Assembly: GCA_002269645.1 (NCBI GenBank)
Contig: NIVC01001113.1
Coordinates: 1 to 64,000 of the forward strand
DNA: 64,000 nt
Source of the DNA: Macrostomum lignano
Taxonomy: Eukaryota
Direction: 5' to 3'
In this document: positions 1 to 64,000 of the stretch, one piece after another
Numbering within the stretch: the stretch's first letter is position 1
Layout of the letters: each line of letters starts with the position of its first letter
Position numbers and translations under genes: made by a program
Notes under the pieces: generated by a model
The model's database searches: none
Told to the model about the DNA's origin: nothing
Seen by the model: only the letters and a program-made list of their open reading frames with translations

Positions 1-346
1 TTTATAAAATATATAATACACTGAAACAAGAAGATACCCTAGGCATAAAACTCCAAAACATAGAGTATCTCCGAGCTAAAGTGTATTATTCTAATGTAGT
101 ACACTCTGCCTGTTCGCTTGTCTTTTCCCTAGTGTTAAAACTTGCGGAGATTATCAGTAGCTTATCTCCGCTACCATGGACAACGGAATTCTTTATTTGT
201 TAACAGCGCATTATAAAATCTAGATATTTAGTTCGAGTTTATCTCCGGGGGAGAAATTAATCTCCGCTCCCTGTATAGATCCATCGCGGCTCACAGGCAG
301 TGAATTGCATGCTAATAACAGACTTACTAAACCTAAACAATTTCAG

Positions 347-3300
347 TGAAAATGACCATGAGCAGCGTATTGAAGTGTCCCAAGCCGGTTCGGTACAAGA
401 CTCCCTGCAAGCACGGCTTCCGCAAAACCATGGAAATTGGCTTTGTCAAAACGCTCAACAAATGCAACCCGATTACTAAAGTTATTAAAAGGAAGTCGTG
501 CGGCTGCGAGAAAAGCCAGTGCTTCGCCAGCCAGGCTATGGAACTCATTCTGGTGATGCAGGCCTCGCAAGATCTTGGCGAGTTGCACTTTGGCTACGAG
601 AAGCAATTCATTATCTCTATGATTCAGAAGATGAAGATCGGCGCCAAGAGCGTCCGCGTCTCCGTTGTCCTGTTCTCTAGCCGTGCCAGCCTGGCTTTCC
701 GTCTGACTGAGTACCACAGCCAATCAAGCGTCATCACCGCTATTAAGGGCCTCAAGCTGATGACTGGCAAGCACCGAGCCATAGGCGATGCCCTCTTATT
801 AGTTCGGGAACAGGTTCTAACCGATTCAGCTGAGCAGAGTGCCAAAATGCTCATCGTCATCACTTCGGGAGATTCTAACTACGGCCGCAGCGTGGAAGTA
901 GAGAGCAACAGACTGCAGGAGATGAGCGTTTCAATCCTGGTGATCGGTGTTGGGGCTGATGTTAATGATGCGTCCCTGCAGGTTATCAGCACCGTATACA
1001 TTCATATTCGCACCTGGATCAAGCTTAAGTACGCATACAAGTACGTACTTCGCATGCGCATCAGCTTCGTAGCCCAGCCAGCCGTCCATGGCGCTCTGAA
1101 GATTCGCTGTCCAAAGTATCGCCGAGTGCTGGTTAGCAAATGCGTTGCTGGCTATAAGAAGCGCATTGTCAAGTTCTACAAGATGGTTCGCAACACCTGC
1201 ATGCCATTCAAGCAGGTGCACAAAGTTCGTTGCACCAATCGTAAGTGATCCGTTGAACTAAATTGGCGTGAAATTTGATTTAAAAGGCTTATTACAGTAC
1301 TGTATAAAACTAAAATATGCTTCTATCGATTACTTCCATATTACACCTACAGCTCCAGTCTGCAAAGAAGGCACAAAGGTTCACATTGGAAAATGCAACC
1401 CTAAAACGCGCCTACGCGTTGTTACGCGAGTGCACACCTCCAAGATTCACGATTGCAGCCACAAAAAGTGCGTCTGGCGATGCAGCAAGCGGCTAGTCCG
1501 AAGGAAGCAGCCCTGTCGAAAGAGTAAGAATGTCGCTTAACTAGGCTAAATGATCAAATTTAATATCAATATTATGCCACTTTCAGAATTGCATCTTTCC
1601 CACACATTGCAGTTCGATGCATCAAGCGCCGGCTTATGATTGAAAAACGTTGCAGAAAATCAGGCTTTCGTAGAATCTTCTGGGGATTCTACAGTACAAC
1701 CCGCGGCAGTTGCAAGCGAGTTCGCATCAAGGTCATTCGAAAAGTTCCGTGCAGTGGCTGCTCCAAGCACCAGATTCGAATCTTTCACATAACTGTTGGG
1801 CGCAAGTGCACTGGAGGTAGTAAAGCGATCTACTCTAGTTTCTACGCCTCACACAAAGGCAGATGCAGCTACCAGAGACTGCATGTTACTAAACGGCGAT
1901 GCGTTTTGAAAAAACGTTGTCCAAGAAAGGCCAGGATCCAAATCGAGACCCAATGTCTCCGTAAAGGAAGCCGTTATCGCGGCGTGTATTGGACGTACTT
2001 AACAAGACTGCAACCTGCCGGTCCATGCGTTCGAGTTCATGGAAAATTAGTTCGACTGATCCCCTGTGGTGGATGCACCACTAAGCAACGTAGCTACCAG
2101 CATGTAACCACGGGAAAAGCCTGCAAAAGCGGCTTCATTACCAGCTTCGTTACTGTCTATCAGGGCGAGGAATCCAGGCGGTGCCACAAAACTCGAGTGG
2201 TTATCCGAAAGCGAAATTGTAAGAAATTTAAGTTAAAAACATGAATGAAACTGTTATTAGAATTTACAGCTTTTTCTCAAAAACAGCCAAACAACTAATA
2301 CAAATCCGTTTAAATATTTTAGGCAAGTCTTGCAAAAAGGATACGACGAAAACAACACCGTGCATTCGAGGATATAGAAGAACCATCCGAATTCACTTCA
2401 CGGTCAAAGGAAGTAAATGTGTGCCTCACAAGACTTTGATAAAGAAAGTCAAGTGTGGTGAGGAAAAACACGGCTGCAAACCACCGCGCAAAGTCCACAC
2501 GCGATGCTCGGCTGGGCACAAGTACTCCTACACCACTACGTATTACTACAAGAAGAAGAAGGTTTGCACCGGTCTGGTTGTTCCGCCAAGTCGCACCTGC
2601 AGCAAGGTTGCCGACCTCGTGTTCGTTCTGGACTCTTCGACCAGCATTCACGACGCCGATTTTGCCAAAGAATCTCGCTTTGTTCAGCACATCGTTCGCA
2701 GGATGGGCGTATCTCCGACTGGCGTTCGCGTTGCTGTTGTCACTTATTCGACCAGACCGAAACTCGTGTTCAACTTGGACAAGTACAAAACCAAGTCGCA
2801 GGTTCTGGCCGCCATGTCGAAGCTTCCACGAGACGAGGGAATCACAATGACTTATGCGGCTATCGACCTTGTCAACAGTGACATCTACCCGAAGAGACGA
2901 GCTGGAGTCCCGTTCATTGTCGTGGTCATCACTGACGGCAAGAGCACGATGGGTGACCCCGTCGCCTCGGCTAAAGTCTTGAAGAAGAAGGGCGCCCGCT
3001 TTGTCTCTGTCGGAATCTACAACCCCGACCCAAGCGTGACCGACAAGATTAATCCGTAAGAATACATTTCTTAAACTGTATTACAGAACATAGGTTACCT
3101 GATTCAAATAAGACATTATAAGCGAAGCATGCTTGCTTTCGAAATCTACTGCTGCAGGGCTGAACTAAAGGGCATCTCAAGCAAAGGAAGATTCTGGCGA
3201 GCCGGAAACTTTAACAAGCTTGATTCCATCGTCAGCAGCGTCGTTCGGGAAGTGTGCACAGGTAGGAGAACGGACACATGCTAGATGCTGGTCTGATGCT

Positions 3301-6300
3301 TAATAACTTGTAATTTACAATTTACAACTTCAGACATGGGAAAATCAAAATCAAAGTCAGGAGGAAAACGGGTGTGCAAGATAATCTGCGTGAAGAAGCG
3401 CAAGATTTCTGCAAAGAAGATTTGCAGGAAGGACTGCTCGAGCAGGACTCTCATCCGTCACTGCAAGAAGCACAGGGCCTATCGCGTGTTTACTCGAGTC
3501 ACCTACCGGTGGAACGGAAAGAAATGCGTTCCCAAGAGCCGGAAGGTCATCAAGAAGATCCGGTGCCGTAAGTAAATGCACTCGTGAAAAACGAGTATAT
3601 TTACCTTTTGCACCTTTGTGCCCCAGGCGTGACTTGCAACGCCATTGGCTCATGTAAGAGAAGCCGTATCTAAATATAGATTTTCGTAACTATGCTTATA
3701 TAGTGATTATTTATTCTGGCCTCGATTGCAGCTCCGAGAACTTGTCCGAAAGCCAAGATCATCCGCAAAGAGTGCAAGCCTGGCAGGGCGAAGAGCGTCA
3801 CGACGCACATCTTCTACACGTCGCGTGTGAAGTGCACGATGTCTCTGCCGCCTCGTTGCACGCAGCACTGCATCAAGAAGGTGAAGCGCTCGGCCGTTCC
3901 GTGCAAGAAAATCAAGTGCAAGGGACAAAGACCACGTGACAAGTGCGGCGGCAGTCGTCGCTATCGTGTTGTCGTCACATCAAGTACATCCAAGTAAAAG
4001 GCGTCTGCAAGAGGCGCAAGACCACCAAGCGCTATCCGTGTCCGGTCAAGTGCCCAAAGACTCAGACCATCATAAGGCCTTGCAAAAAGGGTCGCAAGTT
4101 CTCTGTGAAGTCCATCATCAGCTACACCGTTCGTCGCGCGTGCGTTCACAAGGGCAAGTGCACAGTGAAGTGCGTCAGACGAGTTCTGCGATCGCGAAAG
4201 CGGTGCAAAACGCGTCCGCCAGATCGTCGCTGCAAGCAGCCTCCGCCCTTCTGGACCAAGTGTCGCAAACACTCTGCATACAAGTACCAGATCAAGGCGC
4301 TCTACAGGAATGTTCGCGGAACTTGTGTCATCTACAAGCGAGAGACAATTGCCCGACTTCTTTGCCGTAAGTAGCTCGTTCCTTGACAAGTAGCAAGGGT
4401 AGCTAATCTACTCGTCAAAATAGAAGTTTCAAAACCAGGGTTTATATCTGCTTATTGAATTAATATTTTAGCACCTCGCAAGTGCCCGAAGACGAGAGTA
4501 ACCAAAACGAAGTGCACAAAGGGAGTCAGGCACAAGGTCACCACTACGATTTTCTACTCTGGTAAGATTGTGTGCAGCAAGAAGAAGCCGATCGTATGCC
4601 GACAGGTGTGCACAAAGCGAGTGACCAAGTCTGGTGTCCCGTGCTTTCACATCGTGTGCGACGAGGCCAAGAAGGTCAAGCTTACCAAGTGCGGCGGTAA
4701 GAGGCGCTACCGATCCGTCATCACTACCTGGAATACACGAGTCGGAAAGAAGTGCAGGAAGCACAGGACCGTCAAGCACTATCCGTGCCCAGTGGTTTGC
4801 CCGAAGAGGTCCAAGACCATCAAGCGAACTTCGTGCGGCAAGGGCAGGAAGTACCGGACTCTCACGATCGCGACTTCCACCGTTAAGAAGAGGTGCAGCG
4901 GCCGTATCTGCACACTGCACTGCATCCGCAAGCTGATCCACTCTCGCGTGTTGTGTCCGAAGCCGCCACATCGCTGCAGGAAGCCGCGCAAGGTGCACGT
5001 CCGATGCTCGAAGAAGAACTCACACTCGTACATCATCACCTATTACTACGTGAAGAAGCGAGTGTGTCACCGTAAGTCCCAATGCCTAAAACGTTTTGCA
5101 ACCAATTATTTTAGTTCGCAATGGTTTACAAGCATACCTTACTTTAAACGAATGCACAACTGTTTCTCAGGTGCTTTGAAGTCTGGAAAAGCGCGCCGCT
5201 GCAAGATTGTGTGCGTGAAGAAGCACAAGCGGTCAGCCAGGAAGCCGTGCAAGAAGCGCAAGTGCCGATACCAGCTATCCTACCACACCACCAAGTGTGT
5301 GCACAACTTCCGAACCATCACAACGAAGTACCGCACTCGGGTCCACGGACGCTGTGTCTGGCGACGAAAATCCGTGCGTCGCGTCCGCTGCTCTGGCTGC
5401 TCGTCCCACCAGATTCACTACCACAAGACGACGGTCGGCAGCAAGTGCAAGGCTGGACGCACGCAGACCTTCCTGAACTTCTACGAGTCGCGCAAGTACA
5501 AAACCGGCTGGGTGTGTCACAAGAAGAAAGTCCAGGTGTCCATCATTAAGTGCAAGTGCAACAGGAAGCCTCTGCTGCTCCTGGACAAGAAGTGCCGCAA
5601 GGGCTACAGGAAGCTTACCAAGGTGGTGTTTATCGATCGCGGCGGCAAGTGCATTAGGAAGCAGACTGTCACTAAGAAAAAGTGCAAGATCATCAAAATC
5701 CATTGCGATCCGGCAATGATTGTGAAGAAGTGCACTAAGCACGCGGCTTACCGACTGTTCCTGCAAATCAGCTACAGGCTGGTCGACGGAAAGTGCCGCA
5801 AACACCGCACAAGGATCGTCAAGAAGCAGCCTTGTCGTAAGTATTGATAATCATGCTTTTTAAGTACGCTCTTAAGTAAGTGTTCTAGTTTCCCTAAATG
5901 ATATCTCATTCTTTGATCAAAATGTAAACACAATGCAGCACCAAGACGCTGTCCGAAGGCCAAGACAATCCGCACAAAGTGCAAGCCGGGAGTCGTCAAG
6001 CGAGTCACGACGCACATCTTCTACACGTCGCATGTCAGGTGTACAAAGTCGAAGCGGCCTCGTTGCACGCAGCACTGCATCAAGAAGGTGAAGCGCTCGG
6101 CTGTTCCGTGCAAGAAAATCAAGTGCAAGAAGGACAAGGACCACGTGACAAAGTGCGGCGGCAGTCGTCGCTATCGTGTTGTCGTCACCATCAAGTACAC
6201 CGAAGTAAAAGGCATCTGCAAGAAGCACAAACCACCAAGCGCTATCCGTGTCCGATCAAGTGCCCGAAGACTCAGGTCATCCGTAAACCCTGCTCCAAGG

Positions 6301-9300
6301 GCAAGTCGCACAGCTTGTTCGAGGTCAAGTCCATCATCAGCTACACTGTTCGTCGCTCGTGCGTTCACAAGGGCAAGTGCACCGCAAAGTGCGTCAGACA
6401 CGTGGTTAGCAAGAAAAAGCCTTGCCCACCAGTCCCTACTCCGTGTAAAGTTAAGGCCGTGCTCAAGCGCTGCAAGAAGCACTCCGCCTACAAGTACTTG
6501 ATCGAGGTTTACTACAAGCGAATTCGCGGACGCTGTGTACCGCTGAAGCGTATCACGAAGAAGAGACTCCCATGCCGTAAGTTTAGTCTCTTGTTTTTGC
6601 AAACTATTTGTTATTTCAAACTGTAAGAAATGCAATTGTTCATTCAATTGCTGTTTGATTTATTTAAGCACTTTCACTAAATCTGTAACTTCTAAGTATT
6701 GTACCTGAGACATGTTTTCAGGGTGATGGGTTTCTTGTTCTTTCAGCCTTGTATTTTGTTTTCGATTCTTGAATCCAGAAGATTCAAAGTAATGAGATGA
6801 AACAATAGTTTTCGATTGAGCACTATAAAAAACTCTATTGACGAACGCAAAACTTTGTTTAACATAAGACCCATCTGTATGTGACGAAAAATAATAGAAT
6901 AGTTAATTAAGTTTCAGAAAATTTCTTTTCAAGGAAATCCAACTTATTGCAGAAGTTTTCGAGAGTATCTGAAAATTAATAACTGAAAATTTCGGTTTCG
7001 AGCTTAGGTTAAAACAAGGCAAGGAATGCACGACAGAGTGGACTTTGATAGTATAGTAAATATGATTAATAAATGAAATTATGTTTATGCCTTAGCTTCT
7101 GATCTTTTAAGCCTAGCTACCTTGAAATGCAGGGTAACGTCTGTAGACAACAAGGGCAAAATCGTTTAATAATTAGGCTTGATATTAGAAACGTACTACA
7201 AACCAAAATGCTTCTATCTGACGTCTCAATGGCGCCAATACAGCTTTCAATAAAGTGTACGAACGTTCTTTACTCGTGGCCAGCGAGAGGTGTGTTTTGT
7301 TGCTGCTGTCGTTATTGTTGTACAAACGATCTTTACTGATTACTTTTCTACCAGCATGAAGAGCTAAGAAAATTAGTAACAACCACTTTAGTACTTTCGC
7401 AGCCAGCACTAACTTTTCGAAAACAAAAAATGATATGACCTTACTCATAACTTATAATTTCAGCACCCCGACGGTGCCCGAAGTCGAGGACGACTACCAG
7501 CAACTGCACGAAGGGAGCCAAGCACAAGGTCACCACTACGATTTTCTACTCTGGTAAGATTGTGTGCAGCAAGAAGAAGCCGATCGTATGCCGACAGGTG
7601 TGCACAAAGCGAGTGACCAAGTCTGGTGTCCCGTGCATTCACATCGTGTGCGACGAGGCCAAGAAGGTCAAGCTTACCAAGTGCGGAGGTAAGAGGCGCT
7701 ACCGATCCGTCATCACTACCTGGAATACACGAGTCGGAAAGAAATGCAGGAAGCACAGGACCGTCAAGCACTATCCATGCCCAGTGGTTTGCCCGAAGGG
7801 GTCGAAGACCATCAAGCGAACTTCGTGCGGCAAGGGCAGGAAGTACCGGACTCTCACGATCGCGACTTCCACCGTTAAGAAGAGGTGCAGCGGCCGTATC
7901 TGCACACTGCACTGCATCCGCAAGCTGATCCACTCTCGCGTGTTGTGTCCGAAGCCGCCACATCGCTGCAGGAAGCCACGAAAGGTGCACACGCGATGCT
8001 CGGCTGGGCACAAGTACTCCTACACCACTACGTATTACTACAAGAAGAAGAAGGTTTGCACCGGTCTGGTTGTTCCGCCAAGTCGCACCTGCAGCAAGGT
8101 TGCCGACCTCGTGTTCGTTCTGGACTCTTCGACCAGCATTCACGACGCCGATTTTGCCAAAGAATCTCGCTTTGTTCAGCACATCGTTCGCAGGATGGGC
8201 GTATCTCCGACTGGCGTTCGCGTTGCTGTTGTCACTTATTCGACCAGACCGAAACTCGTGTTCAACTTGGACAAGTACAAAACCAAGTCGCAGGTTCTGG
8301 CCGCCATGTCGAAGCTTCCACGAGACGAGGGAATCACAATGACTTATGCGGCTATCGACCTTGTCAACAGTGACATCTACCCGAAGAGACGAGCTGGAGT
8401 CCCGTTCATTGTCGTGGTCATCACTGACGGCAAGAGCACGATGGGTGACCCCGTCGCCTCGGCTAAAGTCTTGAAGAAGAAGGGCGCCCGCTTTGTCTCT
8501 GTCGGAATCTACAACCCCGACCCAAGCGTGACCGACAAGATTAATCCGTAAGAATACATTTCTTAAACTGTATTACAGAACATAGGTTACCTGATTCAAA
8601 TAAGACATTATAAGCGAAGCATGCTTGCTTTCGAAATCTACTGCTGCAGGGCTGAACTAAAGGGCATCTCAAGCAAAGGAAGATTCTGGCGAGCCGGAAA
8701 CTTTAACAAGCTTGATTCCATCGTCAGCAGCGTCGTTCGGGAAGTGTGCACAGGTAGGAGAACGGACACATGCTAGATGCTGGTCTGATGCTTAATAACT
8801 TGTAATTTACAATTTACAACTTCAGACATGGGAAAATCAAAATCAAAGTCAGGAGGAAAACGGGTGTGCAAGATAATCTGCGTGAAGAAGCGCAAGATTT
8901 CTGCAAAGAAGATTTGCAGGAAGGACTGCTCGAGCAGGACTCTCATCCGTCACTGCAAGAAGCACAGGGCCTATCGCGTGTTTACTCGAGTCACCTACCG
9001 GTGGAACGGAAAGAAATGCGTTCCCAAGAGCCGGAAGGTCATCAAGAAGATCCGGTGCCGTAAGTAAATGCACTCGTGAAAAACGAGTATATTTATGCCT
9101 TTTGCACCTTTGTGCCCCAGACGTGACTTGCAACGCCATTGGCTCATGCTAAGAGAAGCCGTATCTAAATAATAGATGTTTCGTAACTATGCTTATATAG
9201 TGATTATTTATTCTGGCCTCGATTGCAGCTCCGAGAACTTGTCCGAAAGCCAAGATCATCCGCAAAGAGTGCAAGCCTGGCAGGGCGAAGAGCGTCACGA

Positions 9301-12300
9301 CGCACATCTTCTACACGTCGCGTGTGAAGTGCACGATGTCTCTGCCGCCTCGTTGCACGCAGCACTGCATCAAGAAGGTGAAGCGCTCGGCCGTTCCGTG
9401 CAAGAAAATCAAGTGCAAGGGCGACAAAGACCACGTGACCAAGTGCGGCGGCAGTCGTCGCTATCGCGTTGTCGTCACAATCAAGTACATCCAAGTAAAA
9501 GGCGTCTGCAAGAGGCGCAAGACCACCAAGCGCTATCCGTGTCCGGTCAAGTGCCCAAAGACTCAGACCATCATAAGGCCTTGCAAAAAGGGTCGCAAGT
9601 TCTCTGTGAAGTCCATCATCAGCTACACCGTTCGTCGCGCGTGCGTTCACAAGGGCAAGTGCACAGTGAAGTGCGTCAGACGAGTTCTGCGATCGCGAAA
9701 GCGGTGCAAAACGCGTCCGCCAGATCGTCGCTGCAAGCAGCCTCCGCCCTTCTGGACCAAGTGTCGCAAACACTCTGCATACAAGTACCAGATCAAGGCG
9801 CTCTACAGGAATGTTCGCGGAACTTGTGTCATCTACAAGCGAGAGACAATTGCCCGACTTCTTTGCCGTAAGTAGCTCGTTCCTTGACAAGTAGCAAGGG
9901 TAGCTAATCTACTCGTCAAAATAGAAGTTTCAAAACCAGGGTTTATATCTGCTTATTGAATTAATATTTTAGCACCTCGCAAGTGCCCGAAGACGAGAGT
10001 AACCAAAACGAAGTGCACAAAGGGAGTCAGGCACAAGGTCACCACTACGATTTTCTACTCTGGTAAGATTGTGTGCAGCAAGAAGAAGCCGATCGTATGC
10101 CGACAGGTGTGCACAAAGCGAGTGACCAAGTCTGGTGTCCCGTGCTTTCACATCGTGTGCGACGAGGCCAAGAAGGTCAAGCTTACCAAGTGCGGCGGTA
10201 AGAGGCGCTACCGATCCGTCATCACTACCTGGAATACACGAGTCGGAAAGAAGTGCAGGAAGCACAGGACCGTCAAGCACTATCCGTGCCCAGTGGTTTG
10301 CCCGAAGAGGTCCAAGACCATCAAGCGAACTTCGTGCGGCAAGGGCAGGAAGTACCGGACTCTCACGATCGCGACTTCCACCGTTAAGAAGAGGTGCAGC
10401 GGCCGTATCTGCACACTGCACTGCATCCGCAAGCTGATCCACTCTCGCGTGTTGTGTCCGAAGCCGCCACATCGCTGCAGGAAGCCGCGCAAGGTGCACG
10501 TCCGATGCTCGAAGAAGAACTCACACTCGTACATCATCACCTATTACTACGTGAAGAAGCGAGTGTGTCACCGTAAGTCCCAATGCCTAAAACGTTTTGC
10601 AACCAATTATTTTAGTTCGCAATGGTTTACAAGCATACCTTACTTTAAACGAATGCACAACTGTTTCTCAGGTGCTTTGAAGTCTGGAAAAGCGCGCCGC
10701 TGCAAGATTGTGTGCGTGAAGAAGCACAAGCGGTCAGCCAGGAAGCCGTGCAAGAAGCGCAAGTGCCGATACCAGCTATCCTACCACACCACCAAGTGTG
10801 TGCACAACTTCCGAACCATCACAACGAAGTACCGCACTCGGGTCCACGGACGCTGTGTCTGGCGACGAAAATCCGTGCGTCGCGTCCGCTGCTCTGGCTG
10901 CTCGTCCCACCAGATTCACTACCACAAGACGACGGTCGGCAGCAAGTGCAAGGCTGGACGCACGCAGACCTTCCTGAACTTCTACGAGTCGCGCAAGTAC
11001 AAAACCGGCTGGGTGTGTCACAAGAAGAAAGTCCAGGTGTCCATCATTAAGTGCAAGTGCAACAGGAAGCCTCTGCTGCTCCTGGACAAGAAGTGCCGCA
11101 AGGGCTACAGGAAGCTTACCAAGGTGGTGTTTATCGATCGCGGCGGCAAGTGCATTAGGAAGCAGACTGTCACTAAGAAAAAGTGCAAGATCATCAAAAT
11201 CCATTGCGATCCGGCAATGATTGTGAAGAAGTGCACTAAGCACGCGGCTTACCGACTGTTCCTGCAAATCAGCTACAGGCTGGTCGACGGAAAGTGCCGC
11301 AAACACCGCACAAGGATCGTCAAGAAGCAGCCTTGTCGTAAGTATTGATAATCATGCTTTTTAAGTACGCTCTTAAGTAAGTGTTCTAGTTTCCCTAAAT
11401 GATATCTCATTCTTTGATCAAAATGTAAACACAATGCAGCACCAAGACGCTGTCCGAAGGCCAAGACAATCCGCACAAAGTGCAAGCCGGGAGTCGTCAA
11501 GCGAGTCACGACGCACATCTTCTACACGTCGCATGTCAGGTGTACAAAGTCGAAGCGGCCTCGTTGCACGCAGCACTGCATCAAGAAGGTGAAGCGCTCG
11601 GCTGTTCCGTGCAAGAAAATCAAGTGCAAGAAGGACAAGGACCACGTGACAAAGTGCGGCGGCAGTCGTCGCTATCGTGTTGTCGTCACCATCAAGTACA
11701 CCGAAGTAAAAGGCATCTGCAAGAAGCACAAAACCACCAAGCGCTATCCGTGTCCGATCAAGTGCCCGAAGACTCAGGTCATCCGTAAACCCTGCTCCAA
11801 GGGCAAGTCGCACAGCTTGTTCGAGGTCAAGTCCATCATCAGCTACACTGTTCGTCGCTCGTGCGTTCACAAGGGCAAGTGCACCGCAAAGTGCGTCAGA
11901 CACGTGGTTAGCAAGAAAAAGCCTTGCCCACCAGTCCCTACTCCGTGTAAAGTTAAGGCCGTGCTCAAGCGCTGCAAGAAGCACTCCGCCTACAAGTACT
12001 TGATCGAGGTTTACTACAAGCGAATTCGCGGACGCTGTGTACCGCTGAAGCGTATCACGAAGAAGAGACTCCCATGCCGTAAGTTACTTGTATCTACTGT
12101 CTATATAACTAAACCTGCGGTTGTCAGTTAGTCAGGTGGAAGTTCAATGCTTTAAAATAGCTGGATGGATTTTACGGTTTCTGGACTTATGCTGGTGTCT
12201 GATTGAGCGTTAAAGAGTTATTTTCGTCGTGTCATAAAATTTTAAAAAACGTTTGCTTTACGGGAAGAAAAATTGCTTTTTTGCAAGGTCGGATTATAGT

Positions 12301-15300
12301 TGATCGGCTGTGACTGCAGAAAAGCTAGCATCTTCTTAGGTTGCATCAGAGTCAGAACTGAAGGTTTTAATTAATTTTCTTTTTTCACACTGGCAGTGAG
12401 GTGGTGATGGGATTTTCTTTTTCTTATAGGCATCTATAGCTTACACCTTCTGACTGACTGGCTGTGTACAATGCTTATGTGATCAATTGTACGTGCTCTG
12501 GTCCCTCTGACCGACTGGTTTGCGACTTGATATACTAAAACATTGACTGGCTAAATTACTATTCCAATCGAGATCGCATCATCACTCTGCCTTTGCTAGC
12601 TAGGCTCAGTGGGAGTGTTGACCATCATTGAGTGTAAATAGCAGTTCCTTTGTACACGGGAGGGAAACCTTTTTAAGAATTTAGGCTAAGAGAGCCATTG
12701 ATGGTTCGAGACCACCTCGTAGCGGATAATCACTGAAAAATGATTGAACGCCAGTGAAAAGGCGGGGAGGTACCATTATGCGCTGATCCTAGAAATTTAA
12801 TTTCTTTTTTATTGCGTCATTAATTTGTTTTTTACGAGTTTACTAATGCACCTGCCTTAGAACGCTTCGTTAATGCTAAACTAGTTTGCATCAATTGATG
12901 ATAGTGAGCGAGACTGTGAGATGCTCATGTGCAGTATGATATGAATGATCAGGGAATTGTGCTGAGGGGAATAGAGTAAATTATGCTGAGCTCGAATGAT
13001 GCTGAGCGGGAATGATGGTGAGCGGGAATGATGCTGAGCGGGAATGATGGTGAGCGGGAATGATGGTGAGCGGGAATGATGCTGAGCGGGAATGATGCTG
13101 AGCGGGAATGATGGTGAGCGGGAATGATGGTGAGCAGGAATGATGGTGAGCGGGAATGATGGTGAGCGGGAATGATGTGAGCGGAATGATGGTGAGCGGG
13201 AATGATGGTGAGCGGGAATGATGGTGAGCGGGAATGATGTTGAGCAGGAATGATGGTGAGCGGGAATGATGGTGAGCGGGAATGATGGTGAGCGGGAATG
13301 ATGGTGAGCGGGAATGATGGTGAGCGGGAATGATGCTGAGCGGGAATGATGGTGAGCGGGAATGATGCTGAGCGGGAATGATGGTGAGCGGGAATGATGG
13401 TGAGCGGGAATGATGGTGAGCGGGAATGATGCTGAGCGGGAATGATGGTGAGCGGGAATGATGGTGAGCGGGAATGATGGTGAGCGGGAATGATGCTGAG
13501 CGGGAATGATGGTGAGCGGGAATGATGGTGAGCGGGAATGATGGTGAGCGGGAATGATGGTGAGCGGGAATGATGGTGAGCGGGAATGATGGTGAGCGGG
13601 AATGATGGTGAGCGGGAATGATGGTGAGCGGGAATGATGGTGAGCGGGAATGATGGTGAGCGGGAATGATGGTGAGCGGGAATGATGGTGAGCGGGAATG
13701 ATGGTGAGCGGGAATGATGCTGAGCGGGAATGATGGTGAGCGGGAATGATGGTGAGCGGGAATGATGGTGAGCGGGAATGATGGTGAGCGGGAATGATGG
13801 TGAGCGGGAATGATGGTGAGCGGGAATGATGGTGAGCGGGAATGATGCTGAGCGGGAATGATGGTGAGCGGGAATGATGCTGAGCGGGAATGATGCTGAG
13901 TTGCTCTATGGGATTTCATTACCAAGTGCATATTACTTACTTATACATTGTTGAGTAGGGATGCTGAATGCTCTTTTAATGGTTGGGATTTCACTGCTTA
14001 AAATTCGACTCTTTGGATTTCCACCAAGTGGGATTCTACTGAGGAGATTCCCCTGAGAAATTTGACTAAGGGAAGGGATTCCATTCAAGGGATTCCACTG
14101 GGGATTCCACTGGAGATTTCACAGACCTGGGATTTTACTTTGCCGGTACATCGTAGCTCGATCGCTTTATTTTAAATGGTTTGTGCAGTAAGAGAATTTT
14201 TTGCTCTTATTCCTGTGCGATTGTGGCGCTTCTGATAAAAACTTATAAGATAAAAAAGCCTAAAAAACTTGTTTAATTCGAAGCTTTTTAGGTTCTCTGG
14301 GGGAATCAGCTTTTTCAGGCACTAGCTGTCAAGCCTATGTTGAAATTTTCAGTAGCAACCACTCCTAAGAAATGGTGAAGTTGTTTAAATTATTGTTTCA
14401 GACAAACTGGTTCACTCTATTTGTCTTGCTGTAAAAACTCTGATTAAAAGTTTATACTGGTCGACGGAAGCGCACTTTTAGCTCTTTATTTGCCACTGGT
14501 TGAGAAACTTCGGATTATGACATTAGGAACGAAGCTTTTTCTTAAGCAGTAGACTCAGTTAAAGAAAGAGTAGCTGATGTGAAATTTCGGAAAAGTATTT
14601 TAAACAGTTAGAATCGTTTCGGCCAATCATTTGGCACAACTGTTATAAATGGAAGCTACATATCAAAGTTTGTAACAACAATCTTAAGTCAAATCTCCAT
14701 CACACCGTCAAAATTTCATTGCATCGATATTTACCCTGACGAAAGCCCAACACATGGTTTTGAAAGGTCAGTTATTGCATTTTCGACCTTGTAAAGCAGC
14801 CCCATAAATGCTTAATATGTCAATGCAACAAAAAGTAAAATTTTCCTGTTTTTCGTACAGTTTCTCTCAGCAGGACACAAGGAATATTACACGTGCCTGC
14901 AAAATTCACATTCTACAGTAGTACGTGCAAACAACACAAGAAATTAGTTCGATAACAACAGCATTCTAATCAAATAAATCAGCATATCGCTTATGTTAAA
15001 AATTTCTAATTTCAGCACCCCGACGGTGCCCGAAGTCGAGGACGACTACCAGCAACTGTACAAAGGGAGCAAAGCACAAAGTCACAACCAAAGTTTTCTA
15101 CATTGGCAAGATCATCTGCCACAAAAGAAGTCCGAAAGTTTGTCACCAGCATTGCATCAAGCGAGTGACCAAGTCTGCTGTTCCTTGCGTTCACATCGTG
15201 TGCGACGAGGCCAAGAAGGTCAGTGTTACCAAGTGCGGCGGTAAGAGGCGCTACCGATCCGTCATCACTACCTGGAATACACGAGTCGGAAAGAAGTGCA

Positions 15301-18300
15301 GGAAGCACAGGACCGTCAAGCACTATCCATGCCCAGTGGTTTGCCCAAAGGGGTCGAAGACCATCAAGCGAACTTCGTGCGGCAAGGGCAGGAAGTACCG
15401 GACTCTCACGATCGCGACTTCCACCGTTAAGAAGAGGTGCAGCGGCCGTATCTGCACACTGCACTGCATCCGCAAGCTGATCCACTCTCGCGTGTTGTGT
15501 CCGAAGCCGCCACATCGCTGCAGGAGGCCACGCAAAGTGCGCGTTCGATGCTCAGCCGGACACATGTACTCCTACATCATCACCTATTACTACCAGCGAA
15601 AGCATTTGTGTCTAGGTAAAAGTTTTTTTTAATGTTTTAATATGATTAAAGCTTTACTAGACAATTTACTATTTTTACGACAATTAACCTAAAAAACACA
15701 ATTACTTCGTTCAAGGCAAATCATCAAAAGGTAAAGCGCATTGCAAAACAATCTGCGTGAAGAAGCGCAAGATTTCTGCAAAGAAGATTTGCAGGAAGGA
15801 CTGCTCGAGCAGGACTCTCATCCGTCACTGCAAGAAGCACAGGGCCTATCGCGTGTTTACTCGAGTCACCTACCGGTGGAACGGAAAGAAATGCGTTCCC
15901 AAGAGCCGGAAGGTCATCAAGAAGATCCGGTGCCGTAAGTAAATGCACTCGTGAAAAACGAGTATATTAATACCTTTTGCACCTTTGTGCCCCAGGCGTG
16001 ACTTGCAACGCCATTGGCGCATGTTAAGAGAAGCCGAATCCAAATATTAGATTATTCGTAACTATGCTAAGTGATTATTCGCTTTCGCCTTGATTGCAGC
16101 TCCGAGAACTTGTCCGAAAGCCAAGATCATCCGCAAAGAGTGCAAGCCTGGCAGGGCGAAGAGCGTCACGACGCACATCTTCTACACGTCGCGTGTGAAG
16201 TGCACGATGTCTCTGCCGCCTCGTTGCACGCAGCACTGCATCAAGAAGGTGAAGCGCTCGGCCGTTCCGTGCAAGAAAATCAAGTGCAAGGGCGACAAAG
16301 ACCACGTGACCAAGTGCGGCGGCAGTCGTCGCTATCGCGTTGTCGTCACAATCAAGTACATCCAAGTAAAAGGCGTCTGCAAGAGGCGCAAGACCACCAA
16401 GCGCTATCCGTGTCCGGTCAAGTGCCCAAAGACTCAGACCATCATAAGGCCTTGCAAAAAGGGTCGCAAGTTCTCTGTGAAGTCCATCATCAGCTACACC
16501 GTTCGTCGCGCGTGCGTTCACAAGGGCAAGTGCACAGTGAAGTGCGTCAGACGAGTTCTGCGATCGCGAAAGCGGTGCAAAACGCGTCCGCCAGATCGTC
16601 GCTGCAAGCAGCCTCCGCCCTTCTGGACCAAGTGTCGCAAACACTCTGCATACAAGTACCAGATCAAGGCGCTCTACAGGAATGTTCGCGGAACTTGTGT
16701 CATCTACAAGCGAGAGACAATTGCCCGACTTCTTTGCCGTAAGTAGCTCGTTCCTTGACAAGTAGCAAGGGTAGCTAATCTACTCGTCAAAATAGAAGTT
16801 TCAAAACCAGGGTTTATATCTGCTTATTGAATTAATATTTTAGCACCTCGCAAGTGCCCGAAGACGAGAGTAACCAAAACGAAGTGCACAAAGGGAGTCA
16901 GGCACAAGGTCACCACTACGATTTTCTACTCTGGTAAGATTGTGTGCAGCAAGAAGAAGCCGATCGTATGCCGACAGGTGTGCACAAAGCGAGTGACCAA
17001 GTCTGGTGTCCCGTGCTTTCACATCGTGTGCGACGAGGCCAAGAAGGTCAAGCTTACCAAGTGCGGCGGTAAGAGGCGCTACCGATCCGTCATCACTACC
17101 TGGAATACACGAGTCGGAAAGAAGTGCAGGAAGCACAGGACCGTCAAGCACTATCCGTGCCCAGTGGTTTGCCCGAAGAGGTCCAAGACCATCAAGCGAA
17201 CTTCGTGCGGCAAGGGCAGGAAGTACCGGACTCTCACGATCGCGACTTCCACCGTTAAGAAGAGGTGCAGCGGCCGTATCTGCACACTGCACTGCATCCG
17301 CAAGCTGATCCACTCTCGCGTGTTGTGTCCGAAGCCGCCACATCGCTGCAGGAAGCCGCGCAAGGTGCACGTCCGATGCTCGAAGAAGAACTCACACTCG
17401 TACATCATCACCTATTACTACGTGAAGAAGCGAGTGTGTCACCGTAAGTCCCAATGCCTAAAACGTTTTGCAACCAATTATTTTAGTTCGCAATGGTTTA
17501 CAAGCATACCTTACTTTAAACGAATGCACAACTGTTTCTCAGGTGCTTTGAAGTCTGGAAAAGCGCGCCGCTGCAAGATTGTGTGCGTGAAGAAGCACAA
17601 GCGGTCAGCCAGGAAGCCGTGCAAGAAGCGCAAGTGCCGATACCAGCTATCCTACCACACCACCAAGTGTGTGCACAACTTCCGAACCATCACAACGAAG
17701 TACCGCACTCGGGTCCACGGACGCTGTGTCTGGCGACGAAAATCCGTGCGTCGCGTCCGCTGCTCTGGCTGCTCGTCCCACCAGATTCACTACCACAAGA
17801 CGACGGTCGGCAGCAAGTGCAAGGCTGGACGCACGCAGACCTTCCTGAACTTCTACGAGTCGCGCAAGTACAAAACCGGCTGGGTGTGTCACAAGAAGAA
17901 AGTCCAGGTGTCCATCATTAAGTGCAAGTGCAACAGGAAGCCTCTGCTGCTCCTGGACAAGAAGTGCCGCAAGGGCTACAGGAAGCTTACCAAGGTGGTG
18001 TTTATCGATCGCGGCGGCAAGTGCATTAGGAAGCAGACTGTCACTAAGAAAAAGTGCAAGATCATCAAAATCCATTGCGATCCGGCAATGATTGTGAAGA
18101 AGTGCACTAAGCACGCGGCTTACCGACTGTTCCTGCAAATCAGCTACAGGCTGGTCGACGGAAAGTGCCGCAAACACCGCACAAGGATCGTCAAGAAGCA
18201 GCCTTGTCGTAAGTATTGATAATCATGCTTTTTAAGTACGCTCTTAAGTAAGTGTTCTAGTTTCCCTAAATGATATCTCATTCTTTGATCAAAATGTAAA

Positions 18301-21300
18301 CACAATGCAGCACCAAGACGCTGTCCGAAGGCCAAGACAATCCGCACAAAGTGCAAGCCGGGAGTCGTCAAGCGAGTCACGACGCACATCTTCTACACGT
18401 CGCATGTCAGGTGTACAAAGTCGAAGCGGCCTCGTTGCACGCAGCACTGCATCAAGAAGGTGAAGCGCTCGGCTGTTCCGTGCAAGAAAATCAAGTGCAA
18501 GAAGGACAAGGACCACGTGACAAAGTGCGGCGGCAGTCGTCGCTATCGTGTTGTCGTCACCATCAAGTACACCGAAGTAAAAGGCATCTGCAAGAAGCAC
18601 AAAACCACCAAGCGCTATCCGTGTCCGATCAAGTGCCCGAAGACTCAGGTCATCCGTAAACCCTGCTCCAAGGGCAAGTCGCACAGCTTGTTCGAGGTCA
18701 AGTCCATCATCAGCTACACTGTTCGTCGCTCGTGCGTTCACAAGGGCAAGTGCACCGCAAAGTGCGTCAGACACGTGGTTAGCAAGAAAAAGCCTTGCCC
18801 ACCAGTCCCTACTCCGTGTAAAGTTAAGGCCGTGCTCAAGCGCTGCAAGAAGCACTCCGCCTACAAGTACTTGATCGAGGTTTACTACAAGCGAATTCGC
18901 GGACGCTGTGTACCGCTGAAGCGTATCACGAAGAAGAGACTCCCATGCCGTAAGTTACTTGTATCTACTGTCTATATAACTAAACCTGCGGTTGTCAGTT
19001 AGTCAGGTGGAAGTTCAATGCTTTAAAATAGCTGGATGGATTTTACGGTTTCTGGACTTATGCTGGTGTCTGATTGAGCGTTAAAGAGTTATTTTCGTCG
19101 TGTCATAAAATTTTAAAAAACGTTTGCTTTACGGGAAGAAAAATTGCTTTTTTGCAAGGTCGGATTATAGTTGATCGGCTGTGACTGCAGAAAAGCTAGC
19201 ATCTTCTTAGGTTGCATCAGAGTCAGAACTGAAGGTTTTAATTAATTTTCTTTTTTCACACTGGCAGTGAGGTGGTGATGGGATTTTCTTTTTCTTATAG
19301 GCATCTATAGCTTACACCTTCTGACTGACTGGCTGTGTACAATGCTTATGTGATCAATTGTACGTGCTCTGGTCCCTCTGACCGACTGGTTTGCGACTTG
19401 ATATACTAAAACATTGACTGGCTAAATTACTATTCCAATCGAGATCGCATCATCACTCTGCCTTTGCTAGCTAGGCTCAGTGGGAGTGTTGACCATCATT
19501 GAGTGTAAATAGCAGTTCCTTTGTACACGGGAGGGAAACCTTTTTAAGAATTTAGGCTAAGAGAGCCATTGATGGTTCGAGACCACCTCGTAGCGGATAA
19601 TCACTGAAAAATGATTGAACGCCAGTGAAAAGGCGGGGAGGTACCATTATGCGCTGATCCTAGAAATTTAATTTCTTTTTTATTGCGTCATTAATTTGTT
19701 TTTTACGAGTTTACTAATGCACCTGCCTTAGAACGCTTCGTTAATGCTAAACTAGTTTGCATCAATTGATGATAGTGAGCGAGACTGTGAGATGCTCATG
19801 TGCAGTATGATATGAATGATCAGGGAATTGTGCTGAGGGGAATAGAGTAAATTATGCTGAGCTCGAATGATGCTGAGCGGGAATGATGGTGAGCGGGAAT
19901 GATGCTGAGCGGGAATGATGGTGAGCGGGAATGATGGTGAGCGGGAATGATGCTGAGCGGGAATGATGCTGAGCGGGAATGATGGTGAGCGGGAATGATG
20001 GTGAGCAGGAATGATGGTGAGCGGGAATGATGGTGAGCGGGAATGATGTTGAGCAGGAATGATGGTGAGCGGGAATGATGGTGAGCGGGAATGATGGTGA
20101 GCGGGAATGATGTTGAGCAGGAATGATGGTGAGCGGGAATGATGGTGAGCGGGAATGATGGTGAGCGGGAATGATGGTGAGCGGGAATGATGGTGAGCGG
20201 GAATGATGCTGAGCGGGAATGATGGTGAGCGGGAATGATGCTGAGCGGGAATGATGGTGAGCGGGAATGATGGTGAGCGGGAATGATGGTGAGCGGGAAT
20301 GATGCTGAGCGGGAATGATGGTGAGCGGGAATGATGGTGAGCGGGAATGATGGTGAGCGGGAATGATGCTGAGCGGGAATGATGGTGAGCGGGAATGATG
20401 CTGAGCGGGAATGATGGTGAGCGGGAATGATGGTGAGCGGGAATGATGGTGAGCGGGAATGATGCTGAGCGGGAATGATGGTGAGCGGGAATGATGGTGA
20501 GCAGGAATGATGGTGAGCGGGAATGATGGTGAGCGGGAATGATGTGAGCGGAATGATGGTGAGCGGGAATGATGGTGAGCGGGAATGATGGTGAGCGGGA
20601 ATGATGTTGAGCAGGAATGATGGTGAGCGGGAATGATGGTGAGCGGGAATGATGGTGAGCGGGAATGATGGTGAGCGGGAATGATGGTGAGCGGGAATGA
20701 TGCTGAGCGGGAATGATGGTGAGCGGGAATGATGCTGAGCGGGAATGATGGTGAGCGGGAATGATGGTGAGCGGGAATGATGGTGAGCGGGAATGATGCT
20801 GAGCGGGAATGATGGTGAGCGGGAATGATGGTGAGCGGGAATGATGGTGAGCGGGAATGATGCTGAGCGGGAATGATGGTGAGCGGGAATGATGGTGAGC
20901 GGGAATGATGGTGAGCGGGAATGATGGTGAGCGGGAATGATGGTGAGCGGGAATGATGGTGAGCGGGAATGATGGTGAGCGGGAATGATGGTGAGCGGGA
21001 ATGATGGTGAGCGGGAATGATGGTGAGCGGGAATGATGGTGAGCGGGAATGATGGTGAGCGGGAATGATGGTGAGCGGGAATGATGCTGAGCGGGAATGA
21101 TGGTGAGCGGGAATGATGGTGAGCGGGAATGATGGTGAGCGGGAATGATGCTGAGCGGGAATGATGGTGAGCGGGAATGATGGTGAGCGGGAATGATGGT
21201 GAGCGGGAATGATGCTGAGCGGGAATGATGGTGAGCGGGAATGATGCTGAGCGGGAATGATGCTGAGTTGCTCTATGGGATTTCATTACCAAGTGCATAT

Positions 21301-24300
21301 TACTTACTTATACATTGTTGAGTAGGGATGCTGAATGCTCTTTTAATGGTTGGGATTTCACTGCTTAAAATTCGACTCTTTGGATTTCCACCAAGTGGGA
21401 TTCTACTGAGGAGATTCCCCTGAGAAATTTGACTAAGGGAAGGGATTCCATTCAAGTGGATTCCACTGGGGATTCCACTGGAGATTTCACAGACCTGGGA
21501 TTTTACTTTGCCGGTACATCGTAGCTCGATCGCTTTATTTTAAATGGTTTGTGCAGTAAGAGAATTTTTTGCTCTTATTCCTGTGCGATTGTGGCGCTTC
21601 TGATAAAAACTTATAAGATAAAAAAGCCTAAAAAACTTGTTTAATTCGAAGCTTTTTAGGTTCTCTGGGGGAATCAGCTTTTTCAGGCACTAGCTGTCAA
21701 GCCTATGTTGAAATTTTCAGTAGCAACCACTCCTAAGAAATGGTGAAGTTGTTTAAATTATTGTTTCAGACAAACTGGTTCACTCTATTTGTCTTGCTGT
21801 AAAAACTCTGATTAAAAGTTTATACTGGTCGACGGAAGCGCACTTTTAGCTCTTTATTTGCCACTGGTTGAGAAACTTCGGATTATGACATTAGGAACGA
21901 AGCTTTTTCTTAAGCAGTAGACTCAGTTAAAGAAAGAGTAGCTGATGTGAAATTTCGGAAAAGTATTTTAAACAGTTAGAATCGTTTCGGCCAATCATTT
22001 GGCACAACTGTTATAAATGGAAGCTACATATCAAAGTTTGTAACAACAATCTTAAGTCAAATCTCCATCACACCGTCAAAATTTCATTGCATCGATATTT
22101 ACCCTGACGAAAGCCCAACACATGGTTTTGAAAGGTCAGTTATTGCATTTTCGACCTTGTAAAGCAGCCCCATAAATGCTTAATATGTCAATGCAACAAA
22201 AAGTAAAATTTTCCTGTTTTTCGTACAGTTTCTCTCAGCAGGACACAAGGAATATTACACGTGCCTGCAAAATTCACATTCTACAGTAGTACGTGCAAAC
22301 AACACAAGAAATTAGTTCGATAACAACAGCATTCTAATCAAATAAATCAGCATATCGCTTATGTTAAAAATTTCTAATTTCAGCACCCCGACGGTGCCCG
22401 AAGTCGAGGACGACTACCAGCAACTGTACAAAGGGAGCAAAGCACAAAGTCACAACCAAAGTTTTCTACATTGGCAAGATCATCTGCCACAAAAGAAGTC
22501 CGAAAGTTTGTCACCAGCATTGCATCAAGCGAGTGACCAAGTCTGCTGTTCCTTGCGTTCACATCGTGTGCGACGAGGCCAAGAAGGTCAGTGTTACCAA
22601 GTGCGGCGGTAAGAGGCGCTACCGATCCGTCATCACTACCTGGAATACACGAGTCGGAAAGAAGTGCAGGAAGCACAGGACCGTCAAGCACTATCCATGC
22701 CCAGTGGTTTGCCCAAAGGGGTCGAAGACCATCAAGCGAACTTCGTGCGGCAAGGGCAGGAAGTACCGGACTCTCACGATCGCGACTTCCACCGTTAAGA
22801 AGAGGTGCAGCGGCCGTATCTGCACACTGCACTGCATCCGCAAGCTGATCCACTCTCGCGTGTTGTGTCCGAAGCCGCCACATCGCTGCAGGAGGCCACG
22901 CAAAGTGCGCGTTCGATGCTCAGCCGGACACATGTACTCCTACATCATCACCTATTACTACCAGCGAAAGCATTTGTGTCTAGGTAAAAGTTTTTTTTAA
23001 TGTTTTAATATGATTAAAGCTTTACTAGACAATTTACTATTTTTACGACAATTAACCTAAAAAACACAATTACTTCGTTCAAGGCAAATCATCAAAAGGT
23101 AAAGCGCATTGCAAAACAATCTGCGTGAAGAAGCGCAAGATTTCTGCAAAGAAGATTTGCAGGAAGGACTGCTCGAGCAGGACTCTCATCCGTCACTGCA
23201 AGAAGCACAGGGCCTATCGCGTGTTTACTCGAGTCACCTACCGGTGGAACGGAAAGAAATGCGTTCCCAAGAGCCGGAAGGTCATCAAGAAGATCCGGTG
23301 CCGTAAGTAAATGCACTCGTGAAAAACGAGTATATTAATACCTTTTGCACCTTTGTGCCCCAGGCGTGACTTGCAATGCCATTGGCGCATGTTAAGAGAA
23401 GCCGAATCCAAATATTAGATTATTCGTAACTATGCTAAGTGATTATTCGCTTTCGCCTTGATTGCAGCTCCGAGAACTTGTCCGAAAGCCAAGATCATCC
23501 GCAAAGAGTGCAAGCCTGGCAGGGCGAAGAGCGTCACGACGCACATCTTCTACACGTCGCGTGTGAAGTGCACGATGTCTCTGCCGCCTCGTTGCACGCA
23601 GCACTGCATCAAGAAGGTGAAGCGCTCGGCCGTTCCGTGCAAGAAAATCAAGTGCAAGGGCGACAAAGACCACGTGACCAAGTGCGGCGGCAGTCGTCGC
23701 TATCGCGTTGTCGTCACAATCAAGTACATCCAAGTAAAAGGCGTCTGCAAGAGGCGCAAGACCACCAAGCGCTATCCGTGTCCGGTCAAGTGCCCAAAGA
23801 CTCAGACCATCATAAGGCCTTGCAAAAAGGGTCGCAAGTTCTCTGTGAAGTCCATCATCAGCTACACCGTTCGTCGCGCGTGCGTTCACAAGGGCAAGTG
23901 CACAGTGAAGTGCGTCAGACGAGTTCTGCGATCGCGAAAGCGGTGCAAAACGCGTCCGCCAGATCGTCGCTGCAAGCAGCCTCCGCCCTTCTGGACCAAG
24001 TGTCGCAAACACTCTGCATACAAGTACCAGATCAAGGCGCTCTACAGGAATGTTCGCGGAACTTGTGTCATCTACAAGCGAGAGACAATTGCCCGACTTC
24101 TTTGCCGTAAGTAGCTCGTTCCTTGACAAGTAGCAAGGGTAGCTAATCTACTCGTCAAAATAGAAGTTTCAAAACCAGGGTTTATATCTGCTTATTGAAT
24201 TAATATTTTAGCACCTCGCAAGTGCCCGAAGACGAGAGTAACCAAAACGAAGTGCACAAAGGGAGTCAGGCACAAGGTCACCACTACGATTTTCTACTCT

Positions 24301-27300
24301 GGTAAGATTGTGTGCAGCAAGAAGAAGCCGATCGTATGCCGACAGGTGTGCACAAAGCGAGTGACCAAGTCTGGTGTCCCGTGCTTTCACATCGTGTGCG
24401 ACGAGGCCAAGAAGGTCAAGCTTACCAAGTGCGGCGGTAAGAGGCGCTACCGATCCGTCATCACTACCTGGAATACACGAGTCGGAAAGAAGTGCAGGAA
24501 GCACAGGACCGTCAAGCACTATCCGTGCCCAGTGGTTTGCCCGAAGAGGTCCAAGACCATCAAGCGAACTTCGTGCGGCAAGGGCAGGAAGTACCGGACT
24601 CTCACGATCGCGACTTCCACCGTTAAGAAGAGGTGCAGCGGCCGTATCTGCACACTGCACTGCATCCGCAAGCTGATCCACTCTCGCGTGTTGTGTCCGA
24701 AGCCGCCACATCGCTGCAGGAAGCCGCGCAAGGTGCACGTCCGATGCTCGAAGAAGAACTCACACTCGTACATCATCACCTATTACTACGTGAAGAAGCG
24801 AGTGTGTCACCGTAAGTCCCAATGCCTAAAACGTTTTGCAACCAATTATTTTAGTTCGCAATGGTTTACAAGCATACCTTACTTTAAACGAATGCACAAC
24901 TGTTTCTCAGGTGCTTTGAAGTCTGGAAAAGCGCGCCGCTGCAAGATTGTGTGCGTGAAGAAGCACAAGCGGTCAGCCAGGAAGCCGTGCAAGAAGCGCA
25001 AGTGCCGATACCAGCTATCCTACCACACCACCAAGTGTGTGCACAACTTCCGAACCATCACAACGAAGTACCGCACTCGGGTCCACGGACGCTGTGTCTG
25101 GCGACGAAAATCCGTGCGTCGCGTCCGCTGCTCTGGCTGCTCGTCCCACCAGATTCACTACCACAAGACGACGGTCGGCAGCAAGTGCAAGGCTGGACGC
25201 ACGCAGACCTTCCTGAACTTCTACGAGTCGCGCAAGTACAAAACCGGCTGGGTGTGTCACAAGAAGAAAGTCCAGGTGTCCATCATTAAGTGCAAGTGCA
25301 ACAGGAAGCCTCTGCTGCTCCTGGACAAGAAGTGCCGCAAGGGCTACAGGAAGCTTACCAAGGTGGTGTTTATCGATCGCGGCGGCAAGTGCATTAGGAA
25401 GCAGACTGTCACTAAGAAAAAGTGCAAGATCATCAAAATCCATTGCGATCCGGCAATGATTGTGAAGAAGTGCACTAAGCACGCGGCTTACCGACTGTTC
25501 CTGCAAATCAGCTACAGGCTGGTCGACGGAAAGTGCCGCAAACACCGCACAAGGATCGTCAAGAAGCAGCCTTGTCGTAAGTATTGATAATCATGCTTTT
25601 TAAGTACGCTCTTAAGTAAGTGTTCTAGTTTCCCTAAATGATATCTCATTCTTTGATCAAAATGTAAACACAATGCAGCACCAAGACGCTGTCCGAAGGC
25701 CAAGACAATCCGCACAAAGTGCAAGCCGGGAGTCGTCAAGCGAGTCACGACGCACATCTTCTACACGTCGCATGTCAGGTGTACAAAGTCGAAGCGGCCT
25801 CGTTGCACGCAGCACTGCATCAAGAAGGTGAAGCGCTCGGCTGTTCCGTGCAAGAAAATCAAGTGCAAGAAGGACAAGGACCACGTGACAAAGTGCGGCG
25901 GCAGTCGTCGCTATCGTGTTGTCGTCACCATCAAGTACACCGAAGTAAAAGGCATCTGCAAGAAGCACAAAACCACCAAGCGCTATCCGTGTCCGATCAA
26001 GTGCCCGAAGACTCAGGTCATCCGTAAACCCTGCTCCAAGGGCAAGTCGCACAGCTTGTTCGAGGTCAAGTCCATCATCAGCTACACTGTTCGTCGCTCG
26101 TGCGTTCACAAGGGCAAGTGCACCGCAAAGTGCGTCAGACACGTGGTTAGCAAGAAAAAGCCTTGCCCACCAGTCCCTACTCCGTGTAAAGTTAAGGCCG
26201 TGCTCAAGCGCTGCAAGAAGCACTCCGCCTACAAGTACTTGATCGAGGTTTACTACAAGCGAATTCGCGGACGCTGTGTACCGCTGAAGCGTATCACGAA
26301 GAAGAGACTCCCATGCCGTAAGTTACTTGTATCTACTGTCTATATAACTAAACCTGCGGTTGTCAGTTAGTCAGGTGGAAGTTCAATGCTTTAAAATAGC
26401 TGGATGGATTTTACGGTTTCTGGACTTATGCTGGTGTCTGATTGAGCGTTAAAGAGTTATTTTCGTCGTGTCATAAAATTTTAAAAAACGTTTGCTTTAC
26501 GGGAAGAAAAATTGCTTTTTTGCAAGGTCGGATTATAGTTGATCGGCTGTGACTGCAGAAAAGCTAGCATCTTCTTAGGTTGCATCAGAGTCAGAACTGA
26601 AGGTTTTAATTAATTTTCTTTTTTCACACTGGCAGTGAGGTGGTGATGGGATTTTCTTTTTCTTATAGGCATCTATAGCTTACACCTTCTGACTGACTGG
26701 CTGTGTACAATGCTTATGTGATCAATTGTACGTGCTCTGGTCCCTCTGACCGACTGGTTTGCGACTTGATATACTAAAACATTGACTGGCTAAATTACTA
26801 TTCCAATCGAGATCGCATCATCACTCTGCCTTTGCTAGCTAGGCTCAGTGGGAGTGTTGACCATCATTGAGTGTAAATAGCAGTTCCTTTGTACACGGGA
26901 GGGAAACCTTTTTAAGAATTTAGGCTAAGAGAGCCATTGATGGTTCGAGACCACCTCGTAGCGGATAATCACTGAAAAATGATTGAACGCCAGTGAAAAG
27001 GCGGGGAGGTACCATTATGCGCTGATCCTAGAAATTTAATTTCTTTTTTATTGCGTCATTAATTTGTTTTTTACGAGTTTACTAATGCACCTGCCTTAGA
27101 ACGCTTCGTTAATGCTAAACTAGTTTGCATCAATTGATGATAGTGAGCGAGACTGTGAGATGCTCATGTGCAGTATGATATGAATGATCAGGGAATTGTG
27201 CTGAGGGGAATAGAGTAAATTATGCTGAGCTCGAATGATGCTGAGCGGGAATGATGGTGAGCGGGAATGATGCTGAGCGGGAATGATGGTGAGCGGGAAT

Positions 27301-30300
27301 GATGGTGAGCGGGAATGATGCTGAGCGGGAATGATGCTGAGCGGGAATGATGGTGAGCGGGAATGATGGTGAGCAGGAATGATGGTGAGCGGGAATGATG
27401 GTGAGCGGGAATGATGTTGAGCAGGAATGATGGTGAGCGGGAATGATGGTGAGCGGGAATGATGGTGAGCGGGAATGATGTTGAGCAGGAATGATGGTGA
27501 GCGGGAATGATGCTGAGCGGGAATGATGGTGAGCGGGAATGATGGTGAGCGGGAATGATGGTGAGCGGGAATGATGGTGAGCGGGAATGATGGTGAGCGG
27601 GAATGATGGTGAGCGGGAATGATGGTGAGCGGGAATGATGGTGAGCGGGAATGATGGTGAGCGGGAATGATGGTGAGCGGGAATGATGGTGAGCGGGAAT
27701 GATGGTGAGCGGGAATGATGGTGAGCGGGAATGATGCTGAGCGGGAATGATGGTGAGCGGGAATGATGCTGAGCGGGAATGATGCTGAGTTGCTCTATGG
27801 GATTTCATTACCAAGTGCATATTACTTACTTATACATTGTTGAGTAGGGATGCTGAATGCTCTTTTAATGGTTGGGATTTCACTGCTTAAAATTCGACTC
27901 TTTGGATTTCCACCAAGTGGGATTCTACTGAGGAGATTCCCCTGAGAAATTTGACTAAGGGAAGGGATTCCATTCAAGGGGATTCCACTGGGGATTCCAC
28001 TGGAGATTTCACAGACCTGGGATTTTACTTTGCCGGTACATCGTAGCTCGATCGCTTTATTTTAAATGGTTTGTGCAGTAAGAGAATTTTTTGCTCTTAT
28101 TCCTGTGCGATTGTGGCGCTTCTGATAAAAACTTATAAGATAAAAAAGCCTAAAAAACTTGTTTAATTCGAAGCTTTTTAGGTTCTCTGGGGAATCAGCT
28201 TTTTCAGGCACTAGCTGTCAAGCCTATGTTGAAATTTTCAGTAGCAACCACTCCTAAGAAATGGTGAAGTTGTTTAAATTATTGTTTCAGACAAACTGGT
28301 TCACTCTATTTGTCTTGCTGTAAAAACTCTGATTAAAAGTTTATACTGGTCGACGGAAGCGCACTTTTAGCTCTTTATTTGCCACTGGTTGAGAAACTTC
28401 GGATTATGACATTAGGAACGAAGCTTTTTCTTAAGCAGTAGACTCAGTTAAAGAAAGAGTAGCTGATGTGAAATTTCGGAAAAGTATTTTAAACAGTTAG
28501 AATCGTTTCGGCCAATCATTTGGCACAACTGTTATAAATGGAAGCTACATATCAAAGTTTGTAACAACAATCTTAAGTCAAATCTCCATCACACCGTCAA
28601 AATTTCATTGCATCGATATTTACCCTGACGAAAGCCCAACACATGGTTTTGAAAGGTCAGTTATTGCATTTTCGACCTTGTAAAGCAGCCCCATAAATGC
28701 TTAATATGTCAATGCAACAAAAAGTAAAATTTTCCTGTTTTTCGTACAGTTTCTCTCAGCAGGACACAAGGAATATTACACGTGCCTGCAAAATTCACAT
28801 TCTACAGTAGTACGTGCAAACAACACAAGAAATTAGTTCGATAACAACAGCATTCTAATCAAATAAATCAGCATATCGCTTATGTTAAAAATTTCTAATT
28901 TCAGCACCCCGACGGTGCCCGAAGTCGAGGACGACTACCAGCAACTGTACAAAGGGAGCAAAGCACAAAGTCACAACCAAAGTTTTCTACATTGGCAAGA
29001 TCATCTGCCACAAAAGAAGTCCGAAAGTTTGTCACCAGCATTGCATCAAGCGAGTGACCAAGTCTGCTGTTCCTTGCGTTCACATCGTGTGCGACGAGGC
29101 CAAGAAGGTCAGTGTTACCAAGTGCGGCGGTAAGAGGCGCTACCGATCCGTCATCACTACCTGGAATACACGAGTCGGAAAGAAGTGCAGGAAGCACAGG
29201 ACCGTCAAGCACTATCCATGCCCAGTGGTTTGCCCAAAGGGGTCGAAGACCATCAAGCGAACTTCGTGCGGCAAGGGCAGGAAGTACCGGACTCTCACGA
29301 TCGCGACTTCCACCGTTAAGAAGAGGTGCAGCGGCCGTATCTGCACACTGCACTGCATCCGCAAGCTGATCCACTCTCGCGTGTTGTGTCCGAAGCCGCC
29401 ACATCGCTGCAGGAGGCCACGCAAAGTGCGCGTTCGATGCTCAGCCGGACACATGTACTCCTACATCATCACCTATTACTACCAGCGAAAGCATTTGTGT
29501 CTAGGTAAAAGTTTTTTTTAATGTTTTAATATGATTAAAGCTTTACTAGACAATTTACTATTTTTACGACAATTAACCTAAAAAACACAATTACTTCGTT
29601 CAAGGCAAATCATCAAAAGGTAAAGCGCATTGCAAAACAATCTGCGTGAAGAAGCGCAAGATTTCTGCAAAGAAGATTTGCAGGAAGGACTGCTCGAGCA
29701 GGACTCTCATCCGTCACTGCAAGAAGCACAGGGCCTATCGCGTGTTTACTCGAGTCACCTACCGGTGGAACGGAAAGAAATGCGTTCCCAAGAGCCGGAA
29801 GGTCATCAAGAAGATCCGGTGCCGTAAGTAAATGCACTCGTGAAAAACGAGTATATTAATACCTTTTGCACCTTTGTGCCCCCAGGCGTGACTTGCAATG
29901 CCATTGGCGCATGTTAAGAGAAGCCGAATCCAAATATTAGATTATTCGTAACTATGCTAAGTGATTATTCGCTTTCGCCTTGATTGCAGCTCCGAGAACT
30001 TGTCCGAAAGCCAAGATCATCCGCAAAGAGTGCAAGCCTGGCAGGGCGAAGAGCGTCACGACGCACATCTTCTACACGTCGCGTGTGAAGTGCACGATGT
30101 CTCTGCCGCCTCGTTGCACGCAGCACTGCATCAAGAAGGTGAAGCGCTCGGCTGTTCCGTGCAAGAAAATCAAGTGCAAGAAGGACAAGGACCACGTGAC
30201 AAAGTGCGGCGGCAGTCGTCGCTATCGTGTTGTCGTCACCATCAAGTACACCGAAGTAAAAGGCGTCTGCAAGAGGCGCAAGACCACCAAGCGCTATCCG

Positions 30301-33300
30301 TGTCCGGTCAAGTGCCCAAAGACTCAGACCATCATAAGGCCTTGCAAAAAGGGTCGCAAGTTCTCTGTGAAGTCCATCATCAGCTACACCGTTCGTCGCG
30401 CGTGCGTTCACAAGGGCAAGTGCACAGTGAAGTGCGTCAGACGAGTTCTGCGATCGCGAAAGCGGTGCAAAACGCGTCCGCCAGATCGTCGCTGCAAGCA
30501 GCCTCCGCCCTTCTGGACCAAGTGTCGCAAACACTCTGCATACAAGTACCAGATCAAGGCGCTCTACAGGAATGTTCGCGGAACTTGTGTCATCTACAAG
30601 CGAGAGACAATTGCCCGACTTCTTTGCCGTAAGTAGCTCGTTCCTTGACAAGTAGCAAGGGTAGCTAATCTACTCGTCAAAATAGAAGTTTCAAAACCAG
30701 GGTTTATATCTGCTTATTGAATTAATATTTTAGCACCTCGCAAGTGCCCGAAGACGAGAGTAACCAAAACGAAGTGCACAAAGGGAGTCAGGCACAAGGT
30801 CACCACTACGATTTTCTACTCTGGTAAGATTGTGTGCAGCAAGAAGAAGCCGATCGTATGCCGACAGGTGTGCACAAAGCGAGTGACCAAGTCTGGTGTC
30901 CCGTGCTTTCACATCGTGTGCGACGAGGCCAAGAAGGTCAAGCTTACCAAGTGCGGCGGTAAGAGGCGCTACCGATCCGTCATCACTACCTGGAATACAC
31001 GAGTCGGAAAGAAGTGCAGGAAGCACAGGACCGTCAAGCACTATCCGTGCCCAGTGGTTTGCCCGAAGAGGTCCAAGACCATCAAGCGAACTTCGTGCGG
31101 CAAGGGCAGGAAGTACCGGACTCTCACGATCGCGACTTCCACCGTTAAGAAGAGGTGCAGCGGCCGTATCTGCACACTGCACTGCATCCGCAAGCTGATC
31201 CACTCTCGCGTGTTGTGTCCGAAGCCGCCACATCGCTGCAGGAAGCCGCGCAAGGTGCACGTCCGATGCTCGAAGAAGAACTCACACTCGTACATCATCA
31301 CCTATTACTACGTGAAGAAGCGAGTGTGTCACCGTAAGTCCCAATGCCTAAAACGTTTTGCAACCAATTATTTTAGTTCGCAATGGTTTACAAGCATACC
31401 TTACTTTAAACGAATGCACAACTGTTTCTCAGGTGCTTTGAAGTCTGGAAAAGCGCGCCGCTGCAAGATTGTGTGCGTGAAGAAGCACAAGCGGTCAGCC
31501 AGGAAGCCGTGCAAGAAGCGCAAGTGCCGATACCAGCTATCCTACCACACCACCAAGTGTGTGCACAACTTCCGAACCATCACAACGAAGTACCGCACTC
31601 GGGTCCACGGACGCTGTGTCTGGCGACGAAAATCCGTGCGTCGCGTCCGCTGCTCTGGCTGCTCGTCCCACCAGATTCACTACCACAAGACGACGGTCGG
31701 CAGCAAGTGCAAGGCTGGACGCACGCAGACCTTCCTGAACTTCTACGAGTCGCGCAAGTACAAAACCGGCTGGGTGTGTCACAAGAAGAAAGTCCAGGTG
31801 TCCATCATTAAGTGCAAGTGCAACAGGAAGCCTCTGCTGCTCCTGGACAAGAAGTGCCGCAAGGGCTACAGGAAGCTTACCAAGGTGGTGTTTATCGATC
31901 GCGGCGGCAAGTGCATTAGGAAGCAGACTGTCACCAAGAAAAAGTGTCCTCCTGTTAAATGCTTTAACAAGAAAGTCCTTCGCAAGTGTAGGAAGCACTC
32001 TGCGTATCAATACGTTGTTAGGGTTTATTACCGGGCAGTTCGTGGTCGCTGTGTGTCCTATAAGTCCAAGATAACCAAGAAGCTTCCTTGTCGTAAGTAC
32101 ATTTTATAAACGTTTACTTTTTGTTAGTTGTTTACTTGTTTGTTAAAAGCCATACATAATTTGGCCTTTTTTTCAGCCCCGGTTCCTTGTCCAAAGTCGA
32201 AGAAGATTGTGAGGGGGTGCAGGAAAGGTGTGATAAATCGGGTAACGACGACTGTTTTCTACGTGGCTAAGATATCTTGCAGCAAGGGTCGTCGCCCTGT
32301 ATGCCGGCAAAAGTGCATCCGACGTGTAACACGTGCTGCTGTTCCATGTGGTGTCCCGCGTCGCTGTATGAAAAAGAAGATTAAACATGTTAGTAAGTGC
32401 GGCGGAAAAAGGCGCTACCGGTCTATTACAACAATATGGTTTTCTGGCAGATACCCGAAATGTAGAAAGCACAAGATTGTTAAACACGTTCCGTGTCCTG
32501 TTGACTGCAAGAAGCCAAAGGTCGTCAAGATCTCATGCGTTGGTTCTAGAGAATTCCGTGAAAAGCGCACGACCACATATTCTGTGAAGAAATCATGCCG
32601 CAAGTCAATCTGCGTTCTCCGCTGCGTTAGGCATGTAGTTGTTTCCCGCGTGCCTTGCGTCGCTCCAGTCGTTTGCCGTCCTCGCAGAAGAGTTTTGCCG
32701 TGCTCGAAGCGTTCGGCCTATAGGAAAATAATTGAGATATTGTCAAAGTTCAAGAAAGGCGAATGCCGAGTTTACCGCAAGCGTATTGTGAAGAAAATCC
32801 CTTGTCGTAAGTTTAGCTAGAAATTCTATTTTAACTTGTTTCGATTTTGCGATTTTTCTACCAAAATATATTCTTTTTATGAAATTTTGTTTCAGCCTGC
32901 AAACGCGGTCGAACTGTCATCCAGAAGACTTGTCGCAAAGGTTTCCGCAAAGTCATCAAGACCGTTTACATTCGCGTCCGTGGAGTTTGCCGTGCTAAGA
33001 GCGTCGTGCTCCGTCGCATCCGGTGCCCGGAGCCGCCTCGATGCAGTCGTAGCTATTACGTTGTCTCCACTTGCTTCCATGGAGTGCGTCGACTGTTGTT
33101 TGTATCGAGCAGGCGGGTCAAGTCAGCAACCGGGCGGTTCACGTGCATCACCAAGTCAACAGCTGTTGCGTATTTCGACTGCCTTCCAGGTTAGCTATGA
33201 CTATCTAGATGCCAGTGAAACATGTTTTTGTGCTACTTGTTTATAAATATTTGACTATTTTTAAGCTAAAAATTCATTATTTTCAGATTGCCGTCACGGC

Positions 33301-33606
33301 GTACAGAAGAAGCTGGTCCTTGGATGCAAATGCGTTCGCAGTCACAGGAACCTGTACCAGATCACATTCACTGCCAGACGATCAAAGTGCTTACATAGCG
33401 TGAAGCTTATGGGTCAGGTCAGCTGCAACGACTGTTTGAGCTACTTGAAACGCTGGAAGCACTGGATGCTTCGACTCAAGGTAAAAAAACCAAAGAAGGT
33501 CGTCAAGGTCGTTAAGCCAAAGAAGGTGATCAAACACAAAAAGGTAATCAAGCACAAGAAGAAGAAGAATAGGCGCGCTCTTCTTGGCTTCAGCTATGCC
33601 GGTTAA
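347..33606 (+). CDS. Giant Lys/Arg/Cys-rich modular protein with three vWA domains (likely extracellular; 5' end apparently upstream of the window)
   Basis: GT-AG exons chained in frame by hand: A 347-1240, B 1353-1523, C 1613-2218, D 2323-3055, E 3158-3261, F 3334-3567, G 3732-4366, H 4472-5071, I 5171-5836, J 5939-6576; K1 7464-8547, E 8650-8753, F 8826-9059, G 9229-9867, H 9973-10572, I 10672-11337, J 11440-12078; K2 15016-15615, F' 15716-15934, G 16100-16738, H 16844-17443, I 17543-18208, J 18311-18949; K2 22384-22983, F' 23084-23302, G 23468-24106, H 24212-24811, I 24911-25576, J 25679-26317; K2 28905-29504, F' 29605-29823, G 29990-30628, H 30734-31333, I' 31433-32092; L 32177-32806, M 32896-33189, N 33287-33606 (TAA). 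Phases match at every junction. The first G and J copies carry -4 and -1 nt indels (probable consensus errors). No signal peptide is seen in exon A, which starts at a tttcag acceptor. Confidence 0.88.
538..993 (+). other. vWA domain 1 (MIDAS degenerate), within exon A
   Basis: ELILVMQASQD...VRVSVVLFS...IGDAL...KMLIVITSG...ILVIGVG follows the vWA strand/helix pattern. DxSxS is replaced by QASQD and the TDG aspartate by TSG. Confidence 0.8.
2610..3261 (+). other. vWA domain 2 (intact MIDAS), split by intron 3056-3157
   Basis: DLVFVLDSSTSI...VRVAVVTYS...EGITMTYAAI...VVVITDGKS...VSVGI|PAELKGISS. DxSxS, T and D MIDAS residues are all present. Confidence 0.92.
8102..8753 (+). other. vWA domain 3 (duplicate of domain 2)
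   Basis: Appears identical in sequence to 2610-3261 at offset +5492. Confidence 0.92.
12994..13900. repeat. Intronic 16-bp minisatellite (GATGGTGAGCGGGAAT)n, about 57 units
   Basis: Direct reading. Variants are GCT, GTT+CAGG and one 14-nt unit. Confidence 0.97.
14730..14795 (+). ncRNA. Candidate type I hammerhead ribozyme (copy 1; also 22098-22163 and 28619-28684)
   Basis: CTGACGA (14736-42) and GAAA (14762-65) cores. Helix II is AAGCC/GGTTTT with one bulge, helix III is A-GGTC/GACC-T, helix I is TTTAC(C)/GTAAA with one bulge, and the putative cleavage triplet is CUU. Confidence 0.45.
19865..21267. repeat. Intronic 16-bp minisatellite, about 88 units
   Basis: Same unit and same flanks as 12994-13900. 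Confidence 0.97.
27233..27789. repeat. Intronic 16-bp minisatellite, about 35 units
   Basis: Same unit and same flanks. Confidence 0.97.
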
Positions 33607-33873
33607 CTATCCAATTGGAAAACAAAATACTGAGACTAATTGAACTACGGGATTGTTACAACTAGCAACTCTTTTATGTGTGATGCGCACCAACCCAAAT
33701 ATTACATATAGTTGTACTTTTACCAACCATAGACAAAATATTTTTGAAAAGTCTGAAGTTTGAATTTTTCATAAACATTAACGTAAAAGTCAAGCTTTTG
33801 CTGCTTTTTAAAGAGGAAACAAAATTACTGAAACAAAAGCTTCAGGCTTTTCGAAGGCTAATTTCAAACTACA

Positions 33874-33879
33874 AATAAA
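33874..33879 (+). promoter_or_regulatory. Candidate polyadenylation signal of the giant gene
   Basis: AATAAA about 270 nt after the stop codon in AT-rich sequence. Position only. Confidence 0.35.
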
Positions 33880-35184
33880 ATACTTTTTATTCAATATGAG
33901 GATATTACTTTCTATAACCTAATTGTTTGCTGTGATCTAAACACTTTTTGAAAACGATTGTCTATTGTTTACTTTAGTATTTTTAGCATAATTTTTGCCG
34001 TACGATTCAAGCGTTCCACTAATTTAAAAACTCACTGATAAGAAAATTCCAATAAGATTATTTATCCCATGTGCCAAGTAATAATATTTAGCCAATTATT
34101 GTTTTACTGATATGCGCAAAAATGACGAATATGCAGAAATATAAAAGCTGCAAGTACGTTAAATACTTTTACTAGCTACTTTGTGTACTGAATTTAAATT
34201 GAAAAGAATACAATTAACATTTGACTTTGTAACTTTACTACTATGCTCTATTTGAAATTTTTATATCCTTTTTCGGAGGTCTTTGGAACGAAATTTACAA
34301 TAATATTAGTATACTACCAACTGCTTCATTAGAACTGCTTCGGTGAAGTCGGATTGCTGTACGGGACAATGAGCCTTTATAGGCACTTGTATAACATTTT
34401 GTTTACTTAAAAATTTAAGCCTCGAATTCACAAACCTAGCTATATATGAGATCTGATAGCAAACAAGACTGTGATAGTATGAAAACAAAATACGGCAGCT
34501 GCTCAAGGGTGCGCCTTAGGGCTAGGGCTGGGACCGAAGACCGAGCACTGGGCGCCGGAATCAGCCGAATGATTCTATATGCCTGTCAGCTGGAGACGTT
34601 AAATTTGAATGGTTGTCCTGAAATTTACTGCTTTGTGTACTCGTAAATTCTTGTTACTACGGTATCCATGTAAGCAAAGTTGATTATATACCGACAAACG
34701 TCACTTCTCACGCATACCTGTGTTTTTACCAAAGTATGAAGTTAAATAACACAATGTTGTGACTGTGAAAAAAAATAGTAAGACTAAAAATATGTTGATA
34801 TTTGCGGAAACTGCCGTTAATAAGCGAATGGTGAGTAAAATAGCGTATCTATCAAAAAATTCATTCCAAAAAACAAATGATCGCGCTCGAAAAACGTGCA
34901 AAATTGCATCATGTCGCTTTTTGCTACTATAAATAAAGTATTCACAGGAGGGCTGAAGACACCTAGACTTCTGCGAAATCGTCTGTTCTCCCCATTTCGC
35001 TGACTCCTGAACACATACAAGAGCACCAATACTATACGCAAGCTCTAAAACTTATGCACTGCACGCTCACACAGGGACCCTGACTTTCTAATCATCGGGC
35101 ATTCTCTGTGTTTCGGGGCTCAGGCCTCAGCTGGGGTATGAATCCGCCCGACAGGCCACCGGTCAATTTTCGTGCACATTTCGT

Positions 35185-35250
35185 GAATCGAACCGGGGCC
35201 CTGGCGTTCAGACGCGTTTACTGCAAAACTGATCTGCCCTCTCGTCGCTG
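35185..35250 (-). mobile_element. Possible tRNA-derived SINE head
   Basis: The minus strand reads GGTTCGATTC (B box) preceded by a tRNA-like GC-rich stretch. The A box is unconvincing. Confidence 0.3.
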
Positions 35251-35613
35251 CAAAGTCACTAGCGAGATAGAAATCTTTCATTTTTAGCTCTCAAAGTAAT
35301 TGGCAATATGTCATTTTCGGGATTTTGTCCGATATAAATCTACAAGCTGACAAATATAACTCTCGACAAAGTGTATTGAAGTGGGACAAAAAGCAAAATA
35401 GAGTCGTGTTTACTAAACCTATTTTAGCTTTTTCATACTTAGAAATGGTTTTAAACAGAGACAAAACTCGGTTGAAGAAACTCGACTTGAAAAAGTACAC
35501 TCAGAAGACAGCACAACAGGAGTTTTTTCTGGAACTAAGCTTTCAGAAGTCTTTGGTAGCATTCTGAAAAACGTTTTTGACAAAAATTAAAACAAAAACA
35601 AACCTCGGACATA

Positions 35614-35615
<2 letters not shown>

Positions 35616-35661
<46 letters not shown>
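35616..35661. repeat. (CA)n microsatellite
   Basis: Direct reading. It lies just 3' of the transporter stop codon on the minus strand. Confidence 0.95.
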
Positions 35662-35666
<5 letters not shown>

Positions 35667-35688
35667 TGTTCTGAGAGATTTGCCATCA

Positions 35689-38082
35689 CTACACTGTATT
35701 GGCAGAAACAACTTCGAGCGTCACTTTTTCAGGCAACTGTTCCGACTGAGGTGAAGCAGCAATGGAAGCCGGGTCAGTCGGTGTAAAACTGCTCATCCTC
35801 GTTGCTGGCAGAGCACACGAGAGCAGAGCACCAACCGCCAGCACGCCTCCGGACAGCGACATCGGAGCCAAACAGCCCGCGTCGACCAGAGCGCCAAAAG
35901 TCACGGAGCCGAGTAGGGAGAAAACTCTGCACAGTGCATAACAGAATCCGATTGCGCTAGTCTGCACTTGAGTCGGCAGCAGTTCCACTGAAATCACATT
36001 GTAGGAGTTCCAGGCTACGGCCGATACGGCAGCGAATGCGCACGAGAACGCCAAGGCTTGCGTGTGCGACCAAACACCGGCTATGAGACCGGTGGTGGCG
36101 GCCATGAGGGCCAGACTGACTGACAGGAGGCGGCGCCTGCCAACGCGATTAATCAGTAATAGTGAGGCTAGGTTACCCGGTAGGTTCAACGTGTTCACAA
36201 GGAAGGCCTCCATGTAGGGCTTCGTAGCTGTCAGCATAGCCGGTTCGCATGCTGCGATGTGTGAGACGGTTGATTCAAAAATTTAAAATGAGTTAATTAG
36301 TTCACTGATTCTTATTGCCATCTGAAAAAGTTTTTTGGTGCATTTTTTGTCGAAAGGCTGACTGAATTCTTGCTACAGGACACTCCGCAACTGGGAATCC
36401 CGCAGTGAAAGGTCAAATTTGTCGTCGGTTTTTTCTATACACTCTTACAGGTAGACAGAAGCTCGGGACTAAATAGAAATTTTGCTTGTTACGTGCTAGA
36501 TAGGGAAGTGGCCCTACTACGAGCTAAGCTATGGGCTTTATTTTAAAATCAAGCTACCTGACCACGCGGAGGAACGATTCCCGTCGAATCCTTCGAACAG
36601 AGTTTGGTTGTCAGGCGTGGGCAATGCGCACACCGATGCAACGCCGCTCTCATCAACGTCCTCGCCTGAGAACTGGTGGGCCCGTTTGAAAAGCATTGGA
36701 AACCACAGCAGCAGGCCGTAAAAACTGAATGCCATGGCGCTGTTGATTGCCGCTAGAAGAAGGACGCTTCGTCTGTGACGACGATTGAGCAGATCGTTGA
36801 ACAGAGTCGAGATGCGAGCCGCGAAGGATGAAGCTGATCGAATGGCCTCACCTTGAGTCACTAATTCTGACTGTTTCTTTACTTCTAGGTGCTGAAACAA
36901 AAATAATCAACGTTTAACGTGGATTTACACTAGGGAAAAATTCAGCACTTCGGATAGATTAGCAAGGTAAATAAAAAGCTATGATGCTCAGATTTCTACT
37001 TGCCTGTTCATCAATTGCGACACCGTTGCGCTTCAGGCTATTGTCAACCGCCTTACTTAGCAAAGATATAGTGGGCTCAGTCCTGCCGCTACTCTGCAAA
37101 TGAAATATTGAAACATTAATTAACGCCTTTTGGTTGCCAAAAGACACTTTCGGGGCCTTGGAAGCTATGAGGCTCTATGGGATGCTCAGAGAGTGCATTG
37201 GGGCACAATGGGATGCTCTGTGAACTTCATTTTGACGGCATCGAATATGCGTTAGAATGTCCCCTGGGACAACTTCAAATGCTTTAAGTATATTGGGAAA
37301 ACTTATTCTGAACTTTTCCTCTGCCGAATCGATGTGGTGGCATGACGATGTTGTGATGACGAGTATATATATTTTCAAAATGATCAAAAAGCATTCTTCA
37401 CCTTCACAAGACAGCTCGGACTGTCTGGCAGGCAGAGGCCGAATGCCAGAGCAGCTAAAATAAATGGCAGCGCGCAGAGCGCCATGTACAGACGCCAGGC
37501 GCCAAAGCTCAGACTGCCAAGCTGGAAGAGTCGCCAATCGAGCGGCCTCGGCAGCAAGACCCAAGCTCCAGCCGAAGCTAACATGCCGCCAAGCATCCAG
37601 CAGCTGCTCAGAGCGGACACGGCTGAGCCGCGCGAACGACGCGGCTGCCACTCGGCAAAGTAGGACAGCGTCACCGGGAATGAGCCGCCGGTGCAAACTC
37701 CAACCAGGCAGCGGAGCAGCATTATCGCTAGGAAATTGGGCGCGCAAGCCGAGGCCAGGATGGCCACTGCGCCGATACTCAACGTGGCTGTCAGGGAGCC
37801 TCGACGACCAATCGAGGCGGTGTCGCTCACAGCGCCAACCAGTAGCGAGCCCAGCAGCATTCCGACAAATCCGGCGCCATTGACCAGACCGAGCTGTACG
37901 GAGTTGAGCTGGAGGTCGCATTCGGCCGCCGGCATAGCCAGAGAGGCGCAGACGATGCTGATCGAGTTGCCAATGCAGGCGGCGGTGCAAGCGAGTGAGG
38001 CGAGTAGGCGCAAACTGCGGCATCCGGAGCGCTCTAAGGCCGCGTCGACGTCTGCAGCTTCTTCGACTACGAAAGCTGACAA
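35689..38082 (-). CDS. SV2/SVOP-like major facilitator superfamily transporter (5' end unresolved)
   Basis: Exons (minus): about 38082-37402, 37093-37004, 36891-36558, 36251-35689, with consistent phases (0, 0, 1). Motifs include AECDLQL, GSLLVGAVSDTASIGRRG (MFS motif A), YFAEWQPRRSRG, PDSP, FYGLLLWFP, VGRRRLL and ELLPTQVQTSAIG. No in-frame ATG precedes TM1 before a stop near 38164, so an upstream exon is implied. Confidence 0.85.
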
Positions 38083-38939
38083 TTTTTCTGAAGCGTACCT
38101 TTCTTCCAGGGAACCTGGTCGAAAAATGTTTAAATCGGAAATGTCTTCCAGTTTCGCTTTTTTCTAGTCAAAGAAAACTCGTAGTCCGATTAAAGATGAA
38201 GTGCCTATAGACCCGTGCAAATATCCTAACTGTGTTTACTAAGCACTATATATTTGACTGTTTGCATTGCAAATCAATGGATTGGTAAATGGGATAATGG
38301 GAACTAAATTGAATTGCTGAGTACTCGACTCACAAAGTAAATAGTGCGTGGAAAAAAATAAAACAATCGACCGTAGATATGTACAATTTTTGTTTTCATT
38401 CAGTTCATTCAGTTTCGAATCAATGAGTCTTTGAGATACGAATTGAAGCGGGAAGAGACTACTATATTAGACTATGAAATCGTTTAAACACTCTACACAC
38501 GGTACATTTGTACATGTACAGGACATTTTGTTCCTCATTCTAGGAATTATTGAGTGTTGACAATGTTGACAAAGGCCCGCCGAGGTTTGCCCGCAATGCT
38601 TTTTTACTGCAGCGCATTTTAGCGCACTGCAGCGAAGATTTTGTCTGCATTGCCTCCCCAATGCTTAGTAAATAAGGATGAGTTAATAAAGAGTAGTAGT
38701 TAATAAAGAGATTTACCGATCAAAACGTTTTGATAGTAAATGCATATCAAATTCAATTTTTTCTTGGTGGTACGCTCGTATTCAGTTAACTGTACATGCA
38801 GGGGTACTGCATTGGTGAGTAAACTATTAATTAATGCATTTATGTCGCTTTGTCCCCCAAATCTCTTTTTAAAACCTACTGTACGCGGTACTATAAGCAT
38901 TGGGGGGGGGGGGGCAATGCAGGCAAAATCTGCCTAGGA

Positions 38940-39502
38940 CGCTGCACTCGAAATCTATGGTAAACGTTTTGAAGGCAACTTTTCGCCGAAAAAATACACT
39001 ACAGAAATAGGAGGTTTTACTTTTTTCAGCACAAAAATTGTTATTACTTTTGACAGGAGACAGATCCAGTGTTCATCCTTTCATATGTTGTGCCTTTCTT
39101 ATTGCTCTATCGATATTCATAAAGCTTTTTGTTCAGAAATAATTTTAAAGGCAGGTTTCACCGAAAAAATACACTATGGAGATAGGAAATTTCATGATTT
39201 TCAACACTAAAACAGTGATTGGGTCTCTTAACAGTGTCAGAGAAAGTTCTAATCACACTATTTTGTGCCTCACGTGCTGCTCTAACGACGCATTAATCGA
39301 TTTTTCATGTTAAATTGGTCTGTCACTTGAAAAAAACGTTTAAAATAAGGACGAGACCGGCGGCCAATCAAGGACTACTTAAGTAACATATATAGGACGC
39401 TACACTTGAAAAAACGTTTAAAATAATGACGAGACCAATTTAACATGAAAAGCGATTAATGCGTCGTTAGAGCAGCATGTGAGGCACAAAATAGTGGGAT
39501 TA
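38940..39502. mobile_element. Rearranged relic of the same foldback MITE family as 57169-57865
   Basis: 38961-39150 resembles the arm at 57218-57400. TIR-like CAAGGACTACTTAAGT lies at 39369. A ~72-bp inverted repeat pairs 39251-39321 with 39432-39502. Confidence 0.7.
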
Positions 39503-39712
39503 TAATCGGACAAATGAGGATCTATGTAGTAGATCTTTATTGGGACGAACACACCTGATGCGTCATAAAGAGATAGAATTTTTTATGATTCTACATGTAC
39601 ATTTCACTTATGTACATTTTTTGTACACATTTCACATTGCCGGTGAATAAAGAGCTCTAGAGACTTTCCGTGCATCATTTTTATCCTAGACAACAAAGAA
39701 TCTTCAGTAAGC

Positions 39713-39935
39713 CAGGCGCGTCGCCACTGGGGGGGGACAGGGGGGACATGTCCCCCCCAGTAAAAGCTATGGGGGCATGCCAATGTTTTGTCCCCACCCC
39801 ACCTTGTGACCCATTGATAGGATAGTAATCAATAATTTTTCTTCAGGGTGCTAAAATACAGAGCCTTCGGCGCCAAAATGAGTGCCTGCGGCGCTAAAAG
39901 GAATGCCTGAGGCGCCAAATGAGCGCTGACAACAC
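39713..39935 (+). mobile_element. Dispersed repeat, CAGG(G)GCGTCGCCAC family (other copies 61624-61830 on +, about 43085-43208 on -)
   Basis: Shared pattern: CAGG.GCGTCGCCAC-polyG-CATGTCCCCCC-AGTAAAAGCTATGGGGG, followed by GGCGCTAAAATGAGTG-type subrepeats in the two plus-strand copies. Confidence 0.7.
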
Positions 39936-41021
39936 CGATTCTCAAAATAATCGACATGTAGGAGTTTAGTCATGTTTTTTCTAGTGTTGTCTATGGCCCA
40001 ACCTACCTAATTCTAAAAAGTTTTCGAATTTTGATGGCTGTTTTTTAACTTAGCATTAGCTGAGACACTGCACTTACTATAGCCACATGAATACTACGAG
40101 CCAGTACAGTTAAAAACAATCCATCAGTCCATCATGCATCCCAACAAAGTGAATTTCGTGTGGTTCTTACATTTTTCAGTCTCCTTGTCAAAAACGGTTT
40201 CTCGCTCACCAGTCATACCTTGAAGTGTCCGGGTCGATATTAAACTTCCTTTTGAAACGCTTCTATGACGAGGAGCCACAGGTTTTGAAGGCTTTTTATT
40301 TGAAAAAAACGGTTATTGCACCAGAGCTAACCACTTCTAACCAGTGCCGAGTGAAATTCACTATTGGGGCTTGCAAGTTGCTGGAAAGTTGGGCTTATAG
40401 CTACATATATATCACAGAAAATGTCAGGGACTGACTTGGCTGTATTAAATTAGCTATAGTACTTCTGCGTTTACCTGCGGGTTACTACACTGCACCGTGC
40501 ATTCGGTTGTAAATGTCGCTCTAATTTATACTCTTGACTGAGTGATTTATAAAATACAGCGAAGAATTCTTGCATGACTGACAGGTGACAATTCTGTTTG
40601 GAATTCCAGTGACCGCAAAGTTGATTTTAGTGCGTTTGCACATTTCAGAGTATTGGCGCCAACTGATATAGATTATAGTGACCTCAAGCTGTTCGATAGG
40701 GGCTAGCGGAATAGGCGGTCTCCTCCGCCTCGCTGCATCCGCCGGTCGATGCCCCCTGCAACAAAGTCAAGTCAAGCCAGACCTCAGGCAGCAGAGTTCA
40801 TTGCCTACCGGGTATACGTACGGCTAACGTATCTGCAAGGGCGCAACATTCTTATCATTAGCCATTGGATTCATTTGTTAGGCCCAGACATTTTACTGGT
40901 ATAGTACACAATTTCCTCTATCAATGAAGTCACAGAACAATAAAGTTCAAATCGTACATTCTAATCCAAATACGGGTAGTTTCCAATTCAAATCGAGTCA
41001 AAAACGGATAAGCCGGTGCTT

Positions 41022-41899
41022 AAATGGGCTGTCCAAATGGGTGTCCAAATTGGTGTCCAAATGGGTGGTCCAAATGTGTGTCTAAATTATGTTTGAATTG
41101 TGTCCGAATGGGTTTATAAATGGGTGTCTAAATGGTGTCCAAATGGGTGGTCCAAATGTGCGTCTAAATTGTGTCTGAATTGTGTCCAAATGGGTTTATA
41201 AATGGGTGTCCAAATGGTGTCTAAATGGGTGGTCCAAATGTGCGTCTAAATTGTGTCTGAATTGTGTCCAAATGGGTGTCCAAATGGGTTTACAAATGGG
41301 TTTACAAATGGGTTTACAAATGGGTTTACAAATGGGTTTTCAAATGGGTGTCCAAATGGGTGTCCAAATGGGTTTATAAATGGGTGTCCAAATGGTGTCC
41401 AAATGGGTGGTCCAAATGTGCGTCTAAATTGTGTCTGAATTGTGTCCAAATGGGTGTCCAAATGGGTTTACAAATGGGTTTACAAATGGGTTTACAAATG
41501 GGTTTACAAATGGGTTTTCAAATGGGTGTCCAAATGGGTGTCCAAATGGGTGTCCAAATGGGTGTCCAAATGGGTGTCCAAATGGGTGTTTAATATGTTT
41601 CTGAAATGTGTCCAAATTGGTGTCTAAATGGGCCTTCCGAAATGGGTGTCTAATATGTGTCTTAAATGTGTCCAAATGGGTGTCTAATATGTGTCTGAAA
41701 TGTGTCCAAATTAGTTTCCAAATGGGTGTCCAAATGGTGTCCAAATTAGTGTCCAAATAGGTGTCCAAATGGGTGTCCAAATGGGTGTCCAAATGGGTGT
41801 CCAAATGGGTGTCCAAATCGGTGTCCAAATGGGTGTCTAATAGGTGTCTGAAATGTGTCCAAATTGGTGTCTGAATGGGCCTTCCGAAATGGGTGTCTA
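41022..41899. repeat. 12-bp minisatellite (CCAAATGGGTGT)n with a 178-bp higher-order duplication
   Basis: Direct reading. The block from 41242 recurs at 41420. Confidence 0.9.
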
Positions 41900-42496
41900 T
41901 CTGATATAATTTACACTGCATGTACATGTATGCATTTATGCCATTTGACAGTTAAGCTGGAAGAATTTTTCTTATTTCAAAACGAAAAAAATTATAGGAC
42001 TATTACAGTTTGTTTGACCTAGTTTTTTTAAACCGGTTAAGCCATGAGATGCTGCGTTTGAAAATAAAATCGCCATCTGATTAAACAGAAAATTAGGCTT
42101 ATGGCTACATGTAGGAAATTAGACCAAATAAAGTGATACACTATATCTATATAATATTTTTCAACAAGAAAGTATATCAAATTACATGTAAACTCGATCT
42201 TGTATTTTATCTAATCGTATATGCTGTGTAGCTACATACTATTATAGCGACTAGGCATTAGGCCTCTAGGAAATAATGTATCTGCATTTACTGTACCGTA
42301 CTGCATGGTATGAGTTGTCGTATGTTTCAAGTTTTGCATGAGAAAAAGAACTACATTTAGGAGTATAATTGCATTTTCAAATAGCTGTGAAAGCTAGTGA
42401 AATAGTTTTTTACAAAAGATTCAACGATATCGATGGTTTTCTGAGCTTAGGGCAGACACAGCTGATCCAATATAGCTCGTACTCACTTTTATCAAA

Positions 42497-42895
<399 letters not shown>

Positions 42896-45073
42896 AGTTT
42901 TACTGCTGACAGGGGTGTCGCCATTTATTTTATTGCAAAGAGGGAACAAAAGCCATGCGTAATTCTACATAAATTCCTACATTATTTTGGGAATCGGTGT
43001 TGTTAGCACTTATTTTGGCGCCGCTGGCGTTATAACTTTGGCGCTCTGAAGCAAAATTATATTGATGTCCATAACGGGGTCGCAATGCAAGTCGTCGAGC
43101 GTGGGGGGGGGGGGGGGCTGAGCATTTGGCAATCTCCCCACTGGGCATAGTTTTACCGGGGGGGGGGGACATTCCCCCTTTTTGCCCCCCCCCGTGGGAC
43201 GCTCACTGACTGTTAGTGGTGCGCTCCATGCGCTTATAACATTTTATAGACTTGATACATGTACGTAGTCTTCTAGGTTTAAGCACAACAGTTTTCAGCT
43301 TGATTTGTTGCCCTGCATATTCAGGGAAGGGATTACTGCCGCGTTCGAGACAATAAAAATCGTCTTTAGATCTTATTATACCTGACAACAAAAAATAAAT
43401 TAAAAGAATGAGTGCATGAGTGAATGCTAAAATATCCTTTCCATTTCGACATTAATCTACATACATTTGATATATCGGACACATTCATTTGACCTACTGT
43501 TAGTAGTTAAATGCATGAAAATGAATAACTCGGCAGTATTTAAAAAGTAAAAAAATGTATAAAGAATAATTGGCTTCTATAAATATTCCTAATTATTTAA
43601 TCTTAATCCTACAAGGAAAAGGACTAAACGATTTTTTTAAATAAAGTCTGATTTTAGCATAAAAGCGGCCGCGCATGATGTTGAAAATGAAATACTTTAC
43701 GAAAATTAGAGTGTACTAGACATGATAGATTGTCCTAATAGTTACAATAATTTCTTCCCTTGAGCTCTTCAAGACATTCGTAATGTACCTTCATGGTTCA
43801 TTACACTATGATGAATGGTTGCTCATGCATTATGCATGAAAGGTGCACCTAACAGCCTTAGCCATCTGAGTCCGAATGTCTTACATTTCAGAGGTTAATA
43901 AACAGCACTACACACTTCTCTACTCTCAATTGAGCAAAATATTTGCTTGATAGGGCCCTATGTGCACGTAAGTTAAGCCCTACGCACCGGATGATACGAA
44001 CGAAAGTATTTTTACTGTCGACAAAAAATTTGTTGACCCAGGATAATTTTTAAATGGATTTCTTGTCGCCAGTTGACACAGTATATTTAATGTCGAATGC
44101 AAACCTTATTTAAATGTTTAAATGTGTACGCATTACAGGTGTTTGTTAACCAAAGTTAAATAAAATTGTATTGGTTACTTTGTAATACTAATATCAACAG
44201 GTTTGTTTATATTTGTTTAATCACATAGTTAATGCCTTAATTTGAATTTAAGTCGAATTTGAATTGGATCGTAGTGTACTTTCTCTTGAACCGCGCGCCG
44301 GCGCTGCCGCTGTTAAAACTTTGTACTTTTCAAAAAGCAGTTTTTTTCACAACTTAGTCTGATTACAAACTTCAAGTAATGTCAATTTTTGTTTTACGAA
44401 AAAATGAGAAAGTTTCACGTGTATGATTATTTCATTTGCTAATTTTTACATTAGGCCTAGGTCTAGTTTTGTTTACAGTTGTTAGTTAATGGGCCTTTTT
44501 AACTGGAATAGGCCCCTAAACCCCAAGAATCTTAGAAACCCCTAGCCCTGAAATCCCTACTTACTTCCTTGAGTTCCTAATAACTATTAAATTTTTTATC
44601 TTTTTTAAATGACACCAGAGGCGTACCCAGGATTTTCCATTGGGGGGAATAATCTAGATCATGCTGAGTGGGTGTAAGACCAAGATGGCCACACACCAAG
44701 ATGGCCACAGCTGGGGTGGGGGTCACGGAAAATGACAGCTGGTTTACTATTGGATAGCTTCGGGTGGGGAGATGTGGGGTTGCAATGGGGGGTTTAGACA
44801 GGCAGTCAAAATTTTATTAGTTTATTGCAGGGCTAAAGACAAAAATGGTTACGAGTCTTAATTTCCTACTTATAGTAGGCCCCTAAGAGGTGTAAACATA
44901 TTTCGTATTAAACAAATCTCTTCATATAAAATCTGGTGTAGCTTTTTCCAGTTTCTCTTATTGGTCGAGACTAATTTACTTGTTTAAAGGGATAAAAACT
45001 GGGTAAATTTCATGCCCTGTTCAAAATTCATCTGTCTCATTCACTGACAGCAGTCTAAGCACTTAGATACAAA

Positions 45074-45790
45074 ATGGCAGGCGCATATCCATGTGTAGTC
45101 TGTCTGCGATGTTTGCGATGGACAAGAAGCAATTGAGTGTTCTCAATGCTTGAATTGGCAGCACCGTGCATGTGATAGTCGCGTCACAATCGATCAGTAT
45201 TCTGCAATGAGAAATGTCGGTGAGTTTTTCTGGCTTTGCAATCAATGCAATAGACGGGCTCCTGCAGGTAACTTAGCAGTGTCTCAAGCTGCAGATGCTG
45301 CAGTGGTACATGTACAAGCCCCGAATTCTGGACCAGCGGCTGTTCTGTCATGGCATGACACTGCACTGTCATGGCTCCGCAGTCTGCCGTGCTGATGGAA
45401 CCATAGAAGCCCTTGCTCCGCACACGTGCGATCCAGTTGATCGGCCAGCTCAGAAGAGAAAGGCAGCAAAGGACGTAAAGGAGGGAGCAAAGCGCATGTT
45501 GTTTACCTCTGCTAGAATTATCGCGGAGGAGAAGGTAAGAGAATTTTCACCTGAAGTGCAGGAGGTGCTTAGTATTGAGTCATTGAGTCGCAATGCTAAT
45601 TACAGTCGCAAAAAAGATCGCCCTATGGAACCTGTTGACGTACATTTCCAAGTTGATCCTAGACATGTACCTGCCCAGTTTCATTTGCAGGATGTGACAG
45701 TTCCTGAGACAAACGGGCGACACTTCGTCTTCATGACGACAACTCAGCGAGAACTATTATCAACCCGACGAATCTTGAAGTGCGACGGAA
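45074..45790 (+). pseudogene. Truncated, frameshifted Mutator-like (MULE) transposase with N-terminal PHD finger and FLYWCH-like region
   Basis: CVVC / VCDGQEAIECSQCLNWQHRAC...FWLCNQC gives C4HC3 spacing across a frameshift. It continues ...CHGSAVC...APHTC...RHFVFMTTTQRELLSTRRILKCDGT, matching the first MULE catalytic-Asp motif, and then breaks off. Confidence 0.7.
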
Positions 45791-45821
45791 CTCTATCCAT
45801 GCATCTATCCATACTATCACC

Positions 45822-46018
45822 ATCTATCCATGCCACCCGTACCTTATTGCCATTTCAGATCATAACGAGTTAAAAAAGCCAAAAAAATCCGCACTTACTT
45901 ATTTGTACTGCACCCATTGCTATAATTTGCTTGAACTTTGTCATCTATCCATGCCACCCGTACCATTGCCATTTCAGATCATAACGAGTTAAAAAAGCCA
46001 AAAAATCCGCACTTACTT
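45822..46018 (+). repeat. ~80-bp direct duplication at the transposase truncation point
   Basis: CATCTATCCATGCCACCCGTACC...CCGCACTTACTTA at about 45822-45900 and 45943-46018. Confidence 0.85.
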
Positions 46019-46754
46019 AGTTGCTGCACCCAATATAGCCCTGGAGCATATTTAAGAATCACCGTGCACATTTCTTGCCAGATATTACACTTTGTTTTAC
46101 GCTCAAATTTGGGATGGGGGGTTCATTGCGTCGCACTTACAGAGCAAACAGCCTTTACTTGGGCTAGTCACTGCATGTATGTGTGACTCAGTGCACTTCT
46201 GCCTCCGTAATTCATCATCATCTCATCATCCCCATCATTATGCATGATATTTCGTTACACTCAAGCCAACCCTAGAGCAACATTTTTTTCAATTGTGGCC
46301 TGTACTGATATGATACGATTGGAAGTCATAAATACAGTCTAAATAACTGACTGGCTTGCGTGGAGATAAAAATCTATCTGTATAAAACAGCTCACCTCAA
46401 ATCAGCCATAGCGTTAATTATTTTTCGTTGCAATCTTTTTTCAGTTTTAACATTTTTAGCCAACTGCTATGGTTGGTAACCATGATAACAATTTGGCTCG
46501 TAAATAAATAACTCAATATAGTGAATTTGCATGCAGCACTTAGCATGAAGCCTCAGATTTATTTATGTAAATATCATTTGTACTCTTTATGCACTGCGGC
46601 AAATTTGCACAGATATGAGATGCATGTATTTTTCAGCAAGTACGCAAGTACCCAAGAGACGCAAGGCTTCAATCAAAGTCTGACAATTCTGAAATCTTGT
46701 CAAATTAAGCCGAACCTCTAAATACATGTACAGATACAAGTCTGATACAAACAG

Positions 46755-47260
46755 AAGAGAGAAGAGATCAGATAGGAGAGATGAAAGAGGAGAAAGGAGA
46801 GATGAGAAAGCAGAGACGAGAAATGAGACAGTAGAGCTAGAACAGAGGAGAGAGGAGAGGGAAGAGATTATAGAGACGAGTGGAGAGAGAAGAGAAATAT
46901 GTGAGAGCAGACATGAGAGACAATGGGAGAAAATGGAGTGAAGGAGAAAGGAGAATAAAGGGGGAGAATCGAGAGGACAGGAAGAGAGGGGAAGGGAGAG
47001 AAGAGAGATGAGAGGAAAAAGAAGAATGGAGAAGGGAGAGAGTAGAAAGGAGAAGAGAGATGGGAGAGCAGGAGAGATGAGAGGGAGGAGAGAGTAGAGA
47101 GGGGAGGTGAAAGAGTAAAGGGGAGAAAGTTGAGAGAAGAGTTGGGAGAGTTGGGAAAAAAGAAGAGAGATGTTAAAGGAGAGTACAGATGAGAGATGAG
47201 AGAGAGGAGATAAGACAAGAAATAAATAATAGGAGAGAGGGTTGAGATGATAGAGGAGAG
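46755..47260. repeat. GA-rich low-complexity tract
   Basis: Almost purine-only on the plus strand. Confidence 0.9.
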
Positions 47261-47752
47261 AATTGAGAATTTCGCACTGACCTACGAGGTGCGAACAAAC
47301 ACGAGAAATCAAACTGAAATGTGCTAATTTTAACAGTCCTAGACTTCCATTGTTCCTACAAAATTTTAAACAGCGGGGCAGGACCTACTGCGGGGCAGAC
47401 CCATAGAATTTTTTCCGGTTTCCAAGATAATATTGACTTATAGGGAATAAACACATACCGTACGAGCTCAAATTTGAGCTCAAAGTTCGAGCTCAAATCC
47501 TAAATATTTAAACATCGCCACATGAGCACGGAGTCACAACATAGTTTGAATATGATGGAAAGCGCACGTAAATAAGCGAAAAGCGGTATCCAACGGGGCA
47601 ACACGAGCAATCTTTCAATACGCTAATTGGGAGGGGATTAAGCAATCACGGGCTGACTTCCATTCTGCCACTCAGCGGGGGTCGAACGGGAGACTAACTC
47701 CTAATAAATAAATTTTCTCAGTCCTATAATCTTTAATGGCATGACACGGCCT

Positions 47753-47956
47753 TCACACATGGGGCTCCAAGGCCTCCATGCTCCTTCCAGTGATTTTTTT
47801 AGAATAGTCTTTGGCTCTTAGCAAAGACAGCGCACTGCCCCCATCCACCAGAAGGTGGGTGGGCACATTCTTGATTGGATACTCTACAACAATATCTCTC
47901 CCGCGTTGCCTTCTAGCTGGCCTCAGCTGGTACAAGTCGGGCACTTTTTCAAACAT
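47753..47956 (-). mobile_element. Retroviral-type aspartic protease remnant (Ty3/gypsy-like)
   Basis: IVVEYPIKNVPTHLLVDGGSALSLL resembles the hhhD(T/S)G(A/S)xxShh active-site motif. No neighbouring RT is seen. Confidence 0.5.
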
Positions 47957-48303
47957 AGGCTTCTTTCCTATGTTTGCTATCTATCTTTTCTATCTTTCCT
48001 TCTTTCCTAAGGGGAGAGAGTGGAGACCAGAGATAAATAAGAAGAGAGAGCAAAGATGAAAGAGAAGAAAGGTGAGGGAAGATCGACGAGAGAAGATGGG
48101 AGAGAGGAGATAGGAAAGAAGAGAAGAGAAGAGAGAGAGAGGAAACAAAAGAGAAGATAGAGTTTCAAAGGATCCGAGGGACATAGAGAGAGACAGGAGG
48201 CCAGAGATTTTGCCGATACATGTTTTCGAAAGACAAGTTTTTGTTTGAGTATGACTTCAGATTTTAGAACTAGATATAAGCTGAGCTGAGAGAGAAGATG
48301 AAA

Positions 48304-48503
48304 GTAGAGGCTGAGAGTAGAGAGAGGCTGAGAGCAGAGAGGGGCTGAGAGCAGAGAGGGGCTGAGAGTAGAGAGGGGCTGGGGATGGAGGTTGAAAGTG
48401 GATAGAGGCTGAGAGTAGAGAGAGGCTGACAGTGGAGAGGCTGAGAATAGAGAGGTTGAGAGTAGATAGAGGCTGAGAGTAGAGAGGTTCAGAGTAGAGA
48501 GGC
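48304..48503. repeat. ~17-bp degenerate minisatellite (CTGAGAGTAGAGAGAGG)
   Basis: Direct reading. Confidence 0.8.
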
Positions 48504-48581
48504 TAGTTCACGTTGTTCTCAATCCCATTCCACTATACATGTAGTTTTTATCTAATGTGACTAAGCCAGGTGCTTTTAGTG

Positions 48582-49530
48582 CAGGGGTTGGCAAACTTTT
48601 TACCTCGATTGAGAACCCAGCTCATGACTGCCCTTCTAGTCCGCTTCGTTGGCCCCCAAAGCGAAGCGAGGAGTCCTGATGACAGAGCGGGCCAGAGGTG
48701 AGGAGAGAGGGTAAGGAATAGAGAAGAGAAATACAAGCATAGGATAAAGGAGAGGCGAAGGAATAAAGGAGAAGAGAGTTGATGAGAGGAGAGATTATAT
48801 ACGAGCGGAGAGAGAGGAGAGGGAGATTAATGGAGAGGAGAAAGGAGGGAAGGGAGAAGAGAATGAAGAGGAAAAGGGAGATGATAGCAAAGAGGTGAGA
48901 AGAGAGGAGAGGATAGACATGAGGAGAAAGGAGAGGAGAGAGGTGAGGGCAGAGATGAGAGAGGAGAGGGCAGAGATGAGAGAGAGAAAAGATGAGAGGA
49001 GAGGGCAGACATGAGAGAGAAAAGATGAGAGAAGAGGGCAGACATGAGAGAGAGAATAGATGAGAGAGAGGCAAGAGATGAGAGAGAGAAAGATGATACA
49101 GGAGAGGGCAGAGATGAGAGAGAAAAGAGAGAAGAGGGCAGACATGAGAGAGAATAGATAAGAGAGGAGAGGGCAAGAGATGAGAGAGGAGAGGGCAGAG
49201 ATGAGAGAGAGAAAAGATGAGAGAGAGGGCAGACATGAGAGAGAAAAGATGAGAGAAGAGGGCAGACATGAGAGAGAGAATAGATGAGAGAGAGGCAAGA
49301 GATGAGAGAGAGAAAGATGATACAGGAGAGGGCAGAGATGAGAGAGAAAAGAGAGAAGAGGGCAGACATGAGAGAGAATAGATAAGAGAGGAGAGGGCAA
49401 GAGATGAGAGAGGAGAGGGCAGAGATGAGAGAGAGAGAGAGAAAAGATTAGAGACGAGAGGGCAGAGATGACAGAGAAAAGAAAAGAGACGAGAGTGCAG
49501 AGATGAGAGAAAAGATGAGAGACAAGAGGC
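48582..49530. mobile_element. hAT-like end followed by a GA-rich tract
   Basis: Begins CAGGGGTTGGCAAAC, continues AGAACCCAGCTCATG and GCGGGCCAGA, then about 800 bp of GA-rich repeats. No TSD found. Confidence 0.5.
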
Positions 49531-51736
49531 ACTCCAATTTTTGCTTACTTCTATCATAACTAATACCTTTACCCTCTACCTTTAACTTTTAACATATACA
49601 AACAACACGTCAGTTTTAGTATATTGAGATACGTTTGAAACTATTATCCATGATACAAAAATCAAATGTCTTGTGCTAGTAGTGCTACTAGCTTTAGTAG
49701 GTAGTAATACCTGCTGAAAAGGGAAGTGTTTTTTGTTTTACTTAGTCTAATTTCACTAACGAAATCTGTCTTCTCCGAGACTTGAAGCTACGTCATACCC
49801 CACCCCAATCACAGCCAATAGGAAATGAGGAAATATATAGACCTATTCCTATTCAAGCAGCCATTCAGAGCTGTGGCCATCTTGGTGTGTGGCCATCTTG
49901 GTCATGCGCCGCTGAGGGCGTGCATTCTGCACGCCAGAATGCACCAAACTTTTTGGGATTACAACAATAAAGGACTTTTATTTTTTGCCATTGTGACAAT
50001 AAATGGCAATTTTTGGGAGGGAAGCCATTGAAATGAACAATAATGCTAAGGCCTAGTCTAACATATTCATATCACCCTTTCCCAGGCAAGCAAAAAGCTT
50101 TAGGGCCTAGCCTAGCAAATTTTTATTTATTGATGTTTTTGTTTTGACCTTTAAATATCTAAATAACTTTCAGCTTCAATATTCCAGTAATATTTAGGTC
50201 AAATCCTATTATAGGCTATAGCCAGTGGCCATTATTGTAGATAGCATCCAGTATAGATTGGTCCTTGGCAATATAGGCATAGTTTGATGTATAGGCATGG
50301 ACTAGGCCTAGCTAGCAGCATGCCAGTGCTCTCTAGTAAGTCAGTGACTAGTGCAAGAAAAAGGGATGTCTTGTGCAGTTTGGACCTTGGCTGTAGAAAA
50401 GGGGTCAAAAAGAAAAAATGTAAGCAAAGCAAAATTTTATATAAGGACTAAAAATAGCAATATTGGTCATTTTGATTAATTACATAGTAAACATTCTATT
50501 AGCATATTCTGTTGACTGTTGGCATGTTGTGACTAGGCCTATATTATCTAGTACTTAAAACAAATCACTTGTCATTACATTGTATATTATATATTAGCTA
50601 GGACTAGTTTATTTTTCATATATATAAATAAATATAGGCCTGTAGGCATACAAAAAATATATAGAAGCTTTATGCATTGTATAGGCCTTATTTCATTTCT
50701 TTAATAGTAGACATAGCCTAAGCTCACTCAAACTTATTGTCCAACTTACTAGGCCCCACTATCCCTCTTCTATACTATACTTAGCAGATTATAGGCCTAG
50801 GCCTACCTAGCAAAAGATAATTTTTTTTTCTATAGCTTTTTAATTTTGTTGAAATTCTTCAAGTTTATCTTGTTAATTTTTTGCAGTTTTGATATGATCC
50901 TAATTTTGTTTCTATAAAGGTTTTTGATAGGCCTAGTGTTGATTTCAAACTTGAGCTTCATTTTTTGATAGCTTCAACCTAACTATATATAATTTAAAAG
51001 TGAAAACCAACCACTAGATCATACTAGGGAATGGGGGTTTTAGGGTGGGACAATTCTTTATGGAGGTTGATTTTAGTGACAAATACTTGAATAGAGGCAT
51101 AGAAACCTATTCAAGATTACTGATAAATTCTAGACTAAGGAAGAGATTGACCCATACATGCTTAACACCTAGCTGACCTGGCCAATTTGGCTAGGTGGCA
51201 AGAGGTCTAGCCAACCTAAGTTGCAAAAATGCTAACCTAAAAAATACAGATAAATTATACTAATTTGAAGACAAAGCATTTAGACTTAATAATATAGTTA
51301 TAATGACTTCTTTTGTTTAACCCAAAATTACATTAATTTTGCTTTAGGGATTTTTCATATAGGTAAGTTGCATTTTTGGTCTAAAAGTAAGTTGCATAGC
51401 AAGGTGAAATTTTGTAGCTGGGCATATATGGGTTGACCCAACCAAAAAAGTCAATGAGCAACCACTATGGCATAGGGAAAGTTTAAAGATAAAAGTTTAA
51501 AGGTGGGGAATCTCAAAAATCCTATTGTAGCAAATCTCAAAAATGCGTAGATGCCCTATTAGGTGCATAGCTGCCCAAGCTAAATTTTATCAGAGGCAGG
51601 CAGTGGTAGCCATACATTGTACAGAAGAAAAAATTTCACATGCACGCAAGACACTATCTGTGCATACCCCTGTTTGCTGCAATCAAGAAATTCTTCATGG
51701 AGGTTGAGTTTATCAATGCAAATATAAAAAGGCCTA

Positions 51737-53051
51737 CAAGGGGTAAGCAATAAGTTTCTGGATATGCCCAGACAAAAATAGTTAAAGAGAAAAAACTCAC
51801 ATCTTTTTAAAGTATTCTCTAGCAGTTTTGATGCAAATTTTTATCCACTCAAACCATTTGCTGAAGCAGCTGGACCAATCTAAAGCAGGCACCTCCTCCA
51901 CATGCTGAATGAAGGTCTCCACTGCAGCTTCTGATGATCCATCAGTGGAATCCACGCATCTTGCCTTGCACTTGATTTGTGGAAACACAAAAAAGTCGCA
52001 GAGGGCCAAGTTGGGGCTGTAGGATGGATGATTAAGCTCTTGAATATGCTCTCTAGCCGGGAACTCAACCACCCACCAAGACTTGTGGGCTAGGACATTG
52101 TCATGATGGAGAAGGATGCTCCAAGCTTGAGTCCTTGGGCGACGCCTGGAGAGAGTGCTCAGCACTTCTGGAAGACAAACATTGGCATACTAGTCACCAG
52201 TGACTGTGCACTGCTGCACCAGTGTAATTGTGGCTAGATGTCTGGTTCTTGCTACAAAAATGGCCACCATCTGCTTTGTCATGCTGCACTCTTGCCAAAG
52301 CTTAGATGGTGGGGTGCCACCAACTAGGGTCTACTGGGCCAACTGCTACTTAGTCTATGGGTCAAAACTGTAAATCTAGGACTTGTCACCACTGACAATA
52401 TCCTAGACTGAGTTTGAGTTGCCTCTGTTGAATCTGTTGAGCATGCTATGGCACTAGGTCACCTGAGCCTTCTTCTGCTCCATAGTCAGCTGATGAAGCA
52501 CCTAGCATGCAAAAATCTTGCTCAGGTTGAGCTGTGAAATATGAATGCAGGATTGTCCTGATAGATCCTGATGAGATGCCCACCTTTGCCTCTATCTGAG
52601 CCACAGTGACTCAGGCATCATCCTCAACAATGGCCCAAACAGCAGAAATATTCTCCTTAGTCATTGTGGAAACAGACTGGCTGCTATGCTCCTCATCATC
52701 TAGCCTCTGCTTGTCGCGTCAAAATTCACTAAACCAATCAAAAATGGTGGATCTAGATGATGCTTCATCCCCAAAAGCTCTTTGGAGTCGCTCAAAACTT
52801 TCTTGCAATGCTATTGCAAACCACTTTTAAAATCATGGCTCTAAAATTACTTCTATTGAGCTCCATTGTGAATTTAAGAGATAAGATGGGTATGCTAGCT
52901 TGGTTTTAGTGCTGCATTGGCTATATATGACCAGTGTGTCTGAAACATTACAAACATTGTACTTGTATAATGCAATTGATGCCTATGATGTCAGATTTTG
53001 TCAGCTGCCTCTCAACTTTGTGCATCCAGAAACTTATTGCTTACCCCCTTG
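51737..53051 (-). mobile_element. Full-length degenerate mariner transposon (1315 bp), transposase pseudogene 52866-51797
   Basis: TA flanks at 51735-36 and 53052-53. TIRs of about 27 bp (CAAGGGGTAAGCAATAAGTTTCTGGAT). N-terminus MELNRSNFRAMI; C-terminal LHHDNVLAH...HPSYSPNLALCDFFVF...YFKKM. Reading frame is broken. Confidence 0.92.
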
Positions 53052-53265
53052 TATTATAGATATTTACAAGCTGTTGAAACCCGCGGATTTTGAACCCGGG
53101 GAACTCATTCCCCAGAATTATTTTTGCATGTAATCTAAAATCTGAGGTCAAACTCAAACAAAAACTTGTTAATAGTTAGGATGGAGTTAAACATAAAATA
53201 GAGTATAGATTCGTGTAAAATTAGGATTTGAAGCAAACATTGATATTGTTGGCTGGGGTGCTGCG

Positions 53266-54868
<1,603 letters not shown>

Positions 54869-55469
54869 CTTCGAAAGCCAGTTTGTGCATGGGATGGGAA
54901 GTAATACTATCATGGTTGTTATTTGTTATCATTTCTCATGCTTTAATCGCGTCATCTTTCTGGCCAATTAGCAGCCCTGAGAGGAATTTGTGTATCTCCA
55001 TTCTCCAGCTCCACCACCAGTCTGCAGCAGTCTAACAACCAAGGAAATACGCATTTCTTCGTAGCCATTTAAATTTTAAAGTTACCTTATGCGAATCTTA
55101 ATGTTAAAAGCTTCATGCTGTAACTAACTAATTTAGTAGGATTGCATTGTAATCAGTTATTCATTAATTTTTCGATATTTTTACAAACCATCCCACATCG
55201 CCTTGATTTGCCATCCTTGTTTAACTGCTGCAGACTTGTCTATTCAGAGGACAGTGGTTTGAAATTGAATCTCTCGCTAAACTCTCTCCTCTCCACGCCT
55301 CTCCACTCGCGGGGTACAGAGAAGGCTATTAAAAAGTTATTCCAAAACACTGTACATTCGCTATGTACATTGAGCCCTATCGCCTGACCCTTCGTCTGGC
55401 TCTGGGGGAATGAGTGAGTGAGTGGCACAAACAACAGAAAAAGCAGACAAACTTTACATGTTTACAGTT

Positions 55470-56066
55470 TCTGTTCTGATTGAGTTAGAGAGTTGAAACT
55501 TTACATTTAGACAGAGAATAAGTCAATGAAGAATTGTGTCAAGTTTGAAGTCAATCGCTTTACTTGGAGCAAACTTATGGCAGCTGAAAGTTAGTCAATT
55601 TTGAAACCCTTTTAAACATCTGGGCCCAGATCGGGAAAGAGAGGCAGGCGGGCGGAGGTTGGGGTGGCTGCCTCGCTAAAAAAAACAGCCAAACTTTAAA
55701 AGTGCACAGCGGCTTTCAGGATTAACTTTGAGATTTGAAATTTTACACGATTGTGTCAAAATAGTTGAAAATTGCCTGTGTCAAATTTGAAGAGAATCGG
55801 TAGAAGTGGAGCGGCGCTATGGAGGATTTAGTGAAAAAATCGCGCATTTTGAGCAGTTTTTTGTACTTTTAGGTAGGAAGACTTGAGTCTAGGAAATTAA
55901 AAGGTAGCCTAAGACATTCTCCGTAGTGAGTTTAGGGTGGGTGTAAAGTTTGGTGTAATTTGGTTGAGTGGTTTGGGAGTCCATAGCGATCAAAATTGTC
56001 CACACACAGACACACACACACACACACACACAGACACACAGAGTTTTGATTTTTATAGTTAGATAT
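55470..56066 (+). mobile_element. Probable non-autonomous rolling-circle (Lep1/Helitron-like) element
   Basis: Internal AAGTTTG/AAATTTG...AATCG subrepeats, a (CA)/(GACA) microsatellite near the 3' end and a TTTTATAGTTAGAT terminus. Called on architecture only. Confidence 0.4.
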
Positions 56067-56309
56067 ATTATACGATTGATTACTTATATAATTGATCTAT
56101 TCAGTAAGAGTTGTTTATGTAGAACACAAGGGCAAAGGTAGCAACAAATCATAATATAGGAAATAAGAAGCATAGCACATTGTAAAAATAACAAATTTTA
56201 AAAAGGGAATAGTGACATGGCAATTTTTTTACATTTAAACAAAACTCAACATTAAATTTAATGAAGCCATTTTTATTCACTGTACATTATAATTTTAAAA
56301 TGTTAAATA

Positions 56310-57137
56310 TGAGGGGTGTCCCAAAAGTTCCCGGAATGTCTAACATAGCTCTTCAACAGAGCCATGAAATTTCACGCCTATGGTGTCAAATGAAAGGAAA
56401 TTTTGTCACAAAGAATACAAAGTTAAAATCATGTTGATATCTTTTTTTATTCAAGAGCTACAGCAAGAAACTTGCGCAAAGGTCAGCGGTAGTGTTACAC
56501 AACCTCAACAATCTATGGCAATAATTTTTTCATCTCCATTTTTGGAGTTTTTCATTTTGAATTCGTGCTACTGACGTGTCAGAAAGACGTGGTAGTGTCT
56601 ATGGAAAAAGCAGAAATGCTCATAAAGCTAATCTGAGCTTTTGCGCGAGTGCAGATAATTCGTACCAAGCGCTTGCTTTCAACTTGAAATTTCTTTGTGA
56701 AAATGAGTTCTCTTCAGAGCCTTGAAAGTCAGGGAAGTCAAGTTTTTGCCCTTTGGTCAGTAGGATGGAGTGGAGCCAAGATTTCTGACCACTTATTCTC
56801 CATCCACGGTGAGAACAGCCTGAAAAAAACTGCAATTTATGGATTAATCAAACGCTTTAAAGATGGCCAGTCTGCTGTGAATGAATTCAAAATGAAAAAC
56901 TCCAAAAATGGAGATGAAAAAATTATTGCCATAGATTGTTGAGGTTGTGTAACACTACCCCTGACCTTTGCGCAAGTTTCTTGCTGTAGCTCTTGAATAA
57001 AAAAAGATATCAACATGATTTTAACTTTGTATTCTTTGTGACAAAATTTCCTTTCATTTGACACCATCGGCGTGAAATTTCATGGCTCTGTTGAAGAGCT
57101 ACGTTAGACATTCCGGGAACTTTTGGGACACCCCTCG
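56310..57137. mobile_element. Mariner-derived MITE, 828 bp, with 255-bp inverted arms
   Basis: TA flanks at 56308-09 and 57138-39. Ends are (C/T)GAGGGGTGTCC. Arms 56310-56564 and 56883-57137 differ at only a few sites. The spacer encodes a mariner N-terminal HTH remnant, IHGENSLKKTAIYGLIKRFKDG. Confidence 0.92.
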
Positions 57138-57168
57138 TACTAGAATCATTCCACAATAGGGTCCTATC

Positions 57169-57865
57169 CAAGGACGACTTAAGTAGAAGGACGGGAAACC
57201 TCGTTTCTTAGAAAAGTTTTGAAGGCACTTTTTCCCGAAAAAATACACTACGGAGATAGGAATTTTTCATTTTTTCAGCACAAAAATTGTTATTGCGTTT
57301 GATAGGAGGCAGATCCAGTGTTCATCTCTTGATATGTTGTGCCTTTTTTTTGCTCTATCGATATTTATAAAGCTTTTCGTTCAGGAAATTAGGATTCTAT
57401 GTTAATTTTTTATTCTTCGTATATTTTCGCGTGTCTTGTGCTTGAAATACATTAGAATGCCACGGCTCGGCTCTTTGGTTTTATGAGTCTATTTTATCAT
57501 TCTTACCCGACTGTGTAGCAAATATTTGTAACAGAGATGATAAAATAGGTTCATAAAACCAAATATTGGAGCTGTGTCATGCATTTTTGTGATTTTTAGA
57601 TACAGGAAACATACGTAGAATCAAAAATTAACATAGAATCCTAGTTTTCTGAACAAAAAGCTTTATAAATATCGATAGAGCAATAAAAAAGGCACAACAT
57701 ATCAAGAGATGAACACTGGATCTGCCTCCTATCAAACGCAATAACAATTTTTGTGCTGAAAAAATGAAAACTTCCTATCTCCGTAGTGTATTTTTTCGGG
57801 AAAAAGTGCCTTCAAAACTTTTCTAAGAAACGAGGTTTCCCGTCCTTCTGCTTAAGTCGTCCTTG
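57169..57865. mobile_element. Foldback MITE, 697 bp, with 8-bp TSD (hAT or P superfamily)
   Basis: GTCCTATC is duplicated at 57161-68 and 57866-73. TIR begins CAAGGACGACTTAAG, and the arms are complementary over roughly 330 bp. Confidence 0.92.
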
Positions 57866-59399
57866 GTCCTATCATGTTTTTGAATTTTAAGCACTTGTAA
57901 CTGTTGAACCATATAGATAGAAGAAAGCTGTAAAAAAGCTATGTGTGTCAAAATTCTAGTTCTATATACTCCACAGATCTTATACAAATTTAATGTCATT
58001 TTACAAAATATAGGCATCTATTATTATCTGTTTGAATAATGTTTAGCAAATCATCTGATTTAATGGCAATAGTCCATGGGTTTTGAACATAAAAAAATAA
58101 AATTATTATTACAAAAACTGAGACCTGCTTACTAAGCTACTTTGCCAAACCAAAGCTTATAAATTCATGGCTATTTATGATGCCATGGTCAAGCTCTATA
58201 AGTCATGGCTATTGTATTTCATTACATTTGTACAAAACTGACATCAACTTATTGTGACTTTTTGTTTGTAACTTATTTGTATGCCTCTTTTATATTTTTA
58301 TTGTTGAATTTTCATTCTTTGTTGAATGTCAAATTAAATATTTACTTGTCAATTTTGGATTTTTACTTTTATAAAGCAGAGAAATAATTACAATGATGAC
58401 AAGTCCACTGCGTAAATTTGAAATTACAAGCATTAAAATTTGATTGACCTTAAGTAACTAAGACTGCTTTCAAATTAAATGCTTGTTAAATGTTGATTAA
58501 CTGGGTCTGAATATATATTTCTATTCAACCAAAACATTGCTTATGTAAATATGCCATTTTTGAAAATTAATATACTTTTTCACCTTTTCAGGTCATATTG
58601 GACATACCTTTGTAAGCAAGTGAACTCAAGCTGGCTTGGCAAAGTTGATAAAAGAAGTTGAGTTCAAAGACAATAAGAAATATTATTTTGTTTTTGTAAG
58701 AAAGATAAAAATACCTTTTTTACAATTCACTTCTTTATTTATTTATCAACCTAGAATGAATCAATCTTAATATATATTGGACATTCTGTTCAAATCAAAA
58801 CTTTAAAAATTCAATGCACTGACAGCATGCACTTATCATGAAATAATGTTGATAATAACTAGTTTCTTGTTACAAGATATCTGTCACATTTCTTGTTGCT
58901 GCTTCCATTGCTTACTAGCATCAAAATTGTATTGAAAATATACAATCATTTCAATAAAGTATATATTTGTTTTTGTTTTATAGATATTCATAGATATTTT
59001 ATTATGTAGGAATGTATCTAATCAAAATAGTTTATATGATTTTCTCTTTGTCTTCAATTTTTTAACTTATTAATACTTTGTGAATTTAGGGAGAAACTCA
59101 AAATTTTTGAAAATGTAAGTTTTCACAGACCTACAAGATATGTAAATGTTTTTAATTTTCTTGATGGGCTACTGTAAGTAGTGTTTTTTTGCTGGATTAT
59201 AAAACAAGAAGTAATTGCCAGGGGCTCTGTAGTGACAATTCTTAAGCTTCATCTAGCATTAATTAACAGTAGAATTACCAAGGGGAGGGGAGAACCCCCC
59301 TTGATCATTTTTTGCTTCGCTGGAATGGAGCAACGCAGGCACACAAAAAAATTGTTGTGCACGTTGAACGATTCTGCCGTAAGGTCGGGTTTTTCCCAC

Positions 59400-59949
59400 A
59401 AGCGCCAGTGTATTCAGTACATCCCTGTGTGCCGGTCAGCACTGCGCCTCAGTGCGGCCTTGCCGGGCCTCCAAACGTCATCAGCACGTCGAGCACATGT
59501 CTGCATCAGCTCTGACTTCGTTATAGTTACTGGCCTTCGCCCAGGCTTGAATATGGACACCGTGTAGCGAATTTGTGTAGTTTAGTTGATCAAGCCTTAA
59601 CTGTTGGACTCTCAAGCATTCTGTCATCACCCCGACGCCGTCGGCACCTTCAACAGGTGACACCAGGCGTACACAATACTATTGCAATAAAAAACAAAGG
59701 AAAATTAGCGCAATTTATGATATCTATTATTGCACACTCGACAATTGTATTTGATCGTCAAATTGTAATTTTACTTGTCACCTGGCGCCATCTGTTAACT
59801 CCACCTGAGTAAAGGCCATTGACCAACGAAGTCAGAGCTGATGCAGACGCATTTGGTCGACGTGCTGATGAAGTTTGGATGCTTAGCAAGGCTGCACTGA
59901 GGCGCAGGGCTGATTGGGGCACAAGGGTGTACTAAATACATTGGCGCTT
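59400..59949. mobile_element. MITE-like element with ~137-bp imperfect inverted repeats
   Basis: 59400-59537 pairs with 59813-59949 (AAGCGCCAGTGTATT / AATACATTGGCGCTT; GCATCAGCTCTGACTTCGTT exact). No TSD recognised. Confidence 0.75.
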
Positions 59950-60604
59950 TAAATCTCAACGGTCCGGAGGTTTGGCGACTTGATTCTTGTTTGAGAAGGT
60001 GCGCAACAAAAAGTTAGTCCGTGTTCTAGAGTTTCGTGTGCCTCCCCCCAGGTAGTTCGATGGGCAGAAAAATGGCTTAGTATTTCTAATGCTAACAGGG
60101 AACACAATTTGTAGATTGTGAAATTCGGTGCACGAATCTCTAAGAAATGCCTTGAAATGAAGAAAAAATTGTACTTCAGATGTGCAAATTTGATTTAAAC
60201 TCGCAGCAGGGGCTGGCTTTTTATGCTTCTGTATTTTTGCATAGTTCGTTTAAGATGCTGGCTCTTAGGTATGCAAATAAAATTTACTGAGAAGACTACT
60301 CAAACATACTGAGCGTATACAATGAGGCAGATTTTCGCCTTGGAATTGTGCGCTTGTGCATGGCTTAAAATGCGTCTACTTCATAAGTAGGACTAGTAGG
60401 CAAGCCCCGCAGGGTCTGTCTGTCTTCTTACAATCGAATAAATAGCCCGGCAGCAGGCGAGAGTGAGAAAAACCGGTATGAGCCAAATAAGTGGTCCGAC
60501 ATGCTCAGCTGAGATATAATAAAGCATTGCAAATTGGCACTTCTTTTGCTAGTATTGTCTCTTTTATAGTAGAGTTAGCTAAAACGCTTGGCTAGCCGGA
60601 CCAA

Positions 60605-63600
60605 ATGTTTAACTCCCCAGACAGTCTGTCTGGCCAGCAGCAGCACCGTCCAGTCTCTGGACGGATGTGGCGCACGAGTTCGGGACTGTTGGATCCCAGC
60701 ACAGCTCCACCGCGGCCGCAGCGGATCGACATTCGGCTACCAGTATCGCTGGCCCAGCTGCAGGCTCAGCAGGCTTCATCTGCTGTGCCTCCGGCTCCGC
60801 CACCAATGCAGAGTATAAACGCTTTTATGCGCAGACAGAGCACCATGGAGGATCGCAATTGGGACCAGGCCCTGGCCGCAGCCGGTCTGCAGCACCTCGG
60901 CAATTATTCGTCGTCATTATCAACTTCGATTGCTCGAACTGGCACGCGCGGATCATCGAGCGCCGTGGGACTGCGAAGGCCGCGAACAGCCGGCGCAAAT
61001 CACTCGACTCTGCGATATCGAGCAGCGGCCGCAGGTGGCTCTGGCGGTGTTAATCAAGCTTTGACTCAGCCAGCGCCATCTCCGGCCAGTAGCGCTGCAA
61101 AACTGCCGACAACCCCATCTATTCAATCGAAGTTGATGCAAGATTTATCAGTCCAGCAGCATTCGACAATACAGTCAACTGCTCAGCAACAATTGAACGG
61201 TGCAGAAGTTGCTCGTTCATTGGAGAAGCCGGCAGAGCTGCCTCATCAGACTACAGAGCTGCAGACAGTGCTCAGTTCCTCAGTTGAGACGGCAACGCAA
61301 CAGCCGTCGATAACTTCTCCAGCTGTGAAATCAGCTAGTCCATCCGAGCTGCAATCTTTGCAGCCAAGTGACTCGCTCAGTGGTAAAAATTCATCCGAAG
61401 AACCGGTTTCAATGAAGTACGACCTTGAAGTTGTTTATTTTAGCATCATTCGGTTCCATGCACTTAAGAAATATGTACTCTTTAATAAAGAGTTGGTAAA
61501 CTAGTAGATGACGCCACTATAAGGGAGTGGCCTTACTTTAGTATCTACACCATAGATCAAAGAAGTAACTCCGAGTACCACCAAGTACAAAAAAGTACCT
61601 TCTTTCACACATGCTATAGCTTCCAGGGGCGTCGCCACCGGGGGGGAGAACATACCCCCCCCCCAGTAAAAGCTATGGGGGGAATGCCCATTCTTTGTCC
61701 CCCCACCCAACCTTGCGACCCGTTAAATGAGTGCTGTAGCGCTAAAATGAGTGCCTGCGACGCTAAAATAAGGGCCTGCGGCACCAAAATGAGTGTTTGT
61801 GGCGCTAAAATGACTGCTCTTAGTGCTGATTTTTAATAGAATTATCCACACTAGCTAAAAATGAGGCTATTGCTTATACAGGCAATAATAAGTTTTGGCA
61901 TTAAGCGTTAGTTCAATAGGCTCTAATTCATAGAGTAGAGCCAATACTGTGCTTAAAGTGCAATTAAAATAAAACAACAACAAAATACACCTCGCGCCGG
62001 CCACAGAGAGGGGGTATCCGCACATCTCAAAATTCAGCCCCTCCCTCCCCAGTCAGAGTCAGAACCGGGGCGGTTGCATCCCCAGAAGCAGCTCGGGGTA
62101 GAGCGTTGTTCACCCCTGGCCTCATCGTCTCCGCGCACCCTGCGCCGTCCACAACAGCAGGTCGTGTAACGCATTAAATAAAATAAAAGCATCGATAAAC
62201 ATTGGCTACCCCAACTTAATAAAAGTTTATTTCAATGAAAGATTACCTGGCTCAATCAAGTTCACGACATGGAACAGCAATCTGACGTCTGTATGACGTG
62301 TTTGTCCGTAGCCCAGTGGTAAGAGTGTTGGACTCACGACTTAAAGCTCGGGGTTCAATTCTCGATCCCACTGGACATGTGTCCTTGAGCAAGACACTCA
62401 ACTCTGCATTGCTTCAGTTCACCCAGCTGTAAAATGGGTGCCAGCATTAGCTGAGGTAATTGAGGGTGTGAGTGGCGACCGACCCCCCCCCCCCCCCCCC
62501 AGTCCTTGGACTGAACAGCCGTACGCAGCCTTCAATAGCTGCAGCTGAGCTGTCGGTTGTGTAATGACTCAGAAGTCAGTCTCAATTTTGCAGTGCGAAA
62601 ACGCTTGGCCCTCCAAGTAGGGCGAGAGCGCCGATATATATTTTTTGGCTTTAGGTCTCGACCAATCACGTGCGGCCGCGTAGGCATAACAGGCAAAAAA
62701 GGGGGAGGAAAGCCAGGGGTACAGTGTACACAAACTAAGTACAGTGCTTGAGCACCCCACACTGCTAGGCACCCCGTTTAGCAAAAACAAGCGAGTGCAG
62801 GGCTGCGGCATGACAGGTTGCACATCTGCCTATTGGGGCAGGTGTAATCAATTATTATTATTAATATTATTATTATTATTATACTTAAACGAATTTGTTC
62901 TCTGTCCACAGTTGCGCCACAGCAGTTACTGACCCCGGAGCTAAAGATTCGAACTTAAGTAACCACCGGCAAGACGAGCTATCAAAGACAAACAGCGTCA
63001 ACATAATTCGAGCTCAAACTGCCTCAGTTCGATTGACGCAGCGATCGGTAGGGCGAAGCTCGTCCTCGTCTTCAGCATCAACGTCTTCAGCATCTGACAG
63101 CGACGTCGACAAGAAAGAAACAGTCGATGTTCCTCGGCAACCGCCTCGACCGTCGACGCCAACACCGCCGACGCCAACACCGCCGACGCCACGTCCGAAA
63201 TCTTCACCAGCTACTGGGCAAAACTCGACGACTGCAAGCAAAACAAAGAAGCCGACCGCAGCTAGCCGTCGCAAGCGTCAGCCCGCCCTGCTGCCATCGC
63301 TGTTCCCCGGCGTACCTGCGGCGTTGAATTTCGCCGCCGAAGGCGAATTCTTAGAGCCAGCCAGCTCGCCGGTGCTGGAACGGACCCGACGCCAGCTGCT
63401 GAAGTGGCGGCTGAGTCCGGCTACTCCTGGCGTTGTCAGGCGCGTTGTGGCTCGGAGTGGATTCAAGTTTCTGCCCAGTATGTCGCCGCGTATACTAATG
63501 TAGCTTTGTTTACATCCAACTTTGCCGTTCGTCTACGAATCTTTCCCATGCTTCACTGGCAAGTTATATACATGTAGCTTTTGCCCGAAAACCCACAGTC

Positions 63601-63991
63601 AGCAGCAATTCCTTTGTGACAAGCAGTCGTGTCCATTCTGCTGACCCCTGAGCACGTACGCGAATTCATACTGTATGCATACGTAAGCAACACACTCACA
63701 AGAGCGGCCTTGAATTTCCCAATGTGACGCCTCTGATTCTGTACCAATCAATGGTGCCCCCAAAGTTAAACCCCCACCCTGCAATAAAAACCCTTGCTAA
63801 GCCACTTTTTGTGGATTGGCCCTCATTTGTGCGTGAATCGCACCGCTTGCTCAAAATCAAATTGTTGCCGCACAGGAAATAAACTCTAGCGGGTTTAGCG
63901 CCCTCCACATTGATTTCTACATTCGCAGCTACATTTAACGTTGATTTACAAACTTCAGAGACGGGTCCTGGGGATGAGTTTGATTGTGTTG
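60605..63991 (+). CDS. TTLL4: Tubulin tyrosine ligase-like 4 (tubulin glutamylase), 5' part; continues beyond the window
   Basis: Exon 62912-63478 ends PALLPSLFPGVPAALNF...QLLKWRLSPATPGVVRRVVARSGFKF, which I recognise as the conserved TTLL4 pre-TTL segment (PAL..SLFP.VP...LL.W..S..TP..V...I.RS.FK). It is followed by a 33-nt exon at 63959-63991. The upstream low-complexity exon 60605-61416 joins in phase 2, but that link is less certain. Confidence 0.78.
62305..62480 (+). mobile_element. tRNA-derived CORE-SINE in the TTLL4 intron
   Basis: A box TAGCCCAGTGG (62309) and B box GGTTCAATTC (62352). 62378-62438 (TGTGTCCTTGAGCAAGACACTCAAC...CTTCAGTT...CTGTAAAATGGG) matches the MIR/CORE domain consensus. 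Confidence 0.8.
62569..62823 (-). mobile_element. Possible LTR-retrotransposon gag remnant
   Basis: ARDWSRPKAKKYISALSPYLEGQAF resembles the W..K....L...L.G.A pattern of Ty3/gypsy capsids. Weak. Confidence 0.25.
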
Positions 63992-64000
63992 GTGAGTGGC

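What the first reader, a model, noticed from the sequence alone, without database searches (positions are those of the whole stretch)
4472..5071. Candidate new ~40-55 aa cationic beta-hairpin Cys module with two alternating subtypes
Seen: the non-vWA sequence parses into modules of roughly C-x(7-9)-C-xx-[GH]-xx-[YF][RK]-strand-G-x-C-strand-PC, e.g. CGGKRRYRSVITTWNTRVGKKCRKHRTVKHYPC and CKKHSAYKYLIEVYYKRIRGRCVPLKRITKKRLPC. A longer subtype has two extra Cys in the turn (CSKKKPIVCRQVC). Exons G, H, J, K and L each hold long-short-long-short modules. Inference: alternating hydrophobic/basic beta-branched residues suggest disulfide-stapled amphipathic beta-sheets, loosely like Trp-less TSP1 repeats or beta-hairpin antimicrobial peptides. 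Released fragments could be antimicrobial.
Basis: partly seen in the sequence, partly recalled or inferred. Interest (0 to 1): 0.7.

Follow-up and report, generated by a model that had tools for sequence, protein, structure and literature searches.

The report
New cationic cysteine module, flatworm matrix protein
This exon of a giant secreted protein of the flatworm Macrostomum lignano encodes four copies of a small, very basic, cysteine-framed beta-sheet module that matches no described protein domain and is found only in Macrostomum; it probably makes a stiff, positively charged scaffold that binds negatively charged material.

Summary
Window 4472-5071 is a 600-nt, phase 1-1 exon of a giant + strand gene of Macrostomum lignano (GenBank PAA94323.1, an uncharacterised 'VWFA domain-containing protein' with a signal peptide). 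It encodes long-short-long-short modules. The short type is C-x8-11-C-x18-23-C-x10-12-C. The long type has two extra Cys at the hairpin tip. The fourth module is completed by the first Cys of the next exon.

At least 102 modules lie on the + strand of 1-33300 and none on the - strand. All Cys are invariant among paralogous exons (37-44% identity) and in an orthologue from another species (62% identity, 19/19 Cys, dN/dS 0.26).

AlphaFold2 predicts a short strand plus a long beta-hairpin (pLDDT 88.8). Pfam, PDB sequences, Foldseek against the PDB, and profile comparison with TSP1 and pleiotrophin/midkine domains all gave nothing. A profile search of 1.84 billion proteins found only Macrostomum sequences.

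So this is a real, lineage-restricted, undescribed disulfide-rich domain family. The 'Trp-less TSP1' and 'antimicrobial fragments' readings are unsupported. The most likely role, by inference only, is a polycationic, disulfide-stiffened, polyanion-binding scaffold in a secreted matrix or adhesive-type protein. Its vWA domains resemble collagen VI and mussel PTMP1. Moderate interest.

The parts
4472..5071 (+). Exon D (the finding): 600 nt, phase 1-1, 199 full codons, four modules in the order long-short-long-short
   Evidence: Splice sites, frame and translation. The same splicing appears in public gene models P0001 and P0006.
4483..4644 (+). Module 1, long type (6 Cys): CPKTRVTKTKCTKGVRHKVTTTIFYSGKIVCSKKKPIVCRQVCTKRVTKSGVPC
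   Evidence: Regex and coordinates. AF2 strands 8-11, 20-34 and 42-56, block pLDDT 81-91.
4657..4788 (+). Module 2, short type (4 Cys): CDEAKKVKLTKCGGKRRYRSVITTWNTRVGKKCRKHRTVKHYPC
   Evidence: AF2 single-module model has pLDDT 88.8 and pTM 0.62, with strands 9-12, 21-32 and 35-46.
4798..4956 (+). Module 3, long type (6 Cys): CPKRSKTIKRTSCGKGRKYRTLTIATSTVKKRCSGRICTLHCIRKLIHSRVLC
4975..5071 (+). Module 4, short type, first three Cys: CRKPRKVHVRCSKKNSHSYIITYYYVKKRVCH. The module is split by the intron 5072-5170.
5171..5202 (+). Start of exon E. It supplies the last strand and fourth Cys of module 4 (R-ALKSGKARRC), giving C-x9-C-x19-C-x11-C across the splice junction.
5171..5836 (+). Exon E (666 nt, phase 1-1): variant short modules, including C-x15-C-x22-C-x11-C
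9973..10572 (+). Identical copy of exon D (600/600). Further identical copies lie at 16844-17443, 24212-24811 and 30734-31333.
9229..9867 (+). Paralogous 4-module exon C (639 nt). Copies at 16100-16738, 23468-24106 and 29990-30628. The copy at 3732-4366 is frameshifted.
11440..12078 (+). Paralogous 4-module exon F (639 nt). Copies at 18311-18949 and 25679-26317. The copy at 5939-6576 has a 1-base deletion.
15016..15615 (+). Paralogous 4-module exon A2 (600 nt, 82% aa identity to D). Copies at 22384-22983 and 28905-29504.
7464..8547 (+). Exon AV: four D-like modules fused in frame to a vWA domain with an intact MIDAS motif (DSSTS...T...D)
   Evidence: Pfam VWA E=3e-31, sequence, PDB relatives.
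32177..32806 (+). [not shown]
33287..33606 (+). Last exon: one more module, a Lys-rich tail and the stop codon TAA at 33604-33606. This is the 3' end of the gene.
2287..3055 (+). Exon with two short modules followed by a vWA domain. Another vWA exon lies at about 346-1240.
   Evidence: Pfam VWA E=1.7e-31 and 1.9e-29.

Best explanation
Exon 4472-5071 encodes four copies of a Macrostomum-restricted, previously undescribed extracellular domain. The domain is a 42-55 residue, strongly basic module built on four invariant Cys (six in the long subtype). It is predicted to fold as one short strand plus a long two-stranded beta-hairpin held by disulfides.

More than a hundred such modules, encoded by symmetric phase-1 exons that have been tandemly amplified very recently, are strung together with collagen-VI/PTMP1-like vWA domains. 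Together they form a giant secreted protein of M. lignano (PAA94323.1 / A0A267H7R9).

The most likely mode of action is structural. The disulfide-stiffened modules would form an extended polycationic rod, with about 30% K+R and about 1-2% D+E. The rod would bind polyanionic partners electrostatically, such as sulfated or sialylated glycans of mucus or glycocalyx, or other secreted material. The MIDAS-bearing vWA domains would provide metal-dependent protein-protein (collagen-type) attachment. This would make it a cohesive or adhesive matrix component.

Shown: gene structure, module architecture, conservation, purifying selection, predicted fold, charge, signal peptide, vWA identity, taxonomic restriction.

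Inferred: disulfide bonding and its connectivity, polyanion binding, a matrix or adhesive role, and the tissue of expression (unknown).
For: - Coding exon with canonical phase-1 splice sites, spliced the same way in public models that carry a signal peptide.
- Module counts are far above chance and strand-specific.
- All Cys are invariant across paralogous exons at 37-44% identity, with dN/dS 0.39-0.61 between paralogues.
- The orthologous locus L001 from another species has the same exon order. Its exons are 67-78% nt identical and its introns cannot be aligned. Exon D is 62% aa identical with 19/19 Cys kept and dN/dS 0.26.
- AF2 gives pLDDT 79.3 for four modules and 88.8 (pTM 0.62) for one module, with the same strand pattern in every module.
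- Short and long subtypes are homologous (hhalign probability 87-91%).
- There is no Pfam, PDB-sequence or Foldseek-PDB match.
- A profile search of 1.84 billion representatives gave only 4 hits: three from M. lignano and one Logan-assembly sequence without organism label, taken to be a related species.
- Charge: 60 K+R against 2 D+E in the exon. Over all modules K is 16.5%, R 13.3%, C 9.9%, D+E 1.8%.
- The vWA domains pass Pfam at E~1e-30. The repeated one keeps the MIDAS motif and is closest to collagen VI alpha3, mussel proximal thread matrix protein 1 and collagen-binding integrin I domains.
- In the same animal, a polycationic region of the adhesive protein Mlig-ap1 acts by charge and is blocked by heparin (PMC6410801). 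This shows that such a mechanism is used in this species, though by an unrelated sequence.
Against: - There are no expression, localisation or biochemical data for this gene. No paper mentions it.
- The AF2 alignments contain only paralogues from one genome, so confidence may be inflated.
- Disulfide connectivity could not be read from the model output.
- Foldseek is weak on 50-residue domains, so 'no known fold' is not proven, and no AlphaFold DB search was possible.
- The polyanion-binding and matrix role rests on composition and domain company only.
- Two exon copies in the window carry frameshifts, so part of the array could be decaying or misassembled.
Confidence: 0.6

Rival explanations
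1. The module is not a new fold. It is an extremely diverged member of the TSR / pleiotrophin-midkine group of three-stranded, disulfide-stapled, heparin-binding beta-sheet domains, too far diverged for sequence methods to detect.
For: - The short module's Cys spacing (C-x8-11-C-x18-23-C-x10-12-C) is almost that of the pleiotrophin/midkine C-domain (C-x9-C-x21-C-x9-C, read from PDB 2n6f, 2luu and 2lut).
- Both are about 43 aa, basic and three-stranded.
- Midkine-b (2luu) appears among the Foldseek hits of the 4-module model with the highest identity in the list (18%), but only at rank 24, E=3.2, TM 0.16-0.22.
- By spacing, the long module could have a C1-C5, C2-C6, C3-C4 topology like group-1 TSRs (inference).
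- TSRs also occur in phase-1 exons and alongside vWA domains (general knowledge).
Against: - No module hits Pfam TSP_1 or PTN_MK even at E<=10.
- The module profile against PDB sequences finds only chance Rab35 fragments.
- hhalign of the short and long profiles against PTN/MK C, PTN/MK N and TSP-1 TSR alignments gives probability 0.1-1.9%.
- The single-module Foldseek top 50 contains no TSR, midkine or pleiotrophin chain.
- There is no WxxW or CSxTCG motif, and W makes up 0.5% of residues.
Confidence: 0.2
2. The protein is a polyprotein precursor. Proteases cut it between modules and release cationic, disulfide-stapled beta-hairpin peptides that act as antimicrobials in mucus.
For: The modules are very cationic, Cys-stapled and beta-hairpin-rich. 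K/R residues are present everywhere and could serve as tryptic or furin-like sites. The protein is secreted (signal peptide).
Against: - Inter-module linkers are 1-8 residues (PVV, FHIV, PKPPHR, SG, K) with no conserved dibasic sites, acidic spacers or propeptides.
- One module is split across an intron and others abut vWA domains directly.
- The vWA domains and the tandem array point to a structural protein.
- K/R richness inside the strands would make any tryptic processing destroy the modules themselves.
- There is no similarity to known antimicrobial peptide families.
Confidence: 0.07
3. The pattern is a by-product of a low-complexity, recently amplified repeat (or of assembly collapse or expansion) in a decaying or non-functional gene, with no folded domain behind it.
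For: Super-repeat units are 99.2-100% identical, introns included. Two exon copies carry frameshifting deletions. The composition is heavily biased.
Against: - Diverged paralogous exons (37-44% identity) and a cross-species orthologue keep every Cys, with dN/dS 0.2-0.6 while dS is about 1.2.
- Shuffles of the same composition almost never give the pattern.
- AF2 confidence is high.
- The frameshifting deletions are absent from the GenBank assembly of the same locus (L004), so they look like assembly errors.
Confidence: 0.03

Closest known systems
Pleiotrophin/midkine C-terminal domain (Pfam PTN_MK_C; PDB 2n6f, 1mkc, 2luu)
   Same: About 43 residues with four Cys at nearly the same spacing (C-x9-C-x21-C-x9-C against C-x8-11-C-x18-23-C-x10-12-C). 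A three-stranded antiparallel sheet, strongly basic, and a known heparin/glycosaminoglycan binder. It is the best analogy for how the module may work.
   Different: No sequence or profile similarity (Pfam none, hhalign probability 0.3%). It is not recovered by single-module Foldseek. PTN/MK are small two-domain cytokines, not tandem arrays of more than 100 modules. They have no long 6-Cys subtype of this form and do not occur with vWA domains.
Thrombospondin type-1 repeat (TSR, Pfam TSP_1)
   Same: An elongated, disulfide-stapled, three-stranded module of about 55 aa with six Cys (compare the long subtype). It has a basic strand, phase-1 exon modules and tandem arrays in secreted matrix proteins, sometimes together with vWA domains.
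   Different: No WxxW layer and almost no Trp. No CSxTCG motif, and different Cys spacing (9,19,7,3,10 against roughly 3,10,11,9,4). No Pfam hit, hhalign probability 0.1-0.3%, and no TSR among the Foldseek hits.
KR-rich regions of the flatworm adhesive protein Mlig-ap1 (M. lignano; PMC6410801)
   Same: Same species. Part of a giant secreted protein, with extreme positive charge. Function depends on charge interactions and is blocked by heparin.
   Different: Mlig-ap1 KR regions are low-complexity G/R/K sequence without a Cys framework. Mlig-ap1 and Mlig-ap2 carry vWD/C8/TIL/EGF/TSP-1/C-lectin domains rather than vWA. The present gene is a different, uncharacterised locus.
Mussel proximal thread matrix protein 1 (PTMP1) and collagen VI vWA domains
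   Same: The vWA domains of this protein are most similar to them among solved structures (E=2.8e-23 for PTMP1, 1.2e-94 summed over collagen VI alpha3). They are secreted structural, collagen-binding matrix proteins.
   Different: They lack any cationic Cys-module array. The similarity concerns the vWA parts only, not the finding itself.
Cationic beta-hairpin antimicrobial peptides (tachyplesin, protegrin, arenicin)
   Same: Cationic, disulfide-stapled antiparallel hairpins.
   Different: These are 17-25 residues with two strands, released from small dedicated precursors. Here the modules have 42-55 residues and three strands, are covalently arrayed in a giant vWA protein, and have no processing sites.

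Membership tests
TSP1 repeat (Pfam PF00090) | Significant match to the family profile | tested here: not met
   No TSP_1 hit for the exon or for any of 23 modules even at E<=10. hhalign against three TSP-1 TSRs gives probability 0.1-0.3%.
TSP1 repeat (Pfam PF00090) | WxxW(xxW) tryptophan ladder and CSxTCG motif | tested here: not met
   Neither motif is present in the 31-module alignment, and W is 0.5% of residues.
TSP1 repeat (Pfam PF00090) | Three-stranded elongated fold with C1-C5, C2-C6, C3-C4 disulfides | tested here: inconclusive
   AF2 predicts three strands, but coordinates and connectivity were not available. No TSR structure appears in the Foldseek top 50.
Pleiotrophin/midkine C-domain (Pfam PTN_MK_C) | Significant match to the family profile | tested here: not met
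   No Pfam hit. The PDB sequence profile search does not find 2n6f, 1mkc or 2luu. hhalign probability is 0.3-0.4%.
Pleiotrophin/midkine C-domain (Pfam PTN_MK_C) | Four Cys spaced C-x9-C-x21-C-x9-C in a basic domain of about 43 aa | tested here: met
   Short modules have C-x8-11-C-x18-23-C-x10-12-C in 42-50 aa with about 30% K+R. The reference spacing was read from PDB chains. This is a resemblance only and is not sufficient for membership.
Pleiotrophin/midkine C-domain (Pfam PTN_MK_C) | Structural superposition on the three-stranded MK/PTN fold | tested here: inconclusive
   Midkine-b appears only at rank 24 (E=3.2, TM 0.16-0.22) for the 4-module model and is absent from the single-module top 50. 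Foldseek has little power on domains this small.
von Willebrand factor type A domain (Pfam PF00092), neighbouring domains of the same protein | Profile match above the gathering threshold, and MIDAS motif DxSxS...T...D | tested here: met
   VWA scores 103-110 bits against a cut-off of 23.8. The repeated vWA has DSSTS, T and D. The vWA at 346-1240 has lost the motif (MQASQD).
Flatworm adhesion proteins Mlig-ap1 / Mlig-ap2 | Domain set vWD-C8-TIL plus C-lectin/EGF (ap1), or vWD/TIL/LDL/TSP-1 with 221/255-aa repeats (ap2) | tested here: not met
   The gene has vWA domains and the new Cys modules only. None of these domains were found by Pfam. Descriptions are from PMC6410801 and PMC8621496.
New Macrostomum cationic Cys module (proposed family) | Four invariant Cys at 8-16/17-24/9-13 spacing; consensus K-G-x-x-[YF]-[RK] after C2; G-x-C at the hairpin turn; P-C at the end; an optional C...C-x3-C insertion | tested here: met
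   Holds in 35 unique module sequences (about 95 regex-matched instances) in the window and in the orthologue L001.

The most novel reading that the evidence does not exclude
The module is a fold family that arose within Macrostomum (or macrostomorph flatworms). The giant polycationic protein it builds would be a so far unrecognised functional component of flatworm secretions. It could be, for example, a third charge-based cohesive/adhesive, coacervating glue, rhabdite or egg-cement scaffold, or a mucus scaffold with intrinsic antimicrobial activity. It would work through rigid arrays of heparin-binding-like beta-sheets rather than through disordered KR-rich sequence.
Probability: 0.15. Interest if true: 0.65.

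Novelty: new variant of a known kind. Interest (0 to 1): 0.45.

Why it matters
Small disulfide-rich extracellular repeats are a familiar kind of building block. This one belongs to no catalogued family and is confined to one flatworm genus. It has been amplified to more than 100 copies in a single secreted protein, with super-repeats still 99-100% identical, so domain birth and expansion can be seen in progress.

M. lignano is the main laboratory model for reversible bioadhesion. In that system, charge-based binding of a polycationic protein is already known to be essential. A second, structurally ordered polycationic protein would therefore be a natural candidate for adhesion, mucus, eggshell or cement biology, and for biomimetic polyanion-binding materials.

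For databases, the result defines a new domain family that could be deposited. It would remove the 'hypothetical protein' status of most of this gene's length.

Tried and rejected
- Bacterial-style ORF listing was uninformative, because the region is eukaryotic with introns of about 100 bp.
- The repeat finder at window scale was swamped by a 16-bp minisatellite.
- The search for homologous proteins with the exon gave no hit. The full HMMER profile search was needed.
- Foldseek on the 4-module model and on the single module gave only generic beta-sheet fragments such as GFP, CRBP, lysenin, phage coat proteins, small heat-shock proteins and the AMPK beta subunit, all at E>=0.3. These were rejected as meaningless.
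- A weak Pfam TBP hit (E=0.05, below the cut-off) and the ELAPOR1_C, zf-C2H2 and Ig_5 single-module hits were rejected as chance. The same applies to the Rab35 'YRTITSTYYRG' fragment match.
- The hypothesis that the gene is Mlig-ap1 or Mlig-ap2 was rejected on domain content.
- Literature searches for the locus tag, for the SRA run and for vWA, cysteine-rich, rhabdite or cement-gland proteins in Macrostomum found nothing about this gene.
- TSR and PTN/MK homology was tested by hhalign and not supported.
- The third Foldseek job (viral library) and the two remaining word-index protein searches were not used, because they could not add to the exhaustive HMMER scan.
Full report
**1. What is at the coordinates**

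The window is eukaryotic. Window 4472-5071 is a single exon on the + strand, bounded by ...ttttag|CACCTC and GTCACC|gtaagt. It is 600 nt long and both flanking introns are in phase 1. Its 199 complete codons read PRKCPKTRVTKTKC...YYYVKKRVCH.

**2. Organism and gene**

A profile of five paralogous 4-module exons (alignment A1) was scanned with HMMER against 1.84 billion representative proteins. It found four proteins. Three are Macrostomum lignano gene models. One of these is PAA94323.1, BOX15_Mlig000187g2, 'hypothetical protein' (UniRef A0A267H7R9, 'VWFA domain-containing protein'). The fourth is a 249-aa ORF from Logan assemblies of SRR31628392, SRR31628403 and SRR31628435.

The M. lignano models splice exon D exactly as predicted here. 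They begin with a signal peptide (MPSTATKCSRAVLLLALCIAVAVAA...) followed by an acidic stretch and a first vWA domain. The GenBank locus (NIVC01000012.1, L004) is about 99% identical to the window but has a different number of repeat units. No paper in the library mentions the locus.

The gene is not one of the characterised adhesion proteins Mlig-ap1 or Mlig-ap2. Those carry vWD/C8/TIL/EGF/C-lectin/TSP-1 domains and low-complexity KR regions (PMC6410801, PMC8621496, PMC9229212, PMC6745481).

**3. Check of the observation**

The fourth Cys of its last module is the first Cys of the next exon (...RVCH|R-ALKSGKARRC, window 5200-5202), so that module spans the intron.

A strict regular expression finds 63 short and 39 long modules on the + strand of 1-33300 and none on the - strand. 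In 1530 aa of unique exons, 17 short and 10 long modules are observed. Residue shuffles give means of 0.72 and 0.003.

In a 31-module alignment (A3) only the four Cys are invariant. The strands are not strictly amphipathic.

Composition over all modules is K 16.5%, R 13.3%, C 9.9%, V 9.8%, T 9.1% and D+E 1.8%. The exon has 60 K+R against 2 D+E and pI 10.7.

**4. Evidence that it is a real, constrained protein domain**

Paralogous 4-module exons are only 37-44% identical to exon D (82% for A2), yet they keep every Cys. Between paralogues, dN/dS is 0.39-0.61.

The Logan contig L001 carries exons in the same order (B-like, C-like, D-like). Exon identity is 67-78% at the nucleotide level and the introns cannot be aligned, so it comes from a different species. 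Its D orthologue is 62% identical in protein, keeps 19/19 Cys, and gives dS about 1.2 and dN/dS 0.26. Exons B and C behave alike, with dN/dS 0.17-0.37.

The short and long subtypes are homologous by profile-profile comparison (hhalign probability 87-91%, P about 1e-6). The two extra Cys always occur together. By spacing, the long type is the short type with an insertion C-x4-7-C at the hairpin tip. This suggests a local tip disulfide added to the two core disulfides (inference).

**5. Predicted structure**

AlphaFold2 on exon D, using the 5-exon alignment, gave mean pLDDT 79.3. The pTM of 0.38 is as expected for beads on a string. Every module showed the same pattern: a 3-4 residue strand followed by a 12-16 + 12-16 residue hairpin.

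A single short module (window 4648-4797) with the 31-module alignment gave pLDDT 88.8 and pTM 0.62, with strands at 9-12, 21-32 and 35-46. There are two caveats. The alignments contain paralogues only, and the tool does not return coordinates, so the disulfide connectivity could not be read.

**6. Comparison with known families**

- Pfam gave no hit for the exon or for 23 individual modules, apart from sub-threshold noise.
- PDB sequences gave nothing for the exon. For the module profile they gave only chance Rab35 fragments.
- Foldseek against the PDB gave nothing below E=0.3 for either model. The hits are generic sheet fragments of unrelated proteins, and no TSR chain is in either top 50.
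- Midkine-b (2luu) appeared at rank 24 (E=3.2) for the 4-module model. This led to a comparison with the pleiotrophin/midkine C-domain. Its Cys spacing, C-x9-C-x21-C-x9-C (read from PDB chains), is strikingly close to that of the short module, and it is likewise a basic three-stranded heparin-binding sheet.
- However, hhalign of the short and long profiles against PTN/MK C-domain, PTN/MK N-domain and TSP-1 TSR alignments gave probabilities of 0.1-1.9%. Midkine and pleiotrophin are also absent from the single-module Foldseek list.

**7. Context and likely function**

The repeated vWA domain keeps an intact MIDAS motif (DSSTS...T...D). Among solved structures it is closest to collagen VI alpha3 vWA domains, mussel proximal thread matrix protein 1 and the collagen-binding I domains of integrins alpha1 and alpha2. 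All of these are extracellular matrix or collagen-binding modules.

Four features fit a secreted structural protein: a signal peptide, more than 100 Cys-framed modules, a net charge of about +0.3 per residue, and matrix-type vWA domains. In such a protein, disulfide-stiffened cationic modules would form an extended polyvalent binder of polyanions (glycans of mucus or glycocalyx, or other secreted polymers), while the vWA domains would dock to proteins.

The same species already uses charge-based binding by a polycationic protein for reversible adhesion, and heparin abolishes it (PMC6410801). This makes such a mechanism plausible. It says nothing directly about this gene, whose tissue of expression is unknown.

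The linkers are 1-8 residues without conserved cleavage spacers. One module is split by an intron. Others abut vWA domains directly.

**8. Evolutionary dynamics**

The block A2-B'-C-D-E-F (4.7 kb plus the minisatellite) recurs at 15000, 22368 and 28889 with 99.6-100% identity, introns included. Partial units at 3375-6583 and 8867-12829 are 99.2-99.4% identical. All five copies of exon D are 600/600 identical.

Within a unit, by contrast, the 4-module exons are old paralogues with dS of 0.3 to saturation. The array therefore grew in at least two phases: an ancient exon duplication that produced the C/F and D/A2 types, and a very recent amplification or homogenisation of the whole block. Symmetric phase-1 exons make such growth frame-neutral.

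**9. Verdict**

The claim of a 'new module' stands at the level of every test available here. Of the functional suggestions, the beta-hairpin and disulfide character is supported by prediction. The TSP1 link is not supported, and the antimicrobial idea is untested speculation.

The finding is a lineage-restricted new family of a familiar kind, a small disulfide-rich extracellular repeat. It lies in an uncharacterised giant secreted protein of a laboratory model for bioadhesion. Interest is moderate (0.45). It would rise if expression or RNAi tied the protein to adhesion, mucus or egg cement, or if a solved structure showed a truly new fold.

Noticed in passing
window 15000-19700, 22368-27068, 28889-31946; also 3375-6583 and 8867-12829: A multi-exon super-repeat (exons A2-B'-C-D-E-F with their introns) is repeated at 99.2-100% nucleotide identity, and the five copies of exon D are 600/600 identical. 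This points to very recent tandem amplification or gene conversion, or to an assembly effect. The GenBank assembly of the same locus (L004, NIVC01000012.1) has a different unit arrangement.
   Followed up: partly
window 12979-13900, 19850-21267, 27218-27789: A 16-bp minisatellite (AATGATGGTGAGCGGG; 58, 89 and 36 copies, 95-96% matches) fills the long intron between exons F and A2 of each super-repeat. Its copy number differs between units. It causes the strong GC-skew peaks in the composition profile.
   Followed up: partly
window 3923-3978 and 6228: The first copies of exon C (3732-4366) and exon F (5939-6576) carry small deletions (2+1+1 bases, and 1 base) that break the reading frame. The other copies in the window and the GenBank assembly are intact at these sites. 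The deletions are probably uncorrected long-read indels, or less likely a decaying unit.
   Followed up: yes
window 7464-8547: A hybrid exon: four D/A2-like modules run directly, with no intron, into the vWA domain that elsewhere (2287-3055) follows two different modules. This looks like an unequal recombination product between repeat units.
   Followed up: partly
window 346-1240 versus 2287-3055 and 8053-8547: The repeated vWA domain keeps a complete MIDAS motif (DSSTS, T, D). The vWA at 346-1240 has lost it (MQASQD), so it is a metal-independent variant. The closest solved relatives are collagen VI alpha3, mussel PTMP1 and integrin alpha1/alpha2 I domains.
   Followed up: partly
window 33287-33606: The last exon of the gene holds one more Cys module followed by a Lys-rich tail (KVKKPKKVVKVVKPKKVIKHKKVIKHKKKKNRR) and then the stop codon.
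   Followed up: partly
window 35692-36282 (- strand), probably extending to about 38167: The neighbouring gene on the opposite strand has an exon matching Major Facilitator Superfamily / sugar-transporter profiles (MFS_1 E=8e-9, Sugar_tr E=1e-8).
   Followed up: partly
window 41022-41897, 42497-42895, 48271-49510, 53340-54632: Simple repeats fill the gene-poor right half of the window: a 12-bp satellite (AAATGGGTGTCC, 74 copies), a perfect (TGTC)100, and purine-rich GA/GAGAGGA arrays at 48.3-49.5 kb mirrored by pyrimidine-rich TC arrays at 53.3-54.6 kb. The last two have opposite strand composition and flank a region of about 4 kb.
   Followed up: no
window 45099-45392 (+) and 51800-52189 (-): A PHD-finger-like ORF lies at 45099-45392 (PHD E=2e-4, below the cut-off). 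An ORF at 51800-52189 contains a '...HHDNVLAHKS...' stretch that resembles mariner-type transposase by eye, but it has no Pfam hit. Both may be remnants of mobile elements.
   Followed up: no
L001 (Logan SRR31628392 contig, 1958 bp), also L002 and L003: An orthologous fragment from an unidentified related species keeps the exon order B-C-D, the phase-1 borders and every Cys, while its introns are unalignable. The species behind these sequencing runs could not be identified with the tools available.
   Followed up: partly

What the first reader, a model, noticed from the sequence alone, without database searches (positions are those of the whole stretch)
8875..31945. Recent tandem amplification of a six-exon, 1,121-aa coding unit
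Seen: K2-F'-G-H-I-J totals 3,363 coding nt and recurs with periods of 6871, 7368 and 6521 bp. Copies differ by only a few SNPs (e.g. GCAACGCC versus GCAATGCC in the F'-G intron) plus satellite length. Inference: the gene is an actively expanding and contracting array, and protein length is probably polymorphic in steps of about 1,100 aa among individuals, as in mucin- and spidroin-type genes but with intron-containing units.
Basis: partly seen in the sequence, partly recalled or inferred. Interest (0 to 1): 0.7.

Follow-up and report, generated by a model that had tools for sequence, protein, structure and literature searches.

The report
Amplified exon cassette in flatworm gene
A very large secreted, positively charged, cysteine-rich protein gene of the flatworm Macrostomum lignano contains a six-exon block copied head-to-tail almost perfectly; this is a clear but not unprecedented case of a gene lengthening by unequal recombination.

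Summary
The window holds 3' about 33.6 kb of a Macrostomum lignano gene (Mlig_3_7 locus tags BOX15_Mlig000187g2/g3). It encodes a secreted protein of roughly 6,900 aa with VWA domains and K/R/C-rich modules.

- **The unit:** six phase-1 exons (K2-F'-G-H-I-J) total 3,363 nt, or 1,121 aa. There are two complete copies, a third truncated in exon I, and a preceding VWA-type unit that shares F-G-H-I-J.
- **Similarity:** two full units differ at 3 of about 5,950 non-satellite bases, and their exons are identical. Period differences come from a 16-bp intronic minisatellite with 58, 89 and 36 copies.
- **Independent assembly:** a paralogous copy (0.6-0.8% diverged) has the same unit types in a different order and number, with a 15-copy satellite. 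The window's three K2 units share about 25 differences against that copy. The amplification or homogenisation therefore postdates the split.
- **Recombination:** a ~100-bp J-to-G conversion tract is present in the last unit.
- **Expression:** published mass spectrometry detected peptides from these exons, including K2.

Polymorphism among individuals is untested, and the exact copy number depends on one assembly that has local consensus errors. This is a new member of a known kind, comparable to LPA KIV-2, the NEB triplicate and the Flag silk gene.

The parts
347..3261 (+). Upstream unique exons of the gene. Exon a (VWA) 347-1240, b 1353-1523, c 1613-2218, d+VWA 2323-3055, x 3158-3261. The start codon and signal peptide lie about 4.7 kb upstream of the window.
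   Evidence: Pfam VWA E=1.9e-29. Splice sites. 100% aa identity to UniProt A0A1I8JHM6 (P0007), which begins with a signal peptide. L002 aligns to window 1-6972 starting at L002 14713, with the gene start at L002 10001.
3334..6576 (+). Unit U0 (body of the first VWA-type unit A0): F 3334-3567, G 3732-4366, H 4472-5071, I 5171-5836, J 5939-6576. In this assembly G is 4 nt short and J is 1 nt short.
   Evidence: The 'deletions' sit exactly on sites that vary between copies, or in an A4 run. They are absent from the same locus in Mlig_3_7 (L002) and from P0007, so they are probably consensus errors.
7464..12078 (+). Unit U1 (A type, 3,966 nt = 1,322 aa): K1+VWA 7464-8547, x 8650-8753, F 8826-9059, G 9229-9867, H 9973-10572, I 10672-11337, J 11440-12078. 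The high-identity array starts at 8867, inside exon F.
   Evidence: (VWA E=3e-31). 100% aa identity to P0001, P0007 and P0008 modules.
12979..13900 (+). Intronic 16-bp minisatellite S1 (AATGATGGTGAGCGGG, 58 units) in the J-to-K2 intron.
   Evidence: TRF; variant map.
15016..18949 (+). Unit U2 (B type, complete): K2 15016-15615, F' 15716-15934, G 16100-16738, H 16844-17443, I 17543-18208, J 18311-18949. Total 3,363 nt = 1,121 aa.
19850..21267 (+). Minisatellite S2 (89 units). It carries an internal duplication of a variant block: the first copy is S3-like and the second is S1-like.
22384..26317 (+). Unit U3 (B type, complete): K2 22384-22983, F' 23084-23302, G 23468-24106, H 24212-24811, I 24911-25576, J 25679-26317. 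All exons are 100% identical to U2.
27218..27789 (+). Minisatellite S3 (36 units).
28905..32092 (+). Unit U4 (B type, truncated): K2 28905-29504, F' 29605-29823, G 29990-30628, H 30734-31333, and the terminal variant exon I' 31433-32092. Identity with the other units ends at 31946.
   Evidence: The I' tail matches the ends of P0001 and P0008 100%.
30153..30253 (+). Gene-conversion tract inside exon G of U4. All 10 diagnostic sites are J-type, flanked by G-type sites.
32177..33606 (+). Unique 3' exons: L 32177-32806 (a single module of the same kind), then putative M 32896-33189 and putative last exon N 33287-33606 with the stop codon.
   Evidence: Splice sites. Exon L peptides VPCVAPVVCRPR and SITTIWFSGR appear in published mass spectrometry. 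M and N are inferred from frame and splice sites only.

Best explanation
The region is the repetitive core of one very large M. lignano gene. The protein is secreted and polycationic (K 18.6%, R 12.3%, C 9.3%). It is built from VWA domains and lineage-specific modules of about 200 aa with about 20 conserved cysteines each.

Every module exon is flanked by phase-1 introns, so any whole-unit gain or loss keeps the reading frame.

Two old unit types exist. Type A is K1+VWA-x-F-G-H-I-J (1,322 aa). Type B is K2-F'-G-H-I-J (1,121 aa). Their heads are diverged: K1 versus K2 has dS of about 0.28, and the introns that follow exon J are unrelated. Their G-H-I-J bodies are kept identical by unequal crossing-over and gene conversion.

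In the haplotype or subgenome sampled here, the B unit was amplified to three tandem copies very recently. The amplification postdates the split from the paralogous locus, most likely through unequal homologous exchange between misaligned units. The 16-bp minisatellite in the B intron changes length independently.

Shown: the anatomy, the open frame, the identity levels, the conversion tract, the different arrangement at the paralogous locus, and translation of the exons. Inferred: the recombination mechanism, its recency in absolute time, and the protein's role as a cross-linked, polyanion-binding extracellular scaffold (mucus or adhesive secretion).
For: - Repeats and periods.
- Exon model, splice sites and open frame.
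- U2 versus U3 differ at 1 + 2 sites outside the satellite, and all B exons are identical.
- Conserved cysteines across modules and dN/dS of 0.3-0.45 between old paralogous exons.
- The A and B introns after exon J share no similarity.
- The Mlig_3_7 locus L001 has A0-B-A-A', with 0.62-0.76% substitutions in unique flanks.
- All three window B copies share about 25 differences against L001's B copy.
- Locus-specific variants are shared by all copies within a locus.
- J-to-G conversion tract.
- L002 is the same locus (1 substitution in 3,371 bp), and its contig ends inside the array.
- Peptides from K2, G, H, I, J, L and VWA exons occur in footprint and tail mass spectrometry in PMC6410801.
- The transcript is abundant (TPM about 345) and not region-specific in positional RNA-seq.
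- Signal peptide in P0004, P0006 and P0007.
- The DV1 line is reported as highly inbred, with subgenomes diverged by more than 1% (bioRxiv 10.1101/2023.04.19.537444). Three copies that are near-identical yet distinct are therefore unlikely to be alleles or subgenomes strung together.
Against: - The B x 3 arrangement is seen only in this window. The one other assembly of the same locus (L002) breaks just after U0.
- The window carries consensus errors of the mixed-read type in U0. Polishing with multi-mapped reads may therefore have exaggerated the identity between copies.
- M. lignano assemblies are reported to contain collapsed or expanded haplovariants and chimeric scaffolds.
- No read data were available, so copy number is unverified.
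- The function is inferred. Pfam finds only VWA, and fold searches found no significant relative.
Confidence: 0.8

Rival explanations
1. Assembly artefact. The real locus has one B unit, and the assembler traversed the repeat cycle several times or strung haplotype or subgenome variants of one unit in tandem (over-expansion).
For: - The window has mixed-read consensus errors in U0.
- The literature reports expanded or collapsed haplovariants and 36% chimeric scaffold length in Mlig_3_7.
- No second assembly confirms B x 3.
- The other locus has a single B unit.
Against: - The three copies carry distinct, internally structured satellite maps in exact 16-bp register, plus private SNPs/indels and a private conversion tract.
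- They are about 10 times more similar to one another than to the other subgenomic copy, so they are not S/L1/L2 copies. Within-subgenome heterozygosity in the inbred line is reported as negligible.
- A false cycle would require reads too short to span the 2.3-3.2-kb shared body.
Confidence: 0.13
2. An old array rather than a recent amplification. The B copies are ancient duplicates kept near-identical by continuous gene conversion (concerted evolution), with copy number stable and fixed.
For: - Concerted evolution clearly acts here. G-H-I-J bodies are identical across old A and B unit types, and they share locus-specific variants.
- A conversion tract is visible.
Against: - Identity between B units extends through all introns and about 2.7 kb of B-specific sequence, with only 2-3 differences.
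- The paralogous locus has one B and 2-3 A units instead, so unit number did change after the split.
- Conversion alone does not explain the different unit order.
Confidence: 0.07

Closest known systems
Human LPA kringle IV type 2 repeat (established knowledge, not tested here)
   Same: A multi-exon cassette of several kb, introns included, is repeated head-to-tail in frame. Units are near-identical, and the number of units sets the protein length. Unequal homologous recombination is the accepted mechanism.
   Different: LPA has two exons and about 114 aa per 5.5-kb unit, with documented population copy-number polymorphism. Here each 6.5-7.4-kb unit has six exons and 1,121 aa, two unit types are interleaved, and polymorphism is untested. 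The protein folds are unrelated.
Nebulin (NEB) triplicate region and the spider flagelliform silk (Flag) gene with iterated exon-intron units (established knowledge)
   Same: Blocks of several exons are duplicated or triplicated at about 99% identity inside a giant structural-protein gene. Introns are homogenised together with exons, which indicates concerted evolution.
   Different: The proteins differ: a muscle thin-filament ruler and a silk, versus a secreted cationic Cys-rich VWA protein. Here an intronic minisatellite varies between units, and paralogous subgenomic loci show alternative unit orders.
M. lignano adhesion proteins Mlig-ap1 and Mlig-ap2 (PMC6410801)
   Same: Same animal. All are giant secreted repeat-rich proteins. 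Mlig-ap1 is K/R-rich and Cys-rich, and Mlig-ap2 has 46 repeats of 221-255 aa. All were detected in footprint mass spectrometry.
   Different: This is not the same gene. Its motifs are absent from the published ap1/ap2 sequences, and it has VWA domains but no vWD, C8, TIL, EGF, lectin or TSP1 domains. Its transcript is not tail-restricted.
Mucin PTS VNTRs and spidroin repeats
   Same: These are secreted structural proteins whose length is set by tandem repeats, and they are prone to unequal exchange.
   Different: Those repeats are short, low-complexity and lie within single large exons. Here the repeat is a 1,121-aa set of folded disulfide-rich modules split over six exons with introns.

Membership tests
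Multi-exon cassette coding tandem repeat (LPA KIV-2 / NEB-triplicate type) | Head-to-tail units, each containing two or more exons with their introns | tested here: met
   Six exons per unit. Units lie at 15016-18949, 22384-26317 and 28905-32092.
Multi-exon cassette coding tandem repeat (LPA KIV-2 / NEB-triplicate type) | Unit coding length is a multiple of 3 and exon phases are symmetrical, so unit gain or loss keeps the frame | tested here: met
   3,363 nt per unit. All introns are phase 1, and the conceptual translation is open.
Multi-exon cassette coding tandem repeat (LPA KIV-2 / NEB-triplicate type) | Near-identity of units, including introns | tested here: met
   3 differences in about 5,950 non-satellite bp between U2 and U3.
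Multi-exon cassette coding tandem repeat (LPA KIV-2 / NEB-triplicate type) | Copy number varies among individuals | not testable with these tools
   Only indirect evidence: unit number and order differ between this locus and the paralogous locus or other assemblies.
VWA-domain extracellular proteins | Significant match to the Pfam VWA domain | tested here: met
   PF00092 E=1.9e-29 (337-1245) and 3.3e-31 (7466-8548). A DxSxS-type motif (DSSTS) is visible in the sequence.
Mlig-ap1 / Mlig-ap2 flatworm adhesive proteins | Sequence identity with, or the domain architecture of, the published proteins (vWD/C8/TIL, C-lectin, EGF for ap1; vWD, TIL, LDL, TSP1 for ap2) | tested here: not met
   Five characteristic 6-8-mers are absent from the supplement that prints the ap1/ap2 sequences. 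Pfam finds only VWA. Architecture is described.
Midkine/pleiotrophin or TSR-like heparin-binding beta domains | Significant structural match of the modelled module | tested here: inconclusive
   Whole-module model (pLDDT 79): best PDB hit is pleiotrophin at E=0.46, TM 0.18-0.25. The 58-aa sub-repeat model (pLDDT 87) gave only generic beta-meander hits with E above 0.1.
Mucin-type PTS VNTR / spidroin repeat | Short low-complexity repeats (Pro/Thr/Ser-rich or Gly/Ala-rich) within large exons | tested here: not met
   Composition is K/R/C/V/T-rich with about 20 invariant cysteines per module, and the units are interrupted by introns.

The most novel reading that the evidence does not exclude
After the recent genome multiplication of M. 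lignano, the paralogous copies of this gene independently amplified alternative cassettes. One copy amplified the VWA-less B unit, and the other amplified the VWA-containing A unit. The animal would then make isoforms of a giant polycationic secreted scaffold with different length and VWA valency. The array would still be changing copy number within laboratory lines and wild populations.
Probability: 0.3. Interest if true: 0.6.

Novelty: new member of a known kind. Interest (0 to 1): 0.4.

Why it matters
The locus documents, base by base, how a giant extracellular protein gene grows. Symmetrical phase-1 exons allow whole cassettes to be gained or lost. Unequal exchange and short conversion tracts homogenise some parts and not others. 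Paralogous loci in a neopolyploid diverge structurally while staying more than 99% identical in sequence.

The gene product is abundant, lineage-restricted and present in published footprint proteomes of a model organism for temporary bioadhesion, yet no characterisation of it was found. It is therefore a concrete candidate for functional work on flatworm mucus or adhesive secretions.

The locus is also a useful stress test for assembly quality in this difficult genome.

Tried and rejected
1. **Pfam on all module exons:** no family apart from VWA.
2. **Homology searches:** a word-indexed search and an exhaustive profile search of 1.84 billion representatives found only M. lignano models plus one 60%-identical exon from unidentified Logan runs. 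No wider family was found.
3. **AlphaFold models plus Foldseek against PDB**: all-beta long hairpins with no significant relative. The pleiotrophin/midkine lead was not reproduced with the sub-repeat.
4. **Identity with Mlig-ap1 or Mlig-ap2:** rejected.
5. **P0001 as a 'collapsed' version of this array:** rejected once P0008 and L001 showed that it belongs to a differently ordered paralogous locus.
6. **Hybrid exons in the NCBI model P0004** (G/J, K2/H, J/G, H/K1): probably annotation artefacts. The underlying DNA (L001) is collinear with normal exons.
7. **Real frameshifts in U0:** rejected in favour of consensus error.
8. **Full-text searches for the transcript or locus identifiers:** nothing found. 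P0001 itself is not on record in the contig index.
9. **Homology between the A-type and B-type introns that follow exon J:** none.
Full report
**What the sequence shows**

A self-BLAST of the window finds long direct repeats:
- 8867-13900 ~ 15742-20771 (99.27%)
- 12979-20421 ~ 20346-27789 (99.83%)
- 20696-25424 ~ 27218-31946 (99.37%)
- an upstream pair outside the finding, 2490-6583 ~ 7981-12085 (99.66%, period 5,491)

Tandem Repeats Finder places a 16-bp minisatellite, AATGATGGTGAGCGGG, at 12979-13900, 19850-21267 and 27218-27789. Its length differences account exactly for the periods 6871, 7368 and 6521/6522.

**Exon model**

The + strand carries open frames that are 36-46% K+R+C. Each is bounded by AG| and |GTAAGT-type sites, and every intron is phase 1.

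In unit 2 the exons are K2 15016-15615, F' 15716-15934, G 16100-16738, H 16844-17443, I 17543-18208 and J 18311-18949. Together they are 3,363 nt, or 1,121 aa, with no stop codon.

All exon copies were located. There are five G and H exons, five I exons (the last a variant, I'), four J exons, three K2 exons and one K1+VWA exon. The layout is A0 (d/VWA-x-F-G-H-I-J), A (K1/VWA-x-F-G-H-I-J, 1,322 aa), B, B, B' (K2-F'-G-H-I'), then the unique exons L, M and N.

**How similar the copies are**

- U2 and U3 differ at one site before the satellite and two after it, out of about 5,950 bp. All B exons are identical.
- U1 (A type) differs from the B units only within 8872-9220, which covers the 3' part of exon F and the F-G intron. 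From 9221 to 12978 the copies are identical.
- The heads are old. K1 versus K2 is 88% identical at the nucleotide level with dS 0.28, and G versus J has dS 0.59. dN/dS values are 0.3-0.45.
- The introns that follow exon J in A and B units share no detectable similarity.

The G-H-I-J body is therefore homogenised across old unit types (concerted evolution), while whole B units are very young copies.

**Organism and gene**

All homologues are from Macrostomum lignano:
- PAA94323.1 (BOX15_Mlig000187g2) and PAA46257.1 (g3)
- UniProt A0A1I8JHM6, A0A1I8JGY7 and A0A1I8JI62, all named 'VWFA domain-containing protein'

Their N-termini carry a signal peptide. The window starts about 4.7 kb downstream of the start codon.

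Adding the upstream part gives a predicted protein of roughly 6,900 aa. This figure is my arithmetic.

Pfam recognises only the VWA domains. The modules share about 20 invariant cysteines. AlphaFold models them as strings of long disulfide-stapled beta-hairpins, with pLDDT 79 and 87. Foldseek finds no significant relative.

An exhaustive profile search found nothing outside M. lignano except one hit. That hit is a 60%-identical F-G-H exon series in three Logan contigs from unidentified runs. All cysteines and the exon order are conserved there.

**Expression**

- The gene is not Mlig-ap1 or Mlig-ap2.
- Its peptides are listed in the footprint and tail mass-spectrometry tables of PMC6410801, under transcript RNA1509_167_1 (= RNA815_108 = RNA1310_280.1).
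- The listed peptides include:
  - K2-specific SAVPCVHIVCDEAK
  - G SVTTHIFYTSR
  - J VTTHIFYTSHVR and GKSHSLFEVK
  - I TQTFLNFYESR
  - L VPCVAPVVCRPR
  - VWA peptides
- The transcript is abundant, at TPM about 345.
- Positional RNA-seq classes it as not region-specific, with similar normalised counts in head-only fragments and whole worms. It is therefore not confined to the tail adhesive organs.
- I infer, but did not test, a body-wide secretory source (mucus or rhabdite-type glands) and a role as a cationic, disulfide- and VWA-cross-linked scaffold that binds polyanions.

**Independent assemblies**

Two contigs came from Mlig_3_7 (GCA_002269645.1):

- **L002** matches window 1-3374 with one substitution in 3,371 bp, so it is the same locus. 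It continues from U0 into the A-type intron as the window does, and then the contig ends inside the array.
- **L001** differs by 0.62-0.76% substitutions in the unique flanks, so it is a paralogous (subgenomic) copy. Its array is A0-B-A-A', with four G exons at periods of 6192, 5501 and 5502. It has a single B unit, whose satellite has only 15 repeats.

UniProt A0A1I8JGY7 shows (K2)-F'-G-H-I-J followed by three VWA-type units, the last ending in I'. Unit order and number therefore differ among the copies of this gene.

The three B copies in the window share all of the about 25 differences against L001's B copy. Within the G-H-I-J body, several variants are fixed in all copies of one locus and absent from the other. 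Both observations show that amplification or homogenisation happened within each locus after the two diverged.

**Direct traces of recombination**

- Exon G of U4 carries a patch at 30153-30253 in which all ten diagnostic sites are J-type, flanked by G-type sites. This is a short ectopic conversion tract.
- The minisatellite variant maps share both ends. S2 contains an internal block duplication whose two copies resemble S3 and S1 respectively.

**Assembly caveats**

- In U0, every 1-2-nt 'deletion' falls exactly on a site where the other copies differ, or in an A4 run. These deletions frameshift exons G and J.
- They are absent from L002 and from A0A1I8JHM6. They are therefore most likely consensus errors from mixed reads.
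- This shows that polishing in the array was imperfect. It may have exaggerated the identity between copies.
- The literature also warns of collapsed or expanded haplovariants in M. lignano assemblies, and describes three subgenomes that are 1-2% diverged in a highly inbred line.
- Those same facts argue against over-expansion. Copies that differ by 0.05% and carry distinct satellites cannot be the diverged subgenomes. Within-subgenome heterozygosity is reported as negligible.
- I put the probability that at least two tandem B units are real at about 0.8-0.85. The exact number remains unverified.

**Verdict**

A recent in-frame amplification and a dynamic array are well supported by comparison with the paralogous locus. 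Polymorphism among individuals is untested.

The phenomenon belongs to a known kind: multi-exon coding cassettes such as LPA KIV-2, the NEB triplicate region and the Flag silk gene. These comparisons rest on established knowledge and were not tested here.

What is new is the gene itself. It is an uncharacterised, abundant, lineage-specific, polycationic VWA protein that is present in footprint proteomes.

Noticed in passing
window 3601-3978 and 6228 (unit U0, exons G 3732-4366 and J 5939-6576): The apparent frameshifting 1-2-nt deletions coincide exactly with sites that vary between repeat copies, or lie in an A4 run. They are absent from the same locus in Mlig_3_7 (L002). This is the signature of a consensus built from mixed reads, so the assembly is locally unreliable.
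   Followed up: yes
window 12979-13900, 19850-21267, 27218-27789: Each 16-bp satellite unit contains TG|GTGAGC on the sense strand. The J-to-K2 intron therefore carries 36-89 tandem 5'-splice-site-like motifs about 0.9 kb downstream of the real donor. Whether they act as decoys or have any effect on splicing is unknown.
   Followed up: no
window 30153-30253: Exon G of the last unit carries a clean J-to-G ectopic gene-conversion tract (10 of 10 diagnostic sites). The tract is absent from all other G copies and from the paralogous locus.
   Followed up: yes
L001 (GCA_002269645.1 NIVC01000012.1, 1231024-1276085, reversed) 14884-41482: The paralogous copy of the gene has units in the order A0-B-A-A' and a 15-unit satellite. 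Its NCBI gene model PAA94323.1 joins halves of paralogous exons (G/J, K2/H, J/G, H/K1). This is probably an annotation artefact from collapsed transcripts.
   Followed up: partly
L003 141-1935 (Logan SRR31628392; also L004 and L005): A 60%-identical F-like, G-like and H-like exon series with the same order, short introns and all cysteines conserved. It probably represents the orthologue in another macrostomid. The source organism could not be identified.
   Followed up: partly
window 35692-38163, minus strand: The neighbouring gene encodes a major-facilitator-superfamily transporter. Pfam matches MFS_1 at E=1e-18 and Sugar_tr at E=3e-14, over at least three exon-like open frames.
   Followed up: partly
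window 41022-41897, 42497-42895, 48271-49510, 53340-54632: Other simple repeats lie downstream: a 12-bp satellite (about 74 copies), a perfect (TGTC)100, a purine-rich GA block and, about 4 kb further on, a pyrimidine-rich TC block of opposite strand polarity. An open frame at 51800-52189 (minus strand) looks by eye like the C-terminus of a mariner/Tc1 transposase, but it has no Pfam hit at E<0.01.
   Followed up: no
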